Assembly: GCA_964569265.1 (NCBI GenBank)
Contig: CAZMTO010000002.1
Coordinates: 6,102 to 70,101, forward strand
Origin: an uncultured Peptococcaceae bacterium
GTDB lineage: Bacteria; Bacillota; Dehalobacteriia; UBA4068; UBA4997
Reading direction: 5' to 3'
DNA length: 64,000 nucleotides
Part shown: positions 1 through 64,000 of the stretch, in pieces
How positions within the stretch are numbered: the first letter of the stretch is position 1
How the letters are laid out: every line of letters starts with the position of its first letter
The notes under the pieces: model-generated
What the model saw: only the letters and a program-made list of their open reading frames with translations
The model's database searches: none
Told to the model about the DNA's origin: nothing
Program-made: the position numbers and the translations under genes

Positions 1-3000
1 TACGAAGGCGATAGCTGGGTAAGCAAGTTCTGGGGCGAAAGCACATCTATGGTGGGCTACGCCAAAAACAACGCTTGGGTACTTAGTGCCCAGGAAGCTG
101 TAGCTGATAACGATACCCTGACTTTGTATGTTCTTAAAGATACCACGCAGTATTCCGATCTGCTTACCTGGTTTGATAAGGACAGCTACAACGCAACTGC
201 CGGTACAGCCAAAAGCTTTACCGTAAATGGTGTTAACCTTATGGGCTCCGGTGATAAGAACCCCGCCGTTGCCAAGCCGGCCGGCGCAACCATTAAGGTG
301 TATAATGCCGAAGGCACCGAGCTTGAAGCATTGGCCACCACAACCGATACCAACGGTATGTTTAAGTTGACCATACCTTATAACGGCACCTACACGGTAG
401 TTGTCAGCGGCACTTGCAGCTACACAATGTCCGGCGGTTATTATGACGGCGAAACCAGAACCGATGCGCCTGTTGTACCCACCCGCTGCACTGTTGTGGC
501 AAGCGGCGGCCAGGATGCTCCGGCAAAACCGGTTACCCCCACCTTTGGCACCAACCTTACCGGCGGTGTTGTAATGTATGTTAAGGGTGATACGGCAACA
601 GCCCTTACCGTTGCCGCTACCGTTACCGATGAAGGTACCTTGAGCTATAAATGGCAAAAGAGTACCAACGGCACCGATTGGACAGATATTGCCGATGCTG
701 CAACTGCCAGCTACACCCCGGCAACCGATGCTTTGGGTACGGTTTATTACCGTTGCGTGGCTGTTAATACCTTGGGCGGCCAAACCGCTATGGCTAACAG
801 CGCTGCCGTACAGGTAGAAGTTTATGACGAAACGATGAAAGGCCGCGGTACCGCTGATGACCCGTATGTTATCCGCACCGAAGCCGACCTGCTGGCCATA
901 AATAAAAACCTGGCAGCACATTATATCTTAAAGGCAGATATTGCCCCCGCTACCTGGCAAAGTGCTATTGCCTCTACCGGCAGCACCGCCTTTACCGGCA
1001 CCTTAGACGGTAACGGCCATACCATTACTTTGCCGCAGGGCGCAACGGCCGGTCTTATCGGCAACGGCAATGCCACTACTGTGGTTAAAAACCTGCGTTT
1101 GGTAGCACCCGGTGTAAGCAGCAGCCAAAAAATGCCTGCCCTGCTGTTTGACTACAAATCTGCCGGCGGCATAAACGTTTATAACTGTGCGGTTATTGGT
1201 ACGCTTAATGTAACCAACAGCAGCGCTACCTATGCCGGCGGTATAATAGCACGTGTAAGCAACAACAATGTAAATGTTAAAAACTGCTACGCAGCAGTTA
1301 CCATTAACCCCGGAGAAAGCAGTGCCAAGTGCGGCGCTCTGTTTGGCGTGGTATCTTATGGCAAGGTAAGCGATGTTTACTACGACAGCACCCTTATGGC
1401 TAACGGTGTGGGCGATACCGGCAAGGCAGAACCTGTTGGTATGGCTACAGCCGATTTGAAGCTGGCTGCCGAAACCTTGAACAAAAACAAGCCGGAGGGT
1501 ATGCTTAGCTGGCAAAATGCTGCTGATGATTACCCGGTATTTGGCGAACACGCCTTTGTACAAAGCGGCAGTGTAAGCATAACCGGTGACTTAAAGGCCG
1601 GTGCAACCGTTACTGCTGTTGACAATTTGACCGGCACCGGTACCAGAAGCTATAGCTGGTATAAGGTAGACGGTAATGGCAAAGAAACTCTGATAGAAAA
1701 TGCAACTGCCAAGGATTATACCCTGACTGCGGCCGAAGTAGGTTACAAGGTTAAGGTTGTTGTAGCTGTGGCAAATGCTCTGGGCGGCAACACCGATTAC
1801 ACCACCGATTCGGCGGTAGCATCTGATAAGCTGGTAAACGTAACCTTTAAGGTAACCCCGGCAGATGCTAATGTATTGGTAGTAAATTCGGCCGGCATAA
1901 TAGTGAGCAGCGGCCAAACCACAGTAAGTCTGGCGGCAGAAAGCAGCTTTAAGTATTATGTTGGTAAAAACGGCTACACACCGGTAGCTAAAACCCTTAC
2001 CACCGGCACTGCCGACAGCACCGAAACCGTTGCTTTGGCAGCTAAAAAACTGCCCGGCTTCAGCAGCGAAGAAACCTATAATATGCTTATCGGCAACATC
2101 AGCAAGCTGCCCAACTTCCCCACCAGTGTAGACGAAGCTGTGTTAAAGTGGTGTGTACCGGTTGGTACCAACTATAGCCCCGGTGAGCCTACCAACCCGG
2201 TATTTGTGGGCGATGACCTGTTTATGGCCGGTAATGTTAAAGCCGAAGACGGCAACGGCTACTTTATTAAAAAGCTTGACCCCGCTACCGGCAAGGTGCT
2301 TAAAAAAGTTCAGTTAGAAACTAACGTTAACTACACCTACAACTACTTCTTAACTACGTCGGAAGATATGTTGTTTATTATGACCAAAACGGGCGTAGAA
2401 GCTTACGACACCGATTTGAACAGACTGTGGGTAAGTGATAAGATGCCCGGCTCTCAGGGCCTGTGCCCCATCAACTATTCCGACGGTTATGTTTACGGCG
2501 GCACCTGTATGGCTAATACCTCGGTATTCTTCTGCCTTAGCGCTGCCGACGGTTCTCTGGTATGGCAAAATGCCCCCGATGTTGGCAGTGGCAGAGAAAC
2601 CGGTCATTATTGGGCCGGCGGCTGTATCATCGGTGATTATGTAGTTTATGGTTCTGACGGCGGCCGCATTTATGCAGCCAACAAATACACCGGTAAAATT
2701 GCATCTACCGTAGATGTTGCTACCGGCGCCAATGTTCGCAGCTCTGTTGCGTATGATAACGGCAAAATTTACTTTACCAGCACAGACGGTTATGTTTATG
2801 TTGCAAACTTTGATCAAACCAACGGCCAAATCAGCGACCTTAAATCGGCACTGGTTGGCATAAAGGCAGAAGGCGGCGGCTTTGGCGGCACTACCACCGC
2901 TACCCCGGCAATTTACAACAACCGCCTGTATGTAGGCTCCAGCAGCTATTTTGCTGTATTTAATGCCACCACGCTGGAAAATATTTATCGCACCGAACAA

Positions 3001-5682
3001 AAGCACGGCACCCTGCGTGATTTGCGTTTGGTAGCAGACGACGCTAACAAGTGTGTATATGCTTTTGCAACCTATTACACTACGCCCGGCGGTTTGGTAA
3101 TGTACACCGATAAAGCAGACCAGACAACTCCTTCGGCAGAATCTGACTTTGGTATCTTTATGACGGATACAACCAAGCAGTACGGCGCATCTATGCCGAT
3201 ATTTGGCCCGGACGGTACAATTTATGCCAGCAACGATAAAGGTTATCTTTCTGCCTACATTAAGCCGGCGGCATACCTTACCGGTTTAACGGCAGATGTT
3301 GGTAAATTCTCGGCTGAATTTGACAAAAAGGTAATGCAGCACGAGCTGGTTGTGCCGGTTGGTACTAAAGAAGTTACCCTGAACATTACTGCCGATGATG
3401 GTGCTGCTGTTACTGTTGACGGCAAGGAATTGCAGGGTAAAACCTACAAGGTGGCCTTGGCAGATGAAGCTGCTAACGTAACTATTGGTGTTGCCAAAAA
3501 TAACTGCGAGCTTACCTATAAGATTGCTATCCGTGCAATCCATACTGATAATTCGATTAGTGTGGCTACCAGCACCAGCAACAACATCGCTATAGACACC
3601 AAGGCAATCAGCGCTTATGATGGCAAAAACAATGTATATGTTATCACCGGCGGCAACGATGATATCCGTATCTGGTTGGCTCCCACCGATGCCAAGGCTA
3701 CTATGACTGAACCCCAGATACTTTCCGGTACCACCAGGTTCTACGATGTTACCAGCCAGAACGTTTATAACGGTGTGGCATATCCGTGGCGTACCTATCA
3801 TAGCGAGCCGGTATACCCGATTGTAATAACCACAACTATTACTGCCGAGGACGGCACCAGCGCACCGTATTATGTTTTGGCTATAAGTGATGCTGCCTAT
3901 GACGGCAAAACTGCTTATAAGTTTGGTATCAGCCTTAACAAAACAGAGCTTGCTCTTAAGAAAAATACCGATGAAGCACTTGTAGCAAACGTAGCATACC
4001 TGGGCGACGCCCCGACCGTTACCTGGACAAGCAGCGAACCGACTGTTGCCGAGGTTGACGCAACCGGTAAAGTAACCGCTAAAAGCGAGGGTACTGCTGT
4101 GATTACCGCAGCAATAGCTGAAGATATGACCGCAACCTGCACGGTAACCGTTACGGCGGCCGGCAGCACTGGCGGTGGCGGCACCGGCGGCGGCACGGTA
4201 GAAAAGACCGTACCCGTTTATGTTACCTACAGCAGTGAAGGCCAGATAGCCGAGGGTAAGGACGGTACCCTGCTTTATAAGGTGCCCATTGAAGCCCGCG
4301 ACGTTGACGGCGACAAAAAGATAACTATGGCCGATGCCTTTGTGGTTTTGCACGAACAATACTACGAGGACGGCGTTGACGGCATAGTAGTTGGCGAAAC
4401 CGGTTGGGTTAGCACCTTCTGGGGCGATTCTTCGTCGAACTTTGGCTATGCTAAAAACCACAAGTGGACAGACGTTGCCGGTTCGGTAAGCATCAGTAAG
4501 GGCGACCTGCTGGATATATACCTGCTGGCAGATATTACGGAATATTCTGATCTGCTTACGTGGTTTGATCAGGACAGCTATACCGCCAAAACCGGCACTG
4601 CCAAAACCTTTACCGTAAAGGGTGCCAACATCTTTAAGTCCGGCCCCAGCAGCTTGGCTACTGCCTACCCGGAAAATGCCGATGTTACGGTATTTGATGA
4701 GGACGGCAATGATGTTTTGACGACAAAAACCGATAAAAACGGCCAGTTTAAGCTGACATTTGCTGATCCCGGCCTGTACACTGTTTTGGTAGACGGTACC
4801 TGTGCTTATTCGGCCAAGGGTGAATTTGGCGCGGTGGACTACAGCGATGCTACCGTTGTTCCCACTCGCTGCACTGTTTCGGTAAGCGGCACTTCTACCG
4901 GCGGTTCTATCGGTGGCGGCAGTGATACCGACACCAAGTACACTGCGGCTGACGTAAAAGACCTGATCGACAAGATTGGTACCGTTACCAAAGACAGCAA
5001 GTCCGCAATCGAGAAGGCACGTGAGGCTTATGACTCCCTGACGGCTGCCCAGAAGAAGAACGTTACCAACTACGACAAGCTGACCGCCGCTGAAAAAGCT
5101 TATACCGAGCTTACCGGCGAGAAGATCGATACCAATAAGCTGCCGTTTACCGACGTAGCAAAGGGCGCTTGGTACTACGACGCGATTAAAGCAATGTACG
5201 ATAAGGGCCTGATGAACGGCGAAAGCGAAACCAAGTTTATGCCGAACAACAAACTGAGCCGTGCAATGCTGGTAACTATTCTGTACCGTATGCAGAACGA
5301 ACCCAATGTTAGCACAAACGCATTGTTCAACGATGTTGCTAATGGTCAGTGGTACACCAAGGCTGTAGCCTGGGCTAGCGCCAACAACGTTGTTAATGGC
5401 GTAGGCGAAGGTAAGTTTGCTCCCAACGACAGCGTAACCCGTCAGGAAATGGCAGCAATGCTGTACCGTTACGCTAAAGCTACCGGTATGGACACTACCG
5501 CAACCGCTTCTCTGAACGGCTTCAAGGATAGCGCCAAGGTAGCTAATTGGGCAACCGATGCTATGAAGTGGGCAGTTGGCAGCGGCCTGATGAAGGGTAA
5601 TGATGACAACACCATCAACCCGATGGGCACTGCAACACGTGCGGAAGTAGCAACTGTGATTATTCGCCTGCTTAGCAAGTAG
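1..5682 (+). CDS. 5'-truncated giant SLH-anchored cell-surface protein. Modules: DUF4430-like plus transthyretin-like module x2, Ig-like, GLUG/beta-helix-like, PQQ-like beta-propeller, cadherin-like, Big_2, helical hairpin, 3 SLH.
   Basis: Frame 1 is open from nt 1. Residues before the first Met (YEGDSWVSKFWGESTS) align with the internal repeat ETGWVSTFWGDSSSNFGYAKN (~4390), so the N-terminus lies off-window. Motifs: Ig-like SYKWQ..YYRC (~529-825); GTADDPYVI.. GLUG-like region (~840-1480); BamB/PQQ-like propeller repeats (~2140-3260); Big_2 TWTSSEPTVAEVDATGKVTAKSEGTAVITA (~3930-4160); DUF4430-like (~4210-4527). Three SLH motifs: FTDVAKGAWYYDAI, FNDVANGQWYTKAV, FKDSAKVANWATDAM (~5140-5679). 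Confidence 0.85.
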   Translation, partial: YEGDSWVSKFWGESTSMVGYAKNNAWVLSAQEAVADNDTLTLYVLKDTTQYSDLLTWFDKDSYNATAGTAKSFTVNGVNLMGSGDKNPAVAKPAGATIKVYNAEGTELEALATTTDTNGMFKLTIPYNGTYTVVVSGTCSYTMSGGYYDGETRTDAPVVPTRCTVVASGGQDAPAKPVTPTFGTNLTGGVVMYVKGDTATALTVAATVTDEGTLSYKWQKSTNGTDWTDIADAATASYTPATDALGTVYYRCVAVNTLGGQTAMANSAAVQVEVYDETMKGRGTADDPYVIRTEADLLAINKNLAAHYILKADIAPATWQSAIASTGSTAFTGTLDGNGHTITLPQGATAGLIGNGNATTVVKNLRLVAPGVSSSQKMPALLFDYKSAGGINVYNCAVIGTLNVTNSSATYAGGIIARVSNNNVNVKNCYAAVTINPGESSAKCGALFGVVSYGKVSDVYYDSTLMANGVGDTGKAEPVGMATADLKLAAETLNKNKPEGMLSWQNAADDYPVFGEHAFVQSGSVSITGDLKAGATVTAVDNLTGTGTRSYSWYKVDGNGKETLIENATAKDYTLTAAEVGYKVKVVVAVANALGGNTDYTTDSAVASDKLVNVTFKVTPADANVLVVNSAGIIVSSGQTTVSLAAESSFKYYVGKNGYTPVAKTLTTGTADSTETVALAAKKLPGFSSEETYNMLIGNISKLPNFPTSVDEAVLKWCVPVGTNYSPGEPTNPVFVGDDLFMAGNVKAEDGNGYFIKKLDPATGKVLKKVQLETNVNYTYNYFLTTSEDMLFIMTKTGVEAYDTDLNRLWVSDKMPGSQGLCPINYSDGYVYGGTCMANTSVFFCLSAADGSLVWQNAPDVGSGRETGHYWAGGCIIGDYVVYGSDGGRIYAANKYTGKIASTVDVATGANVRSSVAYDNGKIYFTSTDGYVYVANFDQTNGQISDLKSALVGIKAEGGGFGGTTTATPAIYNNRLYVGSSSYFAVFNATTLENIYRTEQKHGTLRDLRLVADDANKCVYAFATYYTTPGGLVMYTDKADQTTPSAESDFGIFMTDTTKQYGASMPIFGPDGTIYASNDKGYLSAYIKPAAYLTGLTADVGKFSAEFDKKVMQHELVVPVGTKEVTLNITADDGAAVTVDGKELQGKTYKVALADEAANVTIGVAKNNCELTYKIAIRAIHTDNSISVATSTSNNIAIDTKAISAYDGKNNVYVITGGNDDIRIWLAPTDAKATMTEPQILSGTTRFYDVTSQNVYNGVAYPWRTYHSEPVYPIVITTTITAEDGTSAPYYVLAISDAAYDGKTAYKFGISLNKTELALKKNTDEALVANVAYLGDAPTVTWTSSEPTVAEVDATGKVTAKSEGTAVITAAIAEDMTATCTVTVTAAGSTGGGGTGGGTVEKTVPVYVTYSSEGQIAEGKDGTLLYKVPIEARDVDGDKKITMADAFVVLHEQYYEDGVDGIVVGETGWVSTFWGDSSSNFGYAKNHKWTDVAGSVSISKGDLLDIYLLADITEYSDLLTWFDQDSYTAKTGTAKTFTVKGANIFKSGPSSLATAYPENADVTVFDEDGNDVLTTKTDKNGQFKLTFADPGLYTVLVDGTCAYSAKGEFGAVDYSDATVVPTRCTVSVSGTSTGGSIGGGSDTDTKYTAADVKDLIDKIGTVTKDSKSAIEKAREAYDSLTAAQKKNVTNYDKLTAAEKAYTELTGEKIDTNKLPFTDVAKGAWYYDAIKAMYDKGLMNGESETKFMPNNKLSRAMLVTILYRMQNEPNVSTNALFNDVANGQWYTKAVAWASANNVVNGVGEGKFAPNDSVTRQEMAAMLYRYAKATGMDTTATASLNGFKDSAKVANWATDAMKWAVGSGLMKGNDDNTINPMGTATRAEVATVIIRLLSK

Positions 5683-6020
5683 AACCGCAATAGCGGCACA
5701 TCTGCTGTGTCATATAATTTCTCGCTTGTCGGTGTACCATCTGTACGCCTCTGGCGACTCGAAATTCTATTCCTTGCATCTGTACCACTCTTGCAATTCT
5801 ATTAGGGTGGTGCAGGGCAATGTTGCGGTGTCATATAATTTCAATCAAGGCTGCCTGCCAAGGTATACAGGGCGGTGGGCGGGAATAGATAATCCTTTAT
5901 TCAGCCTTGATTGAAAAATTTTCAAACACTTGCGCCGCGGTGCGAAAATAATAATAAAAACGGAGTTAGGCTTTGCGGCATAGCTCCGTTTTTTTATAAA
6001 AATGCCGGTAATTTTGCAAA
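4930..6020 (+). repeat. Copy 1 of a ~1.1-kb dispersed direct repeat: helical-hairpin plus 3xSLH coding end, non-coding 3' module and terminator.
   Basis: Aligns base-for-base by eye with 23465-24593. The encoded C-termini are near-identical (DTKYTAADVKDLIDKIGTVTKDSK...RLLSK). The repeat continues through the stop codon to AAAAATGCCGGTAAT.TTGCAAA. Confidence 0.9.
5960..5996 (+). terminator. Rho-independent terminator of the first giant SLH gene.
   Basis: ACGGAGTTAGGC..GCATAGCTCCGT hairpin followed by T7. Copy 2 (24528-24564) carries compensatory/wobble changes. Confidence 0.8.
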
Positions 6021-6059
6021 GGCATGGCATTAGATCGGTAAAAAAATTTAATAATGCAG

Positions 6060-6097
6060 TCAGAGCTGTGCCAAGTGGGTGCGGCTCTGATTTTTTT
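6060..6097 (+). terminator. Second terminator-like hairpin.
   Basis: CAGAGCTGTGC / GTGCGGCTCTG stem (11 bp, 3 G-U wobbles), 7-nt loop, then T7. Confidence 0.5.
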
Positions 6098-6129
6098 GTA
6101 AAAAAGTTTAAAAATTTGCGTAAAAAGAC

Positions 6130-6159
6130 TTGTTTTTTTTTTTTTTTTGATGTATCATT
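6130..6159 (+). promoter_or_regulatory. Candidate sigma-A promoter whose spacer is a T17 homopolymer.
   Basis: TTGTTT (6130-6135), an 18-nt spacer consisting almost entirely of the T run 6133-6149, then TATCAT (6154-6159). It lies ~35 nt upstream of riboswitch P1. Confidence 0.4.
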
Positions 6160-6192
6160 AGATTAAAGCACTAAAATCGACAAATTTCATAC

Positions 6193-6397
6193 GCAGTTAA
6201 GTGTCGCTATGGGTGGTAAAAGTCCATAGTGGTGAAAAGGGAAGTCCGGTGAAAATCCGGTACGGGGCCGCCGCTGTAACGGTTGCTTCATCAAGGGTGA
6301 AAGCCCGCCATTGCTCTGCTTGGGTGCAGGGTGAGAAGGTTAGATGAAGCTGTGTAGCTAATGCTATAACCTAAAGTCAGAAGACCTGCTTAACTGT
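6193..6397 (+). promoter_or_regulatory. Cobalamin (B12) riboswitch aptamer.
   Basis: P1 is CAGTTAAG (6194-6201) paired with CTTAACTG (6389-6396). Conserved core: GGGAAGTCCGGTGAAAATCCGGTACGGGGCCGCCGCTGTAACGG (6238-6282). 3' element: AGTCAGAAGACCTGC (6375-6389). These match the RF00174 consensus features as I remember them. Confidence 0.85.
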
Positions 6398-6457
6398 TGG
6401 GCTTGTACCTGCGCACAAGGGGCAAGCCGCAATTTTTTGTATACGGTAAAAACGGCA

Positions 6458-6491
6458 CCGCTATCAAGGTTCACTTGGTGGCGGCTTTTTT
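6458..6491 (+). terminator. Riboswitch expression-platform terminator (second of two tandem candidates).
   Basis: CCGCTATCAAG / CTTGGTGGCGG stem, GTTCA loop, then CTTTTTT. An earlier candidate, GGCTTG..CAAGCC plus T6, sits at ~6399-6440. Confidence 0.65.
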
Positions 6492-6562
6492 GTGCCAAAA
6501 ATCTGCCGTGGCTTTAGGGCGCGGCAGTTAAAATAGATACATAAAAATTATTAGGGGGAACA

Positions 6563-9500
6563 ATGATGAAAACTAAAGCCTGGCTAAAAAAATGCCTATG
6601 CTATGTGTTGATGTTGGCCATGATATTATCGGCCGGGTGGCCGACAGGTGTTGCTATGGCGGCAGACAACGTGCTGGGTGTAAGCTTTACGCAGGTAGAT
6701 GACGATTTGGTGCAAGCGAGCCTTTTGCCGCAAGCTGACGATGCGGTGGTGCTGGCGTCCGGGGATGAGTATGATCCTGGCGAATTGGTGCGTGTTTCGA
6801 TTGTTTTAGAAGATGCAGCGACTATTCAGGCGGGCTACAGTATTAACGCTGTTGCCGAAAACGTCCGCGCTATGAGCTACCGTCAAAAGCTGAAGGCGGA
6901 GCAAAACCAAATAAAGCGCGCCATAGAAGCCGCCCTGGGTGATGACCTGAAAGTAAAGTGGAACCTGACTCTGGCTGCTAACCTGATGTCGGCTGAGGTA
7001 GAAGTTGGGCAGATAGATACCATACGCGCTGTAGACGGTGTAAAGGATGTTGTTATCGAGCAGCAGTATCAGCCGATGGCAACCGCCCAAACCGATGATG
7101 TTGCCCGGCCGCAGATGACGATATCTACCGGTATGACCGGTATGCAGAACGCCTGGCAAAATGGGTATACCGGCGCAGGTTCTCGTGTGGCAATAATTGA
7201 CACCGGTATAGATGTTGATCACCAGTCTTTTAATGGGGCGGCGTTAGAATACGCTTTGGCTAAAAACGCTGCTGCCAAGGGTGTTGACGAAGCGGAGTAT
7301 CTGGCCGGGCTTAATTTGCTGGATGCTGCCAAGGTAGATGCTGTGAGTTCGGAATTAAACGTTACCGCTATTAACAACCAGGCTAACGGCACTAATATGT
7401 ATCACAGCAGCAAGCTGCCCTTTGCCTTTAACTATGTAGATCAATCTTATGAATATGTTGACCACAACAAAGATTCGCAGACCGACCACGGCTCTCATGT
7501 GGCCGGTATTGCGGCGGCTAACCGTTATATAGAAAAAGACGGCGCTATGGCAGATGCCATAGATACGGTAATGGTGGCAGGGCAGGCACCTGATGCCCAG
7601 CTGCTGGTGATGAAGGTTTTTGGTATGAACGGCGGCGCTTATGATTCGGACTATATGGCCGCTATTGAAGATGCCATTGTTTTGGGAGCCGATTCTATCA
7701 ACCTTTCTCTGGGCAGCAGCGCCAACGGTTTTTCTACTGCCGGTGTTTATCAGCAAATTATGGAAAGCCTTACTGATGCCGGGGCGGTAGTGTGTATGGC
7801 AGCCGGCAACGATGGTAATTTTGCCGAAAATGCCTATACTGCCAAAAGCACGGGTGGTTCCGGTTTGCTTTATACCGATGACGTTATGTACAGCCATATG
7901 GGCAGCCCCAGTTCTTTTACTAATTCTATGTCGGTTGCTTCGGTAGATAACCAGGGCATTATCAGTGATTCGTTTTTATCGTTTGGGCAGGGCGATGACC
8001 TGTTTACGGTAGGTTACAGCGAAACTCTTTACAACGATATGAAGTCTATGCGCAGCCTTGATACCGCTGCCGAGGGCGGTACAGAGTATGAATTTGTGCT
8101 GGTGCCGGGCCTTGGCTACCGCGAGGATTACGATGGTATTGATGTAAGCGGCAAAATTGCCTTTGTATCGCGTGGGGATACACCTTTTTATGAAAAAGCC
8201 ACCATTGCCGTTGAACAGGGGGCAATCGCCACTGTTATTTATAACAATGTAGGCGGCAGTATGGGTATGGATATGACTGACTATCACGAAGCAGCACCGG
8301 CGGTATCTATTACCAAAGACGATGCCGAAAAAATTAAGGCTATGGCCGATGAGCTGGTAAGTGATATTGACGAGATATACTACGGCGGTAAAATGCGTGT
8401 TAATGGCACTTTAAGCCTTATAGCGGGTGACAAAAACAGCTACACCATGAGCTCCTTCAGTTCTTGGGGCAGTACCGGAGATTTGGCCTTAAAGCCGGAA
8501 ATAACCGCACCCGGCGGCAGTATTTATTCGGTAAATGGGTCGCAGACAGCACCCGATGGTTACAAAATTAACAGCGGTACATCTATGGCTACGCCGCAGG
8601 TGGCCGGTATAGCTGCCGCTATTGGTCAATACATAAGAGAACACAAGCTGACCGAAAAATTCGGACACAGTGCGCGGCAAATTGCTCAGTCGCTGCTTAT
8701 GGCTACGGCTATACCGCTAAAGGATGACAATGGCAACTATTACCCCCTGTTGCAGCAGGGTGCCGGCTTGGCTAACGGCGAAAACGCCATAAATGCCGGG
8801 GCTTATATTTTGATGAGCGAGGGTGCAAGCCCCAGTTGGCAGGACGGCAAAGTAAAGGCCGAATTGGGTGATGACCCTGAGCGCACCGGTGTTTATGAAT
8901 TTGGCTTTACACTTTATAATACCGAAAACATCGCTAAAACCTATCAGCTTGCAGCCGAATTGTTTACGCAGGCTGTAGCCGAATATCCGTCGGCACCCGG
9001 CTTGACAACTACGGCGGAATATGCCTTAAAAACCACAACACCGCTGGATTCTTCTGCTACCTTTACTGCCAACGGCACCAATATTGGCAGCACGCTTGCT
9101 GTTCCTGCCAATGGCAGTGTAACGGTGCAGGCCAAGGTTAGTGTAACACCCAAGGGTAAGGCCTGGCTGGAAGAACACTACCAAAAGGGCACGTATATTC
9201 AGGGGTTTGTATTTGCCCGACCGCTGGCTAATGCCGACGGAGCAATAAGCGGCAGTACGCTGCACATTCCGCTGTTTGCCTTTTACGGTAACTGGACTGA
9301 CCCGGCAATGTATGATGCGGTAAACTGGCAAAACGGCAGCAGCACCGGCACGTATTCCACACCGTTTATCTCCGATGCTTCTCGTACCAGTTACGCAGTT
9401 AACTATGACGTTAATTCTCCGTTGAATACAGGTTCGGCGGGCGAGACCAGCTATATCGGCACTAATCATCTGGTGATGAACAATGCCAACGGGGTGGCTT

Positions 9501-12500
9501 ATATTTTGGGTGGTAACCCGTTAGTAAAAGATGCTGTATATTTGCCGGAGCGTAACGCGGTAAGCAGCCAATCTACTGCTGCCCAGTGGGAATTTTTGCC
9601 GCTGCGTGACAGTGTTGTAAAAAAGGCACAGATAAAAAATTTAACGGCTAATACTGTTTTGCAGGAAAACACCATTGAATCGGCAGACCTTGGCGTTTGG
9701 TATAGCAAAAACGACGGTTATTGGCAGGGCGGTGTAAACACTATGCCGCTAAACCAAAGTCTGGCTGCCGTAAACGAAGGTGAACAGATAGAATTCAGCT
9801 TTGTTCGCCTGCCGGAATATTACGCTGCCGGCAAAATGGGAGAAAACAGCCCGGTAGGCACGGGCGCCCTGCTAAGCATTACGGCGGTGGTAGATGAAGC
9901 CAACCCCCAAACTCAGGATATAACCTATAACAGCAACGACAACACCCTTACTGTAAAGGCAGCAGACGAAAACTACATTGCGGCGGTTGCACTTTACAGC
10001 CGCGACGGTCAAAGGGTTATTGCCTATACCGGTGCCGATGAAACGCTGACTAAGGGGCAGGCGGGCAACTTTGTTATTGCTCTGCCCAACAAGATAGACG
10101 GTGAATATTTGTTGCAGGTTTATGACTACGCTATGAATACCGCCACCTACCGCATTGCTTTGTCTGATACTGCTATAAGCTACACCGGTGCTATGCTTGC
10201 CTATGATATGACCGATAAAGCGTGGGTGCAGGTAGACGAACAGTCGGCGCGGTTGGGTACTATTGCCAAAACTCACAGCTACACGGCGGCCACTGCTGTA
10301 GGCAGCACTGTTTATGCTATTGCCTATGGCACCGAGCTTTATGCGCTGGATATTTATCAGCCGCAAAACAGCACGCTGCTGGGCGATACCAATATCAATA
10401 TAGTAGATATGGCGTATAACGCGCAGGACGGCAGCCTGTACGGTGTAAGTGACAACAGCAAGCTGGTAAAAATAAATATGACAACCGGCAAGGCTATAGA
10501 GATTGGCACCCTGCCGATAAATACCAACACCTTAGCCTGCGATACCAAGGGTAATTTTTACAGCAACCTTTACGGCACCGGCAAGGTATACACCTACACG
10601 TTAGATGCTTTAGCTGCCGGTGATGCTGCTTATGATCTTAACGGTGACGGCGCTGTAAATATGGCCGATGTTCAGGCTATGCTGGATAACATTACCGGCA
10701 AAAAGGTGTCGGCGGCGGCTATTGATATAAACGGTGACGGTTTGACCGATACTTACGATGCGTATCTGCTGCTTGGCAAGCTGCCGGGTACGGTAAAACT
10801 GGTGGCCGATACCGGTATTGTCAGCAAATATATGCAGGCAATGGAAGCCGACCCCAACGATGATACCCTGTATTGGGCAAGCTACAGCACGCAGCCGGTA
10901 AACAGTACCGAAATTGGCTTTGCATATATGTTTAAAATAAACACGGCAACCGGCAAGTATGTAAATTGTGGTGATTTTGATAACCAGCTAAGCAGCCTGG
11001 TGATACTGGACAAGCACGCCGGCAGCGGTTATGCACCGCTTTATGACCTTGCGGATATTGCCAAGGCCGAGGCTGCCGTTGCAGACCTTGGCAGCAAAAC
11101 CTACTTAAATTCTATGGCCGAAGCTGCTGCTTTGGCGGTAAATATGGGCGTAGACAACAGCCTTAAAGACGACGCACCCAAAACCGTAACGGTGAGCATA
11201 ACAGCCGGGCAAAATATTACCAATGCTTTGTACAGGCTTAGCTACGGTGACGATATGCAGTTTGTGTCGGCGGCAAGCCCTGCCGATGTTGTAAGCATTA
11301 AGGCGGATAACAGTACATTGTGTCTGGCGGCGGCATCTGTTAACGGTGTTGCGGCCGGTGAGGCTATTGCCACCCTGACGTTTAGCACCAAAGCCTGTGC
11401 CGGTGATGTTGAGCTTGCCCGTTTAGAGGAAAACACCGCACATACCGATATTACCGAAGCTTTGATAAGTGATTCTCATATGTGGGGCAGTTGGCAGGTT
11501 ACCCAAGCGGCTACCTGTGTGGTCGATGGTGTAAAAACCCGCACCTGTGAGCTTTGCGGCAAGGCACAGACGGAAGCTATGGCTCGTGAAACCACCGCAC
11601 ATAGCTGGGGAGATTGGCAAACTGCGGTTGCCGCTACCCCAACCGGGCCCGGAGAAAAATACCGTGTGTGCGAAGAATGTGACCGACAGCAAACCGGTTA
11701 TATTTTGCCGGATACTATGTCGGCTGCCGAGCAGGACAGTGCCTTTAACCGTGTTTGGGCGCGCAAGCTTACCTTAAACTATGCGCTGATTACCGGCGCG
11801 GGCGTAAACAAGGTAGAGGCTCTGACGGCAGAAAACGATACCACGATGCGTTATTTGGTAACATTGGCGGCTGCAACCGGGGCAGATGCTCAGTTCCATA
11901 TACATATGGACCCGATTGAGCTGGTGGCCAGCGGTTTTGGTTCGGCGCTTAAAGCCAATAAAGTAGACCGTGTTACCTGGGATGATAATGATACTGAATA
12001 TGATGTGGTGCTTAGCAATGGGCTGGCGTGCCTTACGGTTTATTGCTACGCTAACGAAACCGAATGTACTCCGGTAGAAATATATTTTGCAATAGGTGAT
12101 GAAGGTGAAAATATCGGTAGCCTTAGCACTGCCGATGTGCCGGGCTTTGGTATAAATCATCTGGAAATTTGGGAAACAAGCGGTGTAAACAAGGTATATT
12201 ACATCAGCAATGATGACGAAACCGAAAATGAATGTTATATATGGCTGGATACAGCTACCCTCGATAATGCTGTTATGCAGATTAACCCGGTTCCGGACAG
12301 TGCTGCGGCAACTACCGTAAGCAGCCCCCTGTGGAGCAGCGGCCAAAAGCTTGGTGAAAACGGTATTCAACTGGCGCTTAAAAACGGTACTGCCAACGTT
12401 ACAGTTTCGGTAGACATAAATAGCTGGGGTAATGTAACCCACCGTAATTATAACCTGCACTTTAGCAATCACGCCAACCAGCCGCCTACGGTCCAAAACG

Positions 12501-12946
12501 CTGCCGGCAAGGCGCGGGTAACATTAGGCAACGCCTTTAGCCTTAACCTTGATACAGTGTTTGCCGACCCGGATGGTGATACCCTGAGTTACACCTATAC
12601 TGTAAACGGCGGTGAGGCGATGGCTGCCGCTGCGGACTTTAGCTTTGTGCCGCAGGCTACCGGCGATTATGTTTTGGTATTTACGGCTGACGACGGCCAA
12701 ACCGCCGGTAATAGCACCTATACGCTAACTTTAACGGTAGTTGATACGGTTATAGGTGATGTTAACAGCGACGGTGCGGTAAACGCCAAAGATGCCGCCG
12801 TGCTTAAACGCTATATTGCCAAGTGGGCAAACCTGACTATAGACCTGACAGCGGCTGACGTTAATGCCGACGGTGATATAAACGGTAAGGATACCGCTAC
12901 GCTTAAACGTTATATTGCCAAGTGGGCCGGTGTTAACCTTGGCTGA
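6563..12946 (+). CDS. Secreted S8 subtilase (cell-envelope proteinase type, PA-domain insert) with propeller-like, Cys-rich and cadherin-like modules and two dockerins.
   Basis: SD is GGGGGA. Signal peptide: MMKTKAWLKKCLCYVLMLAMILSAGWPTGVAMA. Triad motifs: VAIIDTGID, DHGSHVAGI, SGTSMATPQVAG. PA-like GKIAFVSRGD..TVIYNN. Dockerin EF-hand pairs at ~10621-10790 and ~12755-12943. Confidence 0.9.
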   Translation: MMKTKAWLKKCLCYVLMLAMILSAGWPTGVAMAADNVLGVSFTQVDDDLVQASLLPQADDAVVLASGDEYDPGELVRVSIVLEDAATIQAGYSINAVAENVRAMSYRQKLKAEQNQIKRAIEAALGDDLKVKWNLTLAANLMSAEVEVGQIDTIRAVDGVKDVVIEQQYQPMATAQTDDVARPQMTISTGMTGMQNAWQNGYTGAGSRVAIIDTGIDVDHQSFNGAALEYALAKNAAAKGVDEAEYLAGLNLLDAAKVDAVSSELNVTAINNQANGTNMYHSSKLPFAFNYVDQSYEYVDHNKDSQTDHGSHVAGIAAANRYIEKDGAMADAIDTVMVAGQAPDAQLLVMKVFGMNGGAYDSDYMAAIEDAIVLGADSINLSLGSSANGFSTAGVYQQIMESLTDAGAVVCMAAGNDGNFAENAYTAKSTGGSGLLYTDDVMYSHMGSPSSFTNSMSVASVDNQGIISDSFLSFGQGDDLFTVGYSETLYNDMKSMRSLDTAAEGGTEYEFVLVPGLGYREDYDGIDVSGKIAFVSRGDTPFYEKATIAVEQGAIATVIYNNVGGSMGMDMTDYHEAAPAVSITKDDAEKIKAMADELVSDIDEIYYGGKMRVNGTLSLIAGDKNSYTMSSFSSWGSTGDLALKPEITAPGGSIYSVNGSQTAPDGYKINSGTSMATPQVAGIAAAIGQYIREHKLTEKFGHSARQIAQSLLMATAIPLKDDNGNYYPLLQQGAGLANGENAINAGAYILMSEGASPSWQDGKVKAELGDDPERTGVYEFGFTLYNTENIAKTYQLAAELFTQAVAEYPSAPGLTTTAEYALKTTTPLDSSATFTANGTNIGSTLAVPANGSVTVQAKVSVTPKGKAWLEEHYQKGTYIQGFVFARPLANADGAISGSTLHIPLFAFYGNWTDPAMYDAVNWQNGSSTGTYSTPFISDASRTSYAVNYDVNSPLNTGSAGETSYIGTNHLVMNNANGVAYILGGNPLVKDAVYLPERNAVSSQSTAAQWEFLPLRDSVVKKAQIKNLTANTVLQENTIESADLGVWYSKNDGYWQGGVNTMPLNQSLAAVNEGEQIEFSFVRLPEYYAAGKMGENSPVGTGALLSITAVVDEANPQTQDITYNSNDNTLTVKAADENYIAAVALYSRDGQRVIAYTGADETLTKGQAGNFVIALPNKIDGEYLLQVYDYAMNTATYRIALSDTAISYTGAMLAYDMTDKAWVQVDEQSARLGTIAKTHSYTAATAVGSTVYAIAYGTELYALDIYQPQNSTLLGDTNINIVDMAYNAQDGSLYGVSDNSKLVKINMTTGKAIEIGTLPINTNTLACDTKGNFYSNLYGTGKVYTYTLDALAAGDAAYDLNGDGAVNMADVQAMLDNITGKKVSAAAIDINGDGLTDTYDAYLLLGKLPGTVKLVADTGIVSKYMQAMEADPNDDTLYWASYSTQPVNSTEIGFAYMFKINTATGKYVNCGDFDNQLSSLVILDKHAGSGYAPLYDLADIAKAEAAVADLGSKTYLNSMAEAAALAVNMGVDNSLKDDAPKTVTVSITAGQNITNALYRLSYGDDMQFVSAASPADVVSIKADNSTLCLAAASVNGVAAGEAIATLTFSTKACAGDVELARLEENTAHTDITEALISDSHMWGSWQVTQAATCVVDGVKTRTCELCGKAQTEAMARETTAHSWGDWQTAVAATPTGPGEKYRVCEECDRQQTGYILPDTMSAAEQDSAFNRVWARKLTLNYALITGAGVNKVEALTAENDTTMRYLVTLAAATGADAQFHIHMDPIELVASGFGSALKANKVDRVTWDDNDTEYDVVLSNGLACLTVYCYANETECTPVEIYFAIGDEGENIGSLSTADVPGFGINHLEIWETSGVNKVYYISNDDETENECYIWLDTATLDNAVMQINPVPDSAAATTVSSPLWSSGQKLGENGIQLALKNGTANVTVSVDINSWGNVTHRNYNLHFSNHANQPPTVQNAAGKARVTLGNAFSLNLDTVFADPDGDTLSYTYTVNGGEAMAAAADFSFVPQATGDYVLVFTADDGQTAGNSTYTLTLTVVDTVIGDVNSDGAVNAKDAAVLKRYIAKWANLTIDLTAADVNADGDINGKDTATLKRYIAKWAGVNLG

Positions 12947-12980
12947 TAATATTTAAGACAATATTTAAGGAGGAAGTGCA

Positions 12981-14192
12981 ATGATAAAATTAAAGCGTTT
13001 TTTGCCGTTTTTGCTGGCGGTGGCCCTTATGCTGGGGCTTATGGTGCCTGTAGCTTCGGCAGCCGATACTACCGGGCAAATAACGGTATCTGAGGCTGCG
13101 GGCAAACCCGGCGATACTGTTACAGTAACCGTAAATTTGGCTAAAAACCCCGGTATTATTGCCGCAGTTTTAGAAGTTGGCTATGACGAAAGCCGCTTAA
13201 AGCTTGTGGCCGTAAAAGACGGCGCCCTGCTGGCAGACAGTACTTTTTCGGACAGCTTGGCACGCAACCCCTATGTTTTAAGCTGGAACGATGCTTTGTC
13301 CAGCAGTAACATAACCACTACCGGTGTGCTGGCTACCCTTACTTTTGAAATTTTAAGTGATGCCAAGGCCGGCGAAGCCGCAGTAACAGTGGATTTTACC
13401 CCCGATAATCTGTTTGACTGGGAGTTAAACAACGTGCCGTTTACTGCAACTGACGGCGTGGTAAAGGTAACTGCCAAGGGCAGCAGCACGGTTAGCGGCG
13501 GCGGTGGCGGCGGTGCTGTTACTCCATCTAAGGATAATAATAAAGCCGATAATATCAAGGCCGATGAAAACGCCGACAGCAAAAAAGATGACGATCTGCC
13601 GGCGGGTAATTTGTATAAAAAATATACCGATTTAGCTGATGATGGCTGGTATCGCAGCGGTGTGGAATATATGCTGAACAACGGCTATATGAACGGTGTT
13701 TCGTCTACAGCGTTTGACCTTGACGGTGCCGTTACCCGCGCACAGTTTGTAACTATTTTGTACCGTTATGCCGGCAGCCCCGCAGTTAGCGGCAGCAGCC
13801 CCTTTGCCGATGTAAGCAGCAATGCCTGGTATGGCAAAGCAGTTATGTGGGGTGCTGCCAACGGCGTGGTAAAGGGTGTTAGCGCTAACCGCTTTGACCC
13901 CGATGCACCGCTTACCAGAGAACAACTTGCTACCCAGCTATACCGTTATGATAAAGCAGCGGCCCTGGCGGTTGACCACCTTAAAGCTTACAGCGATGCA
14001 GCCAAAATAAGCGACTATGCCAAGCAGGCTATGAACTGGGCTGTGGGCGGCAAAATCATCAACGGCATTACCGCTAATGTGCTTGCCCCGCAAAACACTG
14101 CCACCCGCGGGCAAACCGCCGTGCTGCTTAGCCGCTATTTTACGGCGGCTTCGGCGGTGCCGGTACCGCAAACCCCGGCAGAAAGTAAATAG
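12981..14192 (+). CDS. Anchoring scaffoldin-like protein: signal peptide, one cohesin, Gly/acidic linker, three SLH repeats.
   Basis: SD is AAGGAGGAAG. Cohesin-like sequence TGQITVSEAAGKPGDTVTVTVNLAKNPGIIAAVLEVGYDESRLKL...GVLATLTFEILSDAKAGEAAV (~13075-13470). SLH motifs: YTDLADDGWYRSGVEYM, FADVSSNAWYGKAVMWG, YSDAAKISDYAKQAMNWA. Confidence 0.85.
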   Translation: MIKLKRFLPFLLAVALMLGLMVPVASAADTTGQITVSEAAGKPGDTVTVTVNLAKNPGIIAAVLEVGYDESRLKLVAVKDGALLADSTFSDSLARNPYVLSWNDALSSSNITTTGVLATLTFEILSDAKAGEAAVTVDFTPDNLFDWELNNVPFTATDGVVKVTAKGSSTVSGGGGGGAVTPSKDNNKADNIKADENADSKKDDDLPAGNLYKKYTDLADDGWYRSGVEYMLNNGYMNGVSSTAFDLDGAVTRAQFVTILYRYAGSPAVSGSSPFADVSSNAWYGKAVMWGAANGVVKGVSANRFDPDAPLTREQLATQLYRYDKAAALAVDHLKAYSDAAKISDYAKQAMNWAVGGKIINGITANVLAPQNTATRGQTAVLLSRYFTAASAVPVPQTPAESK

Positions 14193-14327
14193 GTTTATAA
14201 GCTTAGTTTATAAGTATTGAAGATATATAATACCTTGGCAAGGGGGCGATGCGTTACAGATAATGTCGGAGTACGGATGTTTGTAAATTTTAAGTTGCAG
14301 CAAAAAAGATTAAGAAAGGAAATTGTT

Positions 14328-17300
14328 ATGTCTAAATATACCAAAAAGACAATAAGCTGGTTGCTTACATTGGCAATGATGTTTACTATGGTTATGCCGG
14401 CCGGTGCGGTAGAGATTGTGCCGCAGGACGGTGCAACAGTTGCTGAAGCTGCCGAACCCCTGGCAGATGGTGAAACCGAAGAAGGCAATACCGAAGAAGG
14501 CGCAGCCCAGCCCATTGCGGCCCCGGTTTGGCCCGAAGATATGAACCTTAAAACTACGTATTACAGCATTAGTTTTAATCAGCCGGCAGCTTGCCCCGAT
14601 ACAAACTATGAGCTGGTATACCGCATTGCAACATCGGCCGAAGCGCTGGAAAGCGAGACCGAATGGTCAACCTATGGCCAGACCGGCTTTGGTGATACCT
14701 TTGCGGATTACAAAGAGCGTGCAAGCATGGATCTGCTGGCGGCCGGCACCACCTATTATGTGCAGGCTGCATACCGCACCGGTGATTGGGGCGAATATGT
14801 GTATTCTGCCTACAGCGATGTAAAAGAGATGGCTACTGCATCTGCTCCCGAATCGGTTACGGTAGATTTTAGCATTGTTGCCGCTACCAAACCGTCGGCT
14901 ACCCCGGAAATTAGCGCTGACAGTGCTGACTACAAGGGCGCACAGTATTTTACCTGGTATGGCAACAGTAATATGGCCCTTGTAACCGGCACCAGTGTAC
15001 AGGGAGCAGCGCAAGCCGGCTTTGATACACTGGGTGTTAGTGTTACTGTGCCTAACTCTAAATTGAGCGTAACTATGCCCGATTATCTGGGTGGGCACGA
15101 GCTGGCACGTAAATCTTACGGTAACGACAGTAACTGGTATGTAACGGTTATGCGTGACGGTGTGGTTATTAAAGAAACCGACATCTTTGGTATTATTGAG
15201 CCGCACGATGGTGAAAAAGTTATTTTGCACTATGTATTTAACTACAAAGTTGAATTGATTTCTTGCAACAATGAAGGTATAAGCGGCAAATTTGTTGATG
15301 CACCGGCTATAAATACCGAAAACTACAAGGCTGCTGATGCTGTTAAAAAGCTTATTGAAAAAATTGACCCCTTAGGCGATATTACAGTAGCCAGCAAGCC
15401 GGCCATTGATGCTGCCGATGCTGCTTACAATGAATTGGCAGACGAAGCTAAGGCATATGTAAGCAACTACAGCGATTTAACCGCAGCCAAAGAAAGGCTT
15501 GCTAAGATTGAAAGCGGCGAAATTGTTACCCTTGCTGCTCCGCAGGTAACGGTTAAGGCCGAAGCTGCTACAGCCGACAGCGTAACTGTTAATATACCGG
15601 CTGCCGAAGCCGATGCTGCTGCGGTTATTAAAACCCGCTGTTCTTTAGACGGTGTAACCTGGACGGAATGGGCCGATGCAGCCGCCGGTGATATCACTAT
15701 CAGCAACCTGCAATCGGAAAAGTCTTACCGTGTTCAGGCATACTATAAAACGTCTGACAGCACTAAGTATGCAAATTCTGCCGTTGCCGAGGTAACTGCC
15801 GCTACTATTGCCTATGAGGTTTCTACGGTAAATGTCGGCACGCTCAGTGAACTGGTAAACGCCATAAAGGGCGCTGATACATCGGTGCAGACACTGATAA
15901 AGCTTACTGCCGATATTGAACTGCCCAGCGAGGGCGCACCGTATAACGCGGCTATAAGCCCGGCTGGTGCTAACATTATTTTGGATGGCGACGGCCACAA
16001 GGTAGGTTTGTATTCCGGCAACCAGTACAGTGCCGTGGTACATATCGGTGCAAATTCTACTGTTACCCTGCGCAATATTAAAATGGCACTGTTAAGAACC
16101 AACGATGAATGGACACTGCCTAATAATTCGTGGAGCAATTTAGTACGTTTTGTTGGTGATAACGGTGTGCTTAACGTTGAAAAAGATGCTGTTTTGTACA
16201 GCAACGGCAACGGCCGCGGTATTATTTATAACGGCGCACTTAGTTGGCGCCCCGCTGCTTTGGCAAACGCAACGGTAAATATTTACGGCGGTGTTATACA
16301 CAGCACCGGCGATAACGCCTACAGCCGCATTATCAACTTAAACGGCAAGGGTACCGTAAACATTATACCCAATGGTGATGTTATGCTGGAGGGCTTGATT
16401 GAAAACACCGAAGGCATTAACGTTAAACCCGGTACCGCAATTAAAAGCGGTGCAGCTTTAAGCAGCGATTTTGCGACTTACACACCCTTTACGACCGAAG
16501 AACTGGCAAACTACAATGCCGGTGCTGCCCTTACCTATGGGGCCGGTGTACGCTTTTTGGTAGGTGATACCCAGCTTGGCGATTTGACCGCGCCGGTGGT
16601 GTTGCCTGCTGCTGACGAAAACGCCGCTAATGCCGATGTTACCTATGTTATAAGCGATGATAAGGTAGTATTTACGGTTATAAACCGCGACGCTTTGGGC
16701 GTGCTGATGTTTAGACAGGATAACAACATATGGCGTCACAGTGCCGATGCCGACTACAGACAGTTTGTTGACGGCAACACCTTTACCTTTAGTGGTTTAA
16801 ACAAGGATACCGACTATACGTTCTATGTACAAACGGCATCCTTAACCCCGGCCTATAAGGATGCAATTACTACCCTTAATTTGCACACTACTTATACGGT
16901 TAACCAGTTGGATAAGGTTTCGGCAATTACATTAGAGGATAAAACCGCTACAAGCATTAAGCACAGTGTAGCTGCCTGCACGCAGGACAACACTGCTATT
17001 ACGCAGTTCCGTATGTCTGCCGACGGGCAAACCTGGGGCGATTGGCAGGACAGCCCGGAATTTACCGGCCTGCAGCCCTACACCGATTATCATTTTCAGG
17101 CACGTTACCATGCCGTAAGCAAGTATTGGTCAGATTCGGAGCCGAGCGAAACAGTTGTTGTACGCACCAAAGCAGCCGGGCTTACTGCTCCTGTGCTTGC
17201 CGAGGCTGCTTCTGCCAGGGCTAACACTGTTACCTTAACTGCACCGGCGGCTTCGGCAGAAGATACTACCGCTGTGGTATGGTACCGTATGTCTGCCGAC

Positions 17301-19415
17301 AACCAAACCTGGGGCGATTGGCAACAGAGTGCTGTGTTTAGCGGCTTAAAGCCCAACACCAGGTATTACTTCCAGGCCAAGTATGCTGCTGGCGCGGCTG
17401 CCTGGGTAGATTCGGCGGAAAGCAACACGGTTATGGCTACCACCGTTATTGACGAAAACGCACCGATGTTTACTGTTGGTCAGGTTAGTGGCCGCACCGG
17501 TGAAGAAGTTAAAGTAAATATCGAAATTAAGAACAACCCCGGTATTGCATCGGTTGCTATGGACGTAGGCTATGATGCAGATAAGCTGGAGTTGGTTGGC
17601 GCACTGGATACCAAGCTGTTGCCCAACGGCACCTTAAACAACGATGTTTCGTCTAACCCCTATACCCTGTACTGGGAAGATACCACCGCTGCTGAAAATA
17701 TGACGGCTAACGGCGTGTTGGCCACCCTTACCTTTAAGGTAAAGGCCGACTGTGCTGTTGGTGATGAAGCAGTTATTACTGTTAGCTACGACCCGGAAAA
17801 TGTATTTGACCTGAATTTGAACAATATAGAATTTGATACTGTTAACGGTGCAATTTTGGTGGTAGACCACAAGTGGAATGCACCCACCTACAAGTGGAGC
17901 AGTGATTATACCACCTGTACGGCTACCCGCACCTGCGGTGATGTTGGCTGCGAAGCTTTGAGTGAAACCGAAACTGTAGAAGCCACTGTAGAGCGCACCG
18001 AAGCAACCGAAACCGAAAACGGCAGTGCGGTTTATACCGCTGCATTTACCAACCCGGCATTTACTACCCAAACCTATACCGAAACTTTGTATGCCATTAA
18101 GGCCGAATTTGCGGTAGAAAAGGCAGAGGTTTGCCCCGGTACCACGGTAGATATTGATATCAATATTAACGAAAACCCCGGCATTACAACTGCCGAGCTT
18201 TATGTTGATTATAACGGCGATAAGCTGGAGCTGATTAACGTAAAAGATGCCGGCCTGCTTAACGGTGCGGTATTTAGCGACAGCTATGCCAAAAAACCCT
18301 ATTATCTTTCCTGGAACGATGCACTTGCCAAAGAAAACAACACCGCCAACGGCACTGTTGCTACCCTTACCTTTAAAGTAAAGGAAGCCTGTGTAATCGG
18401 TGAGAGCGCACAGGTTTCGGTAACCTTTGGTAATGTTTACGATTGGCAGATGCAGGATGTTATCTTCCGCGCGGTAAACGGCGGCGTAACTGTAACCGAC
18501 CATAAATGGGGCGATGCCGCTTACGTTTGGAGTGCTGACCACACGGTTTGCACTGCCCAAAGCGTATGTGCCTGCGGAGAAAAACTGACCGAAAAGGCTA
18601 CGGCCGAAATGACTGCGACAGCATCTACCTGTAGCGTTGCCGGCAACAAAACCTACACGGCCAAGTTTAACAACAGCACCTTTGCCGAACAGACTTATGT
18701 TGAAGAGCTGCCTCTGGCTGCACATAATTACGTAGTAGGCGGCAGTGCCGACGGTGCTGCACTGATTTATACCTGTAGCGAATGTGGCAATGTTGTTAGC
18801 AAAAATGCTACTGAAAATACCGCAATTTTGGCAGTATCGGATGCTGCTGGCAGTGTTGATGAAGAATTGCAGGTAGTGATTTCGGCCAAAAACAACCCCG
18901 GCATTATTGCCGCTACCTTGCAGCTTGGTTATGATGAAGAAGTTTTGCAGTTGGTAAAGGCAGAAAACCTGAGCAGCCTTAAGAGCCTGCGGGTAGACGG
19001 CCATACACTGTATTTGGGCGGCACTAACGAAACCGCCGATGCCATTGCCGACGGTGCCATTATTAAGCTTACCTTTAAGGCTTTGGCAGCCTGCGATGGC
19101 GGCACGGCAGTAAGCCTTAGCTACAAACCTGCCGATATTTATAACTATGATATGGAAGCCGTAGAATTTGCTGTTGATAACGGTGTTGTTGTTGCCAGCA
19201 TTTATTTGCTGGGTGATGTAAACGACGACGGCAGCGTTGATATTAAGGACGTTACCGTTTTGCGCCGTTATCTGGCAGAATGGGAAAATTATGCCGACAT
19301 TGTTAAACTGGCAGCCGACGTAGATGTTAACGGCGAAATTAACATTAAGGATGCTACTATCCTGCGCCGTTACCTGGCCGGTTGGGACGGTGTAGAATTA
19401 GGCAAGGCTTCGTAA
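14328..19415 (+). CDS. Adaptor scaffoldin-like giant protein: Fn3-like repeats, divergent DUF4430-like domain, beta-helix-like region, three cohesins separated by Cys-rich modules, C-terminal dockerin.
   Basis: I chose the start at MSKYTKKTISWLLTLAMMFTMVMPAGA (signal peptide, SD AAAGGAA) rather than the ORF-track 14217. Cohesins at ~17461-17860, 18108-18495 and 18826-19200 (NNPGIASVAMDVGYDADKLEL.., ENPGITTAELYVDYNGDKLEL.., NNPGIIAATLQLGYDEEVLQL..). Dockerin: GDVNDDGSVDIKDVTVLRRYLAEW..VDVNGEINIKDATILRRYLAGW. Confidence 0.88.
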   Translation: MSKYTKKTISWLLTLAMMFTMVMPAGAVEIVPQDGATVAEAAEPLADGETEEGNTEEGAAQPIAAPVWPEDMNLKTTYYSISFNQPAACPDTNYELVYRIATSAEALESETEWSTYGQTGFGDTFADYKERASMDLLAAGTTYYVQAAYRTGDWGEYVYSAYSDVKEMATASAPESVTVDFSIVAATKPSATPEISADSADYKGAQYFTWYGNSNMALVTGTSVQGAAQAGFDTLGVSVTVPNSKLSVTMPDYLGGHELARKSYGNDSNWYVTVMRDGVVIKETDIFGIIEPHDGEKVILHYVFNYKVELISCNNEGISGKFVDAPAINTENYKAADAVKKLIEKIDPLGDITVASKPAIDAADAAYNELADEAKAYVSNYSDLTAAKERLAKIESGEIVTLAAPQVTVKAEAATADSVTVNIPAAEADAAAVIKTRCSLDGVTWTEWADAAAGDITISNLQSEKSYRVQAYYKTSDSTKYANSAVAEVTAATIAYEVSTVNVGTLSELVNAIKGADTSVQTLIKLTADIELPSEGAPYNAAISPAGANIILDGDGHKVGLYSGNQYSAVVHIGANSTVTLRNIKMALLRTNDEWTLPNNSWSNLVRFVGDNGVLNVEKDAVLYSNGNGRGIIYNGALSWRPAALANATVNIYGGVIHSTGDNAYSRIINLNGKGTVNIIPNGDVMLEGLIENTEGINVKPGTAIKSGAALSSDFATYTPFTTEELANYNAGAALTYGAGVRFLVGDTQLGDLTAPVVLPAADENAANADVTYVISDDKVVFTVINRDALGVLMFRQDNNIWRHSADADYRQFVDGNTFTFSGLNKDTDYTFYVQTASLTPAYKDAITTLNLHTTYTVNQLDKVSAITLEDKTATSIKHSVAACTQDNTAITQFRMSADGQTWGDWQDSPEFTGLQPYTDYHFQARYHAVSKYWSDSEPSETVVVRTKAAGLTAPVLAEAASARANTVTLTAPAASAEDTTAVVWYRMSADNQTWGDWQQSAVFSGLKPNTRYYFQAKYAAGAAAWVDSAESNTVMATTVIDENAPMFTVGQVSGRTGEEVKVNIEIKNNPGIASVAMDVGYDADKLELVGALDTKLLPNGTLNNDVSSNPYTLYWEDTTAAENMTANGVLATLTFKVKADCAVGDEAVITVSYDPENVFDLNLNNIEFDTVNGAILVVDHKWNAPTYKWSSDYTTCTATRTCGDVGCEALSETETVEATVERTEATETENGSAVYTAAFTNPAFTTQTYTETLYAIKAEFAVEKAEVCPGTTVDIDININENPGITTAELYVDYNGDKLELINVKDAGLLNGAVFSDSYAKKPYYLSWNDALAKENNTANGTVATLTFKVKEACVIGESAQVSVTFGNVYDWQMQDVIFRAVNGGVTVTDHKWGDAAYVWSADHTVCTAQSVCACGEKLTEKATAEMTATASTCSVAGNKTYTAKFNNSTFAEQTYVEELPLAAHNYVVGGSADGAALIYTCSECGNVVSKNATENTAILAVSDAAGSVDEELQVVISAKNNPGIIAATLQLGYDEEVLQLVKAENLSSLKSLRVDGHTLYLGGTNETADAIADGAIIKLTFKALAACDGGTAVSLSYKPADIYNYDMEAVEFAVDNGVVVASIYLLGDVNDDGSVDIKDVTVLRRYLAEWENYADIVKLAADVDVNGEINIKDATILRRYLAGWDGVELGKAS

Positions 19416-19541
19416 GAAGCGCAAAGCTTTATCCACTGCGGGCACGGGCAATAGTCTGTGCCCGCCTTGTGGGTTATTTTGATAATTGCGGCAGGGTGCC
19501 ATCGGGTACGTTTGCCTGCACCCATTTTAAGGAGAATTTTT

Positions 19542-21599
19542 ATGAGATCGTACAGTAAAAGCCTTGTGTTGCTGGTGTTTACGCTGTGTCTGCTGTTTGG
19601 TCAGGCGTATGCGGCATTGGCAGCCGATGCTGTGGCAATTTCAATAAACCAAACGCAAAATTTGGCGGTGGGCTATGCCAAGCCGCTGGTATTAACAGCG
19701 GCCCCGGCAGGTGCTGCCCTGCCTGCGGTGGAATGGAAGTCGAGCAACGAGGCAGTGGCTACCGTTGACCAAAACGGTGTGGTTACCGGTGTTAAGGCCG
19801 GCAAGGCCACCATTACGGCAACTGCCGGGTCTAATGCCGATATTACGGCTTCGGTAGATTTGGTGGTGCGTAATTCGTATCGCTATAAAATAGGCTGGGG
19901 CGGCAACTTTAATCAGGCTGATAACAACCAGACTACCACCGCTGCCCTGCCGATAAACCCCAACAAGGTACAAAAAGTCTGGCAGGCTCACGTAGGCAAC
20001 AGCACCGTAGCTATTGTGGATGATTATGTGTACACCTATAACGGTACCAGCCTTAACGGCGAAAACAACGGCGGTGTGCTTTATAAAATTGACAAAAACA
20101 CCGGCAATGTGGTAAACAGCCTGCAGTGCAGCGGCAGTTGTAACCTTTATTACAGCTATACTATTTATGGCGGCGGCCTGCTTTATGTAAGCTGTGTGGG
20201 TTCGGTAATGGCTTTTGATTTGGATTCTTTTGCGCTGCTGTGGACGGCAGAAACCGACCCGGCAGTAAATTATCCCACCATACAGTATGTTAACAACTGT
20301 GTGGTTACTAACGGTTATGTGTTAGACGCTGTTACCGGTGCTAAAAAAGCTACCCTGCCCGGTGGGTATTCATATTCCAGCGGGGTAGAAAAAAACGGCC
20401 TGTTTTATATTGCGGCGGCAGACGGCAAAATTTACGCTTTTAGCACTGCCGATTGGAGTGTTAAATATTCGCTTAAATTTGGCGACGGCAACGGCGGCAA
20501 CCAGCCGGGTGTAGCCTTTGCCGGCAACCGCCTTTATTGGGGTTCGGTCGGCAGCGGCAATTTGTATTCGGTGCAGATAAACGATACTACCGGTGCTTTT
20601 GCCGAAGATACGTTAAAAACCGTGGCCTGCGGGGTAAGCGGCCCCTGTGTGCCGGTAATTGCCAACGGCAGAATATATTTGGCCGGCACGCATAACGGCA
20701 ACGGTGCAGTAGCAGTGGTAAGGGCTGCCGATATGAGCTTGCAGTATGTGGCTTACGGTGCAGTAGAAAAAATACAAAGTACACCTATAGTACGCATTGT
20801 AACTGCCGATGGCCCGGTGGTATCGGCGCTGGCGGCAGAGCCTGCGGCTGTTGGTGTGGCCGAAGGTAATTATGTGTTTATGCAGGATTACGGTTCGGCA
20901 GCATCACCCAGCCGCATATTATTGCTGGCGGATAATGCAGCAGCCACTGCCGGCAGCCTTAATAAGCTGTTTACGGTAGACAACGAAAACTGGGCATACG
21001 AGCAAATTGCCTGCGACAAAGAGGGTGCTTTGTATGTTACCAATGATTCGGGTTTTTTGATAAAGTATGCAGAAGCAACGGTAAGTGTACCGACTTTTGA
21101 CACTGACCTTTCGGCTGCTGAGGTGAACTACGGTTTGGGTGCCGATGCTGCCGAATTGAGGGTAGTGGCAAGTGTAACCGATGAGGGCAGTATAAGCTAC
21201 CAATGGCAGCAAAAGTCGGCTAACGGCGTGTGGACAGATATTGCCAATGCGACAAATGCTGCTTATACACCGGCCACCAATGCCGAAGGTACCACCTATT
21301 ATCGCTGCGTGGTAACCAACACACTTAACGGTCAGGCAGCAACGGCTACATCTAAAGCGGCCAAAATAGTGGTTGTTGCCGGCACGGTTAGCCTTACCTA
21401 CGGTGATGTTAATAACGACGGTAATATAAACGGCAAAGACGTAGCCCTGCTTAAACGCTATATTGTAAACCCTACTGATACAGATATAAATGTGGCGGCT
21501 GCCGATGTTGATGCCAACGGCAGTGTTACCGGCAAAGATGTTGCTTTGCTTAAACGCTATGTGGCCAAATGGCAGATTACCCTTGGCCCTGCGGCTTAG
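19542..21599 (+). CDS. Secreted Big_2 + PQQ-like beta-propeller + Ig-like + dockerin protein.
   Basis: Start at MRSYSKSLVLLVFTLCLLFGQAYA with SD AAGGAGA. Big_2: WKSSNEAVATVDQNGVVTGVKAGKATITA. Propeller repeats (~19960-21070) are paralogous to 2140-3260. Ig-like ISYQWQ..YYRC (~21081-21380). Dockerin: GDVNNDGNINGKDVALLKRYI..ADVDANGSVTGKDVALLKRYVAKW. Confidence 0.88.
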   Translation: MRSYSKSLVLLVFTLCLLFGQAYAALAADAVAISINQTQNLAVGYAKPLVLTAAPAGAALPAVEWKSSNEAVATVDQNGVVTGVKAGKATITATAGSNADITASVDLVVRNSYRYKIGWGGNFNQADNNQTTTAALPINPNKVQKVWQAHVGNSTVAIVDDYVYTYNGTSLNGENNGGVLYKIDKNTGNVVNSLQCSGSCNLYYSYTIYGGGLLYVSCVGSVMAFDLDSFALLWTAETDPAVNYPTIQYVNNCVVTNGYVLDAVTGAKKATLPGGYSYSSGVEKNGLFYIAAADGKIYAFSTADWSVKYSLKFGDGNGGNQPGVAFAGNRLYWGSVGSGNLYSVQINDTTGAFAEDTLKTVACGVSGPCVPVIANGRIYLAGTHNGNGAVAVVRAADMSLQYVAYGAVEKIQSTPIVRIVTADGPVVSALAAEPAAVGVAEGNYVFMQDYGSAASPSRILLLADNAAATAGSLNKLFTVDNENWAYEQIACDKEGALYVTNDSGFLIKYAEATVSVPTFDTDLSAAEVNYGLGADAAELRVVASVTDEGSISYQWQQKSANGVWTDIANATNAAYTPATNAEGTTYYRCVVTNTLNGQAATATSKAAKIVVVAGTVSLTYGDVNNDGNINGKDVALLKRYIVNPTDTDINVAAADVDANGSVTGKDVALLKRYVAKWQITLGPAA

Positions 21600-21643
21600 G
21601 CAGCAGCTTGTACAGTGGTAAAAAACACTTGGAGAAATAGTTT

Positions 21644-24217
21644 ATGAAGAAAAACAGATTATTAGGATTGTTGGCGGCTATGGTGGTTTTGCTGTGCCTG
21701 CTTTGTAATGCGGCATTGGCGGCGGTGCAGCCTGCAGCGGTAATATCGTCGGTGAGCGGCCAGCCCGGTGACGAGGTTAAGGTGACGGTAAGCCTGCAAA
21801 ACAACCCCGGTATTATTGCGGCCGAGCTTAAATTGGCATATGACAATGATAAGCTGGAGCTTAAAAAAGCTGAAACCGGCAACCTGTTAACGGATTGTGT
21901 GTTTGGTGATAATTTAGGCAAAACCCCGTACTATATGGCGTGGGATGAGGCCTGGCGGCGTGAAAATATGTCGGCAGACGGCGTTTTGACTACCCTTACC
22001 TTTAAGATAAAGGCAAGCTGCAAGGCAGGTGATACGGCGGCTTTAAGCATAACATCATTAAAGGCTCACAATACCCTGCTTAAAGACGTTAACTTTACGA
22101 CTGCGCCCAGCAGTGTAAGTGTTGGCGGGCACACCTGGGGCAAGGCTGCATACACGTGGTCGGCTGACCATATGAGCTGCACGGCAGGCTGTTATTGTAC
22201 GGATGCCGATTGTAATTATTTTGCCAACGAAACCGTAAGCGCGGTGGTAAGCACTACGCCTGCCACCTGTACGGCAGACGGGGTTAAGGTGTATACTGCC
22301 AAATTTAGCAGCGCGGTCTTTGTTGAGCAGACCTTTACCGAGGTGCTTAAAGCTACGGGGCATAAATTTGCGGTGGTTGGCAGCACTGATGACAGCCTTA
22401 CATACCGTTGCAGCGGCTGCGGTGCCGAAAAAACCGAAAGTATCGCTAAGGGCAGCCCTACATTGTTGGTTGCCGATGCTGCCGGTAAAGTTGGCGACGA
22501 AGTGAGTGTAGCTGTAAGTCTTAAAGATAATCCGGGCATTGTAAGCCTGGCGTTTAACCTTAATTATGACCACAGTAAGCTGGCCCTGCAAAAGGTGGCC
22601 GATGCTGGGCTTTTGCCCAACGGCAGCTTTAGCAGTGATTTGTCGGCTGACCCATATGTGTTATATTGGGAGGATACGACAGCAACTGCAAACCGCACAG
22701 AAAACGGAACGCTGGCTATGTTAACCTTTAAAGTTTTATCGGCGGCGGCCGGCAATGATGTTGATGTAAAGCTGAGTTATGATCCTGAAAATATTTTTGA
22801 TTATAATTTGGTTAATGTGCCTTTTGCTATTGATAATGGCGTGATTACCGTGGCAGCAGCCGAAGGTGGTACCGGTGGCGGCACGGGCGGTGGTATCGGT
22901 GGTGGCACAGGCGGTGGCACAGGTGGCGGCACGATAGATGTCAGCTTTCGGCTGATAGGTTGTACGCCGGCAACTGACGGTGACGTTGATTTTAGCGAGG
23001 GCGTACCGGCCGGCCTGCACGGAGCCGAATATCAGACGTGGATAAAAACCACTGCGTATACGCTGGATAAAGGCTCTACCGCTAAAGACCTGTTTGAATT
23101 GGCACTGAAAAATAACGGCCTTAGCTGGGACGGCAGCAGCAGTTGGGTTACCTCGATAACGGCACCGGCAGTTTTGGGCGGCTACGAGCTGGCGCAGCAG
23201 GACAACGGTGCGAATTCCGGCTGGATGTATACGGTAAACGGCAAGCACCCCAACAAGGCATTTAGTGAATATGTGCTGAAAAATAACGATAAGGTTATTT
23301 GGCATTACATTAACGACTACCAATACGAACAGGAAGATTGGGTAGGCGGTTCGCCGCACGGCAACAAGGATACCTTTAATTTATGGTTGCAGGCTAAGGA
23401 CACCAACCCGACAGGTACAACTGCCGGTGGTGGCGCTGCCGGTGGCGGCGGCGGTGCAGCCGTTGACACCAAGTATACCGCGGCTGACGTAAAAGACCTG
23501 ATTGACAAGATTGGCACCGTTACCAAGGACAGCAAAAAGGCCATTGAAAAAGCCCGTGAGGCTTATGATTCGCTGACGGCTGCCCAGAAGAAGAACGTTA
23601 CCAATTATGACAAACTTACCGCCGCTGAAAAAGCTTACACCGAGCTTACCGGCGAAAAGATAGACACTACCAAACTGCCGTTTATCGATGTAGCAAAGGG
23701 TAGCTGGTACTATGACGCGATTAAGGCAATGTACGACAAGGGCTTGATGAACGGTGAAAGTGCTACCAAGTTTATGCCGAACAACAAGCTTAGCCGTGCA
23801 ATGTTGGTAACTATTCTGTACCGTATGCAGAATGAACCGAGCATTAGCACAACTGCACTGTTCAACGACGTTGCTAATGGCCAGTGGTACACCAATGCCG
23901 TTGCTTGGGCAAATGCCAACAACGTTGTTAACGGCGTAGGCGAGGGTAAGTTTGCACCTAATGATAGCGTAACCCGCCAGGAAATGGCAGCAATGCTGTA
24001 CCGTTACGCTAAGGCCACCGGTATGGACACTACCGCAACCGCTTCTCTCAGTAACTTTAAGGATAGCGCCAAGGTAGCCGATTGGGCAACCGATGCTATG
24101 AAGTGGGCAGTTGGCAGCGGCCTGATGAAGGGCAACGAGGACGGCACTATCAACCCGATGGGCACTGCAACACGTGCAGAAGTAGCAACTGTAATTGTTC
24201 GCTTGCTTAGCAAGTAG
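21644..24217 (+). CDS. Anchoring scaffoldin-like protein: two cohesins, Cys-rich module, Gly linker, canonical DUF4430 (transcobalamin-like) domain, helical hairpin, three SLH.
   Basis: Signal peptide: MKKNRLLGLLAAMVVLLCLLCNAALA. Cohesins at ~21742-22120 and ~22460-22855. DUF4430 signature: IDVSFRLIG...GANSGWMYTVNGKHPNKAFSEYVLKNNDKVIWHYINDY (22934-23320). The SLH end is near-identical to the end of the first gene. Confidence 0.9.
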   Translation: MKKNRLLGLLAAMVVLLCLLCNAALAAVQPAAVISSVSGQPGDEVKVTVSLQNNPGIIAAELKLAYDNDKLELKKAETGNLLTDCVFGDNLGKTPYYMAWDEAWRRENMSADGVLTTLTFKIKASCKAGDTAALSITSLKAHNTLLKDVNFTTAPSSVSVGGHTWGKAAYTWSADHMSCTAGCYCTDADCNYFANETVSAVVSTTPATCTADGVKVYTAKFSSAVFVEQTFTEVLKATGHKFAVVGSTDDSLTYRCSGCGAEKTESIAKGSPTLLVADAAGKVGDEVSVAVSLKDNPGIVSLAFNLNYDHSKLALQKVADAGLLPNGSFSSDLSADPYVLYWEDTTATANRTENGTLAMLTFKVLSAAAGNDVDVKLSYDPENIFDYNLVNVPFAIDNGVITVAAAEGGTGGGTGGGIGGGTGGGTGGGTIDVSFRLIGCTPATDGDVDFSEGVPAGLHGAEYQTWIKTTAYTLDKGSTAKDLFELALKNNGLSWDGSSSWVTSITAPAVLGGYELAQQDNGANSGWMYTVNGKHPNKAFSEYVLKNNDKVIWHYINDYQYEQEDWVGGSPHGNKDTFNLWLQAKDTNPTGTTAGGGAAGGGGGAAVDTKYTAADVKDLIDKIGTVTKDSKKAIEKAREAYDSLTAAQKKNVTNYDKLTAAEKAYTELTGEKIDTTKLPFIDVAKGSWYYDAIKAMYDKGLMNGESATKFMPNNKLSRAMLVTILYRMQNEPSISTTALFNDVANGQWYTNAVAWANANNVVNGVGEGKFAPNDSVTRQEMAAMLYRYAKATGMDTTATASLSNFKDSAKVADWATDAMKWAVGSGLMKGNEDGTINPMGTATRAEVATVIVRLLSK

Positions 24218-24593
24218 AATTGCAATAGCGCCAGAAGGGACAACTGCACACCATCTGCTGTGTCGAGCTTGCATTTTTCTCGCGACGCGCACTATCTGTA
24301 CGCCTCTGGCGACTCGAAATTCTATTCCTTGCATCTGTACCACTCTTGCAATTCTATTAGGGTGGTGCAGGGCAGGGCTGCGGTGTCATATAATTTCAAT
24401 CAAGGTTGCCTGCCAAGGTATACAGGGTGGTGGGCGGGAATAGATAATCCTTTATTCAGCTTTGATTGAAAAAACTTACAAACACTGCGCCGCAGGGCAA
24501 GGCTGCTGTGTGAAAATGACAAAAAAAACGGAGTTAGGCTTTGCGGCTTGGCTCCGTTTTTTTTGTGTAAAAATGCCGGTAATATTGCAAAAA
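23465..24593 (+). repeat. Copy 2 of the ~1.1-kb dispersed direct repeat.
   Basis: See 4930-6020. An 81-nt stretch (24294-24374) is identical to 5739-5819. Confidence 0.9.
24528..24564 (+). terminator. Rho-independent terminator closing the giant-protein operon.
   Basis: ACGGAGTTAGGC / GCTTGGCTCCGT 12-bp stem followed by T8. Confidence 0.8.
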
Positions 24594-24826
24594 TAATGGT
24601 TGGATGGTGTGTGTGGCAGTTTTTTTTGCATTTTGCAGCGGATATTTTATGCTTGCTGCAAACTTATTTGTTGTATTCGGCGGATAAATGTGGTAAAATT
24701 TGCTTAACAGAACCTTACATATTATATAGGCACGTTTTTGTAAGGTTGCACCCGGGCTTTTTAGCGGCTTGTCCGACCGCTTTAACAGTATAATAAAACA
24801 GCATAAAATAAAAGGAGTTGATCGTT

Positions 24827-26902
24827 ATGAGTTTTTCAGTACAAAATATCCGCAATGTCTGCCTGCTGGGTCACAGCGGCAGCGGTAAAACCGCCCTGGC
24901 AGAAAGTCTGCTTTTTATGACCGACGCTATTGCCCGTATGGGTAAGGTTGCGGATGGCAACACTGTATGCGACTTTGACCCGGAGGAAACCAAGCGTTGT
25001 ATTTCGTTATCTACCGCCTTGGCACCGCTTGACTTTAAGGGCTGCCGTATCAATGTGCTGGATACTCCCGGTGCATTTGATTTTTCCGGCGAGGTTATGG
25101 AGGCTTTGCGCGCTGCGGATGCTGCCATTATCGTTTGCTCGGCAAAAGACGGTATTTCTGTCGGGCTGGAAAGAGCGTGGAAGTATTGTGAGGAACGCAA
25201 TATGCCCCGCTTTATCTATATTTCTAAAACGGACGAAGAAAACAGCGATTACAATGCCACCTTTGATGCTCTGCGTGAGCGCTTTGGCAAAAAAATTGCG
25301 CCGCTGGTAGTACCTATTTGGGACGAAAATAAAAAGGTAACCGGCATTATTGATGTGCTTAACAAGCGCGCTTATGAAATGCAGGACTTAAAGAGAGTAG
25401 AAATTGATGTGCCTGCGGATAAAGAAGACGTTATTACCGAATTTAATGACGCACTTAAAGAATCGGTAGCCGAAACATCGGAAGAGTTTATGGACAAATT
25501 TTTTGAGGGTGAGGACTTTACCTACGCCGAAATGATCACCGGTTTGCGTCAGGGTGTAAGAGAGCTGAGCTTGTTCCCGGTACTGTGCGGTTCGGCTGTT
25601 AACTGCATGGGTTCTTTAATGCTGATGGACTATATTGTAGACCTTTTGCCCAACCCGATGGAGGGCAACTACCACAAGGCTACCATGGCTAACGGCGAAA
25701 CCGAGGAGTTTGTTGTTTCTCCGGGTGGTGTGCCTACGGCTTATGTATTTAAAACTGTTTCTGACCAGTATGGCAAGTTCTCGTTTGTAAAGGTGCTTTC
25801 CGGTTCTATCACGGCTGATATGCCCCTGGTAAATGCCCGCACCGGTGCTGCTGATAAATTAGGCCGCCTTTACAAGATGTGCGGCAAAAAGACCACCGAA
25901 GTTAAAGAGCTGGTTTGCGGCGATATCGGTGTTATTGCCAAAATGGATAAAGTTAAAACCGGCGATACCCTGTGTGACCAGCGCAAGGTTGTTGCCTTAA
26001 AGAATATTCCCTTTGCCGAACCGTGCTATTCGGTTGCTATTGTGCCCAAAACCCGCGGGCAGGAAGATAAGATTGCGCAGGGCTTAAACCGTCTTAATGA
26101 AGAAGACCCCAGCTTTAGCGTAGTACAAAACCCCGAAACCCACCAGATGGTACTTTCCGGCGCCGGTGATATGCACATTGATGTTTTGGTAAGCAAGCTT
26201 AAATCTCGCTTTAATGTAGAGGCAGAGCTTAAACCTGTGCGTGTTGCCTACCGTGAAAAAATCCGCAAGACTGTACAAAAACAGGGTCGCCATAAAAAGC
26301 AGACCGGCGGCAGCGGCCAGTTTGGTGATGTATGGATTCGCTTTGAGCCTAACTTTGAGCAGGAAGATATGGTATTTGCCGAAGAAGTATTTGGCGGTTC
26401 GGTACCTAAAAACTTCTTCCCGGCGGTAGAAAAGGGCCTGAGAGAGGCTTGCGCACACGGGCCTTTGGCCGGCTACCCGGTTGTAAACTTAAAGGCTGTG
26501 TTGTATGATGGCAGCTACCACCCGGTAGATTCGTCGGAAGTTGCTTTTAAAACAGCGGCACATTTGGCTTATAAGGCTGCTATGCCCGAAGGTAACCCTG
26601 TGCTGTTAGAGCCTGTAGGCGAGCTGAAGGTTACTGTGCCGGACAGCTATATGGGCGATATTATCGGTGATTTGAACAAGCGCCGCGGCCGTGTAATGGG
26701 TATGGACCCGACCGGTGACGGCAGCCAGGTAATTACCGCCGAGGTTCCGATGGGTGAAATGGGCAGCTACGCCATAGACCTGCGCGCAATGACGCAGAGC
26801 CGCGGCAGCTTTACCTTCCACTTTGTACGCTACGAGGATTGCCCGCCGGCAGCGCAGGAAAAAGTTATTGCCGAAGCCAAGGCGCTGGCAGAACAGCAGT
26901 AA
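24827..26902 (+). CDS. Elongation factor G family GTPase (EF-G paralogue).
   Basis: SD AAAGGAG lies 9 nt before ATG 24827 (the ORF track used TTG 24818). G1 is GHSGSGKT, G3 is DTPG, G4-like is SKTD. ~690 aa with EF-G domain order. Confidence 0.85.
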   Translation: MSFSVQNIRNVCLLGHSGSGKTALAESLLFMTDAIARMGKVADGNTVCDFDPEETKRCISLSTALAPLDFKGCRINVLDTPGAFDFSGEVMEALRAADAAIIVCSAKDGISVGLERAWKYCEERNMPRFIYISKTDEENSDYNATFDALRERFGKKIAPLVVPIWDENKKVTGIIDVLNKRAYEMQDLKRVEIDVPADKEDVITEFNDALKESVAETSEEFMDKFFEGEDFTYAEMITGLRQGVRELSLFPVLCGSAVNCMGSLMLMDYIVDLLPNPMEGNYHKATMANGETEEFVVSPGGVPTAYVFKTVSDQYGKFSFVKVLSGSITADMPLVNARTGAADKLGRLYKMCGKKTTEVKELVCGDIGVIAKMDKVKTGDTLCDQRKVVALKNIPFAEPCYSVAIVPKTRGQEDKIAQGLNRLNEEDPSFSVVQNPETHQMVLSGAGDMHIDVLVSKLKSRFNVEAELKPVRVAYREKIRKTVQKQGRHKKQTGGSGQFGDVWIRFEPNFEQEDMVFAEEVFGGSVPKNFFPAVEKGLREACAHGPLAGYPVVNLKAVLYDGSYHPVDSSEVAFKTAAHLAYKAAMPEGNPVLLEPVGELKVTVPDSYMGDIIGDLNKRRGRVMGMDPTGDGSQVITAEVPMGEMGSYAIDLRAMTQSRGSFTFHFVRYEDCPPAAQEKVIAEAKALAEQQ

Positions 26903-26925
26903 TTTAAAGTAATTTGCTAAAAAAT

Positions 26926-26962
26926 ACGGACGAGAGCCAAATGCGGCTTTCGTCCGTTTTTG
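26926..26962. terminator. Terminator hairpin between convergent genes.
   Basis: ACGGACGAGAGCC..GGCTTTCGTCCGT followed by T5, with an A-run upstream. Confidence 0.7.
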
Positions 26963-26989
26963 TTTGCGTAAAATGCCGGCTGCCCAAAC

Positions 26990-28117
26990 TTAGCTAAGCC
27001 AGCAGGCCGCCGGTATAAGCACCGCCAGCCCCAGCAGGTTGGCCAGTGTAAATATCAGTAAAAAGCGGCCAATGTTGGCCTTGGGGCAGCGCATATATTG
27101 CTTTAAGGTTATAAGGCTGGCCAGCGATGCCACCGGTGTGCCCAGCCCGCCAATGTTTACACCGGCCAAAAGCTCACGCCATTGATCGGTAAAGCCGGAA
27201 AGCAACACGGCTGCCGGTACATTGCTGATAAACTGACTGGTGCCGATGGCCGTAAACAGGGTGTTATCGGCTAAAAGGGCCTGCAAAAAGCTGTGTACGG
27301 CGGTTAAACGCCCCAAATTGCCGGATACAATAAAAAAGCAGATAAACGTAACCAGCAGGGCGTAGTCTAACCCTTGCAGCAGGCGGCGGTTTAGCAGCCC
27401 CACGGTTAGCAGCACGGTGGGCAACAGCAAAATATCCGGCAGCAGATGGAACACCGCCAGCAGGCATACGGCAAACAGCAGCACATAAATGCCAAGCTGT
27501 CGGGGTTGTTGCAGGGTTTGCGGCGTAAGCTGAATACCGGGCAATGCAGCCGGCAGAACAACAGCACCGCCAACAAGTAAAAACAGCAGACTGATGAGCG
27601 TAAACGGCAGCGTGGCACTAAAAAACGCCCCAATATTAAGGTTATACGCCGAATATAAAAACAGGTTTTGCGGGTTGCCTACCGGGGTGGCCATACTGCC
27701 AAGGTTGGCGGCAATGGTTTGCAGCACCAGCATAGGCGCAATGGCCGCCGGGCAGTTTATCTGCCGCAAAAGCCCCAGCGTAAAGGGCACAAACACCAGC
27801 AGCGCAACATCGTTGGTTACCAGCATAGAGCAGAAAAACGGCAGCAACACCAGCGCAACGCCCAGTAGGCGGCCACTTTGGCTGCCCTTTAGCATATGGT
27901 AGGTAAGCCATTTAAAAATGCCGCACGCCTGTAGCCCCGCCACCACGGCCATAAGGCACAGCAGCAGGCATAAAACGTGTGTATCTATATAAGTAAGGTA
28001 TGCGCTGTCGGGCGGAACCAGCAGCATAGTTGCCAGTGCGCACAGGGCGGCAATGCACAAAACAGTTTCCTTTTGCCAAAAAGCGCCAAGCTTGTGTAAC
28101 AAGATGATATCCCCCAA
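26990..28117 (-). CDS. Polytopic membrane permease (ArsB/NhaD / citrate-transporter-like superfamily, tentative).
   Basis: ~10 hydrophobic segments throughout. The start is ambiguous: TTG 28117, or TTG 28102, which has GGGGGA 7 nt upstream. Confidence 0.55.
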   Translation of the reverse strand: MGDIILLHKLGAFWQKETVLCIAALCALATMLLVPPDSAYLTYIDTHVLCLLLCLMAVVAGLQACGIFKWLTYHMLKGSQSGRLLGVALVLLPFFCSMLVTNDVALLVFVPFTLGLLRQINCPAAIAPMLVLQTIAANLGSMATPVGNPQNLFLYSAYNLNIGAFFSATLPFTLISLLFLLVGGAVVLPAALPGIQLTPQTLQQPRQLGIYVLLFAVCLLAVFHLLPDILLLPTVLLTVGLLNRRLLQGLDYALLVTFICFFIVSGNLGRLTAVHSFLQALLADNTLFTAIGTSQFISNVPAAVLLSGFTDQWRELLAGVNIGGLGTPVASLASLITLKQYMRCPKANIGRFLLIFTLANLLGLAVLIPAACWLS

Positions 28118-28231
28118 AAATAGAATAAAACTAACATAATGCGTACAAACACGCCATCTATATTAACACAAAATTGGCTCGGTTGCAATAATTATACCCA
28201 TATTTTTTGCCCTTTGGGGCGCATAAATGCC

Positions 28232-28816
28232 CTATAAATACTGATAAAACAGGCCGTGCTGTGTGCAGTACCAAAGCAGGGTGCCATGGGCGCGGCGGGG
28301 CAGATGAACCTGCAAGTCCCATTCCGGGTATTGACGGATGATTTGAAGCTGTTGGCTGCCCACCAGTGCCACAAAAGATATATAATGCTCTTTGGTCATA
28401 GGGTGGTTGGCCGTTATGTAAAGCCCGTCGTCTATGGTTTCTACACTCAGTTGATCGTCGGGCGTGGCTTTTTGGGCGCTAAGCGGCGCCAGCTTTTGGC
28501 CGCAGCAGGTTATTTGGGCGTTGCCGGCCGACACAGTAAGGGCACCGCAGGTGGGGCAGATGTAGTACTTGGTGTTTTTCATATTTCCTCCGGTGGGGTT
28601 GTTGGCGATAATTTCGCCGGTTAATAAGGCTTCTACGTTAATGTTAAAAATATCGGCTAAGCTTGCCAGCAGCGAAACATCGGGCAAACCAAGGCCGCGT
28701 TCCCATTTGCTGATGGTGCGGTCAGATATATGCAGCATATCGGCTAACTGCTTTTGGGTTATTTGTCGGCTGTGGCGCAGGGCGGCAATAAGCTCGCCGG
28801 TTTTTTGTGTGTCCAT
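28232..28816 (-). CDS. XRE-family HTH fused to a desulfoferrodoxin-like (Dx + SOR-like) domain.
   Basis: SD is AAGGAGA. N-terminal sequence ITQKQLADMLHISDRTISKWERG. It is followed by CPTCG..CCG (Dx-type centre I), HPMTKEHYISFV and YCTQHG (SOR centre II-like ligands). Confidence 0.75.
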   Translation of the reverse strand: MDTQKTGELIAALRHSRQITQKQLADMLHISDRTISKWERGLGLPDVSLLASLADIFNINVEALLTGEIIANNPTGGNMKNTKYYICPTCGALTVSAGNAQITCCGQKLAPLSAQKATPDDQLSVETIDDGLYITANHPMTKEHYISFVALVGSQQLQIIRQYPEWDLQVHLPRRAHGTLLWYCTQHGLFYQYL

Positions 28817-28926
28817 AAAGTTATCATCTCCTTAATGGTATTGGTATGGCTTACAGCCTTATGGTAGCATAAGCGGCAGGGCTTGGCAACAAACGCATAG
28901 TAGAGTTGCAGATAAAGCAGCTGCAC

Positions 28927-28954
28927 AAAAAAAGCCCCGGCAGTCAGCCGGGGC
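28927..28954 (-). terminator. Terminator of the prsA-like gene.
   Basis: On the minus strand: GCCCCGGC tgact GCCGGGGC followed by T7. Confidence 0.8.
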
Positions 28955-28966
28955 AGGGTATAAAAT

Positions 28967-30091
28967 TTAGTTGGTAGTTTGCAATTTAAGCTCAGCGACC
29001 TGTTCATCGGTATCGGTGTTGCTGTCGGTGTCGGTATTTGCATCGGCGTCAGTATCAGCATCGGTGTCCGCGTCGGTATCATCTTCGGCGGGGGTGTAAG
29101 TATACTGGCGGGTGTAATCCATAGTTACTTCGGCAGTCTGCATAGCTTCGTCTACAGCCTGGCTGTAGCGGGCATAACGCTCGTCGCCCAACTGTTCTTC
29201 AACAATGGTTTCGCGGGCGGCTTCGGCACCTTCGTTTTTATCCAGCAGCTTAATAATGTGGTAGCCAAACGAAGATTTTACCGGCTCGTCGCAAAGCTGG
29301 CCAATCTCAGTAAGCTTAAAGGCTGCATCGCTGAATTCGGCAACATAGGGGCTGGCGGTTTTGCTTACATACTGGCCAAGGTCACCGCCGGTAGCCTGAG
29401 TGCTGTCCGGGTTGTTAGCGGCTGCCAAATCTTCAAACTTGGCGGTACCGTCTTTAAGCTGCTTTAACATATCGTCGGCAGTGGCTTTGGCTGCTGCCCA
29501 CGCGGCATCATCGCTGTTGCCGGCATCGTCAGCTTCCGGCTGAATAAGGATGTGCGCAAATTTGTAGGTGTTGTATTGGTCGGGGTTGGCGTTATAAATT
29601 TCGGCAATCTCGGTATCGCTAAGGGTAAGGTCGGCATTAAGCTGGTTATACAGGGCATCGGCCAACAGTTGATATTCCAGTATCCACTTAACGTCGCTTT
29701 CGGTCATATTATAGCCGGTAAGCCAGGTGTTCCATTCGGTTTCGCCGCCAAAGTTAGCTTTTTCTTCAGCCATAGCATCGTTTACGGCGCTGCTGTCTAC
29801 TTCGATGCCGCTTTTTTTAGCCAAATCCACAACAACGGCAATTTCGGTAGCAATATCTACGCCCTGTTCTTCTATCATACTCATATACATTGCACCGGTT
29901 TCGTCGGTTAAATCAACGCCGTAGTTGGTAAGATAATCACGCCCGGCGTTTATGTAGTAATTCATAACACCCTGCGGAACCTCTACACCGTTAATTACCA
30001 TAGCAGTTTGTGACTTTGCACCGCAGCCGCACAGACTGAACACCGCCAAAAGGGTGCATACAGCAAGCAGTACAGATAAAATTTTCTTCAT
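28967..30091 (-). CDS. prsA: PrsA-like lipoprotein peptidyl-prolyl isomerase (parvulin type) with a D/T-rich tail.
   Basis: Lipobox LAVFSLCGC. PpiC motifs FAHILIQ and SSFGYHIIKL. SD is GGAGGA. Confidence 0.8.
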   Translation of the reverse strand: MKKILSVLLAVCTLLAVFSLCGCGAKSQTAMVINGVEVPQGVMNYYINAGRDYLTNYGVDLTDETGAMYMSMIEEQGVDIATEIAVVVDLAKKSGIEVDSSAVNDAMAEEKANFGGETEWNTWLTGYNMTESDVKWILEYQLLADALYNQLNADLTLSDTEIAEIYNANPDQYNTYKFAHILIQPEADDAGNSDDAAWAAAKATADDMLKQLKDGTAKFEDLAAANNPDSTQATGGDLGQYVSKTASPYVAEFSDAAFKLTEIGQLCDEPVKSSFGYHIIKLLDKNEGAEAARETIVEEQLGDERYARYSQAVDEAMQTAEVTMDYTRQYTYTPAEDDTDADTDADTDADANTDTDSNTDTDEQVAELKLQTTN

Positions 30092-30148
30092 AGTTTGTCC
30101 TCCGTATCACATAAAAAATTAGGTTAAACCCACAGCTATATTGTACAC

Positions 30149-33100
30149 TTATTCTGCATTATTTGCAAGATGTTTTGATTGGTTTTTGGCGACTTGGGCC
30201 GATAAATATGCCAAAAAATCGGTTATTTCCGCAATTTTTGCAGCATCGGTGCGGGCATTAAGTGCCAGATTTATCTTCAGTTCGCCTTTGCCGACAAAAC
30301 GCAGGCTTTTACCAAAGCGGTCGGCAATGCTAAGCATGGCAGGCCCGTCAAAGGGGGTTTGTTTGCCAAAGTTAAGCGTAAGCTGGCGCGCAGGTGCCGT
30401 AAGCGACTTGGCACCTATGGCTTCGGCCAGATTACGGATGTTTAGTATGCCAAACAGGTTAATTATCTGGCGCGGCGGCTCACCAAAGCGCTCGGTAAGC
30501 TCGGCTAACAGGGGTGCCGTTTGTGAGGCATTGGCAAGGGCGGCAATTTTGTTATAAACCTCAAATTTAAGGGCATCTTCGGGTATATAGCTGTCGGGTA
30601 TATAGGCATCAATACCTATATCCAGTCGTAAATCGGCAGTGGGCGGCTTGGGTGTGGCTTCGCCCATGCCCTGTTCTATGGCTTCGTTCACCAGCTTGCA
30701 ATACATATCAAAGCCTACGGCGGCAATATGGCCGTGTTGTTCGGCACCCAAAAGGTTACCGGCACCGCGTATCTCCAAATCTCGCATAGCAATTTTAAAG
30801 CCGGCACCAAGCTGGGTAAAGTCACGTATGGCGGCCAAACGGCGGCGGGCATCGTCGGGTAGCTGCCGCCCTGGCCGGTAGGTAAAATAAGCAAAAGCCT
30901 GCCGCTTGGAACGCCCCACGCGCCCACGTAGCTGGTATAGCTGGGCCAAACCAAAGTTTTCGGCATTTTCCACTATCAGGGTGTTAACGTTGGGTATATC
31001 CAGCCCGGATTCGGCAATGGTGGTGCATAGCAAAACATCGGCGCGCCCTTCTAAAAAGTCCGTCATTATCGGTTTTAGCTGGGCCTCGGTCATTTGGCCG
31101 TGTGCCGCCAAAATGCGCGCTGTCGGCACAAGCTCGGCCAGCTCGGTCTGTTTTTCGGCAATGCTTTTTACGCTGTTAAAAATATAATACACTTGCCCGC
31201 CGCGGGCAATTTCTCTTTCGATGGCGTTTTTTATCAGGCGTTTGTTGTGTTCAATAACATAGGTTTCCACCGGCAGACGGTCTTTGGGCGGGGTGGTAAT
31301 AACCGACATATCACGCATGCCCACCAGCGACATATGCAGGGTGCGCGGTATGGGCGTGGCCGAAAGCGTAAGAACATCAATAGAGCCTTTAAGCTGCTTG
31401 ATTTTTTCCTTATGGGCAACACCAAAGCGCTGTTCTTCGTCTACCAGCAGCAGCCCCAGCGCCTTAAATTTAACATCTTTAGAAAGTAAACGGTGCGTGC
31501 CGATAAGAATATCAGCGGTACCGTCGGCCAGGGCAGCCAGATTTTGCTTTTGCTGTTTGGCGCCCACAAAACGGCTTAGCATTACTATTTTTACCGGGTA
31601 GTTGGCAAAACGGGCGCAAAAATTGTTGTAGTGCTGTTCGGCCAGCAGGGTGGTCGGAGAAAGCATTGCTACCTGTTTGCCGTCTTGCACGGCTTTAAAG
31701 GCGGCGCGCATAGCCAGTTCGGTTTTGCCATAGCCGACATCGCCGCAAAGCAGCCTGTCCATAGGCTTGGGGCTTTGCATATCGCGCTTTATATCTTCTA
31801 ATGCAGATAACTGACCGGGGGTTTCTTCGTATTCAAAGGCATCTTCAAATTCTCGCTGCCAGTTGGTATCGGGAGAAAATGCAAACCCGGTGGCCTGTTC
31901 ACGCGCGGCATAAAGGCGCAGCAGCTCGTCGGCCATATCCTGCACCGATGCTTTTACTTTGGCTTTGGTTTTTTCCCACTGGTTGCCGCCAAGGCGGTTA
32001 AGCTTGGGGGCACCGCTGTCGCTGCCGATATATTTTTGTACCAGATGCATTTGCTCTACTGGTATAAACAGCTTGTCACCGGCGGCATATTCAATTTTAA
32101 GATAATCCGCGGTGACCGAATCGGCGGTAACACGTTCTATGCCCATAAAGCGGCCCACACCGTGGTTGGTATGCACAATATAGTCGCCCGGTTTAATTTC
32201 TACAAAGGCGTTAATGTCGGTATCGCTGCGTTTGGCCTTGCGGTTGTGCTTTACGGTTTTGCCCAAAAGCTCGCGTTCGGTAAGCACCACCAGCTTGCCG
32301 GCAGGGTAGCAAAAGCCGCTGCCGGGCGCACACACACCAATGGCGGCTTCGGGGTAATCGTGGTCGCTTAGTATGCTGCGCAGGTTGCCGGCCCTGAGCT
32401 TAGACCCTGCACAAAAAAAGATGTGCCAGCCCTGCTTACGCCATTTGGCTAAATCTTCGGCAAAAAGGGGTATTTGCCCCACATAAGACGGCGCCCCCGT
32501 GGCTTTTACAGCAATATGCTCGTTTTGCTTTAGGCGGCTGGCGGCTTCTAACTGCATAATTGAGGCGTGCGGCCGGCTGTTAAGGCGGTTAATTATCTCG
32601 TCAGCCGTAAGATAATCTTCGGCAATGGCGGCAAGCTCCTGCTTTTTAAGGCGGCGGCTGTCTACCAGAGAATCAAGGTAAATATTGCGTTCCTGTTCGG
32701 TTTCGCACAGGGTTTGTTCGCAGGCGGCTGCTTCATCTATCAGCAGCAGCATATCGGGCGGCAGGTAATCTAAAAAAGAAGCCGCAGCATTGGTAACATT
32801 GCAGGGATAAAGCTCTAAGGTGCGGTTGCAGGGTGCGCCGGAACGCTGCGTGGTGGGGTCAAAGTAGCGCATAGTTTCCAGTTCGGTATCAAAAAAATCC
32901 AAACGCACGGGGGTTTCCCACCCGATAGGAAAAATGTCGGCAATGCCGCCGCGGCAGGCAAAGGTACCGGGGGCATCTATCATAGTTTCACGCGTGTAAC
33001 CAAGCTCGGTAAGGCGGCGGGCAAGGTCGTCAAGCTCGATATTGGCACCGGGGGCAAGGGTAAGCACCTGTTCGGCAAAGGTGGCGCGGGCCTGCAAACG

Positions 33101-33496
33101 GCAAAGCAGGGCGGCTGCCGGCACAATAACACAAACCGGCTGCGGCTTTAGCAGGGCGGCAAGGGTGTTTACACGTGCGGTTAAAACGTCGGCATCGGGT
33201 TTAAAGCCGTTTAGCGGTGACAAATTTACCGCCGGAAACAGCAACACCTGTGCGGCTTTATCCGGCGGCAGCATAGCCAATATATCCTCCTGCCGTTCGG
33301 CGGCACGGGCGGTATCGGGCACAATTATGCAGGTGCTTTGGCCGCCTATGTGCAGCCGGGCGCTTATGGCAGCAGCGGTAAAGGTATCGGCCGGGCCAAC
33401 AGCAAACGGAAAATTTGCAGCCTTAAACAGTCGGCAAAGGTTTTCGTCGTTGGCCAGGCATTTTAATAATTCGGTTTTAAAATCAGTTTCTTGCAT
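30149..33496 (-). CDS. mfd: Transcription-repair coupling factor Mfd.
   Basis: 1115 aa. CarD-like domain GDYIVHTNHGVGRF. Helicase motifs GDVGYGKTE and DEEQRFGV. pth-mfd synteny. Confidence 0.95.
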   Translation of the reverse strand: MQETDFKTELLKCLANDENLCRLFKAANFPFAVGPADTFTAAAISARLHIGGQSTCIIVPDTARAAERQEDILAMLPPDKAAQVLLFPAVNLSPLNGFKPDADVLTARVNTLAALLKPQPVCVIVPAAALLCRLQARATFAEQVLTLAPGANIELDDLARRLTELGYTRETMIDAPGTFACRGGIADIFPIGWETPVRLDFFDTELETMRYFDPTTQRSGAPCNRTLELYPCNVTNAAASFLDYLPPDMLLLIDEAAACEQTLCETEQERNIYLDSLVDSRRLKKQELAAIAEDYLTADEIINRLNSRPHASIMQLEAASRLKQNEHIAVKATGAPSYVGQIPLFAEDLAKWRKQGWHIFFCAGSKLRAGNLRSILSDHDYPEAAIGVCAPGSGFCYPAGKLVVLTERELLGKTVKHNRKAKRSDTDINAFVEIKPGDYIVHTNHGVGRFMGIERVTADSVTADYLKIEYAAGDKLFIPVEQMHLVQKYIGSDSGAPKLNRLGGNQWEKTKAKVKASVQDMADELLRLYAAREQATGFAFSPDTNWQREFEDAFEYEETPGQLSALEDIKRDMQSPKPMDRLLCGDVGYGKTELAMRAAFKAVQDGKQVAMLSPTTLLAEQHYNNFCARFANYPVKIVMLSRFVGAKQQKQNLAALADGTADILIGTHRLLSKDVKFKALGLLLVDEEQRFGVAHKEKIKQLKGSIDVLTLSATPIPRTLHMSLVGMRDMSVITTPPKDRLPVETYVIEHNKRLIKNAIEREIARGGQVYYIFNSVKSIAEKQTELAELVPTARILAAHGQMTEAQLKPIMTDFLEGRADVLLCTTIAESGLDIPNVNTLIVENAENFGLAQLYQLRGRVGRSKRQAFAYFTYRPGRQLPDDARRRLAAIRDFTQLGAGFKIAMRDLEIRGAGNLLGAEQHGHIAAVGFDMYCKLVNEAIEQGMGEATPKPPTADLRLDIGIDAYIPDSYIPEDALKFEVYNKIAALANASQTAPLLAELTERFGEPPRQIINLFGILNIRNLAEAIGAKSLTAPARQLTLNFGKQTPFDGPAMLSIADRFGKSLRFVGKGELKINLALNARTDAAKIAEITDFLAYLSAQVAKNQSKHLANNAE

Positions 33497-33566
33497 AGAT
33501 ACATCCTTTTGCTTAGCGCAACTCTGCTCTATCGGTTATACATATATTATGATTTGGGGCGGTCTG

Positions 33567-34157
33567 TCATTCTGCCGGGCGGGCTTTTTTGCCGGGCTTT
33601 TTATTAAACCTGTTCATAGCGGCAGCCGGGCCGTCTTCTACCCAGCACAATGCCGCCTGAGCTGCGGTTTTAACTGCCGGGCGCAGGGCGTTTTGTTCAT
33701 CTTCGGTAAATTTGCCCAGCACATAGTTTATAACATCACCGTGCTGGGGGTGGCCAATGCCCAGCTTTATACGGGCAATGTTCTGGTCGTTGCCCACCAT
33801 ACTTATAATATCCTTCATACCGTTGTGGCCGCCGGCCGAACCCTTTTGCCGCATACGCATATCGCCGCAGGGCAAATCCATATCATCAAAAATAACCAGC
33901 AGATCTTCGGTATCAAGCTTATAAAAATCCATTGCGGCGCGCACTGCCTGCCCGCTTTTGTTCATATAGGTTTGCGGCAGCAGCAGCAGCAATTTTTCTC
34001 CGTGATAATTTACCTCGGCAATACGGGCAAAAAATTTTTCCTTATTAAATTCGGCACCAAGCTCGTCGGCCAAATAGCCAAGGGTTATAAAGCCGATATT
34101 GTGGCGGGTGTTTTGATATTCGGCACCGGGGTTGCCCAAGCCTACTAAAAGTTTCAT
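33567..34157 (-). CDS. pth: Peptidyl-tRNA hydrolase.
   Basis: MKLLVGLGNPGAEYQNTRHNIGF and GHNGMKDI motifs. Confidence 0.95.
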   Translation of the reverse strand: MKLLVGLGNPGAEYQNTRHNIGFITLGYLADELGAEFNKEKFFARIAEVNYHGEKLLLLLPQTYMNKSGQAVRAAMDFYKLDTEDLLVIFDDMDLPCGDMRMRQKGSAGGHNGMKDIISMVGNDQNIARIKLGIGHPQHGDVINYVLGKFTEDEQNALRPAVKTAAQAALCWVEDGPAAAMNRFNKKPGKKARPAE

Positions 34158-34345
34158 ATAAAAAGTATCTCCTTAATAATATTAAATATTGCGGGTGTTT
34201 TTTTGCTTATCTTACTATTATAACAAAAAAAACAGCGACTGAAAAGGGGCAAGGCGGGCGGCAGCGGCAGATATTTTGGCATATTTTGACCGGTGTGGCA
34301 TAAATATTGCTAAGCGCCGGGCGGCGGATAAAGGAGGTTGCAGCT

Positions 34346-35074
34346 ATGGCAAAATTACTGATAAATAAAACAGGCGGAGCAGCAGAAGCAGCGGAAATAA
34401 GCGCGCTGGCCCTGCCGGATATGCCGGTGTACAGCGTAAACGAAGCAGAAGCAATAGGCCGCGTTAAAGAGGTGATTATAGACCCCGATGCCAAGTGTTT
34501 GCTGGCTTTGGCGGTAGATAAGGGCGGTTGGTATCACGATGTGCGGATGATACCGGCCGGCAAAATAAGCATTTTGGGTGACGATGCCGTTATGCTTGAC
34601 GAACGCAGGGTTACTGTGCCGCCGCCGGATTTGCCCAAAATAGTGCAGAATATTAAGCACCCCTGCAATATTATAGGGGCGCGGCTGGTAAGCGAGGACG
34701 GGCGTGTTTTTGGTCGGGCGGAAAATTTTTATATAAGCCGCGAAAATGGCAAAATAAGCCGCATAGAGATATACGGCGGGCTGCTGGGGCGGCTGTGGGC
34801 CGGTAAAATAACCCTTGATGCCGCGCATATTTTAACCGTGGGCACTGATACGGTGGTGGTGGACGCGGCGGCAGCGGCAGATTTGCAGCCGGAGGCCGGG
34901 GTATTAAAGGTAAACTTTAAGGCAGTGGCGGATATGGCCGGGCAGGGGGCGCAAAATTTTGGCAGCCTGCGGCATAAAACCCGGCAGCGCTTAAAAGAAA
35001 TAGCAGCAGCACGGCGTGAAAGTCCGGCAGCGGGCGAGGTTGCCGATAATGCTGCCGGTGTGGCCAATTTGTAA
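34346..35074 (+). CDS. PRC-barrel-like domain protein (two repeats, tentative).
   Basis: Start at MAKLLINK with SD AAAGGAGG. Two segments resemble PRC-barrel sequence (AIGRVKEVIIDPD.., IIGARLVSEDGRVFGRAENFYIS). Confidence 0.5.
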   Translation: MAKLLINKTGGAAEAAEISALALPDMPVYSVNEAEAIGRVKEVIIDPDAKCLLALAVDKGGWYHDVRMIPAGKISILGDDAVMLDERRVTVPPPDLPKIVQNIKHPCNIIGARLVSEDGRVFGRAENFYISRENGKISRIEIYGGLLGRLWAGKITLDAAHILTVGTDTVVVDAAAAADLQPEAGVLKVNFKAVADMAGQGAQNFGSLRHKTRQRLKEIAAARRESPAAGEVADNAAGVANL

Positions 35075-35180
35075 TGCGGCAAAGGTGTACCGTCGGCAAT
35101 GGCGGTACGCTTTTTTTGCATAAAACAGCGGGCTTTGCGGCATAATAGCGGCAGAATACAGGTATGCCGGGGGTGTTGCA

Positions 35181-35756
35181 ATGCGCAGGTTTTGGTTTGG
35201 ATTATCACTGGTGCTGGTGTTTATGTTTGCGGCGGTGTCATCGTATATATTTTTTGTGTTTACGGGTGCCGCACCGGAAGTGGACAAGCCGTATAAAGCG
35301 GTCGGTGGGCCGGGCGAGATGGGTGAAGCAGTGCCGCGGGTTACCGCCGATATGACACTGAACGTAAGGGAAAGCTATGCCTGCGGTTATATCACCGACC
35401 GAACGCTTGCCGGCAACAGCGAGTTTTTGGGCTTATCCTTTGACCAACTGACCAAGGAGGGCTGGAACGTGGCCCGTACCGGCGAAAATCGGCTGGAGCT
35501 GGTGCGCCAATACGCCGATATCTGCCCGATAGAGCAGCAGAAGCGTTTGCTGAAAAAGACGGAGCGCGGTATTGCGGTGTATGCCGGTACGGCGGAGCAT
35601 TTGGGCGCTATGCTGCTGGAAATGCCTACCGACTTTGCCGAGCTGCCGCCGGATATGAACACGGCGCTGGCTAAAGACGGTTATGCCGTGAACAGTGACA
35701 CCGAGCTTAATGAGCTGCTGGAAAGCCTTGACGAAACCGTACACCGCGAACCGTAG
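35181..35756 (+). CDS. Hypothetical membrane-anchored protein.
   Basis: N-terminal TM helix FWFGLSLVLVFMFAAVSSYIFFVF. No firm family recognised (possibly BofC-like). Confidence 0.5.
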   Translation: MRRFWFGLSLVLVFMFAAVSSYIFFVFTGAAPEVDKPYKAVGGPGEMGEAVPRVTADMTLNVRESYACGYITDRTLAGNSEFLGLSFDQLTKEGWNVARTGENRLELVRQYADICPIEQQKRLLKKTERGIAVYAGTAEHLGAMLLEMPTDFAELPPDMNTALAKDGYAVNSDTELNELLESLDETVHREP

Positions 35757-35844
35757 CTGCGTGTGGGGCAATGCCTTGCCAATATGTTTAAGGTGTGCTA
35801 AAATAAAGGCGCAGGCAGCATGGTAAACAGCAGTTTAAAAGGCG

Positions 35845-36138
35845 GTGATGTTAATGCTGGCAGGTATTTGTGAATATCAATTATTTTTACCCAATGCACA
35901 TTCGCTTAAACAAAAACGTATGCTTATAAAAAGCCTGTTGGCGCGGCTGCACAACAAATTTAATGCCGCCGCCTGTGAAGCCGCCGAACAGGAGCTTTGG
36001 CAAAGTGCTGTTATAGGTGTGGCGGTGGTGGGCAACAGCCGCCGCCATATAGAAAGTATGCTGGATAATATTACCGATTTTGTTGAAGGGTTTTCTCCGG
36101 AGATTGAATTGGTATCGGTACAAAAAGACGTATTATAA
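35845..36138 (+). CDS. DUF503 family protein (YlxP-like).
   Basis: CEYQLFLPNAHSLKQKRMLIKSL is typical of DUF503. Confidence 0.7.
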   Translation: MMLMLAGICEYQLFLPNAHSLKQKRMLIKSLLARLHNKFNAAACEAAEQELWQSAVIGVAVVGNSRRHIESMLDNITDFVEGFSPEIELVSVQKDVL

Positions 36139-36185
36139 ATATATATTACAGAAAAATATTATAAAGATTAAAGAGGTTTTACATA

Positions 36186-36734
36186 ATGAAGCATAACGAT
36201 AAAATTGCCGATTTGGAATTTGCCGATGCCGCGCATACGCCGCACCCAAAAGAAAAGCCGGAAAAACCGGCGCGGCTTAATGTGGTGCTGTATCAGCCGG
36301 AAATTCCGGCCAACACCGGCAATATTGGCCGCACCTGTGCCATTACCGGCGTGGCCCTGCATTTGATAGAGCCGCTGGGCTTTGATTTGTTTGACCGCCG
36401 CGCGCGCCGCAGCGGTTTGGATTATTGGGACAAGCTGGATTTGTATGTTTACCGCGATTGGCAGGATTTTTTGGCCAAAAACCCCGGTGCCGAAATTTTT
36501 TTGGCTACCACGCACGGCAGCGTGCCGTATAACAAGGTGGCCTACCCCAAGGGAGCATATTTGGTGTTTGGGCGAGAAACTGCCGGTCTGCCGGAGGAAA
36601 TTCATAACGCTTACCCGGGGCGGCGGGTGCGTATACCTATGCGGCCGGAATTCCGCTCGTTTAATCTTTCTAATTCGGCGGCGGTGCTGGTGTTTGAGGC
36701 TTTGCGCCAACAGAATTTTGAAGGGCTGGAATAG
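36186..36734 (+). CDS. trmL: tRNA (cytidine/uridine-2'-O)-methyltransferase TrmL (SpoU family).
   Basis: LNVVLYQPEIPANTGNIGRTC, GLDYWD and FGRETAGLP motifs. Confidence 0.85.
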   Translation: MKHNDKIADLEFADAAHTPHPKEKPEKPARLNVVLYQPEIPANTGNIGRTCAITGVALHLIEPLGFDLFDRRARRSGLDYWDKLDLYVYRDWQDFLAKNPGAEIFLATTHGSVPYNKVAYPKGAYLVFGRETAGLPEEIHNAYPGRRVRIPMRPEFRSFNLSNSAAVLVFEALRQQNFEGLE

Positions 36735-37381
36735 TGGCTATGCAGGATAGAGCGGATATAATTACTATTGCCGAGCCGGTGCAGGCCGAGCTTGTCGAGA
36801 AAAAATCGCGGTTTATAGGCTATGCGGCCCCTGCCCCCACCGAGGCAGCAGCGCAGGCGTTTTTGCAGGAGATAAGAACCTGCCACCGTGATGCCACGCA
36901 TAACTGCTACGCTTATCAGGTGGGAGAATTTAACCAGTATCAGCGCTCATCAGACGACGGTGAACCGTCGGGTACGGCGGGGCGCCCCATTTTAGAGGTG
37001 ATAAAGGGCAGCGGTTTAGCTAACGTTATTGTGGTGGTAACGCGCTATTTTGGCGGCACATTGCTGGGCACGGGCGGCCTGGTGCGGGCGTATTCGGCGG
37101 CAGCAGCAGCGGCTTTGGCGGCGGCACAGCCGGTGCGTTTAATTGCGGCAGCAGAATATTCTCTGACGGTGGAATACCAGCATTGGCAGCGTTTGCAGGC
37201 CTGGCTGGCGGCTAAAGATTGCCCGGTGCAGGATGTGCGCTTTACCGATAAAGTAGATGTGCGTTTTACCGTGCCGCTGGCTATGACCAATGGCCTTGCG
37301 GAGCAGTTGGCTGAGCTGCTTAATTGCCGGCCGACACTTATGCTGCTGGATGATACGGCGGTAATGTGCCAAAAATTATAG
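36734..37381 (+). CDS. yigZ: IMPACT/YigZ family protein.
   Basis: EKKSRFIGYA, ATHNCYAY and DDGEPSGTAGRPIL motifs. Confidence 0.85.
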   Translation: MAMQDRADIITIAEPVQAELVEKKSRFIGYAAPAPTEAAAQAFLQEIRTCHRDATHNCYAYQVGEFNQYQRSSDDGEPSGTAGRPILEVIKGSGLANVIVVVTRYFGGTLLGTGGLVRAYSAAAAAALAAAQPVRLIAAAEYSLTVEYQHWQRLQAWLAAKDCPVQDVRFTDKVDVRFTVPLAMTNGLAEQLAELLNCRPTLMLLDDTAVMCQKL

Positions 37382-37402
37382 TTATATAAAATAAGCATAT
37401 AA

Positions 37403-37430
37403 AAGACCCACCGGCATTGCGGTGGGTCTT
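37403..37430. terminator. Bidirectional terminator hairpin between convergent yigZ and the AraC gene.
   Basis: AAGACCCACCG / CGGTGGGTCTT 11-bp stem with a 6-nt loop. Confidence 0.7.
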
Positions 37431-37447
37431 GCTGTTGTTGGGCAAAA

Positions 37448-38266
37448 TTATTTTTCGGTAACAGGAACGCAAATGTAGGCGTTATCACCGTGGTAACATT
37501 CAAACGAAGGCTTGGTGGTATCCAGCTTATAGTCGTTCTGTTCAAACCATTCGGTAAAAATGTACTGCCAGCCGGCGCGTACAGTTTGTTGCAGGGCGGG
37601 CAAATCTTCGGTTTGGGGCAGGGTAAATACGGCGCATTTGGCAGCGGCAAAGCAATGCTTTTGCATAGATTCGGGAACGGTGGTATCTTCTTTAATGGTG
37701 GGGCCTAAAAAGTAATACAAACCGTCTGCGGCATCGGCAGGGTGCAGCCACAGGCCAATTTCGGCATAGCCGGGGTAAGTAAGCTTGGCATAATCTTCGG
37801 TGCTTACTGCCGAAAAATCCTTGCCCAGCCAGTAAGCGCCGTTAGCTCTGGTGTCAAGTGCTTCTTCGGGATAAAGAGTGTAGCCGGCAGCACAAAATGC
37901 CGGAATTTCGGTTACGGTAACTTTAATGTCTGTCATAATAAGTCCGCCTTTCTGTTTTTGGTATGCAGAAGGAGTGATGCCAAAGCGACGGGTAAAAGCG
38001 CGTGTAAAGCCCGACGGTGTATCAAAGCCGGCGGTTATTGCGGCTTCGGTAACACTGGCGCCGCCGGCAAGTTCTACCGCGGCACGGGCCAAACGCCGAT
38101 AACGCAGATAAGTGCCGACAGCAAGGCCGTTAACACTGCGAAAGATGTGACAAAAATGCCAAAAAGAATAGCCAAACTGGGCGGCCAGCTTTTGGGCGGA
38201 TATATCATCATCCGGGTGGTTATCAATAAATTCGCGGCAACGCCGCATATCGTCCCGATAGCTCAT
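37448..38266 (-). CDS. AraC-family regulator with GyrI-like effector domain.
   Basis: HTH_18-like N-terminus (FGYSFWHFCHIFR.., GFDTPSGFTRAFTRRFG) followed by a ~150-aa C-terminal domain. Confidence 0.8.
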   Translation of the reverse strand: MSYRDDMRRCREFIDNHPDDDISAQKLAAQFGYSFWHFCHIFRSVNGLAVGTYLRYRRLARAAVELAGGASVTEAAITAGFDTPSGFTRAFTRRFGITPSAYQKQKGGLIMTDIKVTVTEIPAFCAAGYTLYPEEALDTRANGAYWLGKDFSAVSTEDYAKLTYPGYAEIGLWLHPADAADGLYYFLGPTIKEDTTVPESMQKHCFAAAKCAVFTLPQTEDLPALQQTVRAGWQYIFTEWFEQNDYKLDTTKPSFECYHGDNAYICVPVTEK

Positions 38267-38335
38267 AGCGTATTCTCCTTTATGCTTTAAGTATAACAGG
38301 CGCGGCGGCGGGTTACATTCCCATTTTTGCGGATA

Positions 38336-39061
38336 TCAGTAATTTTTGCCGTTTAAAAGCTGCTGTTTAAGGTGGCGCAGCAGCTCGTCTAACAATTGCT
38401 GTCGGACGGCACAGGCAGCGGCATCTTGTAGCAGGGGCTGTAAATTAAGTGGCCAACCTTGTTCGGCAGCCTGCATTACGGTTATGTTGTTGTTGATGGC
38501 GTTTTGCAGGCGTTGCTGTTCGGCGGCAAGCTCATCTTCACACATATTATCAAGGTTGTAGGCCGGCAGACTTTGCTGCTGTAATTGTTCCGGCTTAATG
38601 GCCAGCAGCGGCAGTTCGTGGTTTTTGTAAGCAAGGGTAATGCTGTACATAGTTTGGCGCTGTTTAAGGTTGGCCGTGGGGTAAAGGTCGGGGTGTATAA
38701 GGCGCACACAGCGGGCGTAATAATAATTTAGCAGGCCAAAGCGACGGGCGGTTTGTTGCCGGGGCGGCAGCTTTAGCAGTATGTTGTTGCGGTGCTGCAT
38801 ATGGGCCAGCCAAACCTTGTGGCGTTGGGCAAAAAGGTCGGTGCGTTGTTGTTGGCTAAGGTTGGGGTTTTGGCACAAAAGCTGCGTATTAAGATAGTAG
38901 GCGGCACATTCTTTGGCGGCAAAAAGCTGCATATATTGGGCTTCTAACCGGGCGGCCTTAATAAAAAGCAGTTCATCGCGCTGCAAAATTTGCCTGAACA
39001 ACTGACGGCGCAGGCTGCGGATATTTTCTTTAAGCAGGTTTGCTGATGCTGACACAGGCAC
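38336..39061 (-). CDS. Hypothetical Q-rich protein with a J-domain-like HPD segment.
   Basis: YYYARCVRLIHPDLYP..MYSITLAYKNHEL. The alternative GTG start at 39055 has better SD spacing. Confidence 0.5.
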   Translation of the reverse strand: MPVSASANLLKENIRSLRRQLFRQILQRDELLFIKAARLEAQYMQLFAAKECAAYYLNTQLLCQNPNLSQQQRTDLFAQRHKVWLAHMQHRNNILLKLPPRQQTARRFGLLNYYYARCVRLIHPDLYPTANLKQRQTMYSITLAYKNHELPLLAIKPEQLQQQSLPAYNLDNMCEDELAAEQQRLQNAINNNITVMQAAEQGWPLNLQPLLQDAAACAVRQQLLDELLRHLKQQLLNGKNY

Positions 39062-39200
39062 TCACCTCACTTTGGCACTAAGGCTTTTGCTGCGTTATTT
39101 TTGCCGCATATATTACCATTATAATACAGTTTTCGACAAAAAAAGGCAATATTTTTAACGCCTTTTAATACTTTAAAATGCGGCAAAGTCATATTTATTG

Positions 39201-39238
39201 CAAAAAAATACAGGTGTCTAAAAAGCAGACACCTGTAT
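39201..39238 (-). terminator. Terminator of the rlmA-like gene.
   Basis: ATACAGGTGTCT / AGACACCTGTAT 12-bp stem, with T7 on the minus strand. Confidence 0.8.
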
Positions 39239-39251
39239 AAATTTTTAAAGG

Positions 39252-40082
39252 TTAAAAACGCACGGCAAAAAGCTGCAAGTCAATGGTTATATCGGTAAAA
39301 GTGGCAGCGGGTGGCGTGCGATGTTCGTTAAGCGGCGTCATCCGCAAAAAATCGGCAGTCTGTTCTGCTGATACCGGCAGGGTGTAGGTAAGGCGTTCGG
39401 CGGTTTTGGGCTGCGGCAGTGCCGCCAACAACGCGGTAGATTCGCTGTCTTCTCCGGCGGGCAAATTGTAGGCAGTACGTACCTGCTTTAAATAGTCGGC
39501 ACCGGGCACCACCTTTATAAGCAAACCGCCGGGGGCCAGCACCCGCGTAAATTCACGGTAATTGGCCGGCGAAAGAATATTGAGTATAATGTCGGCGCTG
39601 TTGTCGGGCAGGGGCAGGGCAGCCAAATCTGCCAGCAGGCATTTTAAGCGCGGTTCGGCTTTGGCGGCAGCCACCACACCGGCCTTGGCAAGGTCTAACG
39701 CCAAAACCTCGGCAGCGGGCAGGGCGGCCAACAGGCTGCGGGCAAAAAAGCCCTCGCCGCAGCCGGCATCAATAACGGTTAACGGCTGATGCGGGCGCAG
39801 CGGTTGGGCAGCGGCAATATCGGCAATGGTAAGGCACAGCTTTTGATAAAACCCGGCGGCAAATACCCGGCGGCGGGTAGCAAACAGTTGTTCGTCATAC
39901 AGGGCACTTTGCGGCTTTTGCGGTGCCAGATTAAGATAATTGGCGGCAGCAAGGTCGTAGCAGTGGCCGGCAGGGCAAACAAAGCTGCTGTGTTTAAGCT
40001 GCATTGCCGCGTGGCATTTGGGGCAGCAAAGCCGGGTGTGCATATTGGCAAAATTTTTAACAACACGGTCTATTTTGGCCAT
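39252..40082 (-). CDS. RlmA-like SAM-dependent rRNA (guanine-N1) methyltransferase with N-terminal Zn ribbon.
   Basis: Start at MAKIDRV with SD AAGGAGG. CPKCH..CPAGHCYD Zn finger. VIDAGCGEG SAM motif. Confidence 0.75.
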   Translation of the reverse strand: MAKIDRVVKNFANMHTRLCCPKCHAAMQLKHSSFVCPAGHCYDLAAANYLNLAPQKPQSALYDEQLFATRRRVFAAGFYQKLCLTIADIAAAQPLRPHQPLTVIDAGCGEGFFARSLLAALPAAEVLALDLAKAGVVAAAKAEPRLKCLLADLAALPLPDNSADIILNILSPANYREFTRVLAPGGLLIKVVPGADYLKQVRTAYNLPAGEDSESTALLAALPQPKTAERLTYTLPVSAEQTADFLRMTPLNEHRTPPAATFTDITIDLQLFAVRF

Positions 40083-40102
40083 ATAAACCTCCTTAGGCAA
40101 AT

Positions 40103-40639
40103 TTAGGCAAACAGGTTTAACGCGCGGCGTTTTAGGTATGAGGCAAAGCTGCTGCCAAGCTCTAACACGCAGCACAATTTATCAACGCAGGATATCAGGT
40201 AGGTTTCCTTAAAATGACGGTGACGGGTGGGGCACATAGGCCACATATGGTTAAGTATAATATCTTCTTCCTTGGCAGAAAGACCGGTAAGGCGGCGGGC
40301 ATTGGCCAGCGCCAGTTGTGGGTGGGCATAAATATGCTCACTTTTACCAACGGCTTCATCTCTAAAGTTGTAATAGTAAAGGTCGTGCAGCAGGCCGCAG
40401 CGTGCCACCGCCGAAGTATCCATATGGCAGCGGCGGGCCAGCAAAAACGCATACCACGACACATTAAGCACGTGCTGGCGGCGGTTTATGGTGTGGTGGC
40501 GGTAATCGGCCAGGCGCAAAAACTGCGGGGCATTTATAATATCTTCTACATAGCGGCGGTATTCCTGCACCAGCTTATGTTCGGTATCTTGCAGGCTGCG
40601 GCGCGAAGCTGTAGGCTTTAAACAGGTTTTAAGTGTCAA
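40103..40639 (-). CDS. HD-domain phosphohydrolase.
   Basis: HVLNVS..GLLHDL motifs. TTG start at 40639 with GAGGTG 6 nt upstream. The longer ORF-track version overlaps the divergent gene. Confidence 0.6.
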   Translation of the reverse strand: MTLKTCLKPTASRRSLQDTEHKLVQEYRRYVEDIINAPQFLRLADYRHHTINRRQHVLNVSWYAFLLARRCHMDTSAVARCGLLHDLYYYNFRDEAVGKSEHIYAHPQLALANARRLTGLSAKEEDIILNHMWPMCPTRHRHFKETYLISCVDKLCCVLELGSSFASYLKRRALNLFA

Positions 40640-40794
40640 TGTAGGCACCTCGTATTTATTAAATGTAGCGGCAGGCAAAAACCCACCGTATGATAGTATA
40701 GTATAAACAGATGAAAAATGCAAACGGTGAAGTATAAAAACAGGTGCCAAAACATAGGCTGTATAAGCAAAACCACAGCTTGGGGGTAATATTG

Positions 40795-41217
40795 ATGGCA
40801 AAAATTGACAAAATGCAAACCATGAGCGCCGAGCCTGCCAAAGCGGCAATGCGTGATTATCTTTCACCGGGAGAGGTGGCTGCTTATGCCGGGCTGAGCT
40901 ACGGCACGGTAAAGCGCGCCATAGACGTTGGTGATATTGCGGCATACCGTATTGGGCGGCGGTTTTTTATAAGCCGCACCGATGCCGAGGCTTTTGCCGC
41001 TGCCCGCCGGGATGTTGCCGCCGAAGGCTACAGCATAAGTGAGATAATGGAAAAGCTGTGCCTTAGCTATGCCTATGTAAGCCGCCTGATAAAAAGCGGC
41101 GAGCTGCCCAGCCGCCGCATTGGGCGCAAATATTTTGTGACGGAGAAGGATTTTGCCGAATTTATGCAAAGTAAGCGCCTTGATAGCAGGAAAACCCCCG
41201 CAGTGCGGAGAAAATAA
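40795..41217 (+). CDS. Protein with two excisionase/MerR-type HTH_17 domains.
   Basis: YLSPGEVAAYAGLSYGTVKRAIDVGDIAAYRIGRRFFIS and YSISEIMEKLCLSYAYVSRLIKSGELPSRRIGRKYFVT. Confidence 0.65.
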   Translation: MAKIDKMQTMSAEPAKAAMRDYLSPGEVAAYAGLSYGTVKRAIDVGDIAAYRIGRRFFISRTDAEAFAAARRDVAAEGYSISEIMEKLCLSYAYVSRLIKSGELPSRRIGRKYFVTEKDFAEFMQSKRLDSRKTPAVRRK

Positions 41218-41283
41218 CGCATAAAGCTGCTGCCGCCGGGCTAAGGCGGTGGTTGGCAAATTTATGGCTAACGGGGTGATGTT

Positions 41284-42252
41284 ATGCTGCCCAATGTAGA
41301 AGCGCGCGAGGCGATGATTTTGGCGCCGGAGGCTGCGCACGCCAAAAACAGCCGCGGCCGCCAAATACCGGAGCCTAATTCTCCGGTGCGTACCTGCTAC
41401 CAGCGCGACCGCGACCGGATAATACACTGCAAAAGCTTTAGGCGCTTAAAGATGAAAACACAGGTGTTTATTGCGCCGGACGGTGACCATTACCGCACAC
41501 GGCTTACGCACACACTGGAGGTTATGCAGATTGCCCGCACCATAGCACGGGCACTGTGCCTTAACGAAGATTTGGCCGAGGCTATTGCACTGGGACACGA
41601 TTTGGGCCACACCCCCTTTGGGCACGCCGGAGAACGCGCCCTGAGTGAAATTGTGGGCGGCTTTAGGCATAACGAACAAAGCCTGCGCGTGGTAGATGTG
41701 CTGGAAAAAGACGGCCGCGGCTTAAACCTTACCTATGAGGTGCGCAGCGGTATTTTAAACCACAGCGGCAAGCTGCCCAACATTACGTTAGAAGGTGAGC
41801 TGGTGCAACTGGCCGACCGTATGGCATATGTTAACCACGATACCGATGATGCCCTGCGTGCCGGGCTGATAAAAAACAGCGAGCTGCCGCAGCAGGCAGT
41901 GGCTATTTTGGGTGCTACCAACAGCAAACGCATAAACGCTATGGTGCTTTCGGTTATTGAAGCATCGCAGGATTTGCGCGGCATACATATGAATCAGCGT
42001 GAACGCCAGGCAATGGACGAGCTGCGCGAATTTTTGTTTGAGCGGGTGTATCGCACGCCGCAGGCTGTACGGCAGGAAGAAATTTTAAAGGAAAAGCTTA
42101 ATTATACCTTCGATCACCTGCTGGCCCACCCGGATATGCTGCCGCCGGAGCTGTTGCAGCGCGAGGAGAATATTGAACGTGCCGTATGCGATTACGTGGC
42201 GGGGATGTCGGACAGTTATGCGCTTAAATTGTTTGAAAAGCTGGGGATTTAG
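41284..42252 (+). CDS. dgt: dGTP triphosphohydrolase-like HD protein.
   Basis: YQRDRDRIIHCKSFRRL, THTLEV and GHDLGHTPFGH motifs. Synteny with dnaG-sigA. Confidence 0.85.
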   Translation: MLPNVEAREAMILAPEAAHAKNSRGRQIPEPNSPVRTCYQRDRDRIIHCKSFRRLKMKTQVFIAPDGDHYRTRLTHTLEVMQIARTIARALCLNEDLAEAIALGHDLGHTPFGHAGERALSEIVGGFRHNEQSLRVVDVLEKDGRGLNLTYEVRSGILNHSGKLPNITLEGELVQLADRMAYVNHDTDDALRAGLIKNSELPQQAVAILGATNSKRINAMVLSVIEASQDLRGIHMNQRERQAMDELREFLFERVYRTPQAVRQEEILKEKLNYTFDHLLAHPDMLPPELLQREENIERAVCDYVAGMSDSYALKLFEKLGI

Positions 42253-42455
42253 CCGCAAGCCCGGCGTTTGAGCAAAATTTGGCTGCCTTGGGCTAATAAA
42301 TATCCGCAAACGGTAAATAAATTTTAACTTTAAGTAAATAATACATATTGGTAAAATTGCCCTTGGTGCGAAAAAAGGAAAATCACGCCCGGCGGCGAAA
42401 TATCTAAAGTACCATTTGCCTATGGGGCAAAAATTTAGTGGAGAAGCGGTGAAGT

Positions 42456-44231
42456 ATGGCAAGAGTCCCCGAAGAATTTGTGGCACAAGTTAATGCGCGG
42501 TTGGATATTGCCGAGGTTGTCGGTGCGTATGTGTCCTTAAAAAAGCAGGGGCGCAACCTGTGGGGTCTGTGTCCGTTTCATACCGAAAAAACACCGTCTT
42601 TTAGCGTAGCACCCGATAAACAGATATACTACTGCTTTGGCTGCCATAAGGGCGGCAATGCTCTGCGGTTTTTGATGGACATAGAGGGGCTGAGCTTTGT
42701 AGAGGCGGTAGAAAAGGCAGCTGGTATGGTGGGGCTGCAAATGCAGCAGGAAGAAGCATCGGCGGCCGAAACTGCCGAAATGCAGCAACGGCGCCGTTAT
42801 TTTAAGATGATGGCCGAAGCGGCGGAATATTACCGCGCGCAGCTTTGGGGTGAAGCAGGCCGCGAAGCCAGAGGTTATTTGCAGCGGCGCGGGTTATCGG
42901 CAGAATTGGCGCAGCGCTTTGGTTTGGGGCTGTGCAGTGGCTGGGACGGTGCGGTTAAGCACCTGCTGGGGCGCGGGTATCAGTTTGCCGAAATTGAAGC
43001 TGCCGGGCTAAGCTCACGACGGGAAAAGGGTGACGGCTTTTTTGACAAGTTTCATCATCGGCTGATTTTTCCGATATGGGATTACCGTGGGCAGCCGGTG
43101 GCTTTTGGCGGGCGTGTTATGGGTAATGGTCAGCCAAAATATTTAAATTCGCCGGAAACCCGCCACTTTCATAAATCTCAGAATTTGTACGGGCTTTTTC
43201 AGGCCGGGGCAGCTATACGCCGGGCTGATGAGGCTGTTTTGATGGAAGGCTATATGGATGTTCTGGCGGCACACCAGTTTGGGGTAGATAACGCCATAGC
43301 ATCGCTGGGCACGGCCTTTAATGTGGAGCATACCCGCTTGCTGAAGCGTTATACCACACGGGTTTTGCTGGTTTACGACGGTGACAGTGCCGGGGTAAAT
43401 GCTGCTGACCGTGCCATAGATATTTTGCACAACGAAGGCTTTGAGGTGCGGCTGCTTACCCTGCCCGACGGTTTGGATCCGGACGAGTTTTTGCACCGAC
43501 AGGGTAAAGCGGCGTGGGACAAGCTGGTTGATGACAGAGCGGCGGATTTTTGGCGCTACAAGCTTAATAAGGCACTGGCGGCCAACGATATAAACACGGT
43601 TGCCGGCAAGGTGGCGGTGGTAAAGGCGCTAAAGCCCAACCTTAATAATTGTGAAGATGCCGTGGAACTGGAGGGCGTGATATCGCAGTTGGCCAAGGCC
43701 ATAAGCATTGCCCCCGAAACCATTTACGCCGAGCTGAGACCCAAAGCCAAATTAGAATCGATGAACCGGGCACCGGTGGTAAAAGCACCGGCGGCGGCTG
43801 TTGCCGAGCCGAAAAAAATGTCGAGGGCACAGGCTAACCTGCTGTATTTTATGCTGTGTGACCGACAAATATATGAAAAAACCCTGTCGGAATTGGGAGA
43901 AAATTTTCTTGAAAGCCCACCTTTGCAGGAATTATTAGATTTGGTACAGAATATAAAAGATAAATACAGTTGGCAGCCTGCCGAATTGTTTAATTATTTG
44001 CCGCCGGGAGAAGCCTACCAGTTGCTGCTGAGGATGACACAGGCCGATATAGCTAAGGAAAAAATGCCGGAGCTGGCCGAAGGCTGTATACGTGCGGTTA
44101 ACATAAGCCGCCTGCAAAAACGTCTGGCAGAATTAAGGGACGGGCTGGCTGCTGCCGATGTCGGCGCACAGGCCGGGCTGCTGCGGGAAATTGCGGCGGT
44201 GGAACTGCAAATAAGGCAGTTGCGCAATTAA
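42456..44231 (+). CDS. dnaG: DNA primase.
   Basis: Zn finger CPFHTEKTPSFSV..YYCFGCHKGGN. TOPRIM motifs EGYMDV and YDGDSAG. Confidence 0.95.
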   Translation: MARVPEEFVAQVNARLDIAEVVGAYVSLKKQGRNLWGLCPFHTEKTPSFSVAPDKQIYYCFGCHKGGNALRFLMDIEGLSFVEAVEKAAGMVGLQMQQEEASAAETAEMQQRRRYFKMMAEAAEYYRAQLWGEAGREARGYLQRRGLSAELAQRFGLGLCSGWDGAVKHLLGRGYQFAEIEAAGLSSRREKGDGFFDKFHHRLIFPIWDYRGQPVAFGGRVMGNGQPKYLNSPETRHFHKSQNLYGLFQAGAAIRRADEAVLMEGYMDVLAAHQFGVDNAIASLGTAFNVEHTRLLKRYTTRVLLVYDGDSAGVNAADRAIDILHNEGFEVRLLTLPDGLDPDEFLHRQGKAAWDKLVDDRAADFWRYKLNKALAANDINTVAGKVAVVKALKPNLNNCEDAVELEGVISQLAKAISIAPETIYAELRPKAKLESMNRAPVVKAPAAAVAEPKKMSRAQANLLYFMLCDRQIYEKTLSELGENFLESPPLQELLDLVQNIKDKYSWQPAELFNYLPPGEAYQLLLRMTQADIAKEKMPELAEGCIRAVNISRLQKRLAELRDGLAAADVGAQAGLLREIAAVELQIRQLRN

Positions 44232-44257
44232 AAAGCCTGCCAAAATTATTTACATTA

Positions 44258-44326
44258 AAAAAGTTATCAAAAAAGTTATCATAATAAAAAGTTGTAATTT
44301 AAAGTTGTAATTTAAAGTTGTAATTG
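44258..44326 (+). repeat. Tandem direct repeats upstream of sigA (12 nt x2, then 13 nt x3).
   Basis: AAAAAGTTATCA x2 (44258-44281) and AAAGTTGTAATTT x3 (44288-44326, last base differs). Confidence 0.9.
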
Positions 44327-44383
44327 TATGTACAAGGATGTTGTCGGCCTGCTTGGTCGAAAATCAGAAAAGGGGTTTAAGGA

Positions 44384-45757
44384 TTGACTGCAACAAAGAA
44401 TGTCGCTGCACCAAAAAAATCTACAAAAACCAAAGCTGTAGTGCGGCGTATTACACCTGCTATGCTGAATAGTGAAAATGTAAACCGGGCAGAAGAGGTG
44501 AGCTTGGATATGGACATTGATACGGAAATTGCTGATATGGAGCTGGCACCAACCGACGATGAGCTGGCGGCTATTGACAGCGAAAACAACGAAGAAGCCA
44601 TTAAAGGTGCGTGCGACGACACCGACCTGCCGATGGAAGGGCTTAGCGTTGCATCTTTGGACAAGGCCGAAATAGCACACCGCCTGGCCGATGTAATAAA
44701 AGCCGGCGGCGAGGTTACACTGGGCAATGTGCTGGATGTTTTTGGCGAGGGCGAGCTTTCGGTGCAGAATATGGAGGATATTTACGATATTCTGGCGCAG
44801 CACGGCATTGAACTGGTGGCCGAAGCAGACGTTGATGAGGAGCCTAACGAAGCTGATATAAAAGAGCTGGAGCAGGACGGCACCATAGACAAGCTGGATT
44901 TTAATGACTTTACCCTGCCGGAGGGCACCGCGGTAGATGACCCTGTGCGTATGTATTTAAAAGAGATAGGCCGGGTACAGTTGCTTTCGGCTACCGAGGA
45001 GGTTAGGCTGGCGCAGGCTATGGAAGAAGGCGATGAGGTTGCCAAGCAGCGTTTGATCGAATCGAACCTGCGATTGGTAGTAAGCATTGCCAAACGCTAT
45101 GTTGGCCGCGGTATGCTGTTTTTAGACCTTATTCAGGAAGGTAACCTTGGCCTGATAAAAGCCGTGGAAAAATTTGATTACCGCAAGGGCTACAAGTTTT
45201 CTACCTACGCAACCTGGTGGATTCGTCAGGCAATTACCCGTGCCATTGCCGACCAGGCGCGCACCATACGTATACCGGTGCATATGGTAGAAACCATAAA
45301 CAAGCTTAATCGTGTGCAGCGCCAGCTTATACAGGAGCTTGGGCGAGACCCCCTGCCGGAGGAAATTGCCCGCCGTATGGGTGTAAGTGTAGACCGTGTA
45401 CGTGAAATATCTAAAATATCGCAGGAGCCTGTGTCGCTGGAAACTCCTATCGGTGAGGAAGAAGACAGCCACCTTGGTGATTTTATCGAGGATGAAGATG
45501 CGCTGGCCCCGGCCGAGGCAGCATCGTTCTTTTTGCTGAGAGAGCAGCTTGATGATGTTTTGGACACGCTTACCCCCCGCGAGAAAAAGGTTTTGCAGCT
45601 GCGTTTTGGTTTAAACGACGGACGTGCCCGTACGCTGGAAGAAGTTGGCAACGTGTTTGGCGTTACCAGAGAACGTATCCGCCAGATTGAAGCCAAGGCA
45701 TTGCGCAAATTGCGCCACCCCAGCCGCAGTAAAAAGCTTAAGGACTATTTAGACTGA
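44384..45757 (+). CDS. sigA: Primary RNA polymerase sigma factor (RpoD/SigA) with a long acidic N-terminal region.
   Basis: Region 2 is [37 protein letters not shown]. Region 4 is [23 protein letters not shown] start. Confidence 0.95.
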
Positions 45758-45882
45758 TGATTATAAGCGCCCCTTTGCAGCGCCCAAAGCCCGGTAAACC
45801 GGCCGGGCAGGCACTTTTGGGGGCGTTGCCGTTTGGGCAGCGGCGCCGCTGAAAAAAATTACAAAAAATTTTGCAAAAGGTG

Positions 45883-45911
45883 TTGACAAAAGCCGTACAC
45901 TCGGTTATAAT
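45883..45911 (+). promoter_or_regulatory. Consensus sigma-A promoter for the tRNA pair.
   Basis: TTGACA (45883-45888), 17-nt spacer, TATAAT (45906-45911). Confidence 0.65.
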
Positions 45912-45946
45912 AATACTCACCTGCTAAACAAAGCAGGTTGCTATAA

Positions 45947-46021
45947 TCCTCGATAGCTCAACGGTAGAGCACTCGGCTGTTAACCGAGGGGTTGCTGGTT
46001 CGAATCCAGCTCGGGGAGCCA
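45947..46021 (+). tRNA. tRNA-Asn (GTT).
   Basis: Acceptor TCCTCGA/TCGGGGA. Anticodon stem CTCGG/CCGAG with loop CTGTTAA. T-arm GGTTCGAATCC. Encoded CCA. Confidence 0.9.
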
Positions 46022-46068
46022 TAAGTTAAAGCAACTGCTCTTAAAGGTCAGTTGCTTTAATTGTCTAA

Positions 46069-46145
46069 GGGCCATTAGCTCAGTTGGTTAGAGCCACCGG
46101 CTCATAACCGGTCGGTCTCAGGTTCGAGTCCTGAATGGCCCACCA
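46069..46145 (+). tRNA. tRNA with CAT anticodon (Met or lysidine-modified Ile2).
   Basis: Acceptor GGGCCAT/ATGGCCC. Anticodon loop CTCATAA. GGTTCGAGTCC T-arm. Encoded CCA. The overall sequence resembles Ile2(CAU)-type tRNAs, but I cannot decide by eye. Confidence 0.85.
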
Positions 46146-46150
46146 AAAAA

Positions 46151-46182
46151 AGTTCGTCCTCTTTGGAGGACGGACTTTTTTT
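46151..46182 (+). terminator. tRNA operon terminator.
   Basis: AGTTCGTCCTC tttg GAGGACGGACT followed by T7. Confidence 0.85.
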
Positions 46183-46289
46183 ATATGATTATTCAGGGCG
46201 AGAACCGTAGGTTCGATATAATGAGCGCCCAAGAGCACAAGGCGCAGCCGCAGAGCGATTGGTAACGCGAATTGAATGCCCCTTTGGGC

Positions 46290-46315
46290 AGTCCTGAATG
46301 GCCCACCAAAAAAAG
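46290..46315 (+). repeat. Exact 26-nt duplicate of the tRNA(CAT) 3' end plus flank (att-like).
   Basis: AGTCCTGAATGGCCCACCAAAAAAAG occurs at 46127-46152 and again at 46290-46315. Confidence 0.9.
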
Positions 46316-46350
46316 CAAGTTTTCATCGAAGATGAGGGCTTGCTTTTTTT
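46314..46350 (+). terminator. Terminator-like hairpin after the tRNA fragment.
   Basis: AGCAAG..TCATC gaa GATGA..CTTGCT followed by T7. Confidence 0.55.
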
Positions 46351-46403
46351 ATTTTAAGCATAACAAAGCCGCCTTTGGGTTGTTACCGCAGGCGGCTTTT
46401 GTA

Positions 46404-46820
46404 TTATATTACTTTTCGGTACAGCCAGTAAAATGCCCAGTACAGCAGCACCAATGCACAAACCGACATCGCAAGGGTTTCGGCAATGTCGCTTTTGCCG
46501 CACATTTCCGCAGCTATAACAATAACGGCTGTTGCTATTACATACACGCCAAACGCGGTGCTTTTGGCCTTGTTTATAATATAAATGTTGCGCTCGTCGC
46601 TCTCCGCTATCTGCCGCTTACGTATAGAGGCTGCATTTTTGGTGATGCGGATGTAATCTAACATTCTGGCAACACCAATTATTATTAAAGCAACCCCCAG
46701 CGTTAATGCGTATTGTCTGGCTATAATTTTTGCGGCAAACAAAACTGCCAGCAAAACACCCGCTGCTATGTACGCTATTGCCGTATATCGCCTTATTTTC
46801 AATTTTTTCGCAAAATCCAT
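46404..46820 (-). CDS. Small 4-TM membrane protein (DUF2178-like) paired with an XRE regulator.
   Basis: Four hydrophobic helices. Translationally coupled, 2 nt after the upstream HTH gene. Confidence 0.6.
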   Translation of the reverse strand: MDFAKKLKIRRYTAIAYIAAGVLLAVLFAAKIIARQYALTLGVALIIIGVARMLDYIRITKNAASIRKRQIAESDERNIYIINKAKSTAFGVYVIATAVIVIAAEMCGKSDIAETLAMSVCALVLLYWAFYWLYRKVI

Positions 46821-46822
46821 AG

Positions 46823-47032
46823 TTATACCTCCTCAAATGCTTCTTCAAAAACAAACAGATCTTCAATGGTTACACCAAAATACCGTGCCAATTTAAAAGC
46901 CAGTTGCAGCGATGCAATATATTTGCCGTTTTCCAGCGAAATAATTGTTTGTCTGGTTACGTCAACGGCTTTTGCCAAATCATCCTGTGTCAGGCTGTGG
47001 GCTTTTCTAAAGGCTTTAATGTTATTCTTCAA
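46823..47032 (-). CDS. Small XRE-family HTH regulator (YozG-like).
   Basis: LKNNIKAFRKAHSLTQDDLAKAVDVTRQTIISLENGKY. TTG start with GGGAGG 6 nt upstream. The ORF-track 5' extension is unlikely. Confidence 0.7.
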   Translation of the reverse strand: MKNNIKAFRKAHSLTQDDLAKAVDVTRQTIISLENGKYIASLQLAFKLARYFGVTIEDLFVFEEAFEEV

Positions 47033-47165
47033 AATGCACCTCCCGGTGATGCTGCCGTGCTTGGCGGCCATAAATTGTATAGTTAACTTTACATTGATAG
47101 CATAATACATTGCGGTCAAAATGTCAAGCTTATTTTACATTTTTTTCACAGGTTTTTTTTTACAC

Positions 47166-47202
47166 AAAAAAATCCTGCCGCAAATTACGGCAGGATGTAT
47201 AG
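47166..47202 (-). terminator. Terminator (copy 1 of an identical 37-nt element).
   Basis: Minus strand: ATCCTGCCG taatttg CGGCAGGAT followed by T7. Identical to 47795-47831. Confidence 0.8.
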
Positions 47203-47224
47203 CAGTGAATAGCTTTAAACAGCG

Positions 47225-47725
47225 TTAATCGGTGTTGTTGCCGATGATGTAATCGTCAATTTTTACGGGTTCCCATTCCGGTTCACCTACAGGAGAGGTA
47301 TTGGAGTAAAGCTCAATTTCAGCGTTGTCGTTCAAAACAGACTTAAATTCAAAGTTGCCCTCTTGCAGTGCCAAATATTCGTCATACAGCTTTTGGTAGG
47401 TTTCGGGGTTGGTGTCCTTGTTATCGCGAATGTATTTGACTTGGTCGGGGTCGCGATTGTAGTAAAGATAGGTCATCTTGTAGAAGAATGTGGCGGATTT
47501 GCCGTCTGAGGCTTCCTCCCAGTTGGAGGGGATAAGCTCCTGAATGTTATAATACGGTGAGAATACGCGGTCAAATTCCTGCTCCAGATAATTTACGGTG
47601 GCGGTAAAAAGCTCGGATTCGCTGGTGACAGGGTCCGGTTTTTGCTCAGGCTTCTGCGTGGTGCAGGCACAAAGCATTGTCAGTGCTGTTAGCACGGATA
47701 AAATCAATAATAGTTTCCTTTTCAT
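47225..47725 (-). CDS. Hypothetical lipoprotein.
   Basis: Start at MKRKLLLILSVLTALTMLCAC (lipobox) with SD AAAGGAGG. Confidence 0.7.
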   Translation of the reverse strand: MKRKLLLILSVLTALTMLCACTTQKPEQKPDPVTSESELFTATVNYLEQEFDRVFSPYYNIQELIPSNWEEASDGKSATFFYKMTYLYYNRDPDQVKYIRDNKDTNPETYQKLYDEYLALQEGNFEFKSVLNDNAEIELYSNTSPVGEPEWEPVKIDDYIIGNNTD

Positions 47726-47794
47726 ATGATTACCTCCTTTAAGTATACAGCTATTTTTATTCGCTATCACATATATTTATATTTCGTGGTGGAT

Positions 47795-47831
47795 AAAAAA
47801 ATCCTGCCGCAAATTACGGCAGGATGTATAG
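47795..47831 (-). terminator. Terminator of cbiB (copy 2 of the identical 37-nt element).
   Basis: Same sequence as 47166-47202. Confidence 0.8.
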
Positions 47832-47852
47832 ACGATTTATGTTTTGCGGGGG

Positions 47853-48815
47853 TTACAGGCTAAGCACCAGCCGACCGATAAGGCAAAAAGCAAAAATTAT
47901 TGCCGACAGCAACACGCTCCAATCCAGCACACGGCAGGTTTTAACAAAGTCGCTGTATTGCGGGTGTTTTATGGCGCGGCCAATGGTGGGTTTGCTTACC
48001 GGCTTGCCAAAGTAATAGGCAGGGCCGCCTAACTGCAAGCCCAGCAGCCCGGCAACAATACTTTCTGACTGAGCGCTGTTGGGGCTTTTGTGGGCGTATC
48101 TGAATTCCAGCCAGCTACGCCAGCCGCCGCGCATATTGTAGCCCAGCAGGCCGCCGCTTATAAGCATAAGCATAGCACCAAGGCGTGCCGGTATAAAGTT
48201 GGCCACATCGTCTAAGCGGGCGGCACAGGTGCCATAGTGGCGGTAACGGTCATTTTTGTAGCCTATCATAGAATCCATAGTGTTTATGCACTTGTAAAGG
48301 TAGGCAAACAGCACTGCCCACACTGCACCGCCGCACCAGTAACCAACGCACATAAACAGCAGCGGGCTAAGCACGCCGTCTATGGTGTTTTCGGCTACGG
48401 TTTCTATAGTGGCCTTTAAAATTTGTATGGGGCTAAGATCATCGGTATCTCGCCCTACTACATAAGAAAGCATACGACGCGCACGGTTAAGGTTGCCTTC
48501 TTTTACGGCATCGGCAGCGTAGCCGGCCTCTACTTTTAAAGAACGCCAGCTTAGCGACGTATACAGCAGGTAAATGCAAACAATAGCCTGAACAAGCGGC
48601 CAGCGCCCTAAAAAGCCAAGCAGCAGCCATAGCGGCAGCAGCACCGTGGCCAGCGTAGCCAGCACCTGCAATACACCGCCCAGCAGCTTGTTGGGCAGGG
48701 GATAGAGCAGTTTTTCCCAGCGAGAGATGATGGCACCAACCAGCCGAATGGGGTGCGGGTAGCCTTTGGGGTCTCCCAGCAGATTATCCAGCAGCAGACT
48801 GATAAAAATTTCCAT
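47853..48815 (-). CDS. cbiB: Adenosylcobinamide-phosphate synthase CbiB/CobD.
   Basis: MEIFISLLLDNLLGDPKGYPHPIRLVG signature. Polytopic membrane protein. Start taken at M29 of the ORF-track product. Confidence 0.85.
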   Translation of the reverse strand: MEIFISLLLDNLLGDPKGYPHPIRLVGAIISRWEKLLYPLPNKLLGGVLQVLATLATVLLPLWLLLGFLGRWPLVQAIVCIYLLYTSLSWRSLKVEAGYAADAVKEGNLNRARRMLSYVVGRDTDDLSPIQILKATIETVAENTIDGVLSPLLFMCVGYWCGGAVWAVLFAYLYKCINTMDSMIGYKNDRYRHYGTCAARLDDVANFIPARLGAMLMLISGGLLGYNMRGGWRSWLEFRYAHKSPNSAQSESIVAGLLGLQLGGPAYYFGKPVSKPTIGRAIKHPQYSDFVKTCRVLDWSVLLSAIIFAFCLIGRLVLSL

Positions 48816-48941
48816 ATAAAATAGCCTCAAAAATAATAATATTGTGACTGTACATAAGATAATTTGATTATACGCCACAAATTGCAAATAAGCAAGCAAT
48901 TTTGCCGATGGTGTAAATATTCGGCGGATAAATGATGATAA

Positions 48942-48970
48942 TTGACAAAACCAAAGCTTTGGGCTATAAT
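48942..48970 (+). promoter_or_regulatory. Consensus sigma-A promoter of the DUF4430-ECF operon.
   Basis: TTGACA (48942-48947), 17-nt spacer, TATAAT (48965-48970). Confidence 0.6.
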
Positions 48971-49082
48971 TTTAGGTGTGTGCCTTTTTAAAAGTTTGTA
49001 TGCACTTTTGCAATGATTTTTGGGGAAAAATCATTAGGGGAAAAAAGAAAGATACAAAATTTTTTATAAGGAGATTGATAAA

Positions 49083-49973
49083 ATGCAGAAAAAACAGCTT
49101 CGTACTATCGCTATTATAGCTTTGGTGGCAGTGTTTGTTATCGCGTCGATAATGCGCCTTACCATTGAACCGGCTGATTTGGGCAAAGGGGATACGCCCG
49201 GTGGCAGTCAGGTGGTAGAAGTTTTGCCGACAGATGATGAACAGCCCGGCAGTGAGCAGCCTGCTGACGGTGGTGTAACGGGTGACGAGCAGCCCGGTGA
49301 TGAGCAGCCTGCCGACGGCAATGGGGACGCTGTTGGCACTGACGAGCCTGCCGATACTGTCAAGGACGAGCCGCAACAGGCAGAAAAACCTGTAACCACG
49401 CCTGCCACAACGCCGTCTGCAACCACGCCGACAACTGACAAGCCTGCCGATACTACCCCGGCTGATACGCCGGAAAAACCGGCCAGCAGCGCCGAAACCG
49501 GTACAAAGCCCGGTGCATGGCCGCCGATACCGGAACAGGCAGTTGCCGACCCCAACAACCCGCGGACTTTTCATTGTACGATGAATATTGTTTGCACCAC
49601 GTTGTTGAACGAGGAAAATATTGATAACGAGGCGATTATTCCGTATATACCCAAGGATGGCGTTATTTTGCCTACCACCACCATTGAATTTACCGAAGGC
49701 CAAAACGCTTTTGATATTATTTTAAAGGCGTGCCGTGCCAATGATATTCAATTTGAATTTAGAGAAGATGCGCTTTACAGCGGTGCGTATGTAGAGGGCA
49801 TAAACTACATTTACGAATTTGACGGCGGCGGGCTTTCCGGCTGGATGTACAAGGTAAATGGGCAGTTCCCCAACTATGGCTGCAAACGCTATATTGTGCA
49901 GGATGGTGACGAGATAGTTTGGATGTACACCTGCGATTTGGGGCGTGATGTGGGGGATAACTCTGTATGGTAA
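49083..49973 (+). CDS. Membrane-anchored DUF4430 (transcobalamin-like) protein with an acidic/Pro-Thr linker.
   Basis: TM helix LRTIAIIALVAVFVIASI. Linker has DEQPG.EQPADG repeats. C-terminal sequence GLSGWMYKVNGQFPNYGCKRYIVQDGDEIVWMYTCD. Confidence 0.85.
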   Translation: MQKKQLRTIAIIALVAVFVIASIMRLTIEPADLGKGDTPGGSQVVEVLPTDDEQPGSEQPADGGVTGDEQPGDEQPADGNGDAVGTDEPADTVKDEPQQAEKPVTTPATTPSATTPTTDKPADTTPADTPEKPASSAETGTKPGAWPPIPEQAVADPNNPRTFHCTMNIVCTTLLNEENIDNEAIIPYIPKDGVILPTTTIEFTEGQNAFDIILKACRANDIQFEFREDALYSGAYVEGINYIYEFDGGGLSGWMYKVNGQFPNYGCKRYIVQDGDEIVWMYTCDLGRDVGDNSVW

Positions 49974-50911
49974 AATCTTCTGCGGCAGTAGCAGCAGAGG
50001 GTGATTTTGCCGCGTTTTCTCTGTGGGACGAAGGCCTTGGAGAAGGCGCGGCCTTTTATCGCAGCCATCCGCTGCTTAATTTTGCCTATTTTGCGTTTGT
50101 TATCGGTGTTACAATGTTTTCTATGCACCCGGTATTTTTGGCGCTGTCTTTTGTTATGGCGTGGGTGTATTCTATATTGCTGCGCGGTAAAAAAGCCATA
50201 AAGTTTAACCTTTTTATAATGGTGCCGTCTATAATTTTAATGACATTGTTTAATACGCTTAATGTGCATAACGGTGTAACGGTGCTGTTTTATCTTAATT
50301 ATAACCGCGTTACATTAGAAGCCATAGTGTACGGCTTTGCGGCGGCCATATTGCTTTCTACCGTTATTATTTGGTTTAGCTGCTTTAACGCCATCATCAC
50401 CGCCGATAAATTTATTTATCTGTTTGGGCGTTTTGCGCCGGTAATTGCGCTTACAATATCTATGATAATGCGATACATACCCCTGCTGCAAAGCCGCTTT
50501 AAAGAGGTTGCGGCGGCACAGCGCTGTATGGGCAGGGGGCTTAGCGGCTCATCAATAATAGAAAAGATGCGTATTTTTGCCAAGGAAATTTCTATTTTGA
50601 TTGCCTGGTCGCTGGAAGCCTCGATAGAAAGTGCCGATTCGATGGAGGCACGCGGCTACGGTTTAAGGGGCCGCACCAGTTTTCATCTTTTCAGGCTGGC
50701 AAAAACCGAAAAACTGCTGTTGGCAGTAATGCTGGTTTTGGGCAGCCTGCCTGTTTATGCCTGCATACAGGGTTTAACCAATATTTATTATTACCCGGCT
50801 ATAATATTGCCGCCGTTATCTGCGGTGCAGGCAGTGGCCCTTGTGGCTTACGGCGCGCTTATGCTTATACCGCCGGTGTTAGATATACGGGGGTGGCTGG
50901 AATGGAAATAA
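49967..50911 (+). CDS. ECF transporter T component (EcfT/CbiQ family).
   Basis: Overlaps the upstream stop by 7 nt. CbiQ-like helices and the SADSMEARGYG motif. Confidence 0.8.
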   Translation: MVKSSAAVAAEGDFAAFSLWDEGLGEGAAFYRSHPLLNFAYFAFVIGVTMFSMHPVFLALSFVMAWVYSILLRGKKAIKFNLFIMVPSIILMTLFNTLNVHNGVTVLFYLNYNRVTLEAIVYGFAAAILLSTVIIWFSCFNAIITADKFIYLFGRFAPVIALTISMIMRYIPLLQSRFKEVAAAQRCMGRGLSGSSIIEKMRIFAKEISILIAWSLEASIESADSMEARGYGLRGRTSFHLFRLAKTEKLLLAVMLVLGSLPVYACIQGLTNIYYYPAIILPPLSAVQAVALVAYGALMLIPPVLDIRGWLEWK

Positions 50912-52608
50912 TCAAATGTAAAAATATGAGCTTTGCGTATCCGGGCTGCGATACCCCGGCGCTCAGTGATATAAATTTTAGTATAAACAGATCGGAATTT
51001 GTGGTGCTGTGCGGTAAATCCGGTTGCGGTAAAAGCACATTGCTGCGCCACTTTAAAAAGAATTTAATGCCTTATGGCAATTTAGACGGTAATATTTTGT
51101 ATTGCGGGCAGGAAATTGAAGACCTTGATGACCGCGTAAGTGCGGCGGAAATCGGTTTTGTGCGCCAAAACCCCGATAACCAGATTGTTACCGATAAGGT
51201 TTGGCACGAGCTGGCCTTTGGGTTAGAAAGTTTGGGCCTTAATAACCGCGCTATGAAGCAGCGTGTGGCAGAAATGGCCAGCTTTTTTGGCATACAAACG
51301 TGGTTCCGCAAAAATGTTCAGGAGCTTTCCGGCGGGCAAAAGCAAAAGCTTAATTTGGCGTCTATTATGGTAATGCGGCCTAAACTGCTGATATTGGACG
51401 AGCCTACCAGTCAGCTTGACCCTATTGCGGCGGCAGATTTTATTGCCACCCTTAAAAAGCTGAACAACGAGCTGGGTACCACCATACTGATATCGGAGCA
51501 TAGGCTGGAGGATTTGTTCCCGTTGGCCGACAGGGTGCTGGTTATGGATAAGGGCCGCCTGGTGCTTAACGATACCCCGCGCCGCACGGCGGCAGCTATG
51601 GCCCGCGGCACCTGCGGCGATATGTTTGGCGGTTTGCCGGCGGTGGTAAAAATTGCCAGCCGTGTGGGCGTTACCGGTGACGATTGCCCGCTTACGGTAC
51701 GCGAGGGCAGACTTTGGCTGGAGGACAGATTGGGTACGCCGGCTATGGGCGAAGCTAAGCCCGAACCGAAATTCAGTGTGCTGCACCCCAATGAACAGGC
51801 TGCCAAACCGGCAGGGGAGCCGGTGGTAAAGGTAGACGAGCTGTGGTTCAGGTATAGCCGCACCGGTGCCGATACCCTGCGCGGTGTAAATATGGAGGTT
51901 TATCCCGGTGAGCTTTATGCGGTGTTGGGCGGCAACGGCGTAGGCAAAACTACCACGCTAAAGGCGCTTACCAAGCAGATAAAGCCTTACCGCGGTAAAA
52001 TAGAAATCAACGGCAAAAAGTTAGACAGCCTTTCCGACAAGGAGCTGTTTCATCACGGGTTGGCTATGCTGCCGCAAAACCCGCAGGCATTGTTTACCGA
52101 AATAACCGTGCGTGAAGAACTGCTGGAGGCGCTTTCGGACGAAAAGCTGCCGGAAGCCGTGCAGATGGAGCAGATAACGGCTATGGCCAAGGCTATGGAG
52201 CTGGATATGATGCTGGAAACTCACCCGTATGATCTTTCCGGCGGTGAGCAGCAGCGTTTGGCTTTGGGCAAAATATTGCTGCGCAGCCCGCGTATAATTT
52301 TGCTGGATGAGCCTACCAAGGGGTTAGACCCTTATTTTAAGCAGATTTTGGCGGATATTTTTGACGGACTTAAAGCTAAGGGCATAACCATTATTATGGT
52401 AACCCACGATATTGAGTTCAGCGCGGAACACGCCGACCGCTGTGCCCTGTTTTTTGACGGTGAAATTGTGGCGGTGGGCACGCCTACCGAATTTTTTGCC
52501 GGCAACAACTTTTATACCACGGCGGCCAACCGCTTGGCCGGGCAATGGTTCCCCACAGCTGTTACCTGGGAGGAGGTGGCCGACCAATGCGCCGCGGCTA
52601 TGATATAA
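50902..52608 (+). CDS. ECF transporter duplicated ATPase (EcfA1-EcfA2 fusion).
   Basis: Two Walker A motifs (GKSGCGKST, GGNGVGKTT) and two signatures (LSGGQKQ, LSGGEQQ). ATG 50902 is preferred over GTG 50893. Confidence 0.9.
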   Translation: MEIIKCKNMSFAYPGCDTPALSDINFSINRSEFVVLCGKSGCGKSTLLRHFKKNLMPYGNLDGNILYCGQEIEDLDDRVSAAEIGFVRQNPDNQIVTDKVWHELAFGLESLGLNNRAMKQRVAEMASFFGIQTWFRKNVQELSGGQKQKLNLASIMVMRPKLLILDEPTSQLDPIAAADFIATLKKLNNELGTTILISEHRLEDLFPLADRVLVMDKGRLVLNDTPRRTAAAMARGTCGDMFGGLPAVVKIASRVGVTGDDCPLTVREGRLWLEDRLGTPAMGEAKPEPKFSVLHPNEQAAKPAGEPVVKVDELWFRYSRTGADTLRGVNMEVYPGELYAVLGGNGVGKTTTLKALTKQIKPYRGKIEINGKKLDSLSDKELFHHGLAMLPQNPQALFTEITVREELLEALSDEKLPEAVQMEQITAMAKAMELDMMLETHPYDLSGGEQQRLALGKILLRSPRIILLDEPTKGLDPYFKQILADIFDGLKAKGITIIMVTHDIEFSAEHADRCALFFDGEIVAVGTPTEFFAGNNFYTTAANRLAGQWFPTAVTWEEVADQCAAAMI

Positions 52609-53525
52609 GTCAGCTTAGGGCTGCCCAGAGAAAACGCACGGCGGTGGCGGCACTGCTGATATTTATTGCCATACCGGCGGCTATTGCGCTGGGTGTAACG
52701 CTGTTTAATGACCGCAGCTATATGCTGATAAGCTGGATGATACTGGCGTGTACTATTGCCCCGTTTTTTATGGTGTTTGAACGCCGCAAACCCAAAGCGC
52801 GGGAAATTGTGCTGATTGCAATGATGTGTGCCATAACGGTGGCGGCGCAGTTGCTGTGCCAGGTGACCGTTGGGCTTACGGTGGGCAGCGGTATGATAAT
52901 TGCCTGCGGCATAGCGCTGGGGCCGGAGGCCGGCTTTTTGATAGGTGCGCTGGGGCGTTTTGTGCTTAACTTTTATGCCGGGCAGGGCCCGTGGACACCG
53001 TGGCAGATGTTCTGCTGGGGTTTGCTGGGCTTTTTAGCCGGTTTGGCGTTTAACCGGGTGGGCATTGAAAAACGAAACTCGCGCAACTTTAAGGTTATAT
53101 TAGGCCCGCTTATGTGCCTGCTGTTTGCGTGGATAGTGGCGTATATAGCGTTTTTGCTGTTTCCCGGTGAGGATACCAACTTTTTTGGCTGGCGTTTGTA
53201 TCTGTTTGGGGCGGCCGGCCTGCTGCTTGGTGTTGTGGTGCAGAGAAAGCGCCTGCCGGTGGACGATGTGACGCTGACGCTGTTTACTTTTTTTGCCATA
53301 TTTATTGTGTATGGCGGCATAATGAACGTTTGTGCGATGATAACCGCTGCCGGTATACCGGGTGCCAACGAGGTTAGCTGGGATACTATGAAGATACTTT
53401 ATATATCCGGTGTGCCATACGATGCAGCTCATGCCGGGTCGGCGGCCATATTTAACTTTGTAATGGGTGAAAAGCTGATAAACAAGCTGGAGCGTATAAA
53501 GCTTAAGTACGGCATTTACAGGTAG
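52587..53525 (+). CDS. Putative ECF substrate-capture (S) component, unusually large (~312 aa).
   Basis: SD GGGAGGAGG lies 7 nt before ATG 52587. Overlaps the ATPase gene by 22 nt. ~8 TM segments. Confidence 0.6.
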   Translation: MRRGYDISQLRAAQRKRTAVAALLIFIAIPAAIALGVTLFNDRSYMLISWMILACTIAPFFMVFERRKPKAREIVLIAMMCAITVAAQLLCQVTVGLTVGSGMIIACGIALGPEAGFLIGALGRFVLNFYAGQGPWTPWQMFCWGLLGFLAGLAFNRVGIEKRNSRNFKVILGPLMCLLFAWIVAYIAFLLFPGEDTNFFGWRLYLFGAAGLLLGVVVQRKRLPVDDVTLTLFTFFAIFIVYGGIMNVCAMITAAGIPGANEVSWDTMKILYISGVPYDAAHAGSAAIFNFVMGEKLINKLERIKLKYGIYR

Positions 53526-53548
53526 CCGGTAAATAAATCACAAAAAAA

Positions 53549-53587
53549 ACAGAGAGCGTACCGCTTGAGGCGGCGCTCTCTGTTTTG
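53549..53587. terminator. Bidirectional terminator.
   Basis: ACAGAGAGCG / CGCTCTCTGT stem flanked by A8 upstream and T4 downstream. Confidence 0.75.
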
Positions 53588-53599
53588 CTGTTTGGCGGT

Positions 53600-54511
53600 T
53601 TAGTTGGTATCGGTTTGGGCAGTGGCTTGTTTGTCGGGCTTATATTCCGACAAAACCAGACCGACAAGGGTTAAAACCATGCCCACTGCGGCCAGCGGCG
53701 TAACTTGTTCGTGCAAAATTATAATAGACGTAATTACCGTGATAACCGGCATCATATAGATATAAGCGCTGGTTTTTATGGCACCAAGCTCCTTTACGGC
53801 CAAATTCCAGGTGACAAAGCACAGCGCTGAGGCCCCCAGCCCCAGATACAAAATGTTGAACAGACATACAGGGTCGGCAAAGCGGGCTAAATCAAGCTTA
53901 AAATCAAAGATGAACAGCGTGGGCAGCATAAACAGAATACCGTAAAAAAAGGTACGCCGGGTAGACACAATGACCGAATAGCCAAAGCTGCTGATTTTTT
54001 TGGTAAGTATGGCGTAGCAGGCCCACACCGCCGCCGCCGATACCGCCAGCAGATCTCCCAGAGGGTTTAGGGCAAGCTCCTGGCCGTTAAAGCTGATGAG
54101 AAAAATGCCCAGCATGGCAACAATAAAACCGGCAAAAAACCGGGGGCGCAGCTTTTCCTCCTGCTTGATAAAAAGGTGTGCCAGTATGGCTGTAAAAAAC
54201 GGTGACACCGATATGATAACACCGACGTTAGAAGCCAAAGTGTAGGTAAGGGCAATGTTTTCCAGCAGGTAATACAGGCAAATGCCGCAAAGCCCGGCTA
54301 ATATAAAGGTAAGTTCCTGCTTTTTGTCGGCGGTTTTAAGGCGTTTGGGGCAAAGGGCAGTTAAAACCGCAAAGCCCATAACAAAGCGGAAAAACAGAAT
54401 TTCAACCGGCTGAAAATCGGTCAGCAGTATTTTTGTGGAAATAAAGGTGGTTCCCCAAATTATAATGGTAAGCAGGGCCGCCAGGTGACCGATGGTTTTT
54501 TTATTACCCAT
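53600..54511 (-). CDS. EamA/DMT-family transporter.
   Basis: Ten TM segments in a two-EamA-repeat layout. Confidence 0.8.
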   Translation of the reverse strand: MGNKKTIGHLAALLTIIIWGTTFISTKILLTDFQPVEILFFRFVMGFAVLTALCPKRLKTADKKQELTFILAGLCGICLYYLLENIALTYTLASNVGVIISVSPFFTAILAHLFIKQEEKLRPRFFAGFIVAMLGIFLISFNGQELALNPLGDLLAVSAAAVWACYAILTKKISSFGYSVIVSTRRTFFYGILFMLPTLFIFDFKLDLARFADPVCLFNILYLGLGASALCFVTWNLAVKELGAIKTSAYIYMMPVITVITSIIILHEQVTPLAAVGMVLTLVGLVLSEYKPDKQATAQTDTN

Positions 54512-54555
54512 ATAAAGCACCGTCCGTTAGCATAAATTTTTTGATACACACAGCC

Positions 54556-55596
54556 CTAAAGCTCGGCAAGGGCAGCCGCCAGCACTTGCAGCAGGCGGTC
54601 GTTTTCAGCCGGCAGCTTTACGGCAATGCGGTAGTAGCCGGGGCACAGACCGTGATAATTGCTGCAATCGCGGATAAGCACGTTACGGCGGCGGCAGGCT
54701 TCGGTTAAACCGGGCTTAGCGCGGAAGAAGATATAGTTGGCCGACGAACCGTAGGTTTGGCAGCCCAAACTGTTTAAACCGTCGGTAAGGCGGCGGCGCT
54801 GCTGTGCAACCAGTTGGCGTGCCCGCTCCACATAGGCGTGTTCACCAAGGGCAGCTACACCGGCAGCCTGCGCCGGGGTAGACACGCTCCACGGTTGGGC
54901 AGCTTCGGCCATGGCGGCCAAAAGTGCGGTGTCGGTGCAAAGGCCATAGCCAAGCCGCAAACCGGCCATAGCATAGGTTTTGGTAAATGCCTTTAGTATA
55001 AAAATATGGCTGTTGGCGGCCAGCAGGGGTTTTGCCGTGTGCCGGTTGCCATCATCCAAAAAATCGTTAAAACATTCGTCAATAACCAGCCGTATGTTAA
55101 GCCGGGCAGTGGCGGCAACAATATTTTGCAGCAGCGTTTGGTTAACGGTAAGGCCGGTGGGGTTGTTGGGGTTGCAGATAAACACAATATCCGGCCGGGT
55201 TTGCAGGGCAGCAATATAGCTTTGGTCAAGCTGCCAGCCGTTTTCTTCCCGCAGAAAAAAATGGTCTATGTGACAGTTTACGCTCAGCAGAGCCTGTTCG
55301 TATTCGGAAAAACCCGGAGCGATAAGCAGGGCGCGTCCGGGGTGGGTGGCCATTGCCAGACGAAAGATAAGGTCGGCAGCCCCGTTGCCGCAGATGATAT
55401 GTTCGGCACTAAGGTGTTCGTGGTGAGCCAGCGCCTGTGTAAGCTCTCGGCACAAAGGGTCGGGGTAGGCAGCCGAAGCCGCGCAGCCGGCCTGTGCTGC
55501 CGCCAGAACACTGTTTGGCAGGCCCAGCGGGTTAAGGTTGGCTGAAAAATCCAGCATACCCTTGTAGGTGTAAATATCGCCGCCGTGCTTATACAT
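54556..55596 (-). CDS. cobD: L-threonine-O-3-phosphate decarboxylase (CobD, class I/II aminotransferase fold).
   Basis: N-terminal HGGDIY..LDFSANLNPLGLP signature. SD AAGGAGG. Candidate promoter TTGCAT, 17-nt spacer, TATCAT on the minus strand (55629-55657). Confidence 0.75.
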   Translation of the reverse strand: MYKHGGDIYTYKGMLDFSANLNPLGLPNSVLAAAQAGCAASAAYPDPLCRELTQALAHHEHLSAEHIICGNGAADLIFRLAMATHPGRALLIAPGFSEYEQALLSVNCHIDHFFLREENGWQLDQSYIAALQTRPDIVFICNPNNPTGLTVNQTLLQNIVAATARLNIRLVIDECFNDFLDDGNRHTAKPLLAANSHIFILKAFTKTYAMAGLRLGYGLCTDTALLAAMAEAAQPWSVSTPAQAAGVAALGEHAYVERARQLVAQQRRRLTDGLNSLGCQTYGSSANYIFFRAKPGLTEACRRRNVLIRDCSNYHGLCPGYYRIAVKLPAENDRLLQVLAAALAEL

Positions 55597-55748
55597 AGGG
55601 GCACCTCCTTAAAACATACGTAACTTATATGATATATGATTTTGCGGCAAAATGCAATATTTATGATATTATTTGCTCCCGGCCAAAAAATTTACGGCAG
55701 CAGCAGACAAAAGTTGTGCAAAAGTTGGTTAAAACTTAGGCAAAAGGC

Positions 55749-55777
55749 TTGATTAAAGGGGTTGGGCGTGCTATAAT
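55749..55777 (+). promoter_or_regulatory. Candidate promoter of secG-hppA.
   Basis: TTGATT, 17-nt spacer, TATAAT. Confidence 0.55.
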
Positions 55778-55853
55778 ATAATGCACTGAAAATGTAACTG
55801 TATGGGTAAAGTAAAAGTTTTTTAAGATATTTAACAGTATATGCGGAGGTGAA

Positions 55854-56078
55854 ATGATGACAACGGTTTTGATGGTTTTGCAGATGCTTTGTGCTTTGGC
55901 GCTGATTGTTTCGGTGCTGATGCAGTCCAGTAAAAGTGCAGGCTTATCCGGCAGCATTGCCGGCGGTGCCGAAACTTTCTTCGGCAAAAAAAAGGGCATG
56001 GATCAGGTTTTTGAAAAGTGCGCTATAGTTTCGGTAGTGCTGTTTTTGGCGCTTACCTTACTGCTGTCGGTTATTTAA
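55854..56078 (+). CDS. secG: Preprotein translocase subunit SecG.
   Basis: 74 aa. LIVSVLMQSSKSAGLSGSIAGG motif. Confidence 0.85.
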   Translation: MMTTVLMVLQMLCALALIVSVLMQSSKSAGLSGSIAGGAETFFGKKKGMDQVFEKCAIVSVVLFLALTLLLSVI

Positions 56079-56134
56079 GCATTATTGCTTTTATTTTTCA
56101 GGTTAGGATATTTTAGGAGGTTTTGAAAGAAGTT

Positions 56135-58177
56135 ATGGATTTTATTTTGAATTATGCCCCGGTTATCGGTGCAGTTGCCGGTGTACTGGCGCTGGCTTTT
56201 GCATTTGTGCTGGCTAATCGCGTTACCGCAGTTCAGCCCGGCAGCGAGCGTATGATAGAGATTATGAACTCTATCCACGAAGGTGCGATGGCGTTTTTGG
56301 GTCGTCAGTATAAAACTCTGGTGATCTTTATTGTTGCAATGGCTGCTGTTATTGTTGGCGCGGGTATGCTTACCGGCGGCACCGAAGGCGGCCTTAACCC
56401 GTTGACTGCCATCCCGTTTGTAGTTGGTGCAGCCTGCTCTATTTTGGCCGGTAACATTGGTATGCGTATTGCTACCAAGGCTAATGCACGTACTGCCAAT
56501 GCCGCACAGGAATCCGGCCTGAACAAGGCTTTGGGCGTTGCTTTTTCCGGCGGTGCCGTAATGGGCATGAGCGTTGTTGGCTTGGGTCTGTTGGGCCTGG
56601 GTGTGGTTATTTTGCTGTTCCCCGGTCAGTCTGATGTTATTAACGGCTTCAGCTTGGGTGCTTCTTCGGTTGCATTGTTTGGCCGTGTTGGCGGCGGTAT
56701 TTACACCAAAGCTGCTGACGTAGGCGCTGACCTTGTTGGTAAGGTCGAGGCCGGCATCCCCGAGGATGACCCGCGTAACCCCGCTGTTATTGCCGATAAC
56801 GTAGGTGATAACGTAGGTGACGTTGCCGGTATGGGCTCTGACCTGTTTGAATCTTATGTTGGTTCGGTAATTGCTGCTATCGCTTTGGGTGCATCTTTGG
56901 CTATCGGCACCAACGGCGAAGGTGTTATCGTTCCTGTTTTGTTGGCTGCCTGGGGTATTATCTCCAGCATTATCGGTACCTTCTTTGTTCGCACCAGCGA
57001 GGGTAAAAACCCCCAGAAGGCACTGGATGCCGGTACTTATGTAGCTACTTTGCTTTCTATCATCGGTACCTATGTAATTTGTAAGTTTGTCCTGCCGGAA
57101 ACCTTCCTGGATGGTCGCTACACCAGCACCGGTGTATTTATCGCCAGCGTTGCCGGTTTGATTGCCGGTACCCTGATCGGTAAGATCACCGAATACTATA
57201 CTTCGGCAGATTACAAGCCGGTTAAGGAAATTGCAGCTTCCTGCGAAACCGGTACTGCTACCAACATCATCTCCGGTATTGCAACCGGTATGACTTCTAC
57301 CGCTCTGCCGATCATCGTAATTTGTATCGGTATTTTTGCCGCTTACTACTTTGCCGGCCTGTACGGCATTGCTATTGCCGCTGTTGGTATGCTTTCTACC
57401 ACTGGTATTGTTGTTGCGGTAGACGCTTACGGCCCGATTTCCGATAACGCCGGCGGTATCGCAGAGATGGCCGGTTTGGATCATTCTGTTCGTGAGATTA
57501 CCGATAACCTGGACGCTGTAGGCAACACCACTGCTGCTATCGGCAAGGGCTTTGCTATCGGCTCCGCAGCATTAACTGCACTGGCTCTGTTCTCGGCTTA
57601 CACTCAGGCTGCCGGTGTTGCCGCTATCGATATTATGAACCCGATGGTTGTAATCGGTCTGTTTATCGGCGGTATGCTGCCTTTCCTGTTCTCTGCTATG
57701 ACTATGAGCGCAGTTGGCCGTTCCGCTTCTCATATGATTACTGAAGTACGTCGTCAGTTCCGCGAGATCCCCGGCCTGATGGAAGGTACTGCTAAGCCCG
57801 ACTATGCACGCTGCGTAGATATTTCTACCACTGCTGCCCTGCGTGAGATGATTATGCCTGCTATTTTGGCAGTAATTGCTCCGCTGTTTGTTGGTTTGGT
57901 ACTTGGCCCGGAAGCCCTGGGTGGCTTGCTGGCAGGTTCTTTGGTAACCGGCTTTTTGCTGGCAGTTATGATGAGTAACGCCGGCGGTGCCTGGGATAAC
58001 GCTAAAAAGTACATCGAAGGCGGCAACTTTGGCGGCAAGGGCTCCGAAGCTCACGCTGCTGCCGTAAACGGCGATACTGTAGGTGACCCCTTTAAGGATA
58101 CCTCCGGCCCGTCCATCAACATTTTGATTAAGCTGATGACCATTATTGCGCTGGTATTTGTACCGTTGTTCCTGTAA
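56135..58177 (+). CDS. hppA: Membrane-bound proton/sodium-translocating pyrophosphatase.
   Basis: [20 protein letters not shown] and [14 protein letters not shown] motifs. The start is ATG 56135 or TTG 56123. Confidence 0.92.
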
Positions 58178-58200
58178 GGCAAAACATATAACAAATAATA

Positions 58201-58235
58201 ATAAGGGTGCAGGGCAACTTGCATCCTTATTTTTG
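58201..58235 (+). terminator. hppA terminator.
   Basis: ATAAGGGTGCA / TGCATCCTTAT stem followed by T4. Confidence 0.7.
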
Positions 58236-58283
58236 TGCTTGCCGCTATGTTGGCAGCAAAGGCTTTGCAAAAATTTTAAAATT

Positions 58284-58313
58284 TTGATAAGCTTAACCTG
58301 GTGTTCATATAAT
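58284..58313 (+). promoter_or_regulatory. Candidate promoter of the MBL-htrA-rlmH genes.
   Basis: TTGATA, 18-nt spacer, TATAAT. Confidence 0.5.
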
Positions 58314-58358
58314 ATTCACATTGGTATTTTAATATATATTTCAGAAAGAGCCGGAAAA

Positions 58359-59132
58359 ATGGAGTTTTTTACGATAGCAAGCAGCTCGTCGGGCAACTGT
58401 GCATTTGTTAAAAGCGGTGATACATCGCTGTTGATAGATGCCGGGGTTTCGGCAGGGCGGATAGAGCAGGCACTGCGGGCGGCGGGGCAAGACCCCGTGC
58501 GGCTTAGCGGCATATTGCTTACCCACGAACACAGCGACCATATTGCGGGTGTGGAGCGGCTGGCGATGAAGTACGGCATACCGGTTTATGCTTCGCCCAA
58601 AACCTGGAGCGTGCTGCCCTTTGCCGACACACTGCCGTATTATCTTAAACAAAATTATGCGTATGATATGCGGTTGGGTGATTTTGCGCTGGAGTTTTGC
58701 AAAACAAACCACGATGCGGTGCAGCCGGTGGGTATGGTGCTTAGTGCCGAGGGCAAGCGCCTTGGTTATGTTACCGACACCGGCGAAGTAACGCGCGGTA
58801 TGCTTTATTCTCTGAAGCAGTTAGACGCTTTGGTGATAGAGGCCAACCACGACCGCGAGATGCTGCTAAAGGGGCCATACCCGGCAGTGTTAAAGCGACG
58901 GGTTGGCGGTAGCCTTGGGCATATGGCTAATGTGCAGGCCGCCGAGCTGGTGCGTTATCTGCTGGGCAAGGGGCTGTTTAAGGTGGTGCTGGCGCATTTA
59001 AGCGAAACCAATAACCGCCCGGACATTGCTTACCGGGCAGTGCTGCCGGCTTTTGCCGGCTTTACCGATACCCCGGAAGAATGGCTGAGCGTAGCCCCGG
59101 CGCATAAAACTTCGTTAAAAATAGAGCTGTAG
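58359..59132 (+). CDS. MBL-fold metallo-hydrolase (WalJ/YycJ-like).
   Basis: Start at MEFFTIASSSSGNC. HEHSDH motif. Synteny with htrA-rlmH as at the end of the Bacillus wal operon. Confidence 0.8.
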   Translation: MEFFTIASSSSGNCAFVKSGDTSLLIDAGVSAGRIEQALRAAGQDPVRLSGILLTHEHSDHIAGVERLAMKYGIPVYASPKTWSVLPFADTLPYYLKQNYAYDMRLGDFALEFCKTNHDAVQPVGMVLSAEGKRLGYVTDTGEVTRGMLYSLKQLDALVIEANHDREMLLKGPYPAVLKRRVGGSLGHMANVQAAELVRYLLGKGLFKVVLAHLSETNNRPDIAYRAVLPAFAGFTDTPEEWLSVAPAHKTSLKIEL

Positions 59133-59199
59133 GTAAGGCGCTGTAATGGCTTAAATAAAAAGCCCGGTTTTGGGCAAAATAAAATGTGAGGTGTTTTTT

Positions 59200-60354
59200 A
59201 TGGATAACTATTGGCAGGATGATTCGGACAAACGCAAACGCGGCGGTATGGGCAAGGTGCTGCTGGCCTGTTTTTGCTGTGCCCTGGCCAGTGCGGTTAT
59301 AAGCTGGGCTATGTGTTCGGTATATTTTACGGATAACGATAAAGCGCAGGCTGATACAACTACATCGGTGGGCACGGTGGCGGCTGCTGCTGACGACAGC
59401 ATAAGCACCATAAATGTGGGCAAAAGCGTGTCGCCGGCGGTGGTGTTTATCAGCAATATACAAAATGTACGCAGCTTTATGGGCTATTACGGCTGGAACA
59501 GCGGTCAGTCGACTGAGGCGGTGGCCAGCACTGGCAGCGGCGTTATATATTCGGCAGACGGTTATATTATTACCAACAACCACGTGGTAGAGGGTGCGGA
59601 AAAAATCAGTGTTACCCTGTACAACGGTGATTCTTACATTGCCGAGGTGGTGGGCTGTGATGAGCGCACCGATTTGGCGGTAATAAAAATTGATCCGGAT
59701 GAAAAGCTTACAGTAGCATCTTTTGGTGATTCGGACGAACTGGTGGTGGGTGAAAAGGCTATTGCCATTGGTAACCCCGGCGGTGAAAACTTTGCCAATT
59801 CTCTTACGCAGGGTGTTATCAGCGGCTTAAACCGTTCGGTAACAACGTCAGACGGCACGGTGCTTAATGTTGTGCAGACCGATGCGGCAATTAACCCCGG
59901 CAACAGCGGCGGTGCTTTGTGCAATGCCAAGGGCGAAGTTATTGGTATTAACACGATTAAAATAAGTATGACCGGCTACGAGGGTATGGGTTTTGCCATA
60001 CCCAGCAACGAGGTTTTGGACATTTGCAAAAAGCTGATGGCCGATGGTAAAATTGCCCGCCCGGCTTTAGGTGTGGGTATTTTGGCCGATGTTACACCGC
60101 AGATAGCCTACTACAATAATTTGTCGGTGGATTACGGTGTGTTGGTTGCGCCTTCGGCAGGGGGTGCGGCAGAAAAGGCCGGCTTAAAGAGCTATGATAT
60201 TATTGTGGCCATAGATGATGACGAGGTTAAAACGTATTCGGAATTGCAAAGCGCCATATTTGACCACGAAATTGGTGACGTTGTAAAGGTTACGGTGGTG
60301 CGCAGCGGTGAAAAGCTTGATTTTGAGGTTACGCTGGGCGAGCTGGCTGATTAG
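59200..60354 (+). CDS. HtrA/DegP-type serine protease with TM anchor and PDZ domain.
   Basis: TNNHVV, DLAVIK and GNSGGAL triad motifs. PDZ-like C-terminus. ATG 59200 follows GTGAGGTG. Confidence 0.9.
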   Translation: MDNYWQDDSDKRKRGGMGKVLLACFCCALASAVISWAMCSVYFTDNDKAQADTTTSVGTVAAAADDSISTINVGKSVSPAVVFISNIQNVRSFMGYYGWNSGQSTEAVASTGSGVIYSADGYIITNNHVVEGAEKISVTLYNGDSYIAEVVGCDERTDLAVIKIDPDEKLTVASFGDSDELVVGEKAIAIGNPGGENFANSLTQGVISGLNRSVTTSDGTVLNVVQTDAAINPGNSGGALCNAKGEVIGINTIKISMTGYEGMGFAIPSNEVLDICKKLMADGKIARPALGVGILADVTPQIAYYNNLSVDYGVLVAPSAGGAAEKAGLKSYDIIVAIDDDEVKTYSELQSAIFDHEIGDVVKVTVVRSGEKLDFEVTLGELAD

Positions 60355-60377
60355 TATGCCCAAAGGAGGGACGAGCT

Positions 60378-60857
60378 GTGCAGTGTAAAATTTTGGCGGT
60401 GGGCAGCATAAAAGAACGCTACTTTACCGATGGTATTAATGAATACCTTAAACGCCTGAAGCCGGTCTTTCCTGTCAGCATAAAGGAGGTGCCGGATTTA
60501 CCGGTGCCGCAAAATGCATCGGCGGCGGAAATTGCCCGGATTGTGGCTAAAGAGGGTGAAGCCCTGCTTAACCACATACCGCAGGACGCTTATTTGGTGG
60601 CGCTGGCGATAAACGGCAAAATGCTGTCATCGGAGCAGTTGGCGGCTAAGCTTAACGACTGGGCTTTTTCCGGCAAGCGAGAGCTGATATTTGTTATCGG
60701 CGGCAGTTGCGGTTTGGCGCCGCAGGTGTTGGCCCGTGCCGACTTTAAGCTGTCGTTTGGGGCGGCAACCTACCCGCACCAGCTAATGCGGCTGATATTG
60801 ACCGAGCAGATATACCGCGGGGTAAAAATAAACCGGAACGAGCCGTATCATAAGTAA
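60378..60857 (+). CDS. rlmH: 23S rRNA (pseudouridine1915-N3)-methyltransferase RlmH.
   Basis: 159 aa SPOUT protein with FVIGGSCGL and YPHQLMR motifs. GTG start after AAAGGAGG. Confidence 0.9.
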   Translation: MQCKILAVGSIKERYFTDGINEYLKRLKPVFPVSIKEVPDLPVPQNASAAEIARIVAKEGEALLNHIPQDAYLVALAINGKMLSSEQLAAKLNDWAFSGKRELIFVIGGSCGLAPQVLARADFKLSFGAATYPHQLMRLILTEQIYRGVKINRNEPYHK

Positions 60858-60877
60858 TAAAATATTTGGCAAAAAAA

Positions 60878-60899
60878 GGGCGGGGCATCCCGCCTTTTT
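60878..60899 (+). terminator. rlmH terminator.
   Basis: GGCGGG gcat CCCGCC followed by T5, with an A7 run upstream. Confidence 0.75.
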
Positions 60900-60992
60900 G
60901 CTGTGTAAAAAAGGGTTTTGCCGGGTTTGACCGAATTATACTTATTACCTTTATAATTTACCTTTAAAATTTTTTTATACCGGGGGTGTGTT

Positions 60993-62057
60993 ATGACAGG
61001 CAAAAACGGCGAACAACTGTTGGCGGTGCTAAGGGCGGCCTTGCAGCCGTATTTGGCGGGCGATGTGCTGCTGCTGGTGGGTTTTTCCGGCGGGCGTGAT
61101 TCTCTGAGCCTGCTGTGGGGGCTAAAGCAACTGGCCGACACAGACCTAGCCGGCTGTTACCGGCTGGTGGCGGCGCATTTTAATCATAACCTGCGCGGTG
61201 AAGAAGCTGCGGCAGATGAGCAGTTTTGCCGTGATTTTTGCCGGGAAAACGGCATAGAATTTTGCGCGGCTGTGGCTCAAAATTTATCCCCGGATATGCC
61301 GAATTTGGAGCAGGCAGCCCGTGTGGCCCGTTATGCGTGGTTTAACACCCTGCGGCAGCAATACGAAGCACAGGGGCTGGTACCTTACCTGCTTACGGCG
61401 CATCATCTGGAGGACCAGGCGGAAACCGTGCTGTTGCATATGCTGCGCGGCAGCGGTACTGCCGGGCTGGCGGCAATGCGCGCCCAAAGCAGCTGGCAGT
61501 TGCGCCCAATGCTTAATTTGCCGCGCTGTGTGGCGCAGGCTGCCTTGCAGGAGGCCGGGCTTGGCTGGCGTGATGATTCGACGAACAGCAGCTTGCTTTA
61601 CACCCGCAATTATGTGCGTGCCAAGGTAATGCCCGCCTTAAAAAAGGTAAACCCGCGGGCCGAACAGGCTATTGCTCAGGTGGCGCAAATTGCCGCTGCC
61701 GAAGAAGATTATTTTGCGGCACTGCTGGCCGAAAAATTGCAGCGTGCCGAGCTGACATCGGGGCGGGCAGTTTATGTTTGGGCTGATTTTGTCGCAGAAC
61801 CTTTGGCTATACGCCGGCGTTTGGTGCGCGCACTTTGGCAGGCGGTAACCAACAGGCCGGTTTGCCCGCTTACCCTGGCGCAGACCGATGCCGTTATAGC
61901 GTTGGCGGCCGGGCAGAGCGTAAATTTGAGCGGCGCGGTGCTGGCGGCAAGGCGCGGTAAAAAGCTGATATTTAGTATGCCAACTGCCGAAGCCCTGCAA
62001 AGGCGGCAGCAAAAAAGCCGCAGTGGTCAAAAAAGGGCAGCCGGTGCAAAAGGATAA
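60993..62057 (+). CDS. tilS: tRNA(Ile)-lysidine synthase (short form).
   Basis: PP-loop LLVGFSGGRDSLSLL. AHHLEDQAET motif. tilS-ftsH synteny. Confidence 0.88.
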   Translation: MTGKNGEQLLAVLRAALQPYLAGDVLLLVGFSGGRDSLSLLWGLKQLADTDLAGCYRLVAAHFNHNLRGEEAAADEQFCRDFCRENGIEFCAAVAQNLSPDMPNLEQAARVARYAWFNTLRQQYEAQGLVPYLLTAHHLEDQAETVLLHMLRGSGTAGLAAMRAQSSWQLRPMLNLPRCVAQAALQEAGLGWRDDSTNSSLLYTRNYVRAKVMPALKKVNPRAEQAIAQVAQIAAAEEDYFAALLAEKLQRAELTSGRAVYVWADFVAEPLAIRRRLVRALWQAVTNRPVCPLTLAQTDAVIALAAGQSVNLSGAVLAARRGKKLIFSMPTAEALQRRQQKSRSGQKRAAGAKG

Positions 62058-62160
62058 TGCCGCCCGGCGGATATAATACCTGCACAGGGGAAAAAATTTA
62101 ACAGACAGTTAAAAATATGCGGCTATCATTAAAGCTGTCAGGATAATCTACAAATATAAA

Positions 62161-62190
62161 TTGAAATTTACCCATAGGGTGTGTTATAAT
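62161..62190 (+). promoter_or_regulatory. Candidate extended -10 promoter of ftsH.
   Basis: TTGAAA, 18-nt spacer, TGtTATAAT. The GTTATAAT octamer is tandemly duplicated (62183-62198). Confidence 0.5.
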
Positions 62191-62300
62191 GTTATAATGT
62201 AATGCGTTAAGCTTTATGGAAAATTTTGGCAGAGCCGGCTTTTTAAGGGCGGCAGCCTGTTTGCAGGGCAATTTTTTTTGGTAAGGAGTGAAACTTAGGT

Positions 62301-64000
62301 TTGCAAAAGCAGTTAAAAAACATTACTATTTTTTTGCTGTTGGTTTTAATGGTGGTGTATTTGTATACCATATCGGCCGATACGGCGGTAAAAGCCAACG
62401 AGCTAAGCTATATGGGTGAGTTCCGCCCGATGGTGACTACCGGTGAGGTGGTAAGCGTTAATGTGCAGCCCCAGGGAGACGGCACAACGGTTTATACCGG
62501 TAAGCTGAGCGATGGCACCGAATATTACACACAGGGGCCTTCGGACGATACGATATCGCAGTTTTTTGAAGAAAACGACCTGACTAACGTAGTTTATAAC
62601 GGTGTGCCGGAGCCAAGCTTCTGGTCGCAGTTGCTGTTGTCGCTGCTGCCGATATTGCTTATTGGCGGTATGCTGTTCTTTATGATGAACCAGGGACAAG
62701 GCGGCGGCAAAATAATGCAGTTTGGCAAAAGCCGTGCGCGCCTGCATATTGATGAAAAAAAGCGCATTACCTTTAAGGATGTAGCCGGTATTGACGAAGT
62801 AAAGGAAGAACTGGCCGAAGTGGTAGACTTTTTAAAGTCACCGAAAAAATACAACCAGTTGGGCGCCAAAATACCCAAGGGTGTGCTGCTGTATGGCCCG
62901 CCCGGCACCGGTAAAACCCTGCTGGCCAAGGCAGTTGCCGGTGAGGCTGGTGTGCCGTTTTTCACCATCAGCGGTTCGGACTTTGTAGAAATGTTTGTGG
63001 GTGTCGGTGCGTCTCGTGTGCGTGATTTGTTTGATACCGCCAAAAAGCACGCGCCCTGCATTATCTTTATTGACGAAATTGATGCGGTTGGCCGCCAGCG
63101 TGGCAGCGGTGTAGGCGGTGGCCACGACGAACGCGAGCAGACACTTAACCAGTTGCTGGTAGAAATGGACGGTTTTTCGGCTAATGAAGGTATTATTGTT
63201 ATTGCCGGCACCAACCGCCCGGATATTTTAGACCCTGCATTGCTGCGCCCCGGCCGTTTTGACCGTCAGGTTGCCGTAAGTGCGCCGGATTTGCCCGGCC
63301 GCGAGGCAGTGCTTAGAGTACACGCGCAGGGCAAGGCTTTGGCCGAAGATATTGATTTAAAGGTTATTGCCAAGCGTACCCCCGGCTTTACCGGCGCTGA
63401 TTTGGCTAACCTGCTTAATGAAGCAGCCCTGCTGGCTGCCCGCCGTAACAAGCTTAAAATTGGTATGGATGAGCTGGAAGAAGCCGTGGAGCGCGTTATT
63501 GCCGGCCCGGAAAAGAAATCCCACGCGATGACCGACCGCGACAAAAAACTGGTGGCTTACCACGAAGCCGGCCACGCTGTAAGCTGTTATTATCTTAAAA
63601 CCACCGACCCCGTACACAAGGTAAGCATTATACCGCGCGGTATGGCCGGCGGTTATACCCTTATGCTGCCTAATGAGGATGTAAACTTCCACACCAAAAC
63701 CGCGATGATGGAGCAGGTGGTGGTTATGCTGGGTGGCCGCATTGCCGAACAGCTTATTTTGGGCGATATAAGTACCGGTGCCAGCAACGATCTGGAACGT
63801 GCTACCGAAATTATTCGCCAGATGATAACCCGTTACGGTATGAGCGAAAAGCTGGGCGCACTTACCTTTGGCACTGATCACAGCCAGTTGTTTTTGGGCC
63901 GCAGCCTTGGCACCGAACGTAATTACAGTGAAGAAATTGCTTTTGAGATTGATAAAGAAGCCAAGCGCTGGATGGATGCCTGCTATCAGCAGTGTACCGA
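62301..64000 (+). CDS. ftsH: ATP-dependent zinc metalloprotease FtsH (3'-truncated by the window end).
   Basis: Not in the ORF track because no stop falls in the window. TTG 62301 is the first in-frame start after a TGA. TM helix [15 protein letters not shown]. Walker [31 protein letters not shown] zinc motif (~63560). Confidence 0.92.

Follow-up and report, generated by a model that had tools for sequence, protein, structure and literature searches.

A cobalamin riboswitch-led operon encoding a cellulosome-style surface complex with a probable role in corrinoid capture

Results

An operon of 17.7 kb from a gut Clostridia-type bacterium probably encodes a B12-repressed, wall-anchored complex of cellulosome style that acquires corrinoids. 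It lies in a stretch of 64,000 nucleotides (hereafter the window), and coordinates below refer to the forward strand unless stated otherwise. Transcobalamin-like modules, a giant protease and a beta-propeller are among the parts of the predicted complex, so that capture of B12-type cofactors is the most likely work of this Gram-positive machine. The observations that bear on this reading are a riboswitch, the gene order, domain content and folds of the operon, synteny and a riboswitch conserved between lineages, and linkage to ECF importer and cob genes.

Operon structure and regulation

Five co-directional open reading frames, o1 to o5 (6563-12946, 12981-14192, 14328-19415, 19542-21599 and 21644-24217), span 6563-24217 and are separated by 34, 135, 126 and 44 nt, as the initial annotation had described. 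The signal peptides that it claimed for all five products were borne out to the extent that every N-terminus looks Sec-type by eye; for o3 the list of open reading frames gives an upstream TTG at 14217, and the signal peptide begins at the ATG at 14328. A cobalamin riboswitch aptamer (RF00174) at 6183-6407, slightly wider than the 6193-6397 originally proposed, lies directly upstream of o1 and heads the five-gene operon. The match spans the full length of the model (positions 1-189 of 189) and scores 70.4 bits (E 2.4e-15), where the gathering score is 31.5 bits. The expression platform (6396-6491) consists of two intrinsic terminators in tandem, one hairpin at about 6396-6439 and the other at about 6454-6491, both with a U-run behind them. 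A terminator scan reported 6458-6484 plus a T-run, and both hairpins, which had also been anticipated, appear in the RNA fold of 6380-6500 (z-score -2.6). Plentiful adenosylcobalamin would favour the tandem terminators and turn the operon off, and scarcity of B12 would let transcription read through.

A sigma-70 promoter at 6130-6159 (TTGTTT, 18 nt, TATCAT) is a tentative reading from the sequence; the site was not listed by a consensus promoter scan. A run of 17 T (6133-6149) makes up most of its spacer and is 2 nt shorter in a contig from another sample, where the 16.9 kb operon is otherwise identical. At the other end, the single closing intrinsic terminator that had been claimed is visible in the sequence at 24528-24564 as a GC-rich hairpin between an A-run and a T-run. 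Two features inside the operon, a promoter-like site (10/12 matches, 14235-14264) between o2 and o3 and a weak intergenic hairpin (19460-19474), mean that the downstream genes may not depend wholly on the riboswitch.

Anchors, scaffoldin and cargo

Pfam searches of the five proteins recovered the cohesin, dockerin and SLH architecture that the initial annotation had recognised. The anchor protein o2 (403 aa) has a signal peptide, one cohesin (nt about 13077-13487; E 1e-17) and three SLH domains (E 1e-25). The second anchor, o5 (857 aa), begins with a signal peptide, two cohesins (21722-22129 and 22448-22858) and a Gly-rich linker, and continues with a DUF4430, or transcobalamin-beta-like, module (22919-23395), a helical linker and three SLH domains (23681-24214). 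Between them in gene order lies the adaptor scaffoldin o3 (1695 aa), which was dissected with Pfam, hhalign and module HMMs. In it a signal peptide and fn3-like repeats lead to a divergent DUF4430-like module at nt about 14853-15263. The next region matches no family at the sequence level and is followed by three cohesins (17454-17867, 18093-18500 and 18813-19202) and a C-terminal dockerin (19194-19412).

The first cargo protein, o1, is a secreted subtilase of 2127 aa. Its signal peptide is followed by a peptidase S8 domain (aa 204-735; E 5e-40) with an inserted PA domain (aa 512-591), by fn3_5, by a long region of unknown fold, and by an internal dockerin, a PKD-like domain and a C-terminal dockerin. 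Pfam reports Dockerin_1 in two stretches, which a dockerin HMM places at about aa 1351-1415 (nt about 10613-10807), a domain absent from the initial annotation, and at aa 2065-2127 (nt 12755-12943). The translation contains the catalytic motifs DTG, HGSHVAG and GTSMATP, and of the NCBIfam families an LPXTG-anchored serine peptidase family comes nearest, with a match far below its cut-off.

The second cargo protein, o4 (685 aa), opens with a signal peptide and Big_2; next comes an 8-bladed PQQ/BamB-like beta-propeller (nt about 19875-21077), which is followed by an Ig-like domain and a dockerin (21378-21596). Pfam identified Big_2, Dockerin_1 and a weak PQQ-like propeller match, and of about 60 relatives (40-69% identity) nearly all have a dockerin and most also Big_2. 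In Foldseek searches the AF2 model (pLDDT 88.7) matched BamB, YxaL and tetrathionate hydrolase at E about 1e-14, and these made up the top 50 fold matches; the propeller has a generic BamB-like fold and does not specifically resemble BtuG, with which it had been compared.

Dockerin and cohesin classes are conserved across genomes. Scaffoldin dockerins share 74-87% identity between genomes, and the two cargo dockerins of one genome cluster together in L007, L170 and L171 (60-67% identity); the corresponding pair in the window, from o1 and o4, is 55% identical. These classes fit a hierarchical assembly.

As had been asserted from the sequence, whole-protein Pfam scans of the five proteins, and segment scans at E<=1, yielded no glycoside hydrolase or CBM family. 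This result argues against the view that the riboswitch stands before the locus by an accident of gene order, the product being a general wall-associated complex for adhesion or proteolysis, or else an ordinary cellulosome or amylosome. True cellulosome producers do have dockerin-bearing peptidases, and scaffoldins that contain S8 and propeller-like domains of unknown function (PMC11557425), and large parts of o1 and o3 belong to no recognisable family; however, terminators set the upstream gene apart from the operon, and the riboswitch association recurs between lineages at about 41-44% protein identity, so that we regard an accident as highly improbable.

Transcobalamin-like modules

The claim that the scaffolds carry DUF4430 modules held directly for o5, where Pfam finds the domain at E 1.7e-13. 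The AF2 model of o5 (pLDDT 75.7) strongly supports the transcobalamin-type fold that had been proposed: the top 19 Foldseek matches of the modelled module were transcobalamin, haptocorrin, intrinsic factor and 3U7Z (E 3.5e-5 to 1e-3), and its TM-score to the isolated beta domain 5np4 was 0.71. The predicted fold is that of the beta domain, the B12-contacting domain, of these proteins. For o3 the claim failed by Pfam, which gave no match to the segment even at E<=1, but succeeded by hhalign, which aligned it to the DUF4430 profile over 126 columns with 93% probability (E 2.8e-7). The most conserved DUF4430 motif is altered in o3, from SGWMYTVNG to SNWYVTVMRDG; judged from its sequence profile, the module is a divergent DUF4430 homologue. 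Corrinoids are the ligands that the modules of o3 and o5 would be expected to bind.

Conservation of the operon and its riboswitch

The same gene set was found in at least four diverged lineages (loci L007, L008/L009, L170, L171, L173 and L175; subtilase identity 42-70%), in the order S8-PA-dockerin subtilase, cohesin scaffoldin with DUF4430, Big_2-propeller-dockerin protein and cohesin-DUF4430 protein. When homologous loci were surveyed for the riboswitch, as the initial annotation had suggested, one was found 5' of an operon-type subtilase in all three lineages with readable sequence there (the window, L091 and L176), a count that leaves out L007, L170, L171, L173 and L175, in which the sequence upstream of the subtilase is not readable. 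Over 1523 aa the L091 subtilase shares 41% identity with o1, the distance of confirmed operon orthologues, and it is directly preceded by RF00174 (48.4 bits) and a terminator. The N-terminus of the L176 subtilase is 92% identical to that of L171, a linkage made over a 203-aa overlap between contigs of different samples. In L176 a strong riboswitch (89.7 bits) heads a tandem-DUF4430 lipoprotein; the 2 kb that separate this riboswitch from the subtilase include a terminator and a small, unrelated gene. A second, sub-threshold copy (25 bits) lies upstream of the subtilase itself. With operon-type subtilases preceded by a cobalamin riboswitch in three diverged lineages, the link to B12 is conserved and not incidental.

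These comparisons also bear on a different account of the operon, in which a proteolytic machine at the cell surface, similar in type to cell-envelope proteinases, is switched on at low B12 and forages for protein. It would supply methionine and further amino acids or peptides once MetH and other B12-dependent enzymes no longer provide them, with DUF4430 as an accessory or a binder of another ligand. Bypass genes that do not need B12, metE and nrdDG among them, are known targets of B12 riboswitches, and foraging would parallel such riboswitch-controlled isozymes. The largest product of the operon is indeed an active-looking S8/PA/fn3_5 subtilase akin to cell-envelope proteinases, and this bacterial group has many SLH-anchored subtilase paralogues, which points to a generally proteolytic lifestyle. 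Yet no cobalamin riboswitch was found at 15 paralogue loci (14 SLH-type subtilase paralogues and L178), and therefore the riboswitch tracks the DUF4430/cohesin context. The scaffoldins of all orthologous operons retain DUF4430 modules, the L176 riboswitch first controls a DUF4430 lipoprotein, and in one clade an ECF importer and cobTUS directly adjoin the operon, all of which make protein foraging an unlikely primary function.

Partner importer and proposed function

The junction with importer genes is seen in L171 and L173, where the operon is followed, all co-directionally, by genes for a squalene-cyclase-like lipoprotein (an alpha/alpha toroid, transcobalamin-alpha-like), a DUF4430 protein, ECF T/A/S/T' proteins, CobT, CobU and CobS. 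In the window the likely partner importer is an ECF operon at 49083-53525, which encodes a secreted DUF4430 protein (49083-49973; E 9e-18), a T-like protein (49967-50911), a fused A-A' ATPase (50893-52608) and an S-component-like protein (52545-53525). It is flanked by minus-strand genes for CbiB (47853-48899) and a CobD-like threonine-phosphate decarboxylase (54556-55596), and Pfam and NCBIfam searches thereby upheld the DUF4430-headed ECF operon previously noted there. Its four genes are orthologous to the ECF module of L171 (49, 35, 52 and 39% identity), which lies directly 3' of the surface operon; no riboswitch was detected for the window ECF operon at the Rfam gathering score.

An uptake system of this kind might serve heme or another tetrapyrrole instead of corrinoids, as has been proposed for a homologous ECF-like operon of Lactobacillus sakei (lsa1836-1840), which has transcobalamin alpha-like and beta-like subunits and was linked to heme uptake (bioRxiv 10.1101/864751). 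We find this improbable here, given control by a cobalamin riboswitch in three lineages and the adjoining cbiB, cobD, cobT, cobU and cobS genes, whose products act only on corrinoids.

Under the preferred reading, corrinoid acquisition, the SLH proteins o2 and o5 would sit on the cell wall and display cohesins, o3 would dock to an anchor through its own distinct dockerin class, and its three cohesins would receive the cargo dockerins of o1 and o4. The transcobalamin-beta-like modules of o3 and o5 may then bind free corrinoids near the wall and hand them to the DUF4430 protein of the dedicated ECF importer, after which the cofactor would be completed or remodelled by CbiB, CobD and CobT/U/S. 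The subtilase most plausibly degrades corrinoid-holding proteins, although this role is speculation, and the o4 propeller may provide a second module, for binding or for recognition.

Comparison with known systems

The assembly resembles the cellulosomes of Acetivibrio thermocellus and A. cellulolyticus in its type-I-like cohesins and dockerins, its SLH anchoring proteins, its adaptor scaffoldin with several cohesins and a dockerin of its own, and its cargo with C-terminal dockerins; the Ruminococcus bromii amylosome is an example of such an assembly outside cellulose degradation. Unlike cellulosomes, the window operon combines a subtilase and a BamB-like propeller as cargo, in place of detectable glycoside hydrolases or CBMs, with transcobalamin-like modules in the scaffoldins, a cobalamin riboswitch and a genomic link to corrinoid salvage genes. 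Among cell-envelope proteinases, lactocepin PrtP and streptococcal C5a peptidase-like enzymes share the S8 domain with inserted PA followed by fn3_5, but o1 is anchored by two dockerins and not by LPXTG or SLH, has about 1200 extra residues of unknown fold and is predicted to be regulated by B12.

In functional logic the closest parallel is the Bacteroides relay of BtuG, BtuH and BtuJ/K with BtuB, in which surface binders under a B12 riboswitch feed a dedicated importer. Bacteroides uses outer-membrane lipoproteins with 7-bladed BtuG or DUF4465 folds and the TonB-dependent BtuB, whereas the window encodes SLH and cohesin-dockerin proteins, the DUF4430 beta-grasp fold and an ECF importer, and adds a protease. 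The o5 module shares the beta-domain fold of transcobalamin, intrinsic factor, haptocorrin and the "SLBB, transcobalamin-like clade" (Pfam DUF4430), but is not fused to an alpha/alpha-toroid alpha domain; L171 and L173 encode a separate alpha-like lipoprotein. ECF-CbrT and L. sakei Lsa1836-1840 match the partner operon in having a DUF4430 protein, a T component, a fused ATPase and an S component, but use only small soluble or lipoprotein binders, where here a large wall-bound assembly would stand before the importer.

On the basis of gene context, Burroughs et al. (2007; PMC1796856) predicted that B12 is scavenged for CbiO/CbiQ transporters by transcobalamin-like domains of secreted proteins. 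These proteins are multidomain, in some cases with the domain fused to propellers, are encoded next to CbiO/CbiQ genes and were predicted perhaps to form surface complexes. Since Gram-positive DUF4430 complexes for B12 scavenging were thus already proposed, the general concept is less new than the initial annotation held. That prediction did not include cohesin-dockerin assembly, riboswitch control or a protease partner, and these features, together with the propeller cargo, appear to be previously undescribed.

A cobalamin riboswitch precedes the surface operon

The five genes of the surface operon are co-directional on the forward strand and encode a subtilase (o1, 6563-12946), a cohesin-SLH anchor (o2, 12981-14192), an adaptor scaffoldin (o3, 14328-19415), a propeller protein (o4, 19542-21599) and a cohesin/DUF4430/SLH anchor (o5, 21644-24217), with gaps of 34, 135, 126 and 44 nt between successive genes and a terminator at 24528-24564 downstream of o5. 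Ahead of them on the same strand is a cobalamin riboswitch (RF00174, 6183-6407), which scored 70.4 bits against a gathering score of 31.5 (E 2.4e-15), spans model positions 1-189 of 189, and is the sole riboswitch found with Rfam in the 64-kb window. Two hairpins with U-runs lie between the aptamer and the o1 start codon, at about 6396-6439 and 6454-6491 on the forward strand. Transcription-terminating "off" switches are usually laid out in this way, with terminator hairpins after the aptamer, and this pair, recognized at the pattern level, is a predicted expression platform able to turn off the downstream genes. The initial annotation had read the region as a riboswitch-led operon with terminator hairpins; the full-length aptamer and the two hairpins before o1 bear that out, and the five reading frames, their gaps and the closing terminator are where it had placed them. 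Within the operon, a promoter-like site with 10/12 matches was found in the gap 5' of o3 (14235-14264) and a weak hairpin in the gap 5' of o4 (19460-19474); both could qualify the co-transcription of the five genes, but consensus hits of these kinds occur near chance frequency in the operon region and were not relied on.

A candidate promoter just 5' of the riboswitch (TTGTTT, 18 nt, TATCAT; 6130-6159) has a spacer filled by 17 T (6133-6149). On contig L001, which comes from another sample, the corresponding T-run (about 185-212) is 2 T shorter, the leader differs by 1 base, and the next 16.9 kb are identical. The length difference could reflect either phase-variable or rheostat-like promoter strength arising by slipped-strand mispairing or an error in the assembly of the homopolymer.

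The gene 5' of the riboswitch ends at 5682, has its own terminators at about 5960-5990 and 6058-6092, and is outside the control of the riboswitch at 6183. Its reading frame (1-5682) runs past the window start, with no in-frame stop in bases 1-48. The product is longer than 1877 aa and combines a PQQ-like propeller, Big_2 and carboxypeptidase-regulatory-like domains with SLH repeats and an Ig-like domain 54% identical to that of o4. The C-terminal 250 aa of this giant are 94% identical to those of o5 (4930-5990 compared with 23465-24565), and the 3' untranslated regions of the two genes are about 78% identical, terminator hairpin included, which points to recent duplication of, or gene conversion between, the genes of two wall-anchored proteins. 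A segment of the giant (aa 1383-1613) was considered as a DUF4430-like module and rejected (hhalign E 0.71).

Modular architecture of the encoded proteins

The N-termini of all five proteins have the look of Sec signal peptides, as judged by eye. With Pfam and custom HMMs we found six cohesins, distributed over o2, o3 and o5, and four dockerins, two on o1 and the others on o3 and o4; the window dockerins carry duplicated Ca-binding DxNxDGxxxxxD repeats. One cohesin and three SLH repeats make up the small anchor o2 (403 aa), and the larger anchor o5 (857 aa) has two cohesins, a canonical DUF4430 domain (E 1.7e-13) and three SLH repeats. The scaffoldin o3 (1695 aa) comprises fn3-like repeats, a divergent DUF4430-like module, a long region matching no family, three cohesins and a C-terminal dockerin, and o4 (685 aa) comprises Big_2, a beta-propeller, an Ig-like domain and a dockerin. 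Cohesins and dockerins thus stand on complementary proteins with SLH anchors, the cellulosome-like layout that had been proposed from the sequence. The accompanying claim that glycoside-hydrolase and CBM-like sequence is absent also held: Pfam scans of the five whole proteins, and of their family-less segments at E<=1, detected no GH or CBM family, and PDB sequence searches with the family-less regions of o1 and o3 returned no match. Identity as a cellulosome or amylosome was considered and set aside, as no dockerin-borne GH and no scaffoldin CBM was found in the Pfam scans.

The o1 protein (2127 aa) consists of an S8 subtilase domain (PF00082, 138 bits) with an inserted PA domain (PF02225, 62.7 bits) and fn3_5, followed at the far end by a PKD-like domain and a C-terminal dockerin. 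S8, inserted PA and fn3_5 form the arrangement of cell-envelope proteinases, and o1 retains intact Asp, His and Ser motifs (VAIIDTG, HGSHVAG, GTSMATP), so that by its sequence it is assigned to the S8 subtilases of cell-envelope-proteinase type. Between fn3_5 and the PKD-like domain lie about 1200 residues that carry no recognized fold. A second, internal dockerin that the initial annotation had not listed occurs in o1 at aa ~1351-1415 (about 10613-10807); it belongs to its own sequence class and is kept in the homologous loci L007 and L171, where the two copies are 86% identical to each other and 51% to that of the window. With two dockerins, the protease may be held at two points. The internal dockerin adjoins a short stretch with a weak DUF4394 match.

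Repeated Cys-containing linker modules of ~60-90 aa (H-x-W-G...C...C) were seen in o1 (aa ~1640-1710), o3 (aa ~1180-1255 and ~1392-1490) and o5 (aa ~163-265); they stand between cohesins and are also present in the subtilase.

All cohesins and dockerins of five operons were clustered. Scaffoldin dockerins form a class of their own with 74-87% identity across genomes, and the C-terminal dockerins of subtilase and propeller protein cluster within the genome in L007, L170 and L171 (60-67% identity); the window pair shares 55% identity. A third dockerin class is that of the internal subtilase dockerin, and the cohesin nearest the scaffoldin's dockerin is a class apart from the other cohesins. Such a pattern, which does not itself assign partners, would be expected if the cargo dockerins recognize a common kind of cohesin and the scaffoldin dockerin a different one, namely an anchoring cohesin on o2 or o5.

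Folds of the DUF4430 modules and the propeller

Both DUF4430 modules of the operon had been annotated as having the transcobalamin fold. For the o5 module this stands: it matched PF14478 with 51.2 bits against a cut-off of 23.8 (the DUF4430 protein of the ECF operon scored 65 bits), and a structural model built from nine aligned sequences (pLDDT 75.7) gave as its best 19 PDB fold matches solely transcobalamin, haptocorrin, intrinsic factor and the bacterial DUF4430 structure 3U7Z. The vertebrate matches fall on the B12-contacting beta domain, with a TM-score of 0.71 against the isolated beta domain 5np4. The model therefore places the o5 module, at the level of overall fold, as a beta-grasp domain resembling the transcobalamin beta domain with its hairpin insert. 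For o3 the claim stands by profile comparison and not by the Pfam model: the module had no match to the Pfam DUF4430 model even at E<=1, and hhalign against a DUF4430 profile gave 93% probability (E 2.8e-7); the module also aligns over its whole length with DUF4430 proteins. The most conserved DUF4430 motif is altered in this copy.

The likening of the propeller to BtuG fared less well. The o4 propeller was modeled with a pLDDT of 88.7 as an 8-bladed PQQ/BamB-type fold, with BamB, YxaL and tetrathionate hydrolase as its closest folds (E about 1e-14). The 7-bladed BtuG was absent from the top 50 fold matches, and no BtuG-related Pfam match was found in the window operon proteins. The comparison with BtuG is therefore a fold-class analogy only. 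BtuH was also considered, as a relative of the DUF4430 modules, and rejected, being a DUF4465 protein.

Linkage to corrinoid import and salvage genes

The window's ECF module (49083-53525) lies some 25 kb 3' of the surface operon; it is headed by a DUF4430 protein and is predicted to be an importer with S and T components and two ATPase domains. Pfam identified two ABC_tran domains and one ECF-ribofla_trS/ECF_trnsprt S-like domain; the T component had no Pfam match and was assigned only through 35% identity to the T-like proteins of L171. The module is flanked (47853-55596) by CbiB (TIGR00380, above cut-off) on one side and on the other by a CobD-like protein whose best match is threonine-phosphate decarboxylase CobD, at 278 bits against a cut-off of 290.55. 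Unlike the surface operon, the ECF operon has no cobalamin riboswitch at the gathering score.

In L171 (13561-21964) and L173 (13641-21998), importer and salvage genes continue after the last surface-operon gene, co-directionally and with short gaps, in the order 340-aa lipoprotein, 263-aa DUF4430 protein, ECF T, fused A-A', S, a second T-like protein, an AP_endonuc_2 protein, CobT, CobU and CobS. The window module is orthologous to that of L171, with identities of 49% for the DUF4430 protein, 35% for T, 52% for the ATPase and 39% for S. Heme has been proposed as the ligand of a homologous DUF4430/ECF system in L. sakei. CbiB, CobD, CobT, CobU and CobS act only on corrinoids, so that the flanking CbiB, CobD-like and CobT/U/S genes argue for a corrinoid ligand and against heme.

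The 340-aa lipoprotein of L171 and L173 has a faint squalene-cyclase (alpha/alpha toroid) signature. The alpha/alpha toroid is the fold of the transcobalamin alpha domain, and together with the neighboring DUF4430 protein this lipoprotein looks like a split bacterial transcobalamin (alpha plus beta). A tblastn search of the window with the L171 protein as query found no counterpart.

An unrelated Firmicutes contig (L003, 1-10813) has genes for two SLH proteins, one of them 2514 aa long with two weak DUF4430 matches, together with CbiQ, an ATPase/S-component fusion and a small DUF4430 protein; a search of this interval for riboswitches found none. Wall-anchored DUF4430 giants therefore also adjoin ECF genes where cohesin-dockerin modules are lacking.

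Conservation of the operon and its riboswitch

A shared gene set, consisting of an S8-PA-dockerin protein of ~2100 aa, one or more DUF4430-containing cohesin scaffoldins, a Big_2-propeller-dockerin protein and a cohesin-DUF4430 protein, is present in L007, L008/L009, L170, L171, L173 and L175, where the subtilases are 37-42% identical to o1. Relatives of o4 number about 60 at 40-69% identity, nearly all with a dockerin and most also with Big_2. The MAGs in which homologues occur are Oscillospiraceae, Faecousia-like and related Clostridia of gut and rumen, which loosely places the window's organism among gut Oscillospiraceae-like Clostridia.

When GTDB genomes were scanned with the subtilase N-terminus as anchor, nearly all loci returned held SLH-anchored paralogues, from Oscillospiraceae, Faecousia and related MAGs; these were used as controls. 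A metagenome scan anchored on the middle of o1 likewise returned paralogues, with the exception of L091. The L091 subtilase shares 41% identity with o1 over 1523 aa and 44% with its L171 counterpart, the same distance as separates confirmed operon orthologues, and it is preceded, in order, by a promoter-like element, a cobalamin riboswitch (RF00174, 170-415, 48.4 bits, E 7e-9) and a terminator. N-terminal subtilase fragments were also sought on other contigs, yielding L176, L177, L010 and L178. The L176 fragment is 92% identical to the L171 subtilase over a 203-aa overlap, the contigs being from different samples. On its forward strand an RF00174 riboswitch (636-839, 89.7 bits) leads a lipoprotein of two DUF4430-like repeats, and a second cobalamin-riboswitch-like element (1769-1965, 25 bits, E 0.0018), below the gathering score and followed by a terminator, precedes a small cytoplasmic "HNH_repeat" protein and then the subtilase. 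L177 and L010, where another gene precedes the subtilase, have too little upstream sequence to be informative.

The L010 subtilase, too, has a homologue of the "HNH_repeat" protein 5' of it. A third riboswitch in L176 (377-538, reverse strand, 42.3 bits) leads an ECF T-like gene, placing three cobalamin-riboswitch-type elements inside 1.6 kb.

No Rfam cobalamin riboswitch was found in 14 loci with mostly SLH-anchored subtilase paralogues, upstream regions included, nor in L178, which has a paralogue-level subtilase and an HTH regulator; a heuristic motif scan of limited sensitivity found none in about 150 further loci. A strict B12-box regular expression had missed the L091 riboswitch, and a looser multi-block motif scan placed only known sites above noise; a covariance model built from the core of the window riboswitch matched only itself in 2.6 Mb and was dropped. 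The operon riboswitch is confirmed as conserved in the three lineages with readable upstream sequence (the window, L091 and L176), the upstream regions of L007, L170, L171, L173 and L175 lying outside the sequence examined. As it lies 5' of the operon-type subtilase and was not found at the paralogue loci examined, it travels with the cohesin-dockerin-DUF4430 version and not with the whole family.

Many metagenomic copies of the giant subtilase have in-frame stops or frameshifts (for example at subtilase codon 861 in L091 and at position 2525 of L010), which are probably assembly errors, though pseudogenization is possible. Group II intron domains (RF02001, RF01998) were seen between two tandem subtilase paralogues of an uncultured Clostridiales (L019, 10892-11205).

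Proposed mechanism and comparison with known systems

The evidence directly supports the regulatory element, the set of parts, their folds and the conserved genomic associations; binding, transfer and substrates we infer. At low adenosylcobalamin the riboswitch would permit read-through, o2 and o5 would attach to a wall polymer through their SLH repeats, and o3 would dock onto an anchor and recruit the subtilase and the propeller protein. The wall-near DUF4430 modules of o3 and o5 may then bind corrinoids, which could be handed to the ECF importer by way of its DUF4430 protein and S component, and CbiB, CobD and CobT/U/S would complete or remodel the cofactor. The subtilase would most plausibly free corrinoids from the proteins that hold them. 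The strongest alternative role for the protease, provision of methionine or peptides while B12-dependent enzymes are stalled, would also account for riboswitch control but leaves the conserved DUF4430 modules and the ECF/cob linkage unexplained.

A bolder version, which we offer tentatively and consider somewhat improbable, is a "corrinosome" of Gram-positive gut bacteria, a cohesin-dockerin nanomachine assembled only at B12 scarcity, in which the subtilase would strip corrinoids from host or dietary carriers (haptocorrin, intrinsic factor, food proteins), transcobalamin-like modules and the propeller would relay them to the ECF importer and cobamide-remodeling enzymes, and the slippery poly-T promoter spacer might tune expression. 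If true, it would be the first cohesin-dockerin complex for cofactor piracy and a Gram-positive counterpart of the Bacteroides BtuG/H/J relay.

Gut communities are shaped by competition for B12-type cofactors, whose capture outside the cell is understood for Bacteroidota only. For Gram-positive Firmicutes, according to a 2026 review of the Bacteroides relay, extracellular cobamide capture "remains entirely uncharacterized" (PMC13616437). The locus is a concrete, conserved and testable candidate for such capture, with defined parts and a built-in regulatory read-out, and suggests that a secreted protease may belong to a vitamin-uptake pathway. It would give bacterial DUF4430 domains, which are barely mentioned in the literature, a first physiological context, and its modules could be useful as B12-binding parts or orthogonal cohesin-dockerin pairs.

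The general idea is not new, as Burroughs, Balaji, Iyer and Aravind predicted in 2007 that bacterial transcobalamin-like domains are secreted or surface-located, sometimes fused to Ig domains or propellers, and encoded beside paralogues and CbiO/CbiQ, possibly forming surface complexes that scavenge B12 or its precursors (PMC1796856). Full-text literature searches found no paper tying cohesin-dockerin modules to cobalamin riboswitches or B12 capture. Peptidases that carry dockerins are known from cellulosome producers, as are scaffoldins having S8 and propeller-like domains of unknown function, with no B12 link. We rate the locus as a predicted cohesin-dockerin complex combined with a candidate riboswitch-controlled corrinoid uptake system, both of known kinds and so not categorically new. 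It would carry the cohesin-dockerin principle beyond the breakdown of polysaccharides to the acquisition of micronutrients.

Follow-up and report, generated by a model that had tools for sequence, protein, structure and literature searches.

The window, by which we mean the whole stretch of 64,000 nucleotides analyzed here, carries a cobalamin riboswitch and, directly behind it on the same strand, five genes that span ∼17.7 kb (6563-24217), as well as a separate locus with an ECF transporter and a DUF4430 protein (Table 1). The analysis was computational throughout. No convincing internal terminator was found across 6563-24217, in agreement with the ∼18-kb transcript proposed in an earlier note on this DNA, and the probable operon end is a terminator-like hairpin that falls inside a 3′ untranslated region (UTR) repeat common with 5958-5996. 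Pfam gives six cohesin hits in total for the five proteins, of which three bear a dockerin and two bear SLH repeats. The subtilase encoded by gene 1 has a signal peptide, a Peptidase_S8 domain scoring 138 bits, and intact catalytic motifs (DTG213, HGSH309-312, and GTSMA672-676). Genes 2 and 5 encode the SLH-bearing anchors, the latter with hits to Cohesin (106 bits), SLH (116 bits), and DUF4430 (PF14478; 51.2 bits, with a gathering threshold of 23.8 bits). Between them lie an adaptor scaffold (gene 3), whose open reading frame (ORF) of 1,732 amino acids becomes 1,695 amino acids with the called start at 14328, taken from L088, and a propeller protein (gene 4), which measures 685 amino acids from its called start at 19542.

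Table 1. Positions of the features of the riboswitch operon and of the ECF/DUF4430 locus in the window.
Feature	Position	Strand	Basis
Candidate promoter of the riboswitch unit, TTGTTT-17 nt-TATCAT, TG just 5′ of the -10	6130..6158	+	Read from sequence; putative
Cobalamin riboswitch aptamer	6183..6407	+	Rfam RF00174, full model
H1, first terminator-like hairpin, U-tract 6433-6438	6396..6438 (stem 6396-6433)	+	Fold energy and L001 conservation
Conserved linker ATACGG-N-AAAA-ACGGC-N, with A-tract 6448-6452	6441..6457	+	Conserved in L001
H2, canonical intrinsic terminator: 11-bp stem 6458-6484, loop GUUCA, U6 6486-6491	6458..6491	+	Fold, scan, L001
H3, stable hairpin without U-tract, ends 25 nt before the Shine-Dalgarno sequence	6503..6527	+	-16.4 kcal/mol, z -3.5
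Shine-Dalgarno AGGGGG (6553-6558) and start ATG (6563)	6553..6565	+	Sequence
Gene 1, secreted 2127-aa subtilase: S8, inserted PA domain, fn3_5, PKD, C-terminal type-I dockerin	6563..12946	+	Pfam
Gene 2, 403-aa anchor: one cohesin and three SLH repeats	12981..14192	+	Pfam Cohesin 64.9 bits, SLH 89.4 bits
Gene 3, adaptor scaffold: SLBB/DUF4430-like domain, fn3-like repeats, three cohesins, C-terminal dockerin	14217..19415	+	Pfam
Cryptic second SLBB/DUF4430-like domain in the scaffold, ORF residues 213-346	14853..15254	+	BLASTP
Gene 4: Big_2, eight-bladed PQQ/BamB-type beta-propeller, Ig-like domain, dockerin	19458..21599	+	Pfam
Gene 5, 857-aa anchor: two cohesins, DUF4430 (transcobalamin-like SLBB), three SLH repeats	21644..24217	+	Pfam
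DUF4430/SLBB core of gene 5, residues 477-556	23072..23311	+	Pfam, AlphaFold
Terminator-like hairpin CGGAG...CUCCG and U8, probable operon end	24529..24564	+	Read from sequence
DUF4430 protein, CbiQ-like 314-aa protein, duplicated ABC ATPase, ECF S-component	49083..53525	+	Pfam

The leader of the subtilase gene matches the Rfam model of the cobalamin riboswitch (RF00174) over its full length (model positions 1 to 189 of 189; 6183-6407 on the plus strand), with a cmscan score of 70.4 bits (E = 2.4e-15), well over the gathering score of 31.5 bits. This is the scoring that the earlier note had proposed for the element at 6193-6562, and the B12 riboswitch that it had claimed there is borne out. 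The P1 strands, core, and B12 box that it had quoted are all present, with the start of P1 off by one base (6194): in the P1 helix, CAGTTAAG at 6194-6201 pairs with CTTAACTG at 6389-6396, the conserved aptamer core lies at 6239-6282, and the B12 box AGTCAGAAGACCTGC at 6375-6389. Both the core (GGGAAGUCCGGUGAAAAUCCGG...GCCGCCGCUGUAA) and the B12 box (AGUCAGAAGACCUGC) fit the RF00174 consensus with high posterior probability. As the note had also said, the riboswitch stands immediately 5′ of the 2,127-amino-acid subtilase gene on the same strand (ORF 6563-12946), in whose 5′ leader 156 nt separate the aptamer from the ATG at 6563. An orthologous riboswitch was found in L001 at 9609-9815 (65.5 bits with RF00174), and the position is conserved, given that a riboswitch directly precedes the orthologous subtilase in L001/L002 too. 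Judged by its sequence, the element is a genuine cobalamin riboswitch, with corrinoid binding predicted. Its candidate promoter, in which the block TGTATCATT is identical in the window and L001, was not picked up by a consensus promoter scan.

Behind the aptamer lie the three hairpins described in the earlier note, two consecutive terminator-like hairpins with U-tracts (H1 and H2) and a third one (H3), which sits just where it had been placed, at 6503-6527 and 25 nt before the Shine-Dalgarno sequence. As is typical of intrinsic terminators, H1 and H2 are G+C-rich hairpins followed by a U-tract, and their structure is conserved. H1 comprises 14 pairs with a bulge and runs into the U6 tract at 6433-6438 (-17.5 kcal/mol); taken alone it is unexceptional (z = -1.8, with 13 of 200 shuffles folding equally well), and the terminator scan did not call it. 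Its pairing is kept in L001 via four double changes, and a U7 tract is conserved. H2 (-18.1 kcal/mol, z = -3.5, none of 200 shuffles as stable) is the sole leader hairpin called by that scan and the top-ranked plus-strand terminator-like site within 6400-24900; its sequence is unique within the window, and in L001 it keeps its pairing through three flipped pairs and retains the U-tract. The linker between the two hairpins occurs once in the window; its A-tract (6448-6452) pairs with the H2 U-tract in the minimum free energy fold, and its 3′ part is complementary to 6256-6273 in the aptamer core. The leaders of the window and L001 are 80% identical, and at the place of H3 the latter has a hairpin of unrelated sequence. 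Since the Shine-Dalgarno sequence is mostly unpaired in the folds, translation is not obviously gated. Searches of the post-aptamer leader against RNA families gave chance-level hits only.

In thermodynamic models, H1 pairs with a probability of 0.64 to 0.73 in the window and of 0.13 in the long L001 transcript, indicating that competing folds exist for this hairpin. H1 is the likely candidate for the ligand-responsive terminator. H2, by comparison, forms with a probability of 0.98 to 1.0 in both leaders, whatever the aptamer does, and its removal costs 14 to 18 kcal/mol in each. The earlier note took the tandem terminators to suggest a very tight OFF state. In the models, H2 would lower expression in the ON state as much as leakage in the OFF state, unless it is ligand gated. 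Such gating could perhaps operate through a proposed long-range pairing with the aptamer, as H2 has a conserved 5′ flank and arm whose sequence complements the invariant core of the aptamer (-13.8 kcal/mol for the window and -20.6 kcal/mol for L001); none of the alternative H2 pairings examined is as strong as that of its own two arms. A conserved antiterminator did not emerge from the comparison of the window and L001 leaders. A relay antiterminator between the 3′ arms of H1 (AAGCCGC) and H2 (GCGGCUU) has 7 bp in the window, but its complement is absent from L001 by eye, and the pairing was rejected. Mimicry of P2 by the 5′ arm of H2 is not favored either, with a duplex of only -13.3 and -9.0 kcal/mol and a cost of +10 kcal/mol when forced; the two do share a hexamer that covaries, reading CGCUAU in the window and CCGCUG in L001. 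For kissing between L5 and the H1 loop, short complementarities exist (GUGC with GCAC in the window and CUGUG with UACAG in L001), but at differing positions, and the idea, which two sequences do not support, was likewise discarded.

DUF4430, the domain carried by gene 5, corresponds to the beta-domain with which transcobalamin binds cobalamin. It forms the C-terminal domain of transcobalamins (PMC4350170). A sequence search of the gene 5 domain against the PDB gave no hit even at an E value of 10, and a fold comparison was used. The AlphaFold model (pTM 0.75) has the beta-grasp fold of the transcobalamin beta-domain: all 19 Foldseek matches in the PDB with E ≤ 1e-3 are beta-domains of transcobalamin, haptocorrin, or intrinsic factor, or 3u7z, a DUF4430 structure from R. 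gnavus and the one bacterial match. Against isolated transcobalamin-type beta-domains, the model reaches a TM score of 0.71 to 0.73 (0.73 with 5np4). The cryptic SLBB copy in the scaffold aligns with the gene 5 domain at 27% identity over 138 amino acids (E = 9e-10) in BLASTP, the single line of support for this assignment in the window; the block is conserved at the N terminus of orthologous scaffolds, and the L092 scaffold gives a weak Pfam hit to DUF4430. We infer from these resemblances that the SLBB domains of the operon bind corrinoid. We found no published B12-binding results for any bacterial DUF4430 protein in the literature, nor papers tying cohesin or dockerin to B12.

The five-gene set recurs at 35 to 55% identity in L091 (SRR25400495_1576118), L092/L093 (L092, ERZ27256817 k141_866327), L094 (ERZ15610166 NODE_111), and L096 (ERZ25021402 NODE_851), and DUF4430 is present in every orthologous module, with fusion partners that vary between propeller (P0188), scaffold (L092), and anchors. 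In L092, L094, and L096, gene 1 orthologs of ∼2,100 amino acids stand at the head of the module or ahead of it; gene 2 has a full-length ortholog in L092 (45% identity), and those of gene 3 are full length at 35 to 37% identity in L091, L092, and L096. The propeller family of gene 4 has more than 60 members, P0188 among them. In L001/L002, the subtilase is 64 to 76% identical to gene 1 in aligned segments, and its upstream neighbors are PNP_UDP_1 and rib genes, versus an SLH gene in the window. In L094, two opposite-strand genes part the subtilase from the scaffold, propeller, and DUF4430 genes, and no riboswitch was found in this gap. The leaders covered were those of the window lineage and L001, and it is for these alone that control of the entire module by a riboswitch is predicted. 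Independent pairings of a riboswitch with a DUF4430 gene occur in L003, L085, and L129 (116 bits). The best of the matches listed in a scan of GTDB genomes with the subtilase alignment are paralogs of 38 to 46% identity, with neither module genes nor a riboswitch, of use only as a negative set; a metagenome scan with the scaffold N terminus was swamped by a common helical-linker motif (Y-D-A-L-T-D-D-A-K), leaving L098, truncated in its upstream region, as the sole true relative; and P0095, considered as a module subtilase, proved to be an S8 protease with an SLH protein among housekeeping genes and no riboswitch.

In L096, the module is contiguous with genes for an alpha/alpha-toroid protein, a DUF4430 protein, an ECF transporter (duplicated ATPase, S-component, and CbiQ-like T-component), CobT, and CobU. 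The proteins of the ECF/DUF4430 locus of the window are 33 to 52% identical to those of this operon tail, with which they are orthologous. The DUF4430 protein (49083-49973) scores 65 bits in Pfam and the S-component (PF07155) 55 bits, and the CbiQ-like protein is 33% identical to the L096 T-component, itself a weak CbiQ hit. CobD/CbiB adjoins the locus, which is preceded by a consensus promoter (TTGACA-17-TATAAT). The locus is the probable transporter partner of the riboswitch operon, with a predicted specificity for corrinoids. At 49083-53525, no riboswitch was found even when the threshold was permissive, an odd result should the locus work together with the riboswitch operon.

The earlier note had regarded this operon as an atypical member of a B12 regulon, which holds for part of it. 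None of 14 paralogous S8 loci outside the module bears a cobalamin riboswitch, showing that subtilases in general are not B12 regulated and that the subtilase by itself is an unusual regulon member. The operon as a whole fits the description less well, since it carries two DUF4430/SLBB domains and its counterpart in L096 is contiguous with ECF, CobT, and CobU genes. Our best reading is that it would functionally represent, in an unfamiliar guise, the commonest type of B12 regulon member, an acquisition system. Many subtilases of this family occur outside a B12 context, and that of the operon could serve a purpose other than the release of B12.

With Firmicutes riboswitches of the RF00174 family that use intrinsic terminators, the locus shares the full aptamer with its B12 box, its place in the 5′ UTR, the hairpin and U-tract behind it, and the expected role as an OFF switch on an acquisition operon. 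It differs in having two conserved consecutive terminators and a third hairpin behind one aptamer, where the riboswitches ahead of other DUF4430 genes are followed by one terminator in L129 and by none in L003, and in preceding subtilase and cohesin-dockerin genes rather than btu, cbi, or ECF genes. Extracellular SLBB proteins of Gram-positive bacteria have been predicted to scavenge B12 and form surface complexes (Burroughs et al. 2007, PMC1796856). As in that work, the SLBB proteins described here are secreted or surface proteins associated with ECF/CbiO-Q operons and fused to Ig and beta-propeller domains, and they occur as multiple paralogs within an operon, which hints at complexes on the cell surface. 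Here, however, the SLBB domains reside in cohesin-bearing, SLH-anchored scaffoldins with a giant dockerin subtilase at the head of the operon; the main text of PMC1796856 makes no mention of cohesin, dockerin, peptidase, or riboswitch.

In Bacteroides, a surface relay of BtuG, BtuH, and BtuJ captures cobamides (PMC6143338, PMC10404256, PMC13616437), whereas Gram-positive extracellular B12 capture “remains entirely uncharacterized” (2026 review). Both systems comprise several extracellular proteins, including a beta-propeller, and in both, plausibly so in ours, corrinoid capture takes place ahead of a membrane transporter. The Bacteroides loci are controlled by B12 riboswitches. The putative binders of our operon are SLBB domains rather than BtuG, BtuH, or DUF4465; anchoring would rely on SLH repeats and cohesin-dockerin contacts instead of lipoproteins, and uptake on an ECF transporter instead of the TonB-dependent BtuB, and a protease is present. 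No homology between the two systems was detected. For the gene 4 propeller (AlphaFold pLDDT 88; best Foldseek matches BamB and YxaL), a BtuG-like identity was rejected, as BtuG is absent from its top 50 Foldseek hits in the PDB, which comprise BamB, YxaL, tetrathionate hydrolase, and designed eight-blade propellers; outside its dockerin and Ig regions, gene 4 has no sequence hits in the PDB. The type-I dockerins, cohesins, SLH-anchored scaffoldins, and adaptor scaffold with its own dockerin recall the cellulosomes of Clostridia, and the best PDB match of the dockerin is a serine-protease double dockerin (8x39/8x3a). The cargo here, unlike that of cellulosomes, consists of a protease, a propeller, and SLBB domains under the control of a B12 riboswitch. 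A Pfam search of the five proteins turned up neither glycoside hydrolases nor carbohydrate-binding modules, and the assembly is thus of the cohesin-dockerin kind without being a cellulosome sensu stricto.

Taken together, we consider it probable, though well short of certain, that the operon encodes a B12-repressed, cell-wall-anchored extracellular complex for corrinoid capture, whose riboswitch acts by transcription termination. Transcription would start from the promoter near 6130-6158, and when corrinoid is plentiful, the riboswitch would shut the ∼17.7-kb operon by premature termination, with H1 as the ligand-responsive terminator and the stronger H2, with its A-tract, hairpin, and U-tract, catching read-through past H1. 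The complex would be held on the cell wall by cohesin-dockerin contacts between the two SLH cohesin anchors, one of them with the transcobalamin-type DUF4430/SLBB domain, the adaptor scaffold with its three cohesins, dockerin, and second, cryptic SLBB domain, and the dockerin-bearing cargo, i.e., the giant secreted subtilase and the eight-bladed beta-propeller. The SLBB domains may bind B12 outside the cell and hand it to the ECF transporter encoded 25 kb away, and the subtilase might plausibly free corrinoids from carrier proteins, so that riboswitch control would amount to ordinary negative feedback on an acquisition system. A more specific version, which we offer tentatively and think rather doubtful in its full form, is an S-layer complex of gut or rumen Clostridia in which the subtilase strips corrinoids from their carriers and the SLBB domains, perhaps with the propeller, relay them to the ECF transporter, and in which both terminators might be gated by the one aptamer, H2 through the pairing of its 5′ flank with the core. 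The carriers envisaged are host or microbial ones, e.g., haptocorrin, intrinsic factor, or corrinoid enzymes.

For the leader, the most serious competing view is that only H1 responds to the ligand, while H2 is a constitutive attenuator that stops a fixed share of all transcripts, caps expression in both states, and does not specifically tighten the OFF state. We lean against this view but hold it to be a real possibility: the near-complete pairing of H2 in both leaders, the energetic cost of its removal, its strong-terminator layout of A-tract, hairpin, and U-tract, the weakness of the alternative pairings relative to its own arms, and the finding of competing folds for H1 but not for H2 all speak for it, whereas the conserved complementarity of the H2 flank and arm to the core could confer ligand dependence cotranscriptionally, and a strong unconditional terminator ahead of the operon would be wasteful. 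The two successive terminators behind one aptamer, the seemingly efficient and ligand-independent H2, and the presence of H3 and an AT-rich stretch between H2 and the Shine-Dalgarno sequence also recall EutX/Rli55, in which an AdoCbl riboswitch is reportedly followed by two terminators, yielding a short or a long small RNA. By analogy, riboswitch, H1, and H2 could constitute a B12-responsive small RNA in their own right, with its end at H1 in the presence of ligand and at H2 in its absence, and the operon would be transcribed from a separate promoter located after H2 and before the start codon. We regard this as highly improbable, given that a scan of 6485-6562 found no promoter-like site, that such a promoter would leave a 5′ UTR of less than 30 nt, and that the riboswitch stays directly 5′ of the same gene in L001 despite different neighbors. 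Unlike EutX/Rli55, moreover, the locus has a Shine-Dalgarno sequence and a long ORF within 75 nt, with no detectable downstream promoter; the post-aptamer leader matches no RNA family, and no ANTAR-type double-hairpin motif was seen by eye.

It could also be argued that the five proteins form a proteolytic or adhesive cohesin-dockerin complex, used, e.g., for protein foraging or attachment, that does not handle B12 at all, with B12 as a mere environmental cue and the terminators keeping a costly transcript tightly off, the role suggested for them in the earlier note. The first and largest gene indeed encodes a subtilase of a family widespread without any B12 link, the propeller fold is of the generic BamB/YxaL type, and in this genome the ECF locus lies apart and lacks a riboswitch. 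Against this stand the two SLBB/DUF4430 domains in the operon, the occurrence of DUF4430 in all orthologous modules, where it is fused to different subunits, the contiguity of the module with ECF, CobT, and CobU genes in L096, and the independent association of B12 riboswitches with other surface DUF4430 genes, and we judge a complex without B12 handling to be unlikely.

The preferred reading, a corrinoid-capture complex, bears on the competition for B12 and other cobamides, which shapes gut communities. The extracellular capture of corrinoids characterized so far is limited to the lipoprotein relays of Bacteroides, and the operon offers a concrete, conserved candidate for capture in Gram-positive bacteria, with defined SLBB domains, cohesin-dockerin pairs, a protease, and a riboswitch as read-out. 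Of smaller interest, for riboswitch mechanism, is that one aptamer is followed by two conserved terminators. Should the stripping of carriers by the subtilase hold true, the complex would be a Gram-positive, nonhomologous counterpart of the BtuG/H/J relay, and proteolytic piracy of corrinoid would be a step not yet described. If the capture complex is real, it would add micronutrient capture to the uses of cohesin-dockerin pairs, best known from polysaccharide degradation, and would assign an experimental role to bacterial proteins related to the B12 carriers of humans.

Rfam scoring identified a cobalamin aptamer (RF00174, 70.4 bits versus a gathering score of 31.5, E value 2.4e-15, model positions 1 to 189 of 189) upstream of the subtilase gene, the sole riboswitch within the window. 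This bears out the B12 riboswitch claimed in the earlier note, whose P1, core and B12-box strings were all located in the sequence, and the aptamer itself is an ordinary member of its family. The leader, which the note had called unusual, is indeed so: folding yielded three hairpins 3' of the aptamer (H1 to H3), two with U-tracts, and the observation is correct and non-random. H1 (-17.5 kcal/mol) is unremarkable on its own (z -1.8), H2 (-18.1 kcal/mol, z -3.5) is the only leader hairpin picked by a terminator scan and the top plus-strand terminator-like site between 6400 and 24900, and H3 (-16.4 kcal/mol, z -3.5) has no U-tract. The leader of L001, a locus of the nearest relative, is 80% identical and keeps the H1/H2 structure, with one double change in the H1 main stem (CG to UA), three in its inner stem (CG, CG and UA to UA, UA and CG) and three flipped pairs in H2 (AU, AU and UG to UA, UA and GU), all preserving pairing; 6 to 7 U follow both hairpins in the two leaders.

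Features of the riboswitch leader, the operon and the transporter block (window positions)
Feature	Position	Strand	Remark
Aptamer (RF00174)	6183-6407	+	
P1 helix	6194-6201 with 6389-6396	+	located in sequence
Aptamer core	6239-6282	+	located in sequence
B12 box	6375-6389	+	located in sequence
H1	6396-6433		U6 at 6433-6438
A-tract before H2	6448-6452		
H2	6458-6484		U6 at 6486-6491
H3	6503-6527		
Shine-Dalgarno AGGGGG	6553-6558	+	25 nt past H3 end
Five-gene operon	6563-24217		ATG of gene 1 at 6563
Promoter TTGACA-17-TATAAT	~48943-48971		upstream of transporter block
Transporter block	49083-53525	+	DUF4430 protein, CbiQ-like 314-aa protein, duplicated ABC ATPase, ECF S-component

Partition-function folding gave H1 a pairing probability of 0.64 to 0.73 for the window, falling to 0.13 for the longer transcript of L001, with competing folds, while H2 is practically always formed (0.98 to 1.0) and its removal costs 14 to 18 kcal/mol. 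Since the Shine-Dalgarno sequence is not sequestered in the folds, control is likely transcriptional; together these properties suggest that H1 would be the ligand-responsive terminator and H2 a backstop behind it. An A-tract preceding H2 can pair with its U-tract, and such an A-tract/hairpin/U-tract layout is typical of efficient terminators. Elsewhere, the riboswitch leader of a DUF4430 gene carries only one terminator (L129) or seems to act on translation (L003), so the double terminator appears specific to the lineage of the window and L001.

How polymerase would pass H2 in the ON state has three candidate explanations, and the two leaders fit all of them. H2 may simply be leaky and cap expression, or an antitermination factor may act on it. 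Alternatively, without ligand the 5' flank and arm of H2 (ACGGC-N-CCGCU) could pair with the aptamer core (CCGG-N-ACGGGGCCGCC); the former is conserved and the latter invariant. For the window and L001, respectively, this duplex is predicted at -13.8 and -20.6 kcal/mol, compared with -18.5 and -24.4 for the H2 arms themselves.

Upstream of the aptamer, a TGTATCATT block common to the window and L001 matches an extended -10 element and is preceded by TTGTTT at a distance of 17 nt (6130-6158), from which we infer a promoter. Tandem terminator-like hairpins (5958-5996 and 6058-6092) also lie between this promoter and the preceding 1,877-aa SLH gene (49-5682), and paired terminators may be a habit of this genome rather than a peculiarity of the riboswitch leader. 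The riboswitch and operon are bracketed by a direct repeat of ∼0.93 kb (5105-6035 and 23640-24600, 90% identity). In both copies, the SLH module at the C-terminus of an anchor gene (one of 1,877 aa with its end at 5682, the other of 857 aa with its end at 24217) is joined to ∼350 nt of 3' UTR that includes a terminator hairpin. Conservation of the UTR is at least as high as that of the coding part, suggesting that the copies underwent recent gene conversion or that the 3' UTR element is itself conserved. Ig-like domains and a weak beta-propeller match were found in the 1,877-aa protein, and one of its Ig-like segments (residues ∼160-270) is ∼40% identical to the propeller-dockerin interval of gene 4 orthologs at related loci; although encoded outside the riboswitch unit, the protein may be part of the same surface system.

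The operon consists of five codirectional genes with gaps of 35 to 135 nt, and the terminator scan found no convincing internal terminator. Gene 1 (2,127 aa) encodes a signal peptide, a subtilase with intact triad and inserted PA domain, and a C-terminal dockerin. According to Pfam, gene 2 (403 aa) has one cohesin and three SLH repeats, gene 3 is a scaffold of ∼1,700 aa with three cohesins and a dockerin, gene 4 combines Big_2, propeller and dockerin, and gene 5 (857 aa) carries two cohesins, a DUF4430 domain and three SLH repeats. Because Pfam found no carbohydrate-active module in any of the five proteins, the product would be an SLH-anchored cohesin-dockerin complex but not a cellulosome. 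The gene 4 propeller is confidently modeled as an eight-bladed BamB/YxaL-type fold. Its top 50 structural matches showed no specific likeness to BtuG, and the link between propeller and B12 is genomic only.

Transcobalamin-family proteins end in DUF4430, their C-terminal domain (PMC4350170). For extracellular versions of it in bacteria, a 2007 study predicted a role in B12 scavenging and noted them in operons with CbiO/CbiQ-type transporters, sometimes fused to beta-propellers and possibly assembled into surface complexes (PMC1796856). The gene 5 domain scores 51.2 bits (cutoff, 23.8), and a sequence search of the PDB gave no match. Its AlphaFold model (pTM 0.75, core pLDDT >90) gave 19 Foldseek matches at E ≤ 1e-3, every one of them transcobalamin, haptocorrin, intrinsic factor or the R. 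gnavus DUF4430 structure 3u7z, with a TM score of 0.71 to 0.73 against the isolated human beta-domain. A second, divergent copy (BLASTP E value 9e-10), not detected by Pfam, occupies scaffold residues 213-346, a block conserved across orthologous scaffolds. A helical motif (A-x-x-A-Y-D-x-L-T-x-x-Q/A-K…N-Y-x-x-L) follows both domains (gene 5 residues ∼600-680, scaffold residues ∼370-430) and is also frequent in SLH surface proteins of gut metagenomes (L100-L151).

Related loci in other organisms were reached through homologs of the propeller protein, and there the module shows full-length orthology in tblastn (35 to 55% identity). L092 and L093 encode a 2,128-aa subtilase with dockerin, a cohesin-SLH protein, a cohesin protein, a 2,138-aa scaffold (cohesin, DUF4430 and SLH), the propeller and further genes; L091 has the scaffold, a propeller fused to DUF4430 and dockerin, and a cohesin-DUF4430-SLH protein. 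In L094, the subtilase is followed by an SLH protein, scaffold, propeller and cohesin-DUF4430 protein, and then by DUF4430-SLH, alpha/alpha-toroid-SLH and DUF4430 proteins. L096 encodes a 2,111-aa subtilase, scaffold, propeller and cohesin-DUF4430, alpha/alpha-toroid and DUF4430 proteins, continues with a CbiQ-like protein, duplicated ABC ATPase, ECF S-component and second CbiQ-like protein, and then has an AP_endonuc_2 protein, CobT and CobU. In L096, gene order and tblastn orthology thus place the surface module contiguously, on one strand, with an ECF transporter and cobamide salvage genes. The toroid proteins (L096 13641-14666, L094 16007-17500) have weak prenyltransferase and squalene-cyclase matches. 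The transcobalamin alpha-domain is itself an alpha/alpha toroid (PMC1796856); counting the SLBB domain, both transcobalamin halves are encoded in these two modules, as separate proteins, and the window's operon has no toroid gene.

The tail of the L096 operon has its ortholog in the window, 25 kb from the operon, as a transporter block (identities: DUF4430 51%, ATPase 52%, S-component 43%, T-like protein 33%) that adjoins CobD/CbiB and has a near-consensus promoter; no riboswitch was found there. The surrounding second corrinoid locus (47853-55596) has minus-strand genes on either side, CobD/CbiB first and an aminotransferase last. Given the SLBB (DUF4430) domains and the ECF/CobT/CobU linkage, the view of the operon as an atypical regulon member falls, and the earlier interpretation is partly right: the leader is unusual, the regulon is not.

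L001 and L002, from different sequencing runs, carry a 65.5-bit cobalamin riboswitch directly 5' of the orthologous subtilase, with upstream neighbors wholly unlike those of the window (PNP_UDP_1 and a rib operon with an FMN riboswitch). In L003, the next relative (subtilase ∼50% identical), the riboswitch lies on a divergent DUF4430 gene adjoining the subtilase. Cobalamin riboswitches also occur at unrelated surface DUF4430/SLH loci (L085 and L129, the latter with 116 bits) and 9 kb upstream of an SLH protein lacking a DUF4430 match (L139), and at none of 14 paralogous S8 peptidase loci, where the module genes are also absent. As far as sequence can indicate, control of the entire module is shown in one lineage only, since the 5' ends of L091, L092, L094 and L096 lie outside the compared sequence and the L094 gap between the subtilase and the remaining module genes (1473-4637) has no cobalamin riboswitch. 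Two opposite-strand genes in this gap (508 and 489 aa, no Pfam match) could be an insertion splitting the operon. The L001 subtilase (10001-13056) is an apparent deletion fusion of subtilase residues 1-872 to the last cohesin and dockerin of the scaffold (residues ∼1334-1732; gene calling assigns the dockerin to an ORF of its own, 52 aa long); ∼11 kb of operon is missing, and the riboswitch, propeller and anchor genes are retained. The window's organism occurs in three public runs (L088 to L090; Logan SRR14160768, SRR22923250 and SRR14160767), with identical propeller protein and operon layout, and the L001 relative in runs SRR22923217/8 of the same accession series; no close relative was among the GTDB representative genomes in the matches listed.

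The operon shares its cohesin-dockerin-SLH architecture with cellulosomes, here without CAZymes, and its extracellular transcobalamin-like SLBB domains with predicted B12 scavengers; the dockerin-bearing subtilase is the third known ingredient, and we found no earlier description of the combination. Full-text searches, whose incomplete coverage makes this absence of evidence only, returned no papers linking cohesin/dockerin to B12 or examining whether any bacterial DUF4430 protein binds B12. Functionally the system resembles the Bacteroides BtuG/H/J extracellular relay, but there is no detectable homology, and anchoring and transporter differ. The most speculative step is that the subtilase would free protein-bound corrinoids. 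The most likely function of the operon is predicted to be B12-repressed extracellular corrinoid capture.

Follow-up and report, generated by a model that had tools for sequence, protein, structure and literature searches.

A transcobalamin-beta-like domain, predicted to bind corrinoids, in a wall-anchored scaffoldin of a gene cluster with a cobalamin riboswitch at its head

Cellulosome anchoring scaffoldins, e.g. SdbA, OlpB and Orf2p of Clostridium thermocellum, combine cohesins with SLH repeats. Gram-positive heme relays use wall-anchored NEAT proteins; examples are the Isd system and the SLH-anchored BslK of Bacillus anthracis. In animal cobalamin carriers most of the affinity is supplied by the alpha/alpha-toroid. 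The beta-domain of human transcobalamin (TC) in isolation binds cobalamin and cobinamide (PMC5599065); the corrinoid contacts in TC include Tyr362 and its neighbours (PMC4350170). Bacterial extracellular proteins with SLBB and alpha-toroid domains are tied to ECF/CbiOQ transporters, and a role in scavenging B12 was predicted for them (Burroughs et al. 2007, PMC1796856). BtuG, BtuH and BtuJ of Bacteroides form an extracellular cobamide relay (review PMC13616437). Competition for B12 and corrinoids shapes gut and anaerobic communities, and extracellular capture has so far been worked out only in the Gram-negative Bacteroides; capture by Gram-positive bacteria is termed 'entirely uncharacterized' in a 2026 review (PMC13616437).

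In the scaffoldin described here, encoded by an uncultured Peptococcaceae bacterium, a DUF4430 domain (aa 431-563) is on balance likely to be a corrinoid-binding homologue of the TC beta-domain, held in a wall-anchored member of a surface assembly made at B12 scarcity. The scaffoldin probably belongs to a B12-capturing surface machine. This role is drawn from the TC-like fold and from the position of the gene in a cluster headed by a B12 riboswitch. The window, i.e. the whole stretch of DNA analysed, is 64,000 nt long. Its GC content stays even at about 50%, and nothing in it points to an island. The target gene has the following features.

21644-24217, + strand: target scaffoldin gene; ORF of 857 aa with signal peptide and Pfam domains
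21725-22135, + strand: cohesin 1 (Pfam)
22130-22447, + strand: Cys-rich module
22451-22861, + strand: cohesin 2 (Pfam)
aa 404-430: Gly-rich linker
22934-23332, + strand: DUF4430/SLBB domain, transcobalamin-beta-like, aa 431-563 (PF14478, AlphaFold, Foldseek)
23459-23653, + strand: helical hairpin, aa 606-670
23660-24214, + strand: three SLH repeats, aa 673-857
24218-24570, + strand: structured 3' UTR with a long terminator hairpin at its end (sequence; MFE z -5.2)

Two cohesins (E 2e-30), DUF4430 and three SLH repeats (E 8e-34) were found by Pfam in the one ORF. A first-pass annotation, made from the letters of the DNA, had placed DUF4430 in an SLH-anchored two-cohesin scaffoldin, between a Gly-rich linker and a hairpin followed by the SLH anchor; both the composition and the order hold, and the translation of 22934-23320 is exactly the peptide quoted there. 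Like cellulosome anchoring scaffoldins, the protein starts with a signal peptide, carries cohesin modules and ends in three SLH repeats, and with dockerin partners encoded in its own cluster it is an anchoring scaffoldin. Unlike them, it bears a predicted ligand-binding domain.

The same annotation had equated the fold with the beta-domain of eukaryotic B12 carriers and proposed a profile search. PF14478 matches aa 477-556 with 51.2 bits (gathering cut-off 23.8 bits; E 1.7e-13; profile positions 1-71 of 72). The folded domain (about aa 431-563) is longer than the Pfam match because of an N-terminal beta-hairpin extension. The AlphaFold model of the domain has a pLDDT of 93.1, and its 19 best PDB matches by Foldseek are all beta-domains of TC, intrinsic factor (IF) or haptocorrin (HC), or 3u7z (E <= 1.3e-3). 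The carrier domains are matched at E 6e-5 to 1e-3; 3u7z, a DUF4430 structure from R. gnavus, is the sole bacterial DUF4430 among the close matches. After these 19 the E-value leaps from 1e-3 to 0.065, and generic beta-grasp folds follow. The claimed likeness is thus borne out by the predicted structure: the model is a beta-grasp that includes the beta-hairpin insert specific to the clade and can be superposed on the beta-domain of TC, IF and HC. Foldseek probability is 1.0, with a TM of 0.56-0.58 against isolated TC-beta (5no0, 5np4), and the carriers share the Pfam family PF14478 with the target. The target differs in sequence (about 14% identity), in an N-terminal beta-hairpin extension of about 40 aa plus an 11-aa insert, in its place within a bacterial scaffoldin and in lacking a fused alpha/alpha-toroid. 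By hhalign, at an alignment probability of only 26%, Y/W71 of the family aligns to TC Tyr362 and the invariant S-G-W-M-Y to TC F376-W377; in this low-confidence alignment, invariant polar and aromatic residues fall at corrinoid-contact positions of TC. HMMER searches of the PDB with the family profile, the target domain and the ECF-linked domain gave no match to TC, IF, HC or 3u7z, so the link to known structures is made by Pfam, Foldseek and weak hhalign matches only.

An alpha/alpha-toroid was sought with a profile built from the alpha-domains of 13 relatives. The profile finds the toroid in 48 of 80 genome loci of relatives and in none of the six frames of the 64-kb window (E <= 10). A hidden toroid partner within the window was therefore rejected, and a complete TC-like carrier, with alpha-toroid and beta-domain, is not encoded there.

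The target is the last of five co-directional genes with gaps of 34-135 nt. Upstream features of the cluster are as follows.

6133-6148, + strand: poly-T tract (16 T), flanked by TTGTTT (-35-like) and TATCAT (-10-like), just 5' of the riboswitch
6183-6407, + strand: cobalamin riboswitch aptamer RF00174; 70.4 bits, model positions 1-189 of 189
6458-6494, + strand: intrinsic terminator; 11-pair stem, then CTTTTTTGTG (folded)
6563-12946, + strand: secreted subtilase with S8, PA, Fn3-like and C-terminal dockerin parts (Peptidase_S8 5e-40, PA 4e-17, Dockerin_1 1e-20)
12981-14192, + strand: small anchoring scaffoldin with one cohesin and three SLH (Cohesin 1e-17, SLH 1e-25)
14328-19415, + strand: adaptor scaffoldin with FN3-like modules, DUF4430, hairpin, three cohesins and dockerin (Pfam Cohesin x3, Dockerin)
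14856-15272, + strand: divergent DUF4430 of the adaptor
15312-15512, + strand: helical hairpin of the adaptor
19203-19382, + strand: dockerin of the adaptor
19416-19541, + strand: structured spacer between adaptor and propeller genes, with two GC-rich hairpins (MFE -53.8 kcal/mol, z -4.2)
19542-21599, + strand: Big_2, eight-bladed PQQ/BamB-like beta-propeller, Ig-like part and dockerin (Pfam)

The 3' UTR at 24218-24570 marks the cluster end; gene 49-5682 matches it with 92% identity in its own 3' end and UTR. The subtilase has intact catalytic motifs (D213/H309/S674). DUF4430 plus hairpin of the target is related to aa 214-431 of the adaptor (ORF 14217-19415; BLASTP E 2e-14); the divergent DUF4430 of the adaptor scores 46.8 bits with the family profile. 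The N-terminal part of the adaptor has no relatives in GTDB genomes. About 50 full-length orthologues of the propeller protein were found. Its AlphaFold model (pLDDT 86) is closest by Foldseek to BamB, YxaL and tetrathionate hydrolase. A BtuG-like role for it was rejected: the top 50 matches comprise these proteins and designed eight-bladed propellers, and no BtuG.

The cluster encodes six cohesins (pairwise identity 30-47%) and three dockerin proteins (dockerin identity 44-53%), which are the only cohesins and dockerins of the window. As in cellulosomes, an anchor, a dockerin-bearing adaptor and dockerin-tagged cargo are encoded together as a hierarchy. Unlike in cellulosomes, the cluster lies 3' of a cobalamin riboswitch, and an S8 protease and a beta-propeller make up its cargo, without carbohydrate-active enzyme or CBM. 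No GH or CBM family was found in the cluster by Pfam, the dockerin proteins being the S8 protease, the adaptor and the beta-propeller; the cluster does not encode a cellulosome, which is recognised by dockerin-borne carbohydrate-active enzymes and/or CBM.

The aptamer scores well above the RF00174 gathering score of 31.5 bits; both its conserved core and the B12 box are present. It lies 156 nt ahead of the first gene, on the same strand. The terminator at 6458-6494 is likely the expression platform. The RF00174 aptamer and platform mark the cluster as a probable member of a cobalamin-riboswitch (B12) regulon. Control of the target gene by the riboswitch is only putative, because two features intervene: the region 19416-19541, in which a U-rich stretch follows a strong hairpin between the adaptor gene and the genes of propeller and target, and a promoter-like site at 14235-14264.

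The cohesin/dockerin/protease version of the cluster is rare yet syntenic in at least five other lineages; only about eight loci combining cohesin with DUF4430 were found. The order S8-dockerin, cohesin-SLH, adaptor, propeller-dockerin, cohesin-DUF4430 recurs in L166, L168, L170, L171 and GCA_016648615.1, and partly in L055. No riboswitch was found inside the syntenic loci of other lineages, whose 10-kb flanks end 1-2 kb short of the DNA upstream of the S8 gene. Contigs with S8 orthologues include JAZPXE010000171.1 (GCA_054282115.1), Ga0558721_00645 (JGI 3300056808), ERZ27256817 k141_866327 and ERZ15610166 NODE_111. Hairpins equivalent to those at 19416-19541 are present in four orthologous clusters. 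This kept position of a strong hairpin with U-rich tail after the adaptor gene would suit a reading in which the riboswitch serves chiefly the S8 protease, possibly together with the first scaffoldins, for peptide or methionine supply, while the propeller and the target form a separate unit unrelated to B12. B12-independent bypass functions, e.g. metE, are among the known targets of cobalamin riboswitches. In L168, moreover, the S8 gene stands apart from the rest of the cluster: two opposite-strand genes separate it from the downstream genes, and no riboswitch was detected between. A split of this kind is nevertheless unlikely. The spacers of L170 and L171 are only 73-83 nt long and the L170 hairpin has no U-tract, so a hairpin for mRNA stability or attenuation fits better than a unit boundary. 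No dockerin or cohesin of the window lies outside the one cluster, which argues that its parts need each other, and the DUF4430 subtype of the target is itself linked to riboswitches elsewhere.

This subtype is common beside SLH anchors in Clostridia. Rfam-level cobalamin riboswitches were found at 12 of 15 genome loci with the subtype; all matches there (24/24) are on the strand of the gene and none is on the opposite strand (291 kb). Riboswitch-bearing loci include some with the beta-domain and without alpha-toroid (L007, L029, L048). In a human-gut metagenome sample a riboswitch is within reach at only 3 of 7 loci. Used as a stand-in for Rfam, nhmmer gave an upstream match at 34 of 58 loci. 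These counts were set aside in favour of Rfam-confirmed ones, because the two methods disagreed in both directions: L094 (65 bits by nhmmer) was not confirmed, and L131 (22 bits) was confirmed at 67 bits. The riboswitches of the subtype usually precede an ECF importer. The canonical operon comprises riboswitch, DUF4430-SLH, alpha-toroid-SLH, small DUF4430, CbiQ-like T component and ABC-ABC-S. The window likewise encodes a small DUF4430 protein and an ECF importer, in a second group of genes.

47853-48899, - strand: cbiB, adenosylcobinamide-phosphate synthase, flanking the ECF cluster (TIGR00380, 209.6 against a cut-off of 165.9)
49083-49973, + strand: membrane-tethered DUF4430 protein; N-terminal TM helix, Pro/Glu/Thr-rich leash of about 140 aa, PF14478 9e-18
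49967-53525, + strand: ECF-type importer; T component, fused A-A' ATPase, S component (ABC_tran x2, ECF-ribofla_trS 1e-14)
53600-54520, - strand: 306-aa ORF between the ECF cluster and the probable cobD
54556-55596, - strand: probable cobD, threonine-phosphate decarboxylase (best NCBIfam TIGR01140, 278 bits, just below the cut-off of 290.6)

The likeness of the target domain to the ECF-linked protein, pointed out in the first-pass annotation, is real: PF14478 is present in both, and BLASTP gives E 4e-12 with 29% identity over 92 aa. The ATPase matches TIGR04520 above cut-off. The gene order of the ECF cluster is also found in L003, 3' of riboswitch-controlled DUF4430-SLH genes; an Rfam scan of the window found no riboswitch ahead of the ECF cluster here. 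The target shares with the Clostridia operons (and with the TC-like/ECF proteins of PMC1796856) the domain subtype (45-57% identity), the position of DUF4430 next to the SLH anchor and the association with a small DUF4430 protein, an ECF importer and a cobalamin riboswitch. A typical member of those operons is a single giant protein with, in this order, DUF4430, alpha-toroid, DUF4430 and SLH. The target, unlike it, has the beta-domain alone, behind two cohesins; protease, propeller and a second beta-domain would be recruited through dockerins; and the ECF genes are 25 kb distant.

The S component of the window matches only generic riboflavin/folate-type models. That is compatible with another ligand for DUF4430, such as heme, another tetrapyrrole or a corrinoid precursor, in an assembly for iron or tetrapyrrole acquisition instead of B12. 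There is precedent in lsa1836-1840 of L. sakei, in which an ECF transporter with TC alpha- and beta-like proteins is experimentally tied to heme uptake (bioRxiv 10.1101/864751), and Burroughs et al. allowed 'B12 or its precursors' or another metabolite (PMC1796856). Another ligand is very unlikely here, as a cobalamin riboswitch heads this cluster and most relatives, the ECF cluster adjoins cbiB and is close to the probable cobD, and all close structural matches are corrinoid carriers.

The domain might instead be a structural or wall-proximal piece of a generic SLH cassette, for instance as a spacer or by binding cell-wall polymer, in a protein that is a scaffold only, with no corrinoid role. 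DUF4430 precedes the SLH repeats by 14-405 aa in 117 of the 149 best relatives, which has the look of a fixed C-terminal cassette. Polysaccharide binding was proposed for other SLBB clades, in ComEA and polysaccharide export (PMC1796856), and the window is without an alpha-domain. Such a cassette is quite unlikely all the same. The SLH protein of gene 49-5682 has the hairpin and SLH but is devoid of DUF4430; the cassette therefore does not require DUF4430. The N-terminal partners in relatives are binder-type domains (Ig-like, alpha-toroid, propeller) and not diverse enzymes. Same-strand cobalamin riboswitches and ECF importers across the family would be unexpected for a generic anchor. Invariant polar and aromatic residues also align to the corrinoid contacts of TC.

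The best reading is a B12-repressed assembly whose predicted corrinoid-binding anchor passes corrinoid towards the ECF importer at 49083-53525. The first-pass annotation had proposed such a corrinoid-binding station in the anchor; the riboswitch ahead of the cluster, the same-strand riboswitches of the subtype elsewhere and the corrinoid binding of the isolated TC beta-domain back the proposal. At low B12 the riboswitch would permit transcription. Cohesin-dockerin pairs would tie the adaptor, the S8 protease and the propeller protein to the two SLH anchors, which would keep them at the wall. Corrinoids, free or released from carrier proteins, would be caught by the beta-domains, i.e. the divergent copy on the adaptor and the copy adjoining the SLH anchor, and would then go to the DUF4430 protein tethered in the membrane (49083-49973) and the ECF transporter linked with it.

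By analogy, the proposed logic resembles a ligand relay across the Gram-positive wall. As in NEAT heme relays, a tetrapyrrole-binding domain would be held at the wall (by SLH in BslK), with successive binders between the outer wall and a transporter in the membrane; fold (SLBB against NEAT) and ligand (corrinoid against heme) differ. The only NCBIfam match to a NEAT/BslK-type family runs through the SLH repeats. As in the BtuG, BtuH and BtuJ relay, several B12-controlled surface binders would feed cobamide to a membrane transporter and could compete with host carriers. The folds are unrelated, the propeller here resembling BamB and YxaL. Bacteroides uses lipoproteins in an outer membrane for anchoring and TonB/BtuB for import; here the anchors are SLH and cohesin-dockerin pairs on a Gram-positive wall, and the importer is ECF. 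A literature search found no paper joining cobalamin riboswitches with dockerin, SLH or transcobalamin in Firmicutes. A B12-capturing surface machine is not yet described for Gram-positive bacteria, and the locus is of a predicted but uncharacterised kind.

The locus and its relatives offer concrete candidates: a compact 140-aa domain, a putatively riboswitch-controlled operon, and six cohesins with three dockerins. Recognition of an SLH-anchored TC-like subfamily behind cobalamin riboswitches helps genome annotation; their current labels are 'DUF4430' or 'S-layer homology domain-containing protein'. If the protease frees B12 from host carriers, the locus would have a bearing on host-microbe vitamin competition, and the known uses of cohesin-dockerin pairs would extend beyond polysaccharide breakdown.

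A further-reaching reading is offered tentatively, as a possibility with the odds against it: the whole of 6183-24570 would be a cellulosome-style machine for vitamin capture, made only at B12 scarcity and assembled by cohesin-dockerin pairs, in which the subtilase digests corrinoid carriers and a chain of beta-domains leads to the ECF importer. The subtilase would act on carriers of the host (haptocorrin, intrinsic factor or transcobalamin) or on binders of dietary or microbial origin. The path of the corrinoid would run from adaptor to SLH anchor, membrane-tethered DUF4430 protein and ECF importer. If true, Gram-positive bacteria would have their first described system for capturing cobamides outside the cell, and riboswitch-controlled cohesin-dockerin complexes their first nutritional role unrelated to polysaccharides. 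The poly-T spacer of the promoter-like site is variable and may be a further switch in such a machine: four further assemblies of this species have 14, 17, 14 and 16 T there, and their leaders are nearly identical outside the tract.

The target scaffoldin (ORF 21644-24217, 857 aa) is, as the first-pass annotation had described it, a two-cohesin, SLH-anchored protein with a DUF4430 domain (Pfam: cohesin x2, 2e-30; SLH x3, 8e-34; PF14478). The peptide quoted there is encoded at 22934-23320, inside this ORF. The PF14478 profile, proposed as a check, matches aa 477-556 (E 1.7e-13; 51.2 bits, cut-off 23.8). The N-terminal half consists, in order, of a signal peptide, cohesin 1, a Cys-rich module, cohesin 2 and a Gly-rich linker (aa 404-430); the C-terminal half of DUF4430, a Gly/Thr linker, a helical hairpin (aa 606-670) and three SLH repeats. 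The position of DUF4430 between the Gly-rich linker and the hairpin with SLH anchor is therefore as annotated. The claimed likeness to the ECF-linked protein at 49083-49973 is borne out by BLASTP (4e-12) and by PF14478 in that protein (9e-18).

The Cys-rich module (aa 163-268; 22130-22447) matched no Pfam family. Its motif is H-x-W-x(4-6)-Y-x-W-x(2-8)-C-T-A-x(2-6)-C ... Y-T-A-x-F ... F-x-E-Q. It occurs again in the adaptor scaffoldin (14328-19415) at aa ~1218-1295 and ~1429-1530, and is kept in every cohesin-DUF4430 scaffoldin examined, including the relatives L055, P0001 and P0002.

The target domain is a member of a well-conserved subtype of 140 aa (exhaustive search: 3014 cluster representatives at E <= 1e-3, 114 at <= 1e-30). 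Mean column identity in an alignment of 40 members is 56%, with R6, G9, Y33, W36, A77-P78, N91-G92, S95-G96-W97-M98, H105, H124-Y125 and E132 invariant. The AlphaFold model from this alignment has pLDDT 93.1 and pTM 0.86. The annotated transcobalamin beta-domain fold is recovered: at E 6e-5 to 1.3e-3, Foldseek matches in the PDB are only transcobalamin (TC), haptocorrin and intrinsic factor, all through their beta-domains, and 3u7z, the R. gnavus DUF4430 structure. The isolated human TC beta-domain is included (TM 0.56-0.58, normalised by target). Beyond these come generic beta-grasp folds, at E > 0.06. No sequence-level match for the domain was obtained by HMMER against the PDB. Profile alignment of the family with human TC beta, its sequence recovered from PDB alignments, gives E 7e-4 at a probability of just 26%, and places family Y/W71 on TC Tyr362 and S-G-W-M-Y on TC F376-W377-Q-L379. 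Tyr362, Trp359 and Arg357 are bulky beta-domain residues of TC that touch the corrinoid (PMC4350170). Even with no alpha-domain attached, the isolated beta-domain of TC binds both cobalamin and cobinamide (PMC5599065).

The target gene is the last of five co-directional genes behind a cobalamin riboswitch:

6183-6407, cobalamin riboswitch, full length (Rfam model positions 1-189 of 189, 70.4 bits)
6458-6484, intrinsic terminator downstream of the riboswitch
6563-12946, secreted subtilase of family S8, catalytic D213/H309/S674 intact; also carries PA and Fn3-like domains and a dockerin
12981-14192, protein with one cohesin and SLH
14328-19415, adaptor scaffoldin: cohesin x3, one dockerin
19542-21599, propeller protein: Big_2, beta-propeller, Ig-like domain and dockerin
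21644-24217, target scaffoldin

All six cohesins and all three dockerins of the window sit in this cluster, which is closed by a structured 3' UTR that carries a long terminator hairpin. Adaptor aa 214-431 form a divergent DUF4430 and hairpin module (BLASTP 2e-14; family profile 46.8 bits). GC content is even (~50%), and outside this cluster and the importer region described below the window holds housekeeping genes (EF-G paralogue, mfd, pth, dnaG, rpoD). Weak points for the mechanism proposed below are the absence of an alpha-domain from the window, a promoter-like site at 14235-14264, and a strong hairpin with U-rich tail between the adaptor and propeller genes.

This GC-rich, 12-bp-class hairpin (19416-19541), directly 3' of the adaptor gene, could act as a partial terminator or affect mRNA stability. 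Hairpins unlike in sequence occupy the same position in the orthologous clusters L166 (9829-9975), L168 (9803-9950), L170 (9928-10000) and L171 (9918-10000); z is -4.2 in the window and -4.5, -3.0, -5.5 and -1.3 in these loci, respectively. The element may be an intra-operon attenuator, or act on mRNA stability, setting subunit ratios. Just upstream of the riboswitch, a poly-T tract (6133-6148) lies between a -35-like TTGTTT and a -10-like TATCAT. The window has 16 T here; four same-species assemblies (L172-L175) have 14, 17, 14 and 16 T, and differ at a mere handful of positions in the rest of the ~570-nt leader. The promoter spacer is 17 nt with 16 T and 15 nt with 14 T. The variation could reflect a phase-variable promoter or homopolymer assembly noise.

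The gene at 49-5682 stops just short of the riboswitch promoter and seems to be outside the B12-controlled unit. It encodes an SLH-anchored protein of 1877 aa that shares the helical hairpin and has Ig-like, cadherin-like and propeller-like domains, but lacks DUF4430. Its last ~580 nt and ~330 nt past the stop are 92% identical to the target gene (5100-6020 and 23635-24580), the non-coding part being locally more conserved than the coding part. The shared 3' UTR folds strongly (MFE z -5.2), with the long terminator hairpin at its end. The identity could stem from recent gene conversion or from a functional element in the 3' UTR.

Proteins related to the target over the full length are rare (P0001, P0002, L055). 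The propeller-dockerin protein has ~50 orthologues on contigs with the same gene order. L166/L167, L170 and L171 read S8-PA-dockerin, (cohesin-SLH), adaptor, propeller-dockerin, cohesin-DUF4430(-SLH); GCA_016648615.1 reads propeller, then cohesin-DUF4430-SLH. Because this order recurs, the S8 protease, propeller and DUF4430 scaffoldins form a conserved set. Next in L168 and L171 come an SLH protein (with Prenyltrans/alpha-toroid Pfam matches in L168) and a small DUF4430 protein, followed in L171 by an ECF importer. In L001 and L002 an alpha-toroid protein directly follows the scaffoldin. No riboswitch was found within the retrieved orthologous cluster loci. In L168 two opposite-strand genes (1473-4637) lie between the S8 gene and the block of scaffoldin, propeller and DUF4430 genes, and no riboswitch was detected ahead of that downstream block.

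In 117 of the domain's 149 best relatives, SLH repeats follow it after 14-405 aa (median 169); the helical hairpin is present in 42 of the 149, cohesins in only 4 and dockerins in only 3. Many are of giant size, their domains running DUF4430, alpha/alpha-toroid, DUF4430, SLH, which amounts to a full transcobalamin-like alpha and beta pair. Pfam detected Ig-like, FIVAR, Prenyltrans/SQHop and PQQ-propeller domains, and no enzyme domains, in 29 of these. A profile scan of GTDB species genomes yielded 80 loci, all from Clostridia-type MAGs or isolates. Cobalamin riboswitches at gathering score are present in 12 of the 15 loci run through Rfam, including six of seven picked simply by list order; all 24 hits in these 291 kb are on the DUF4430-gene strand, none on the opposite one. 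The usual riboswitch operon comprises (small gene), DUF4430(-alpha-DUF4430)-SLH, alpha-toroid-SLH, small DUF4430, CbiQ-like T component and ABC-ABC-S ECF importer. Beta-domain proteins without alpha-toroid are also under riboswitch control (L007, L029, L048). In a redundant human-gut metagenome set a riboswitch lies inside the 10-kb flank in only 3/7 loci tested, so the link is frequent, not universal, or leaders are further off.

An importer is located 25 kb downstream of the cluster. Its first gene encodes a membrane-tethered DUF4430 protein, and genes for the T, A-A' and S components of an ECF transporter follow. The importer is adjoined on one side by cbiB; a probable cobD is one gene further off on the other. 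The leader of this importer cluster (49083-53525) is just 183 nt (48900-49082), is shared with the divergent cbiB and contains no Rfam-detectable riboswitch. The same importer genes sit within riboswitch-controlled operons in other Clostridia.

Domain fold and family, riboswitch, parts list, synteny and family-wide B12 regulation are shown. At low B12 the cluster would be transcribed. Two SLH anchors would display adaptor, protease and propeller protein via cohesin-dockerin pairs; beta-domains would catch corrinoids and pass them inward to the membrane-tethered DUF4430, then to the ECF importer. Most speculative is a possible release of corrinoids from carrier proteins by the protease. That the anchor itself is a putative corrinoid-binding station, as first annotated, is the best-supported reading; the homologous L. 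sakei system, tied to heme (bioRxiv 10.1101/864751), is a weak point for B12. The system is of a predicted kind, experimentally untouched. Burroughs et al. 2007 (PMC1796856) defined the SLBB superfamily and predicted bacterial extracellular transcobalamin-like proteins to be B12 scavengers, often with alpha-toroid and CbiO/CbiQ neighbours; riboswitches, SLH, cohesin/dockerin and protease are not among what was reported. The analogue that has been characterised, the BtuG/H/J relay of Bacteroides, has different folds; Gram-positive extracellular capture is uncharacterised according to a 2026 review of that relay (PMC13616437). Cellulosome anchors have the same scaffoldin architecture, whereas the cluster in the window is without carbohydrate-active cargo. 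A literature search found no paper linking cohesin/dockerin or SLH proteins to cobalamin riboswitches. Seen more widely, the cluster encodes a predicted cohesin-dockerin assembly that is headed by a B12 riboswitch and would carry a docked protease, and SLH-anchored proteins of transcobalamin-like type make up a large family linked to riboswitches; this broader picture is of more interest than a lone domain.

In L007 (uncultured Sporobacter) a cobalamin riboswitch (4536-4752, 79.7 bits) is followed ~560 nt on by a c-di-GMP-II riboswitch (5317-5401; 54.6 bits, barely over gathering), both upstream of a DUF4430-SLH gene, which suggests dual riboswitch control of a putative surface B12 binder. Two tandem or close cobalamin riboswitches precede DUF4430-SLH genes in L003, L033, L017, L024 and L005, with up to four per 20 kb at some loci (L017); such loci are B12-regulon hot spots. 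A dockerin C-terminal to the same DUF4430 subtype replaces SLH in L011 (11041-12504), L030 (6716-10627), L127 (3480-7370) and L152 (7205-10642); here the B12-binder-like domain is cargo, not part of the scaffold.
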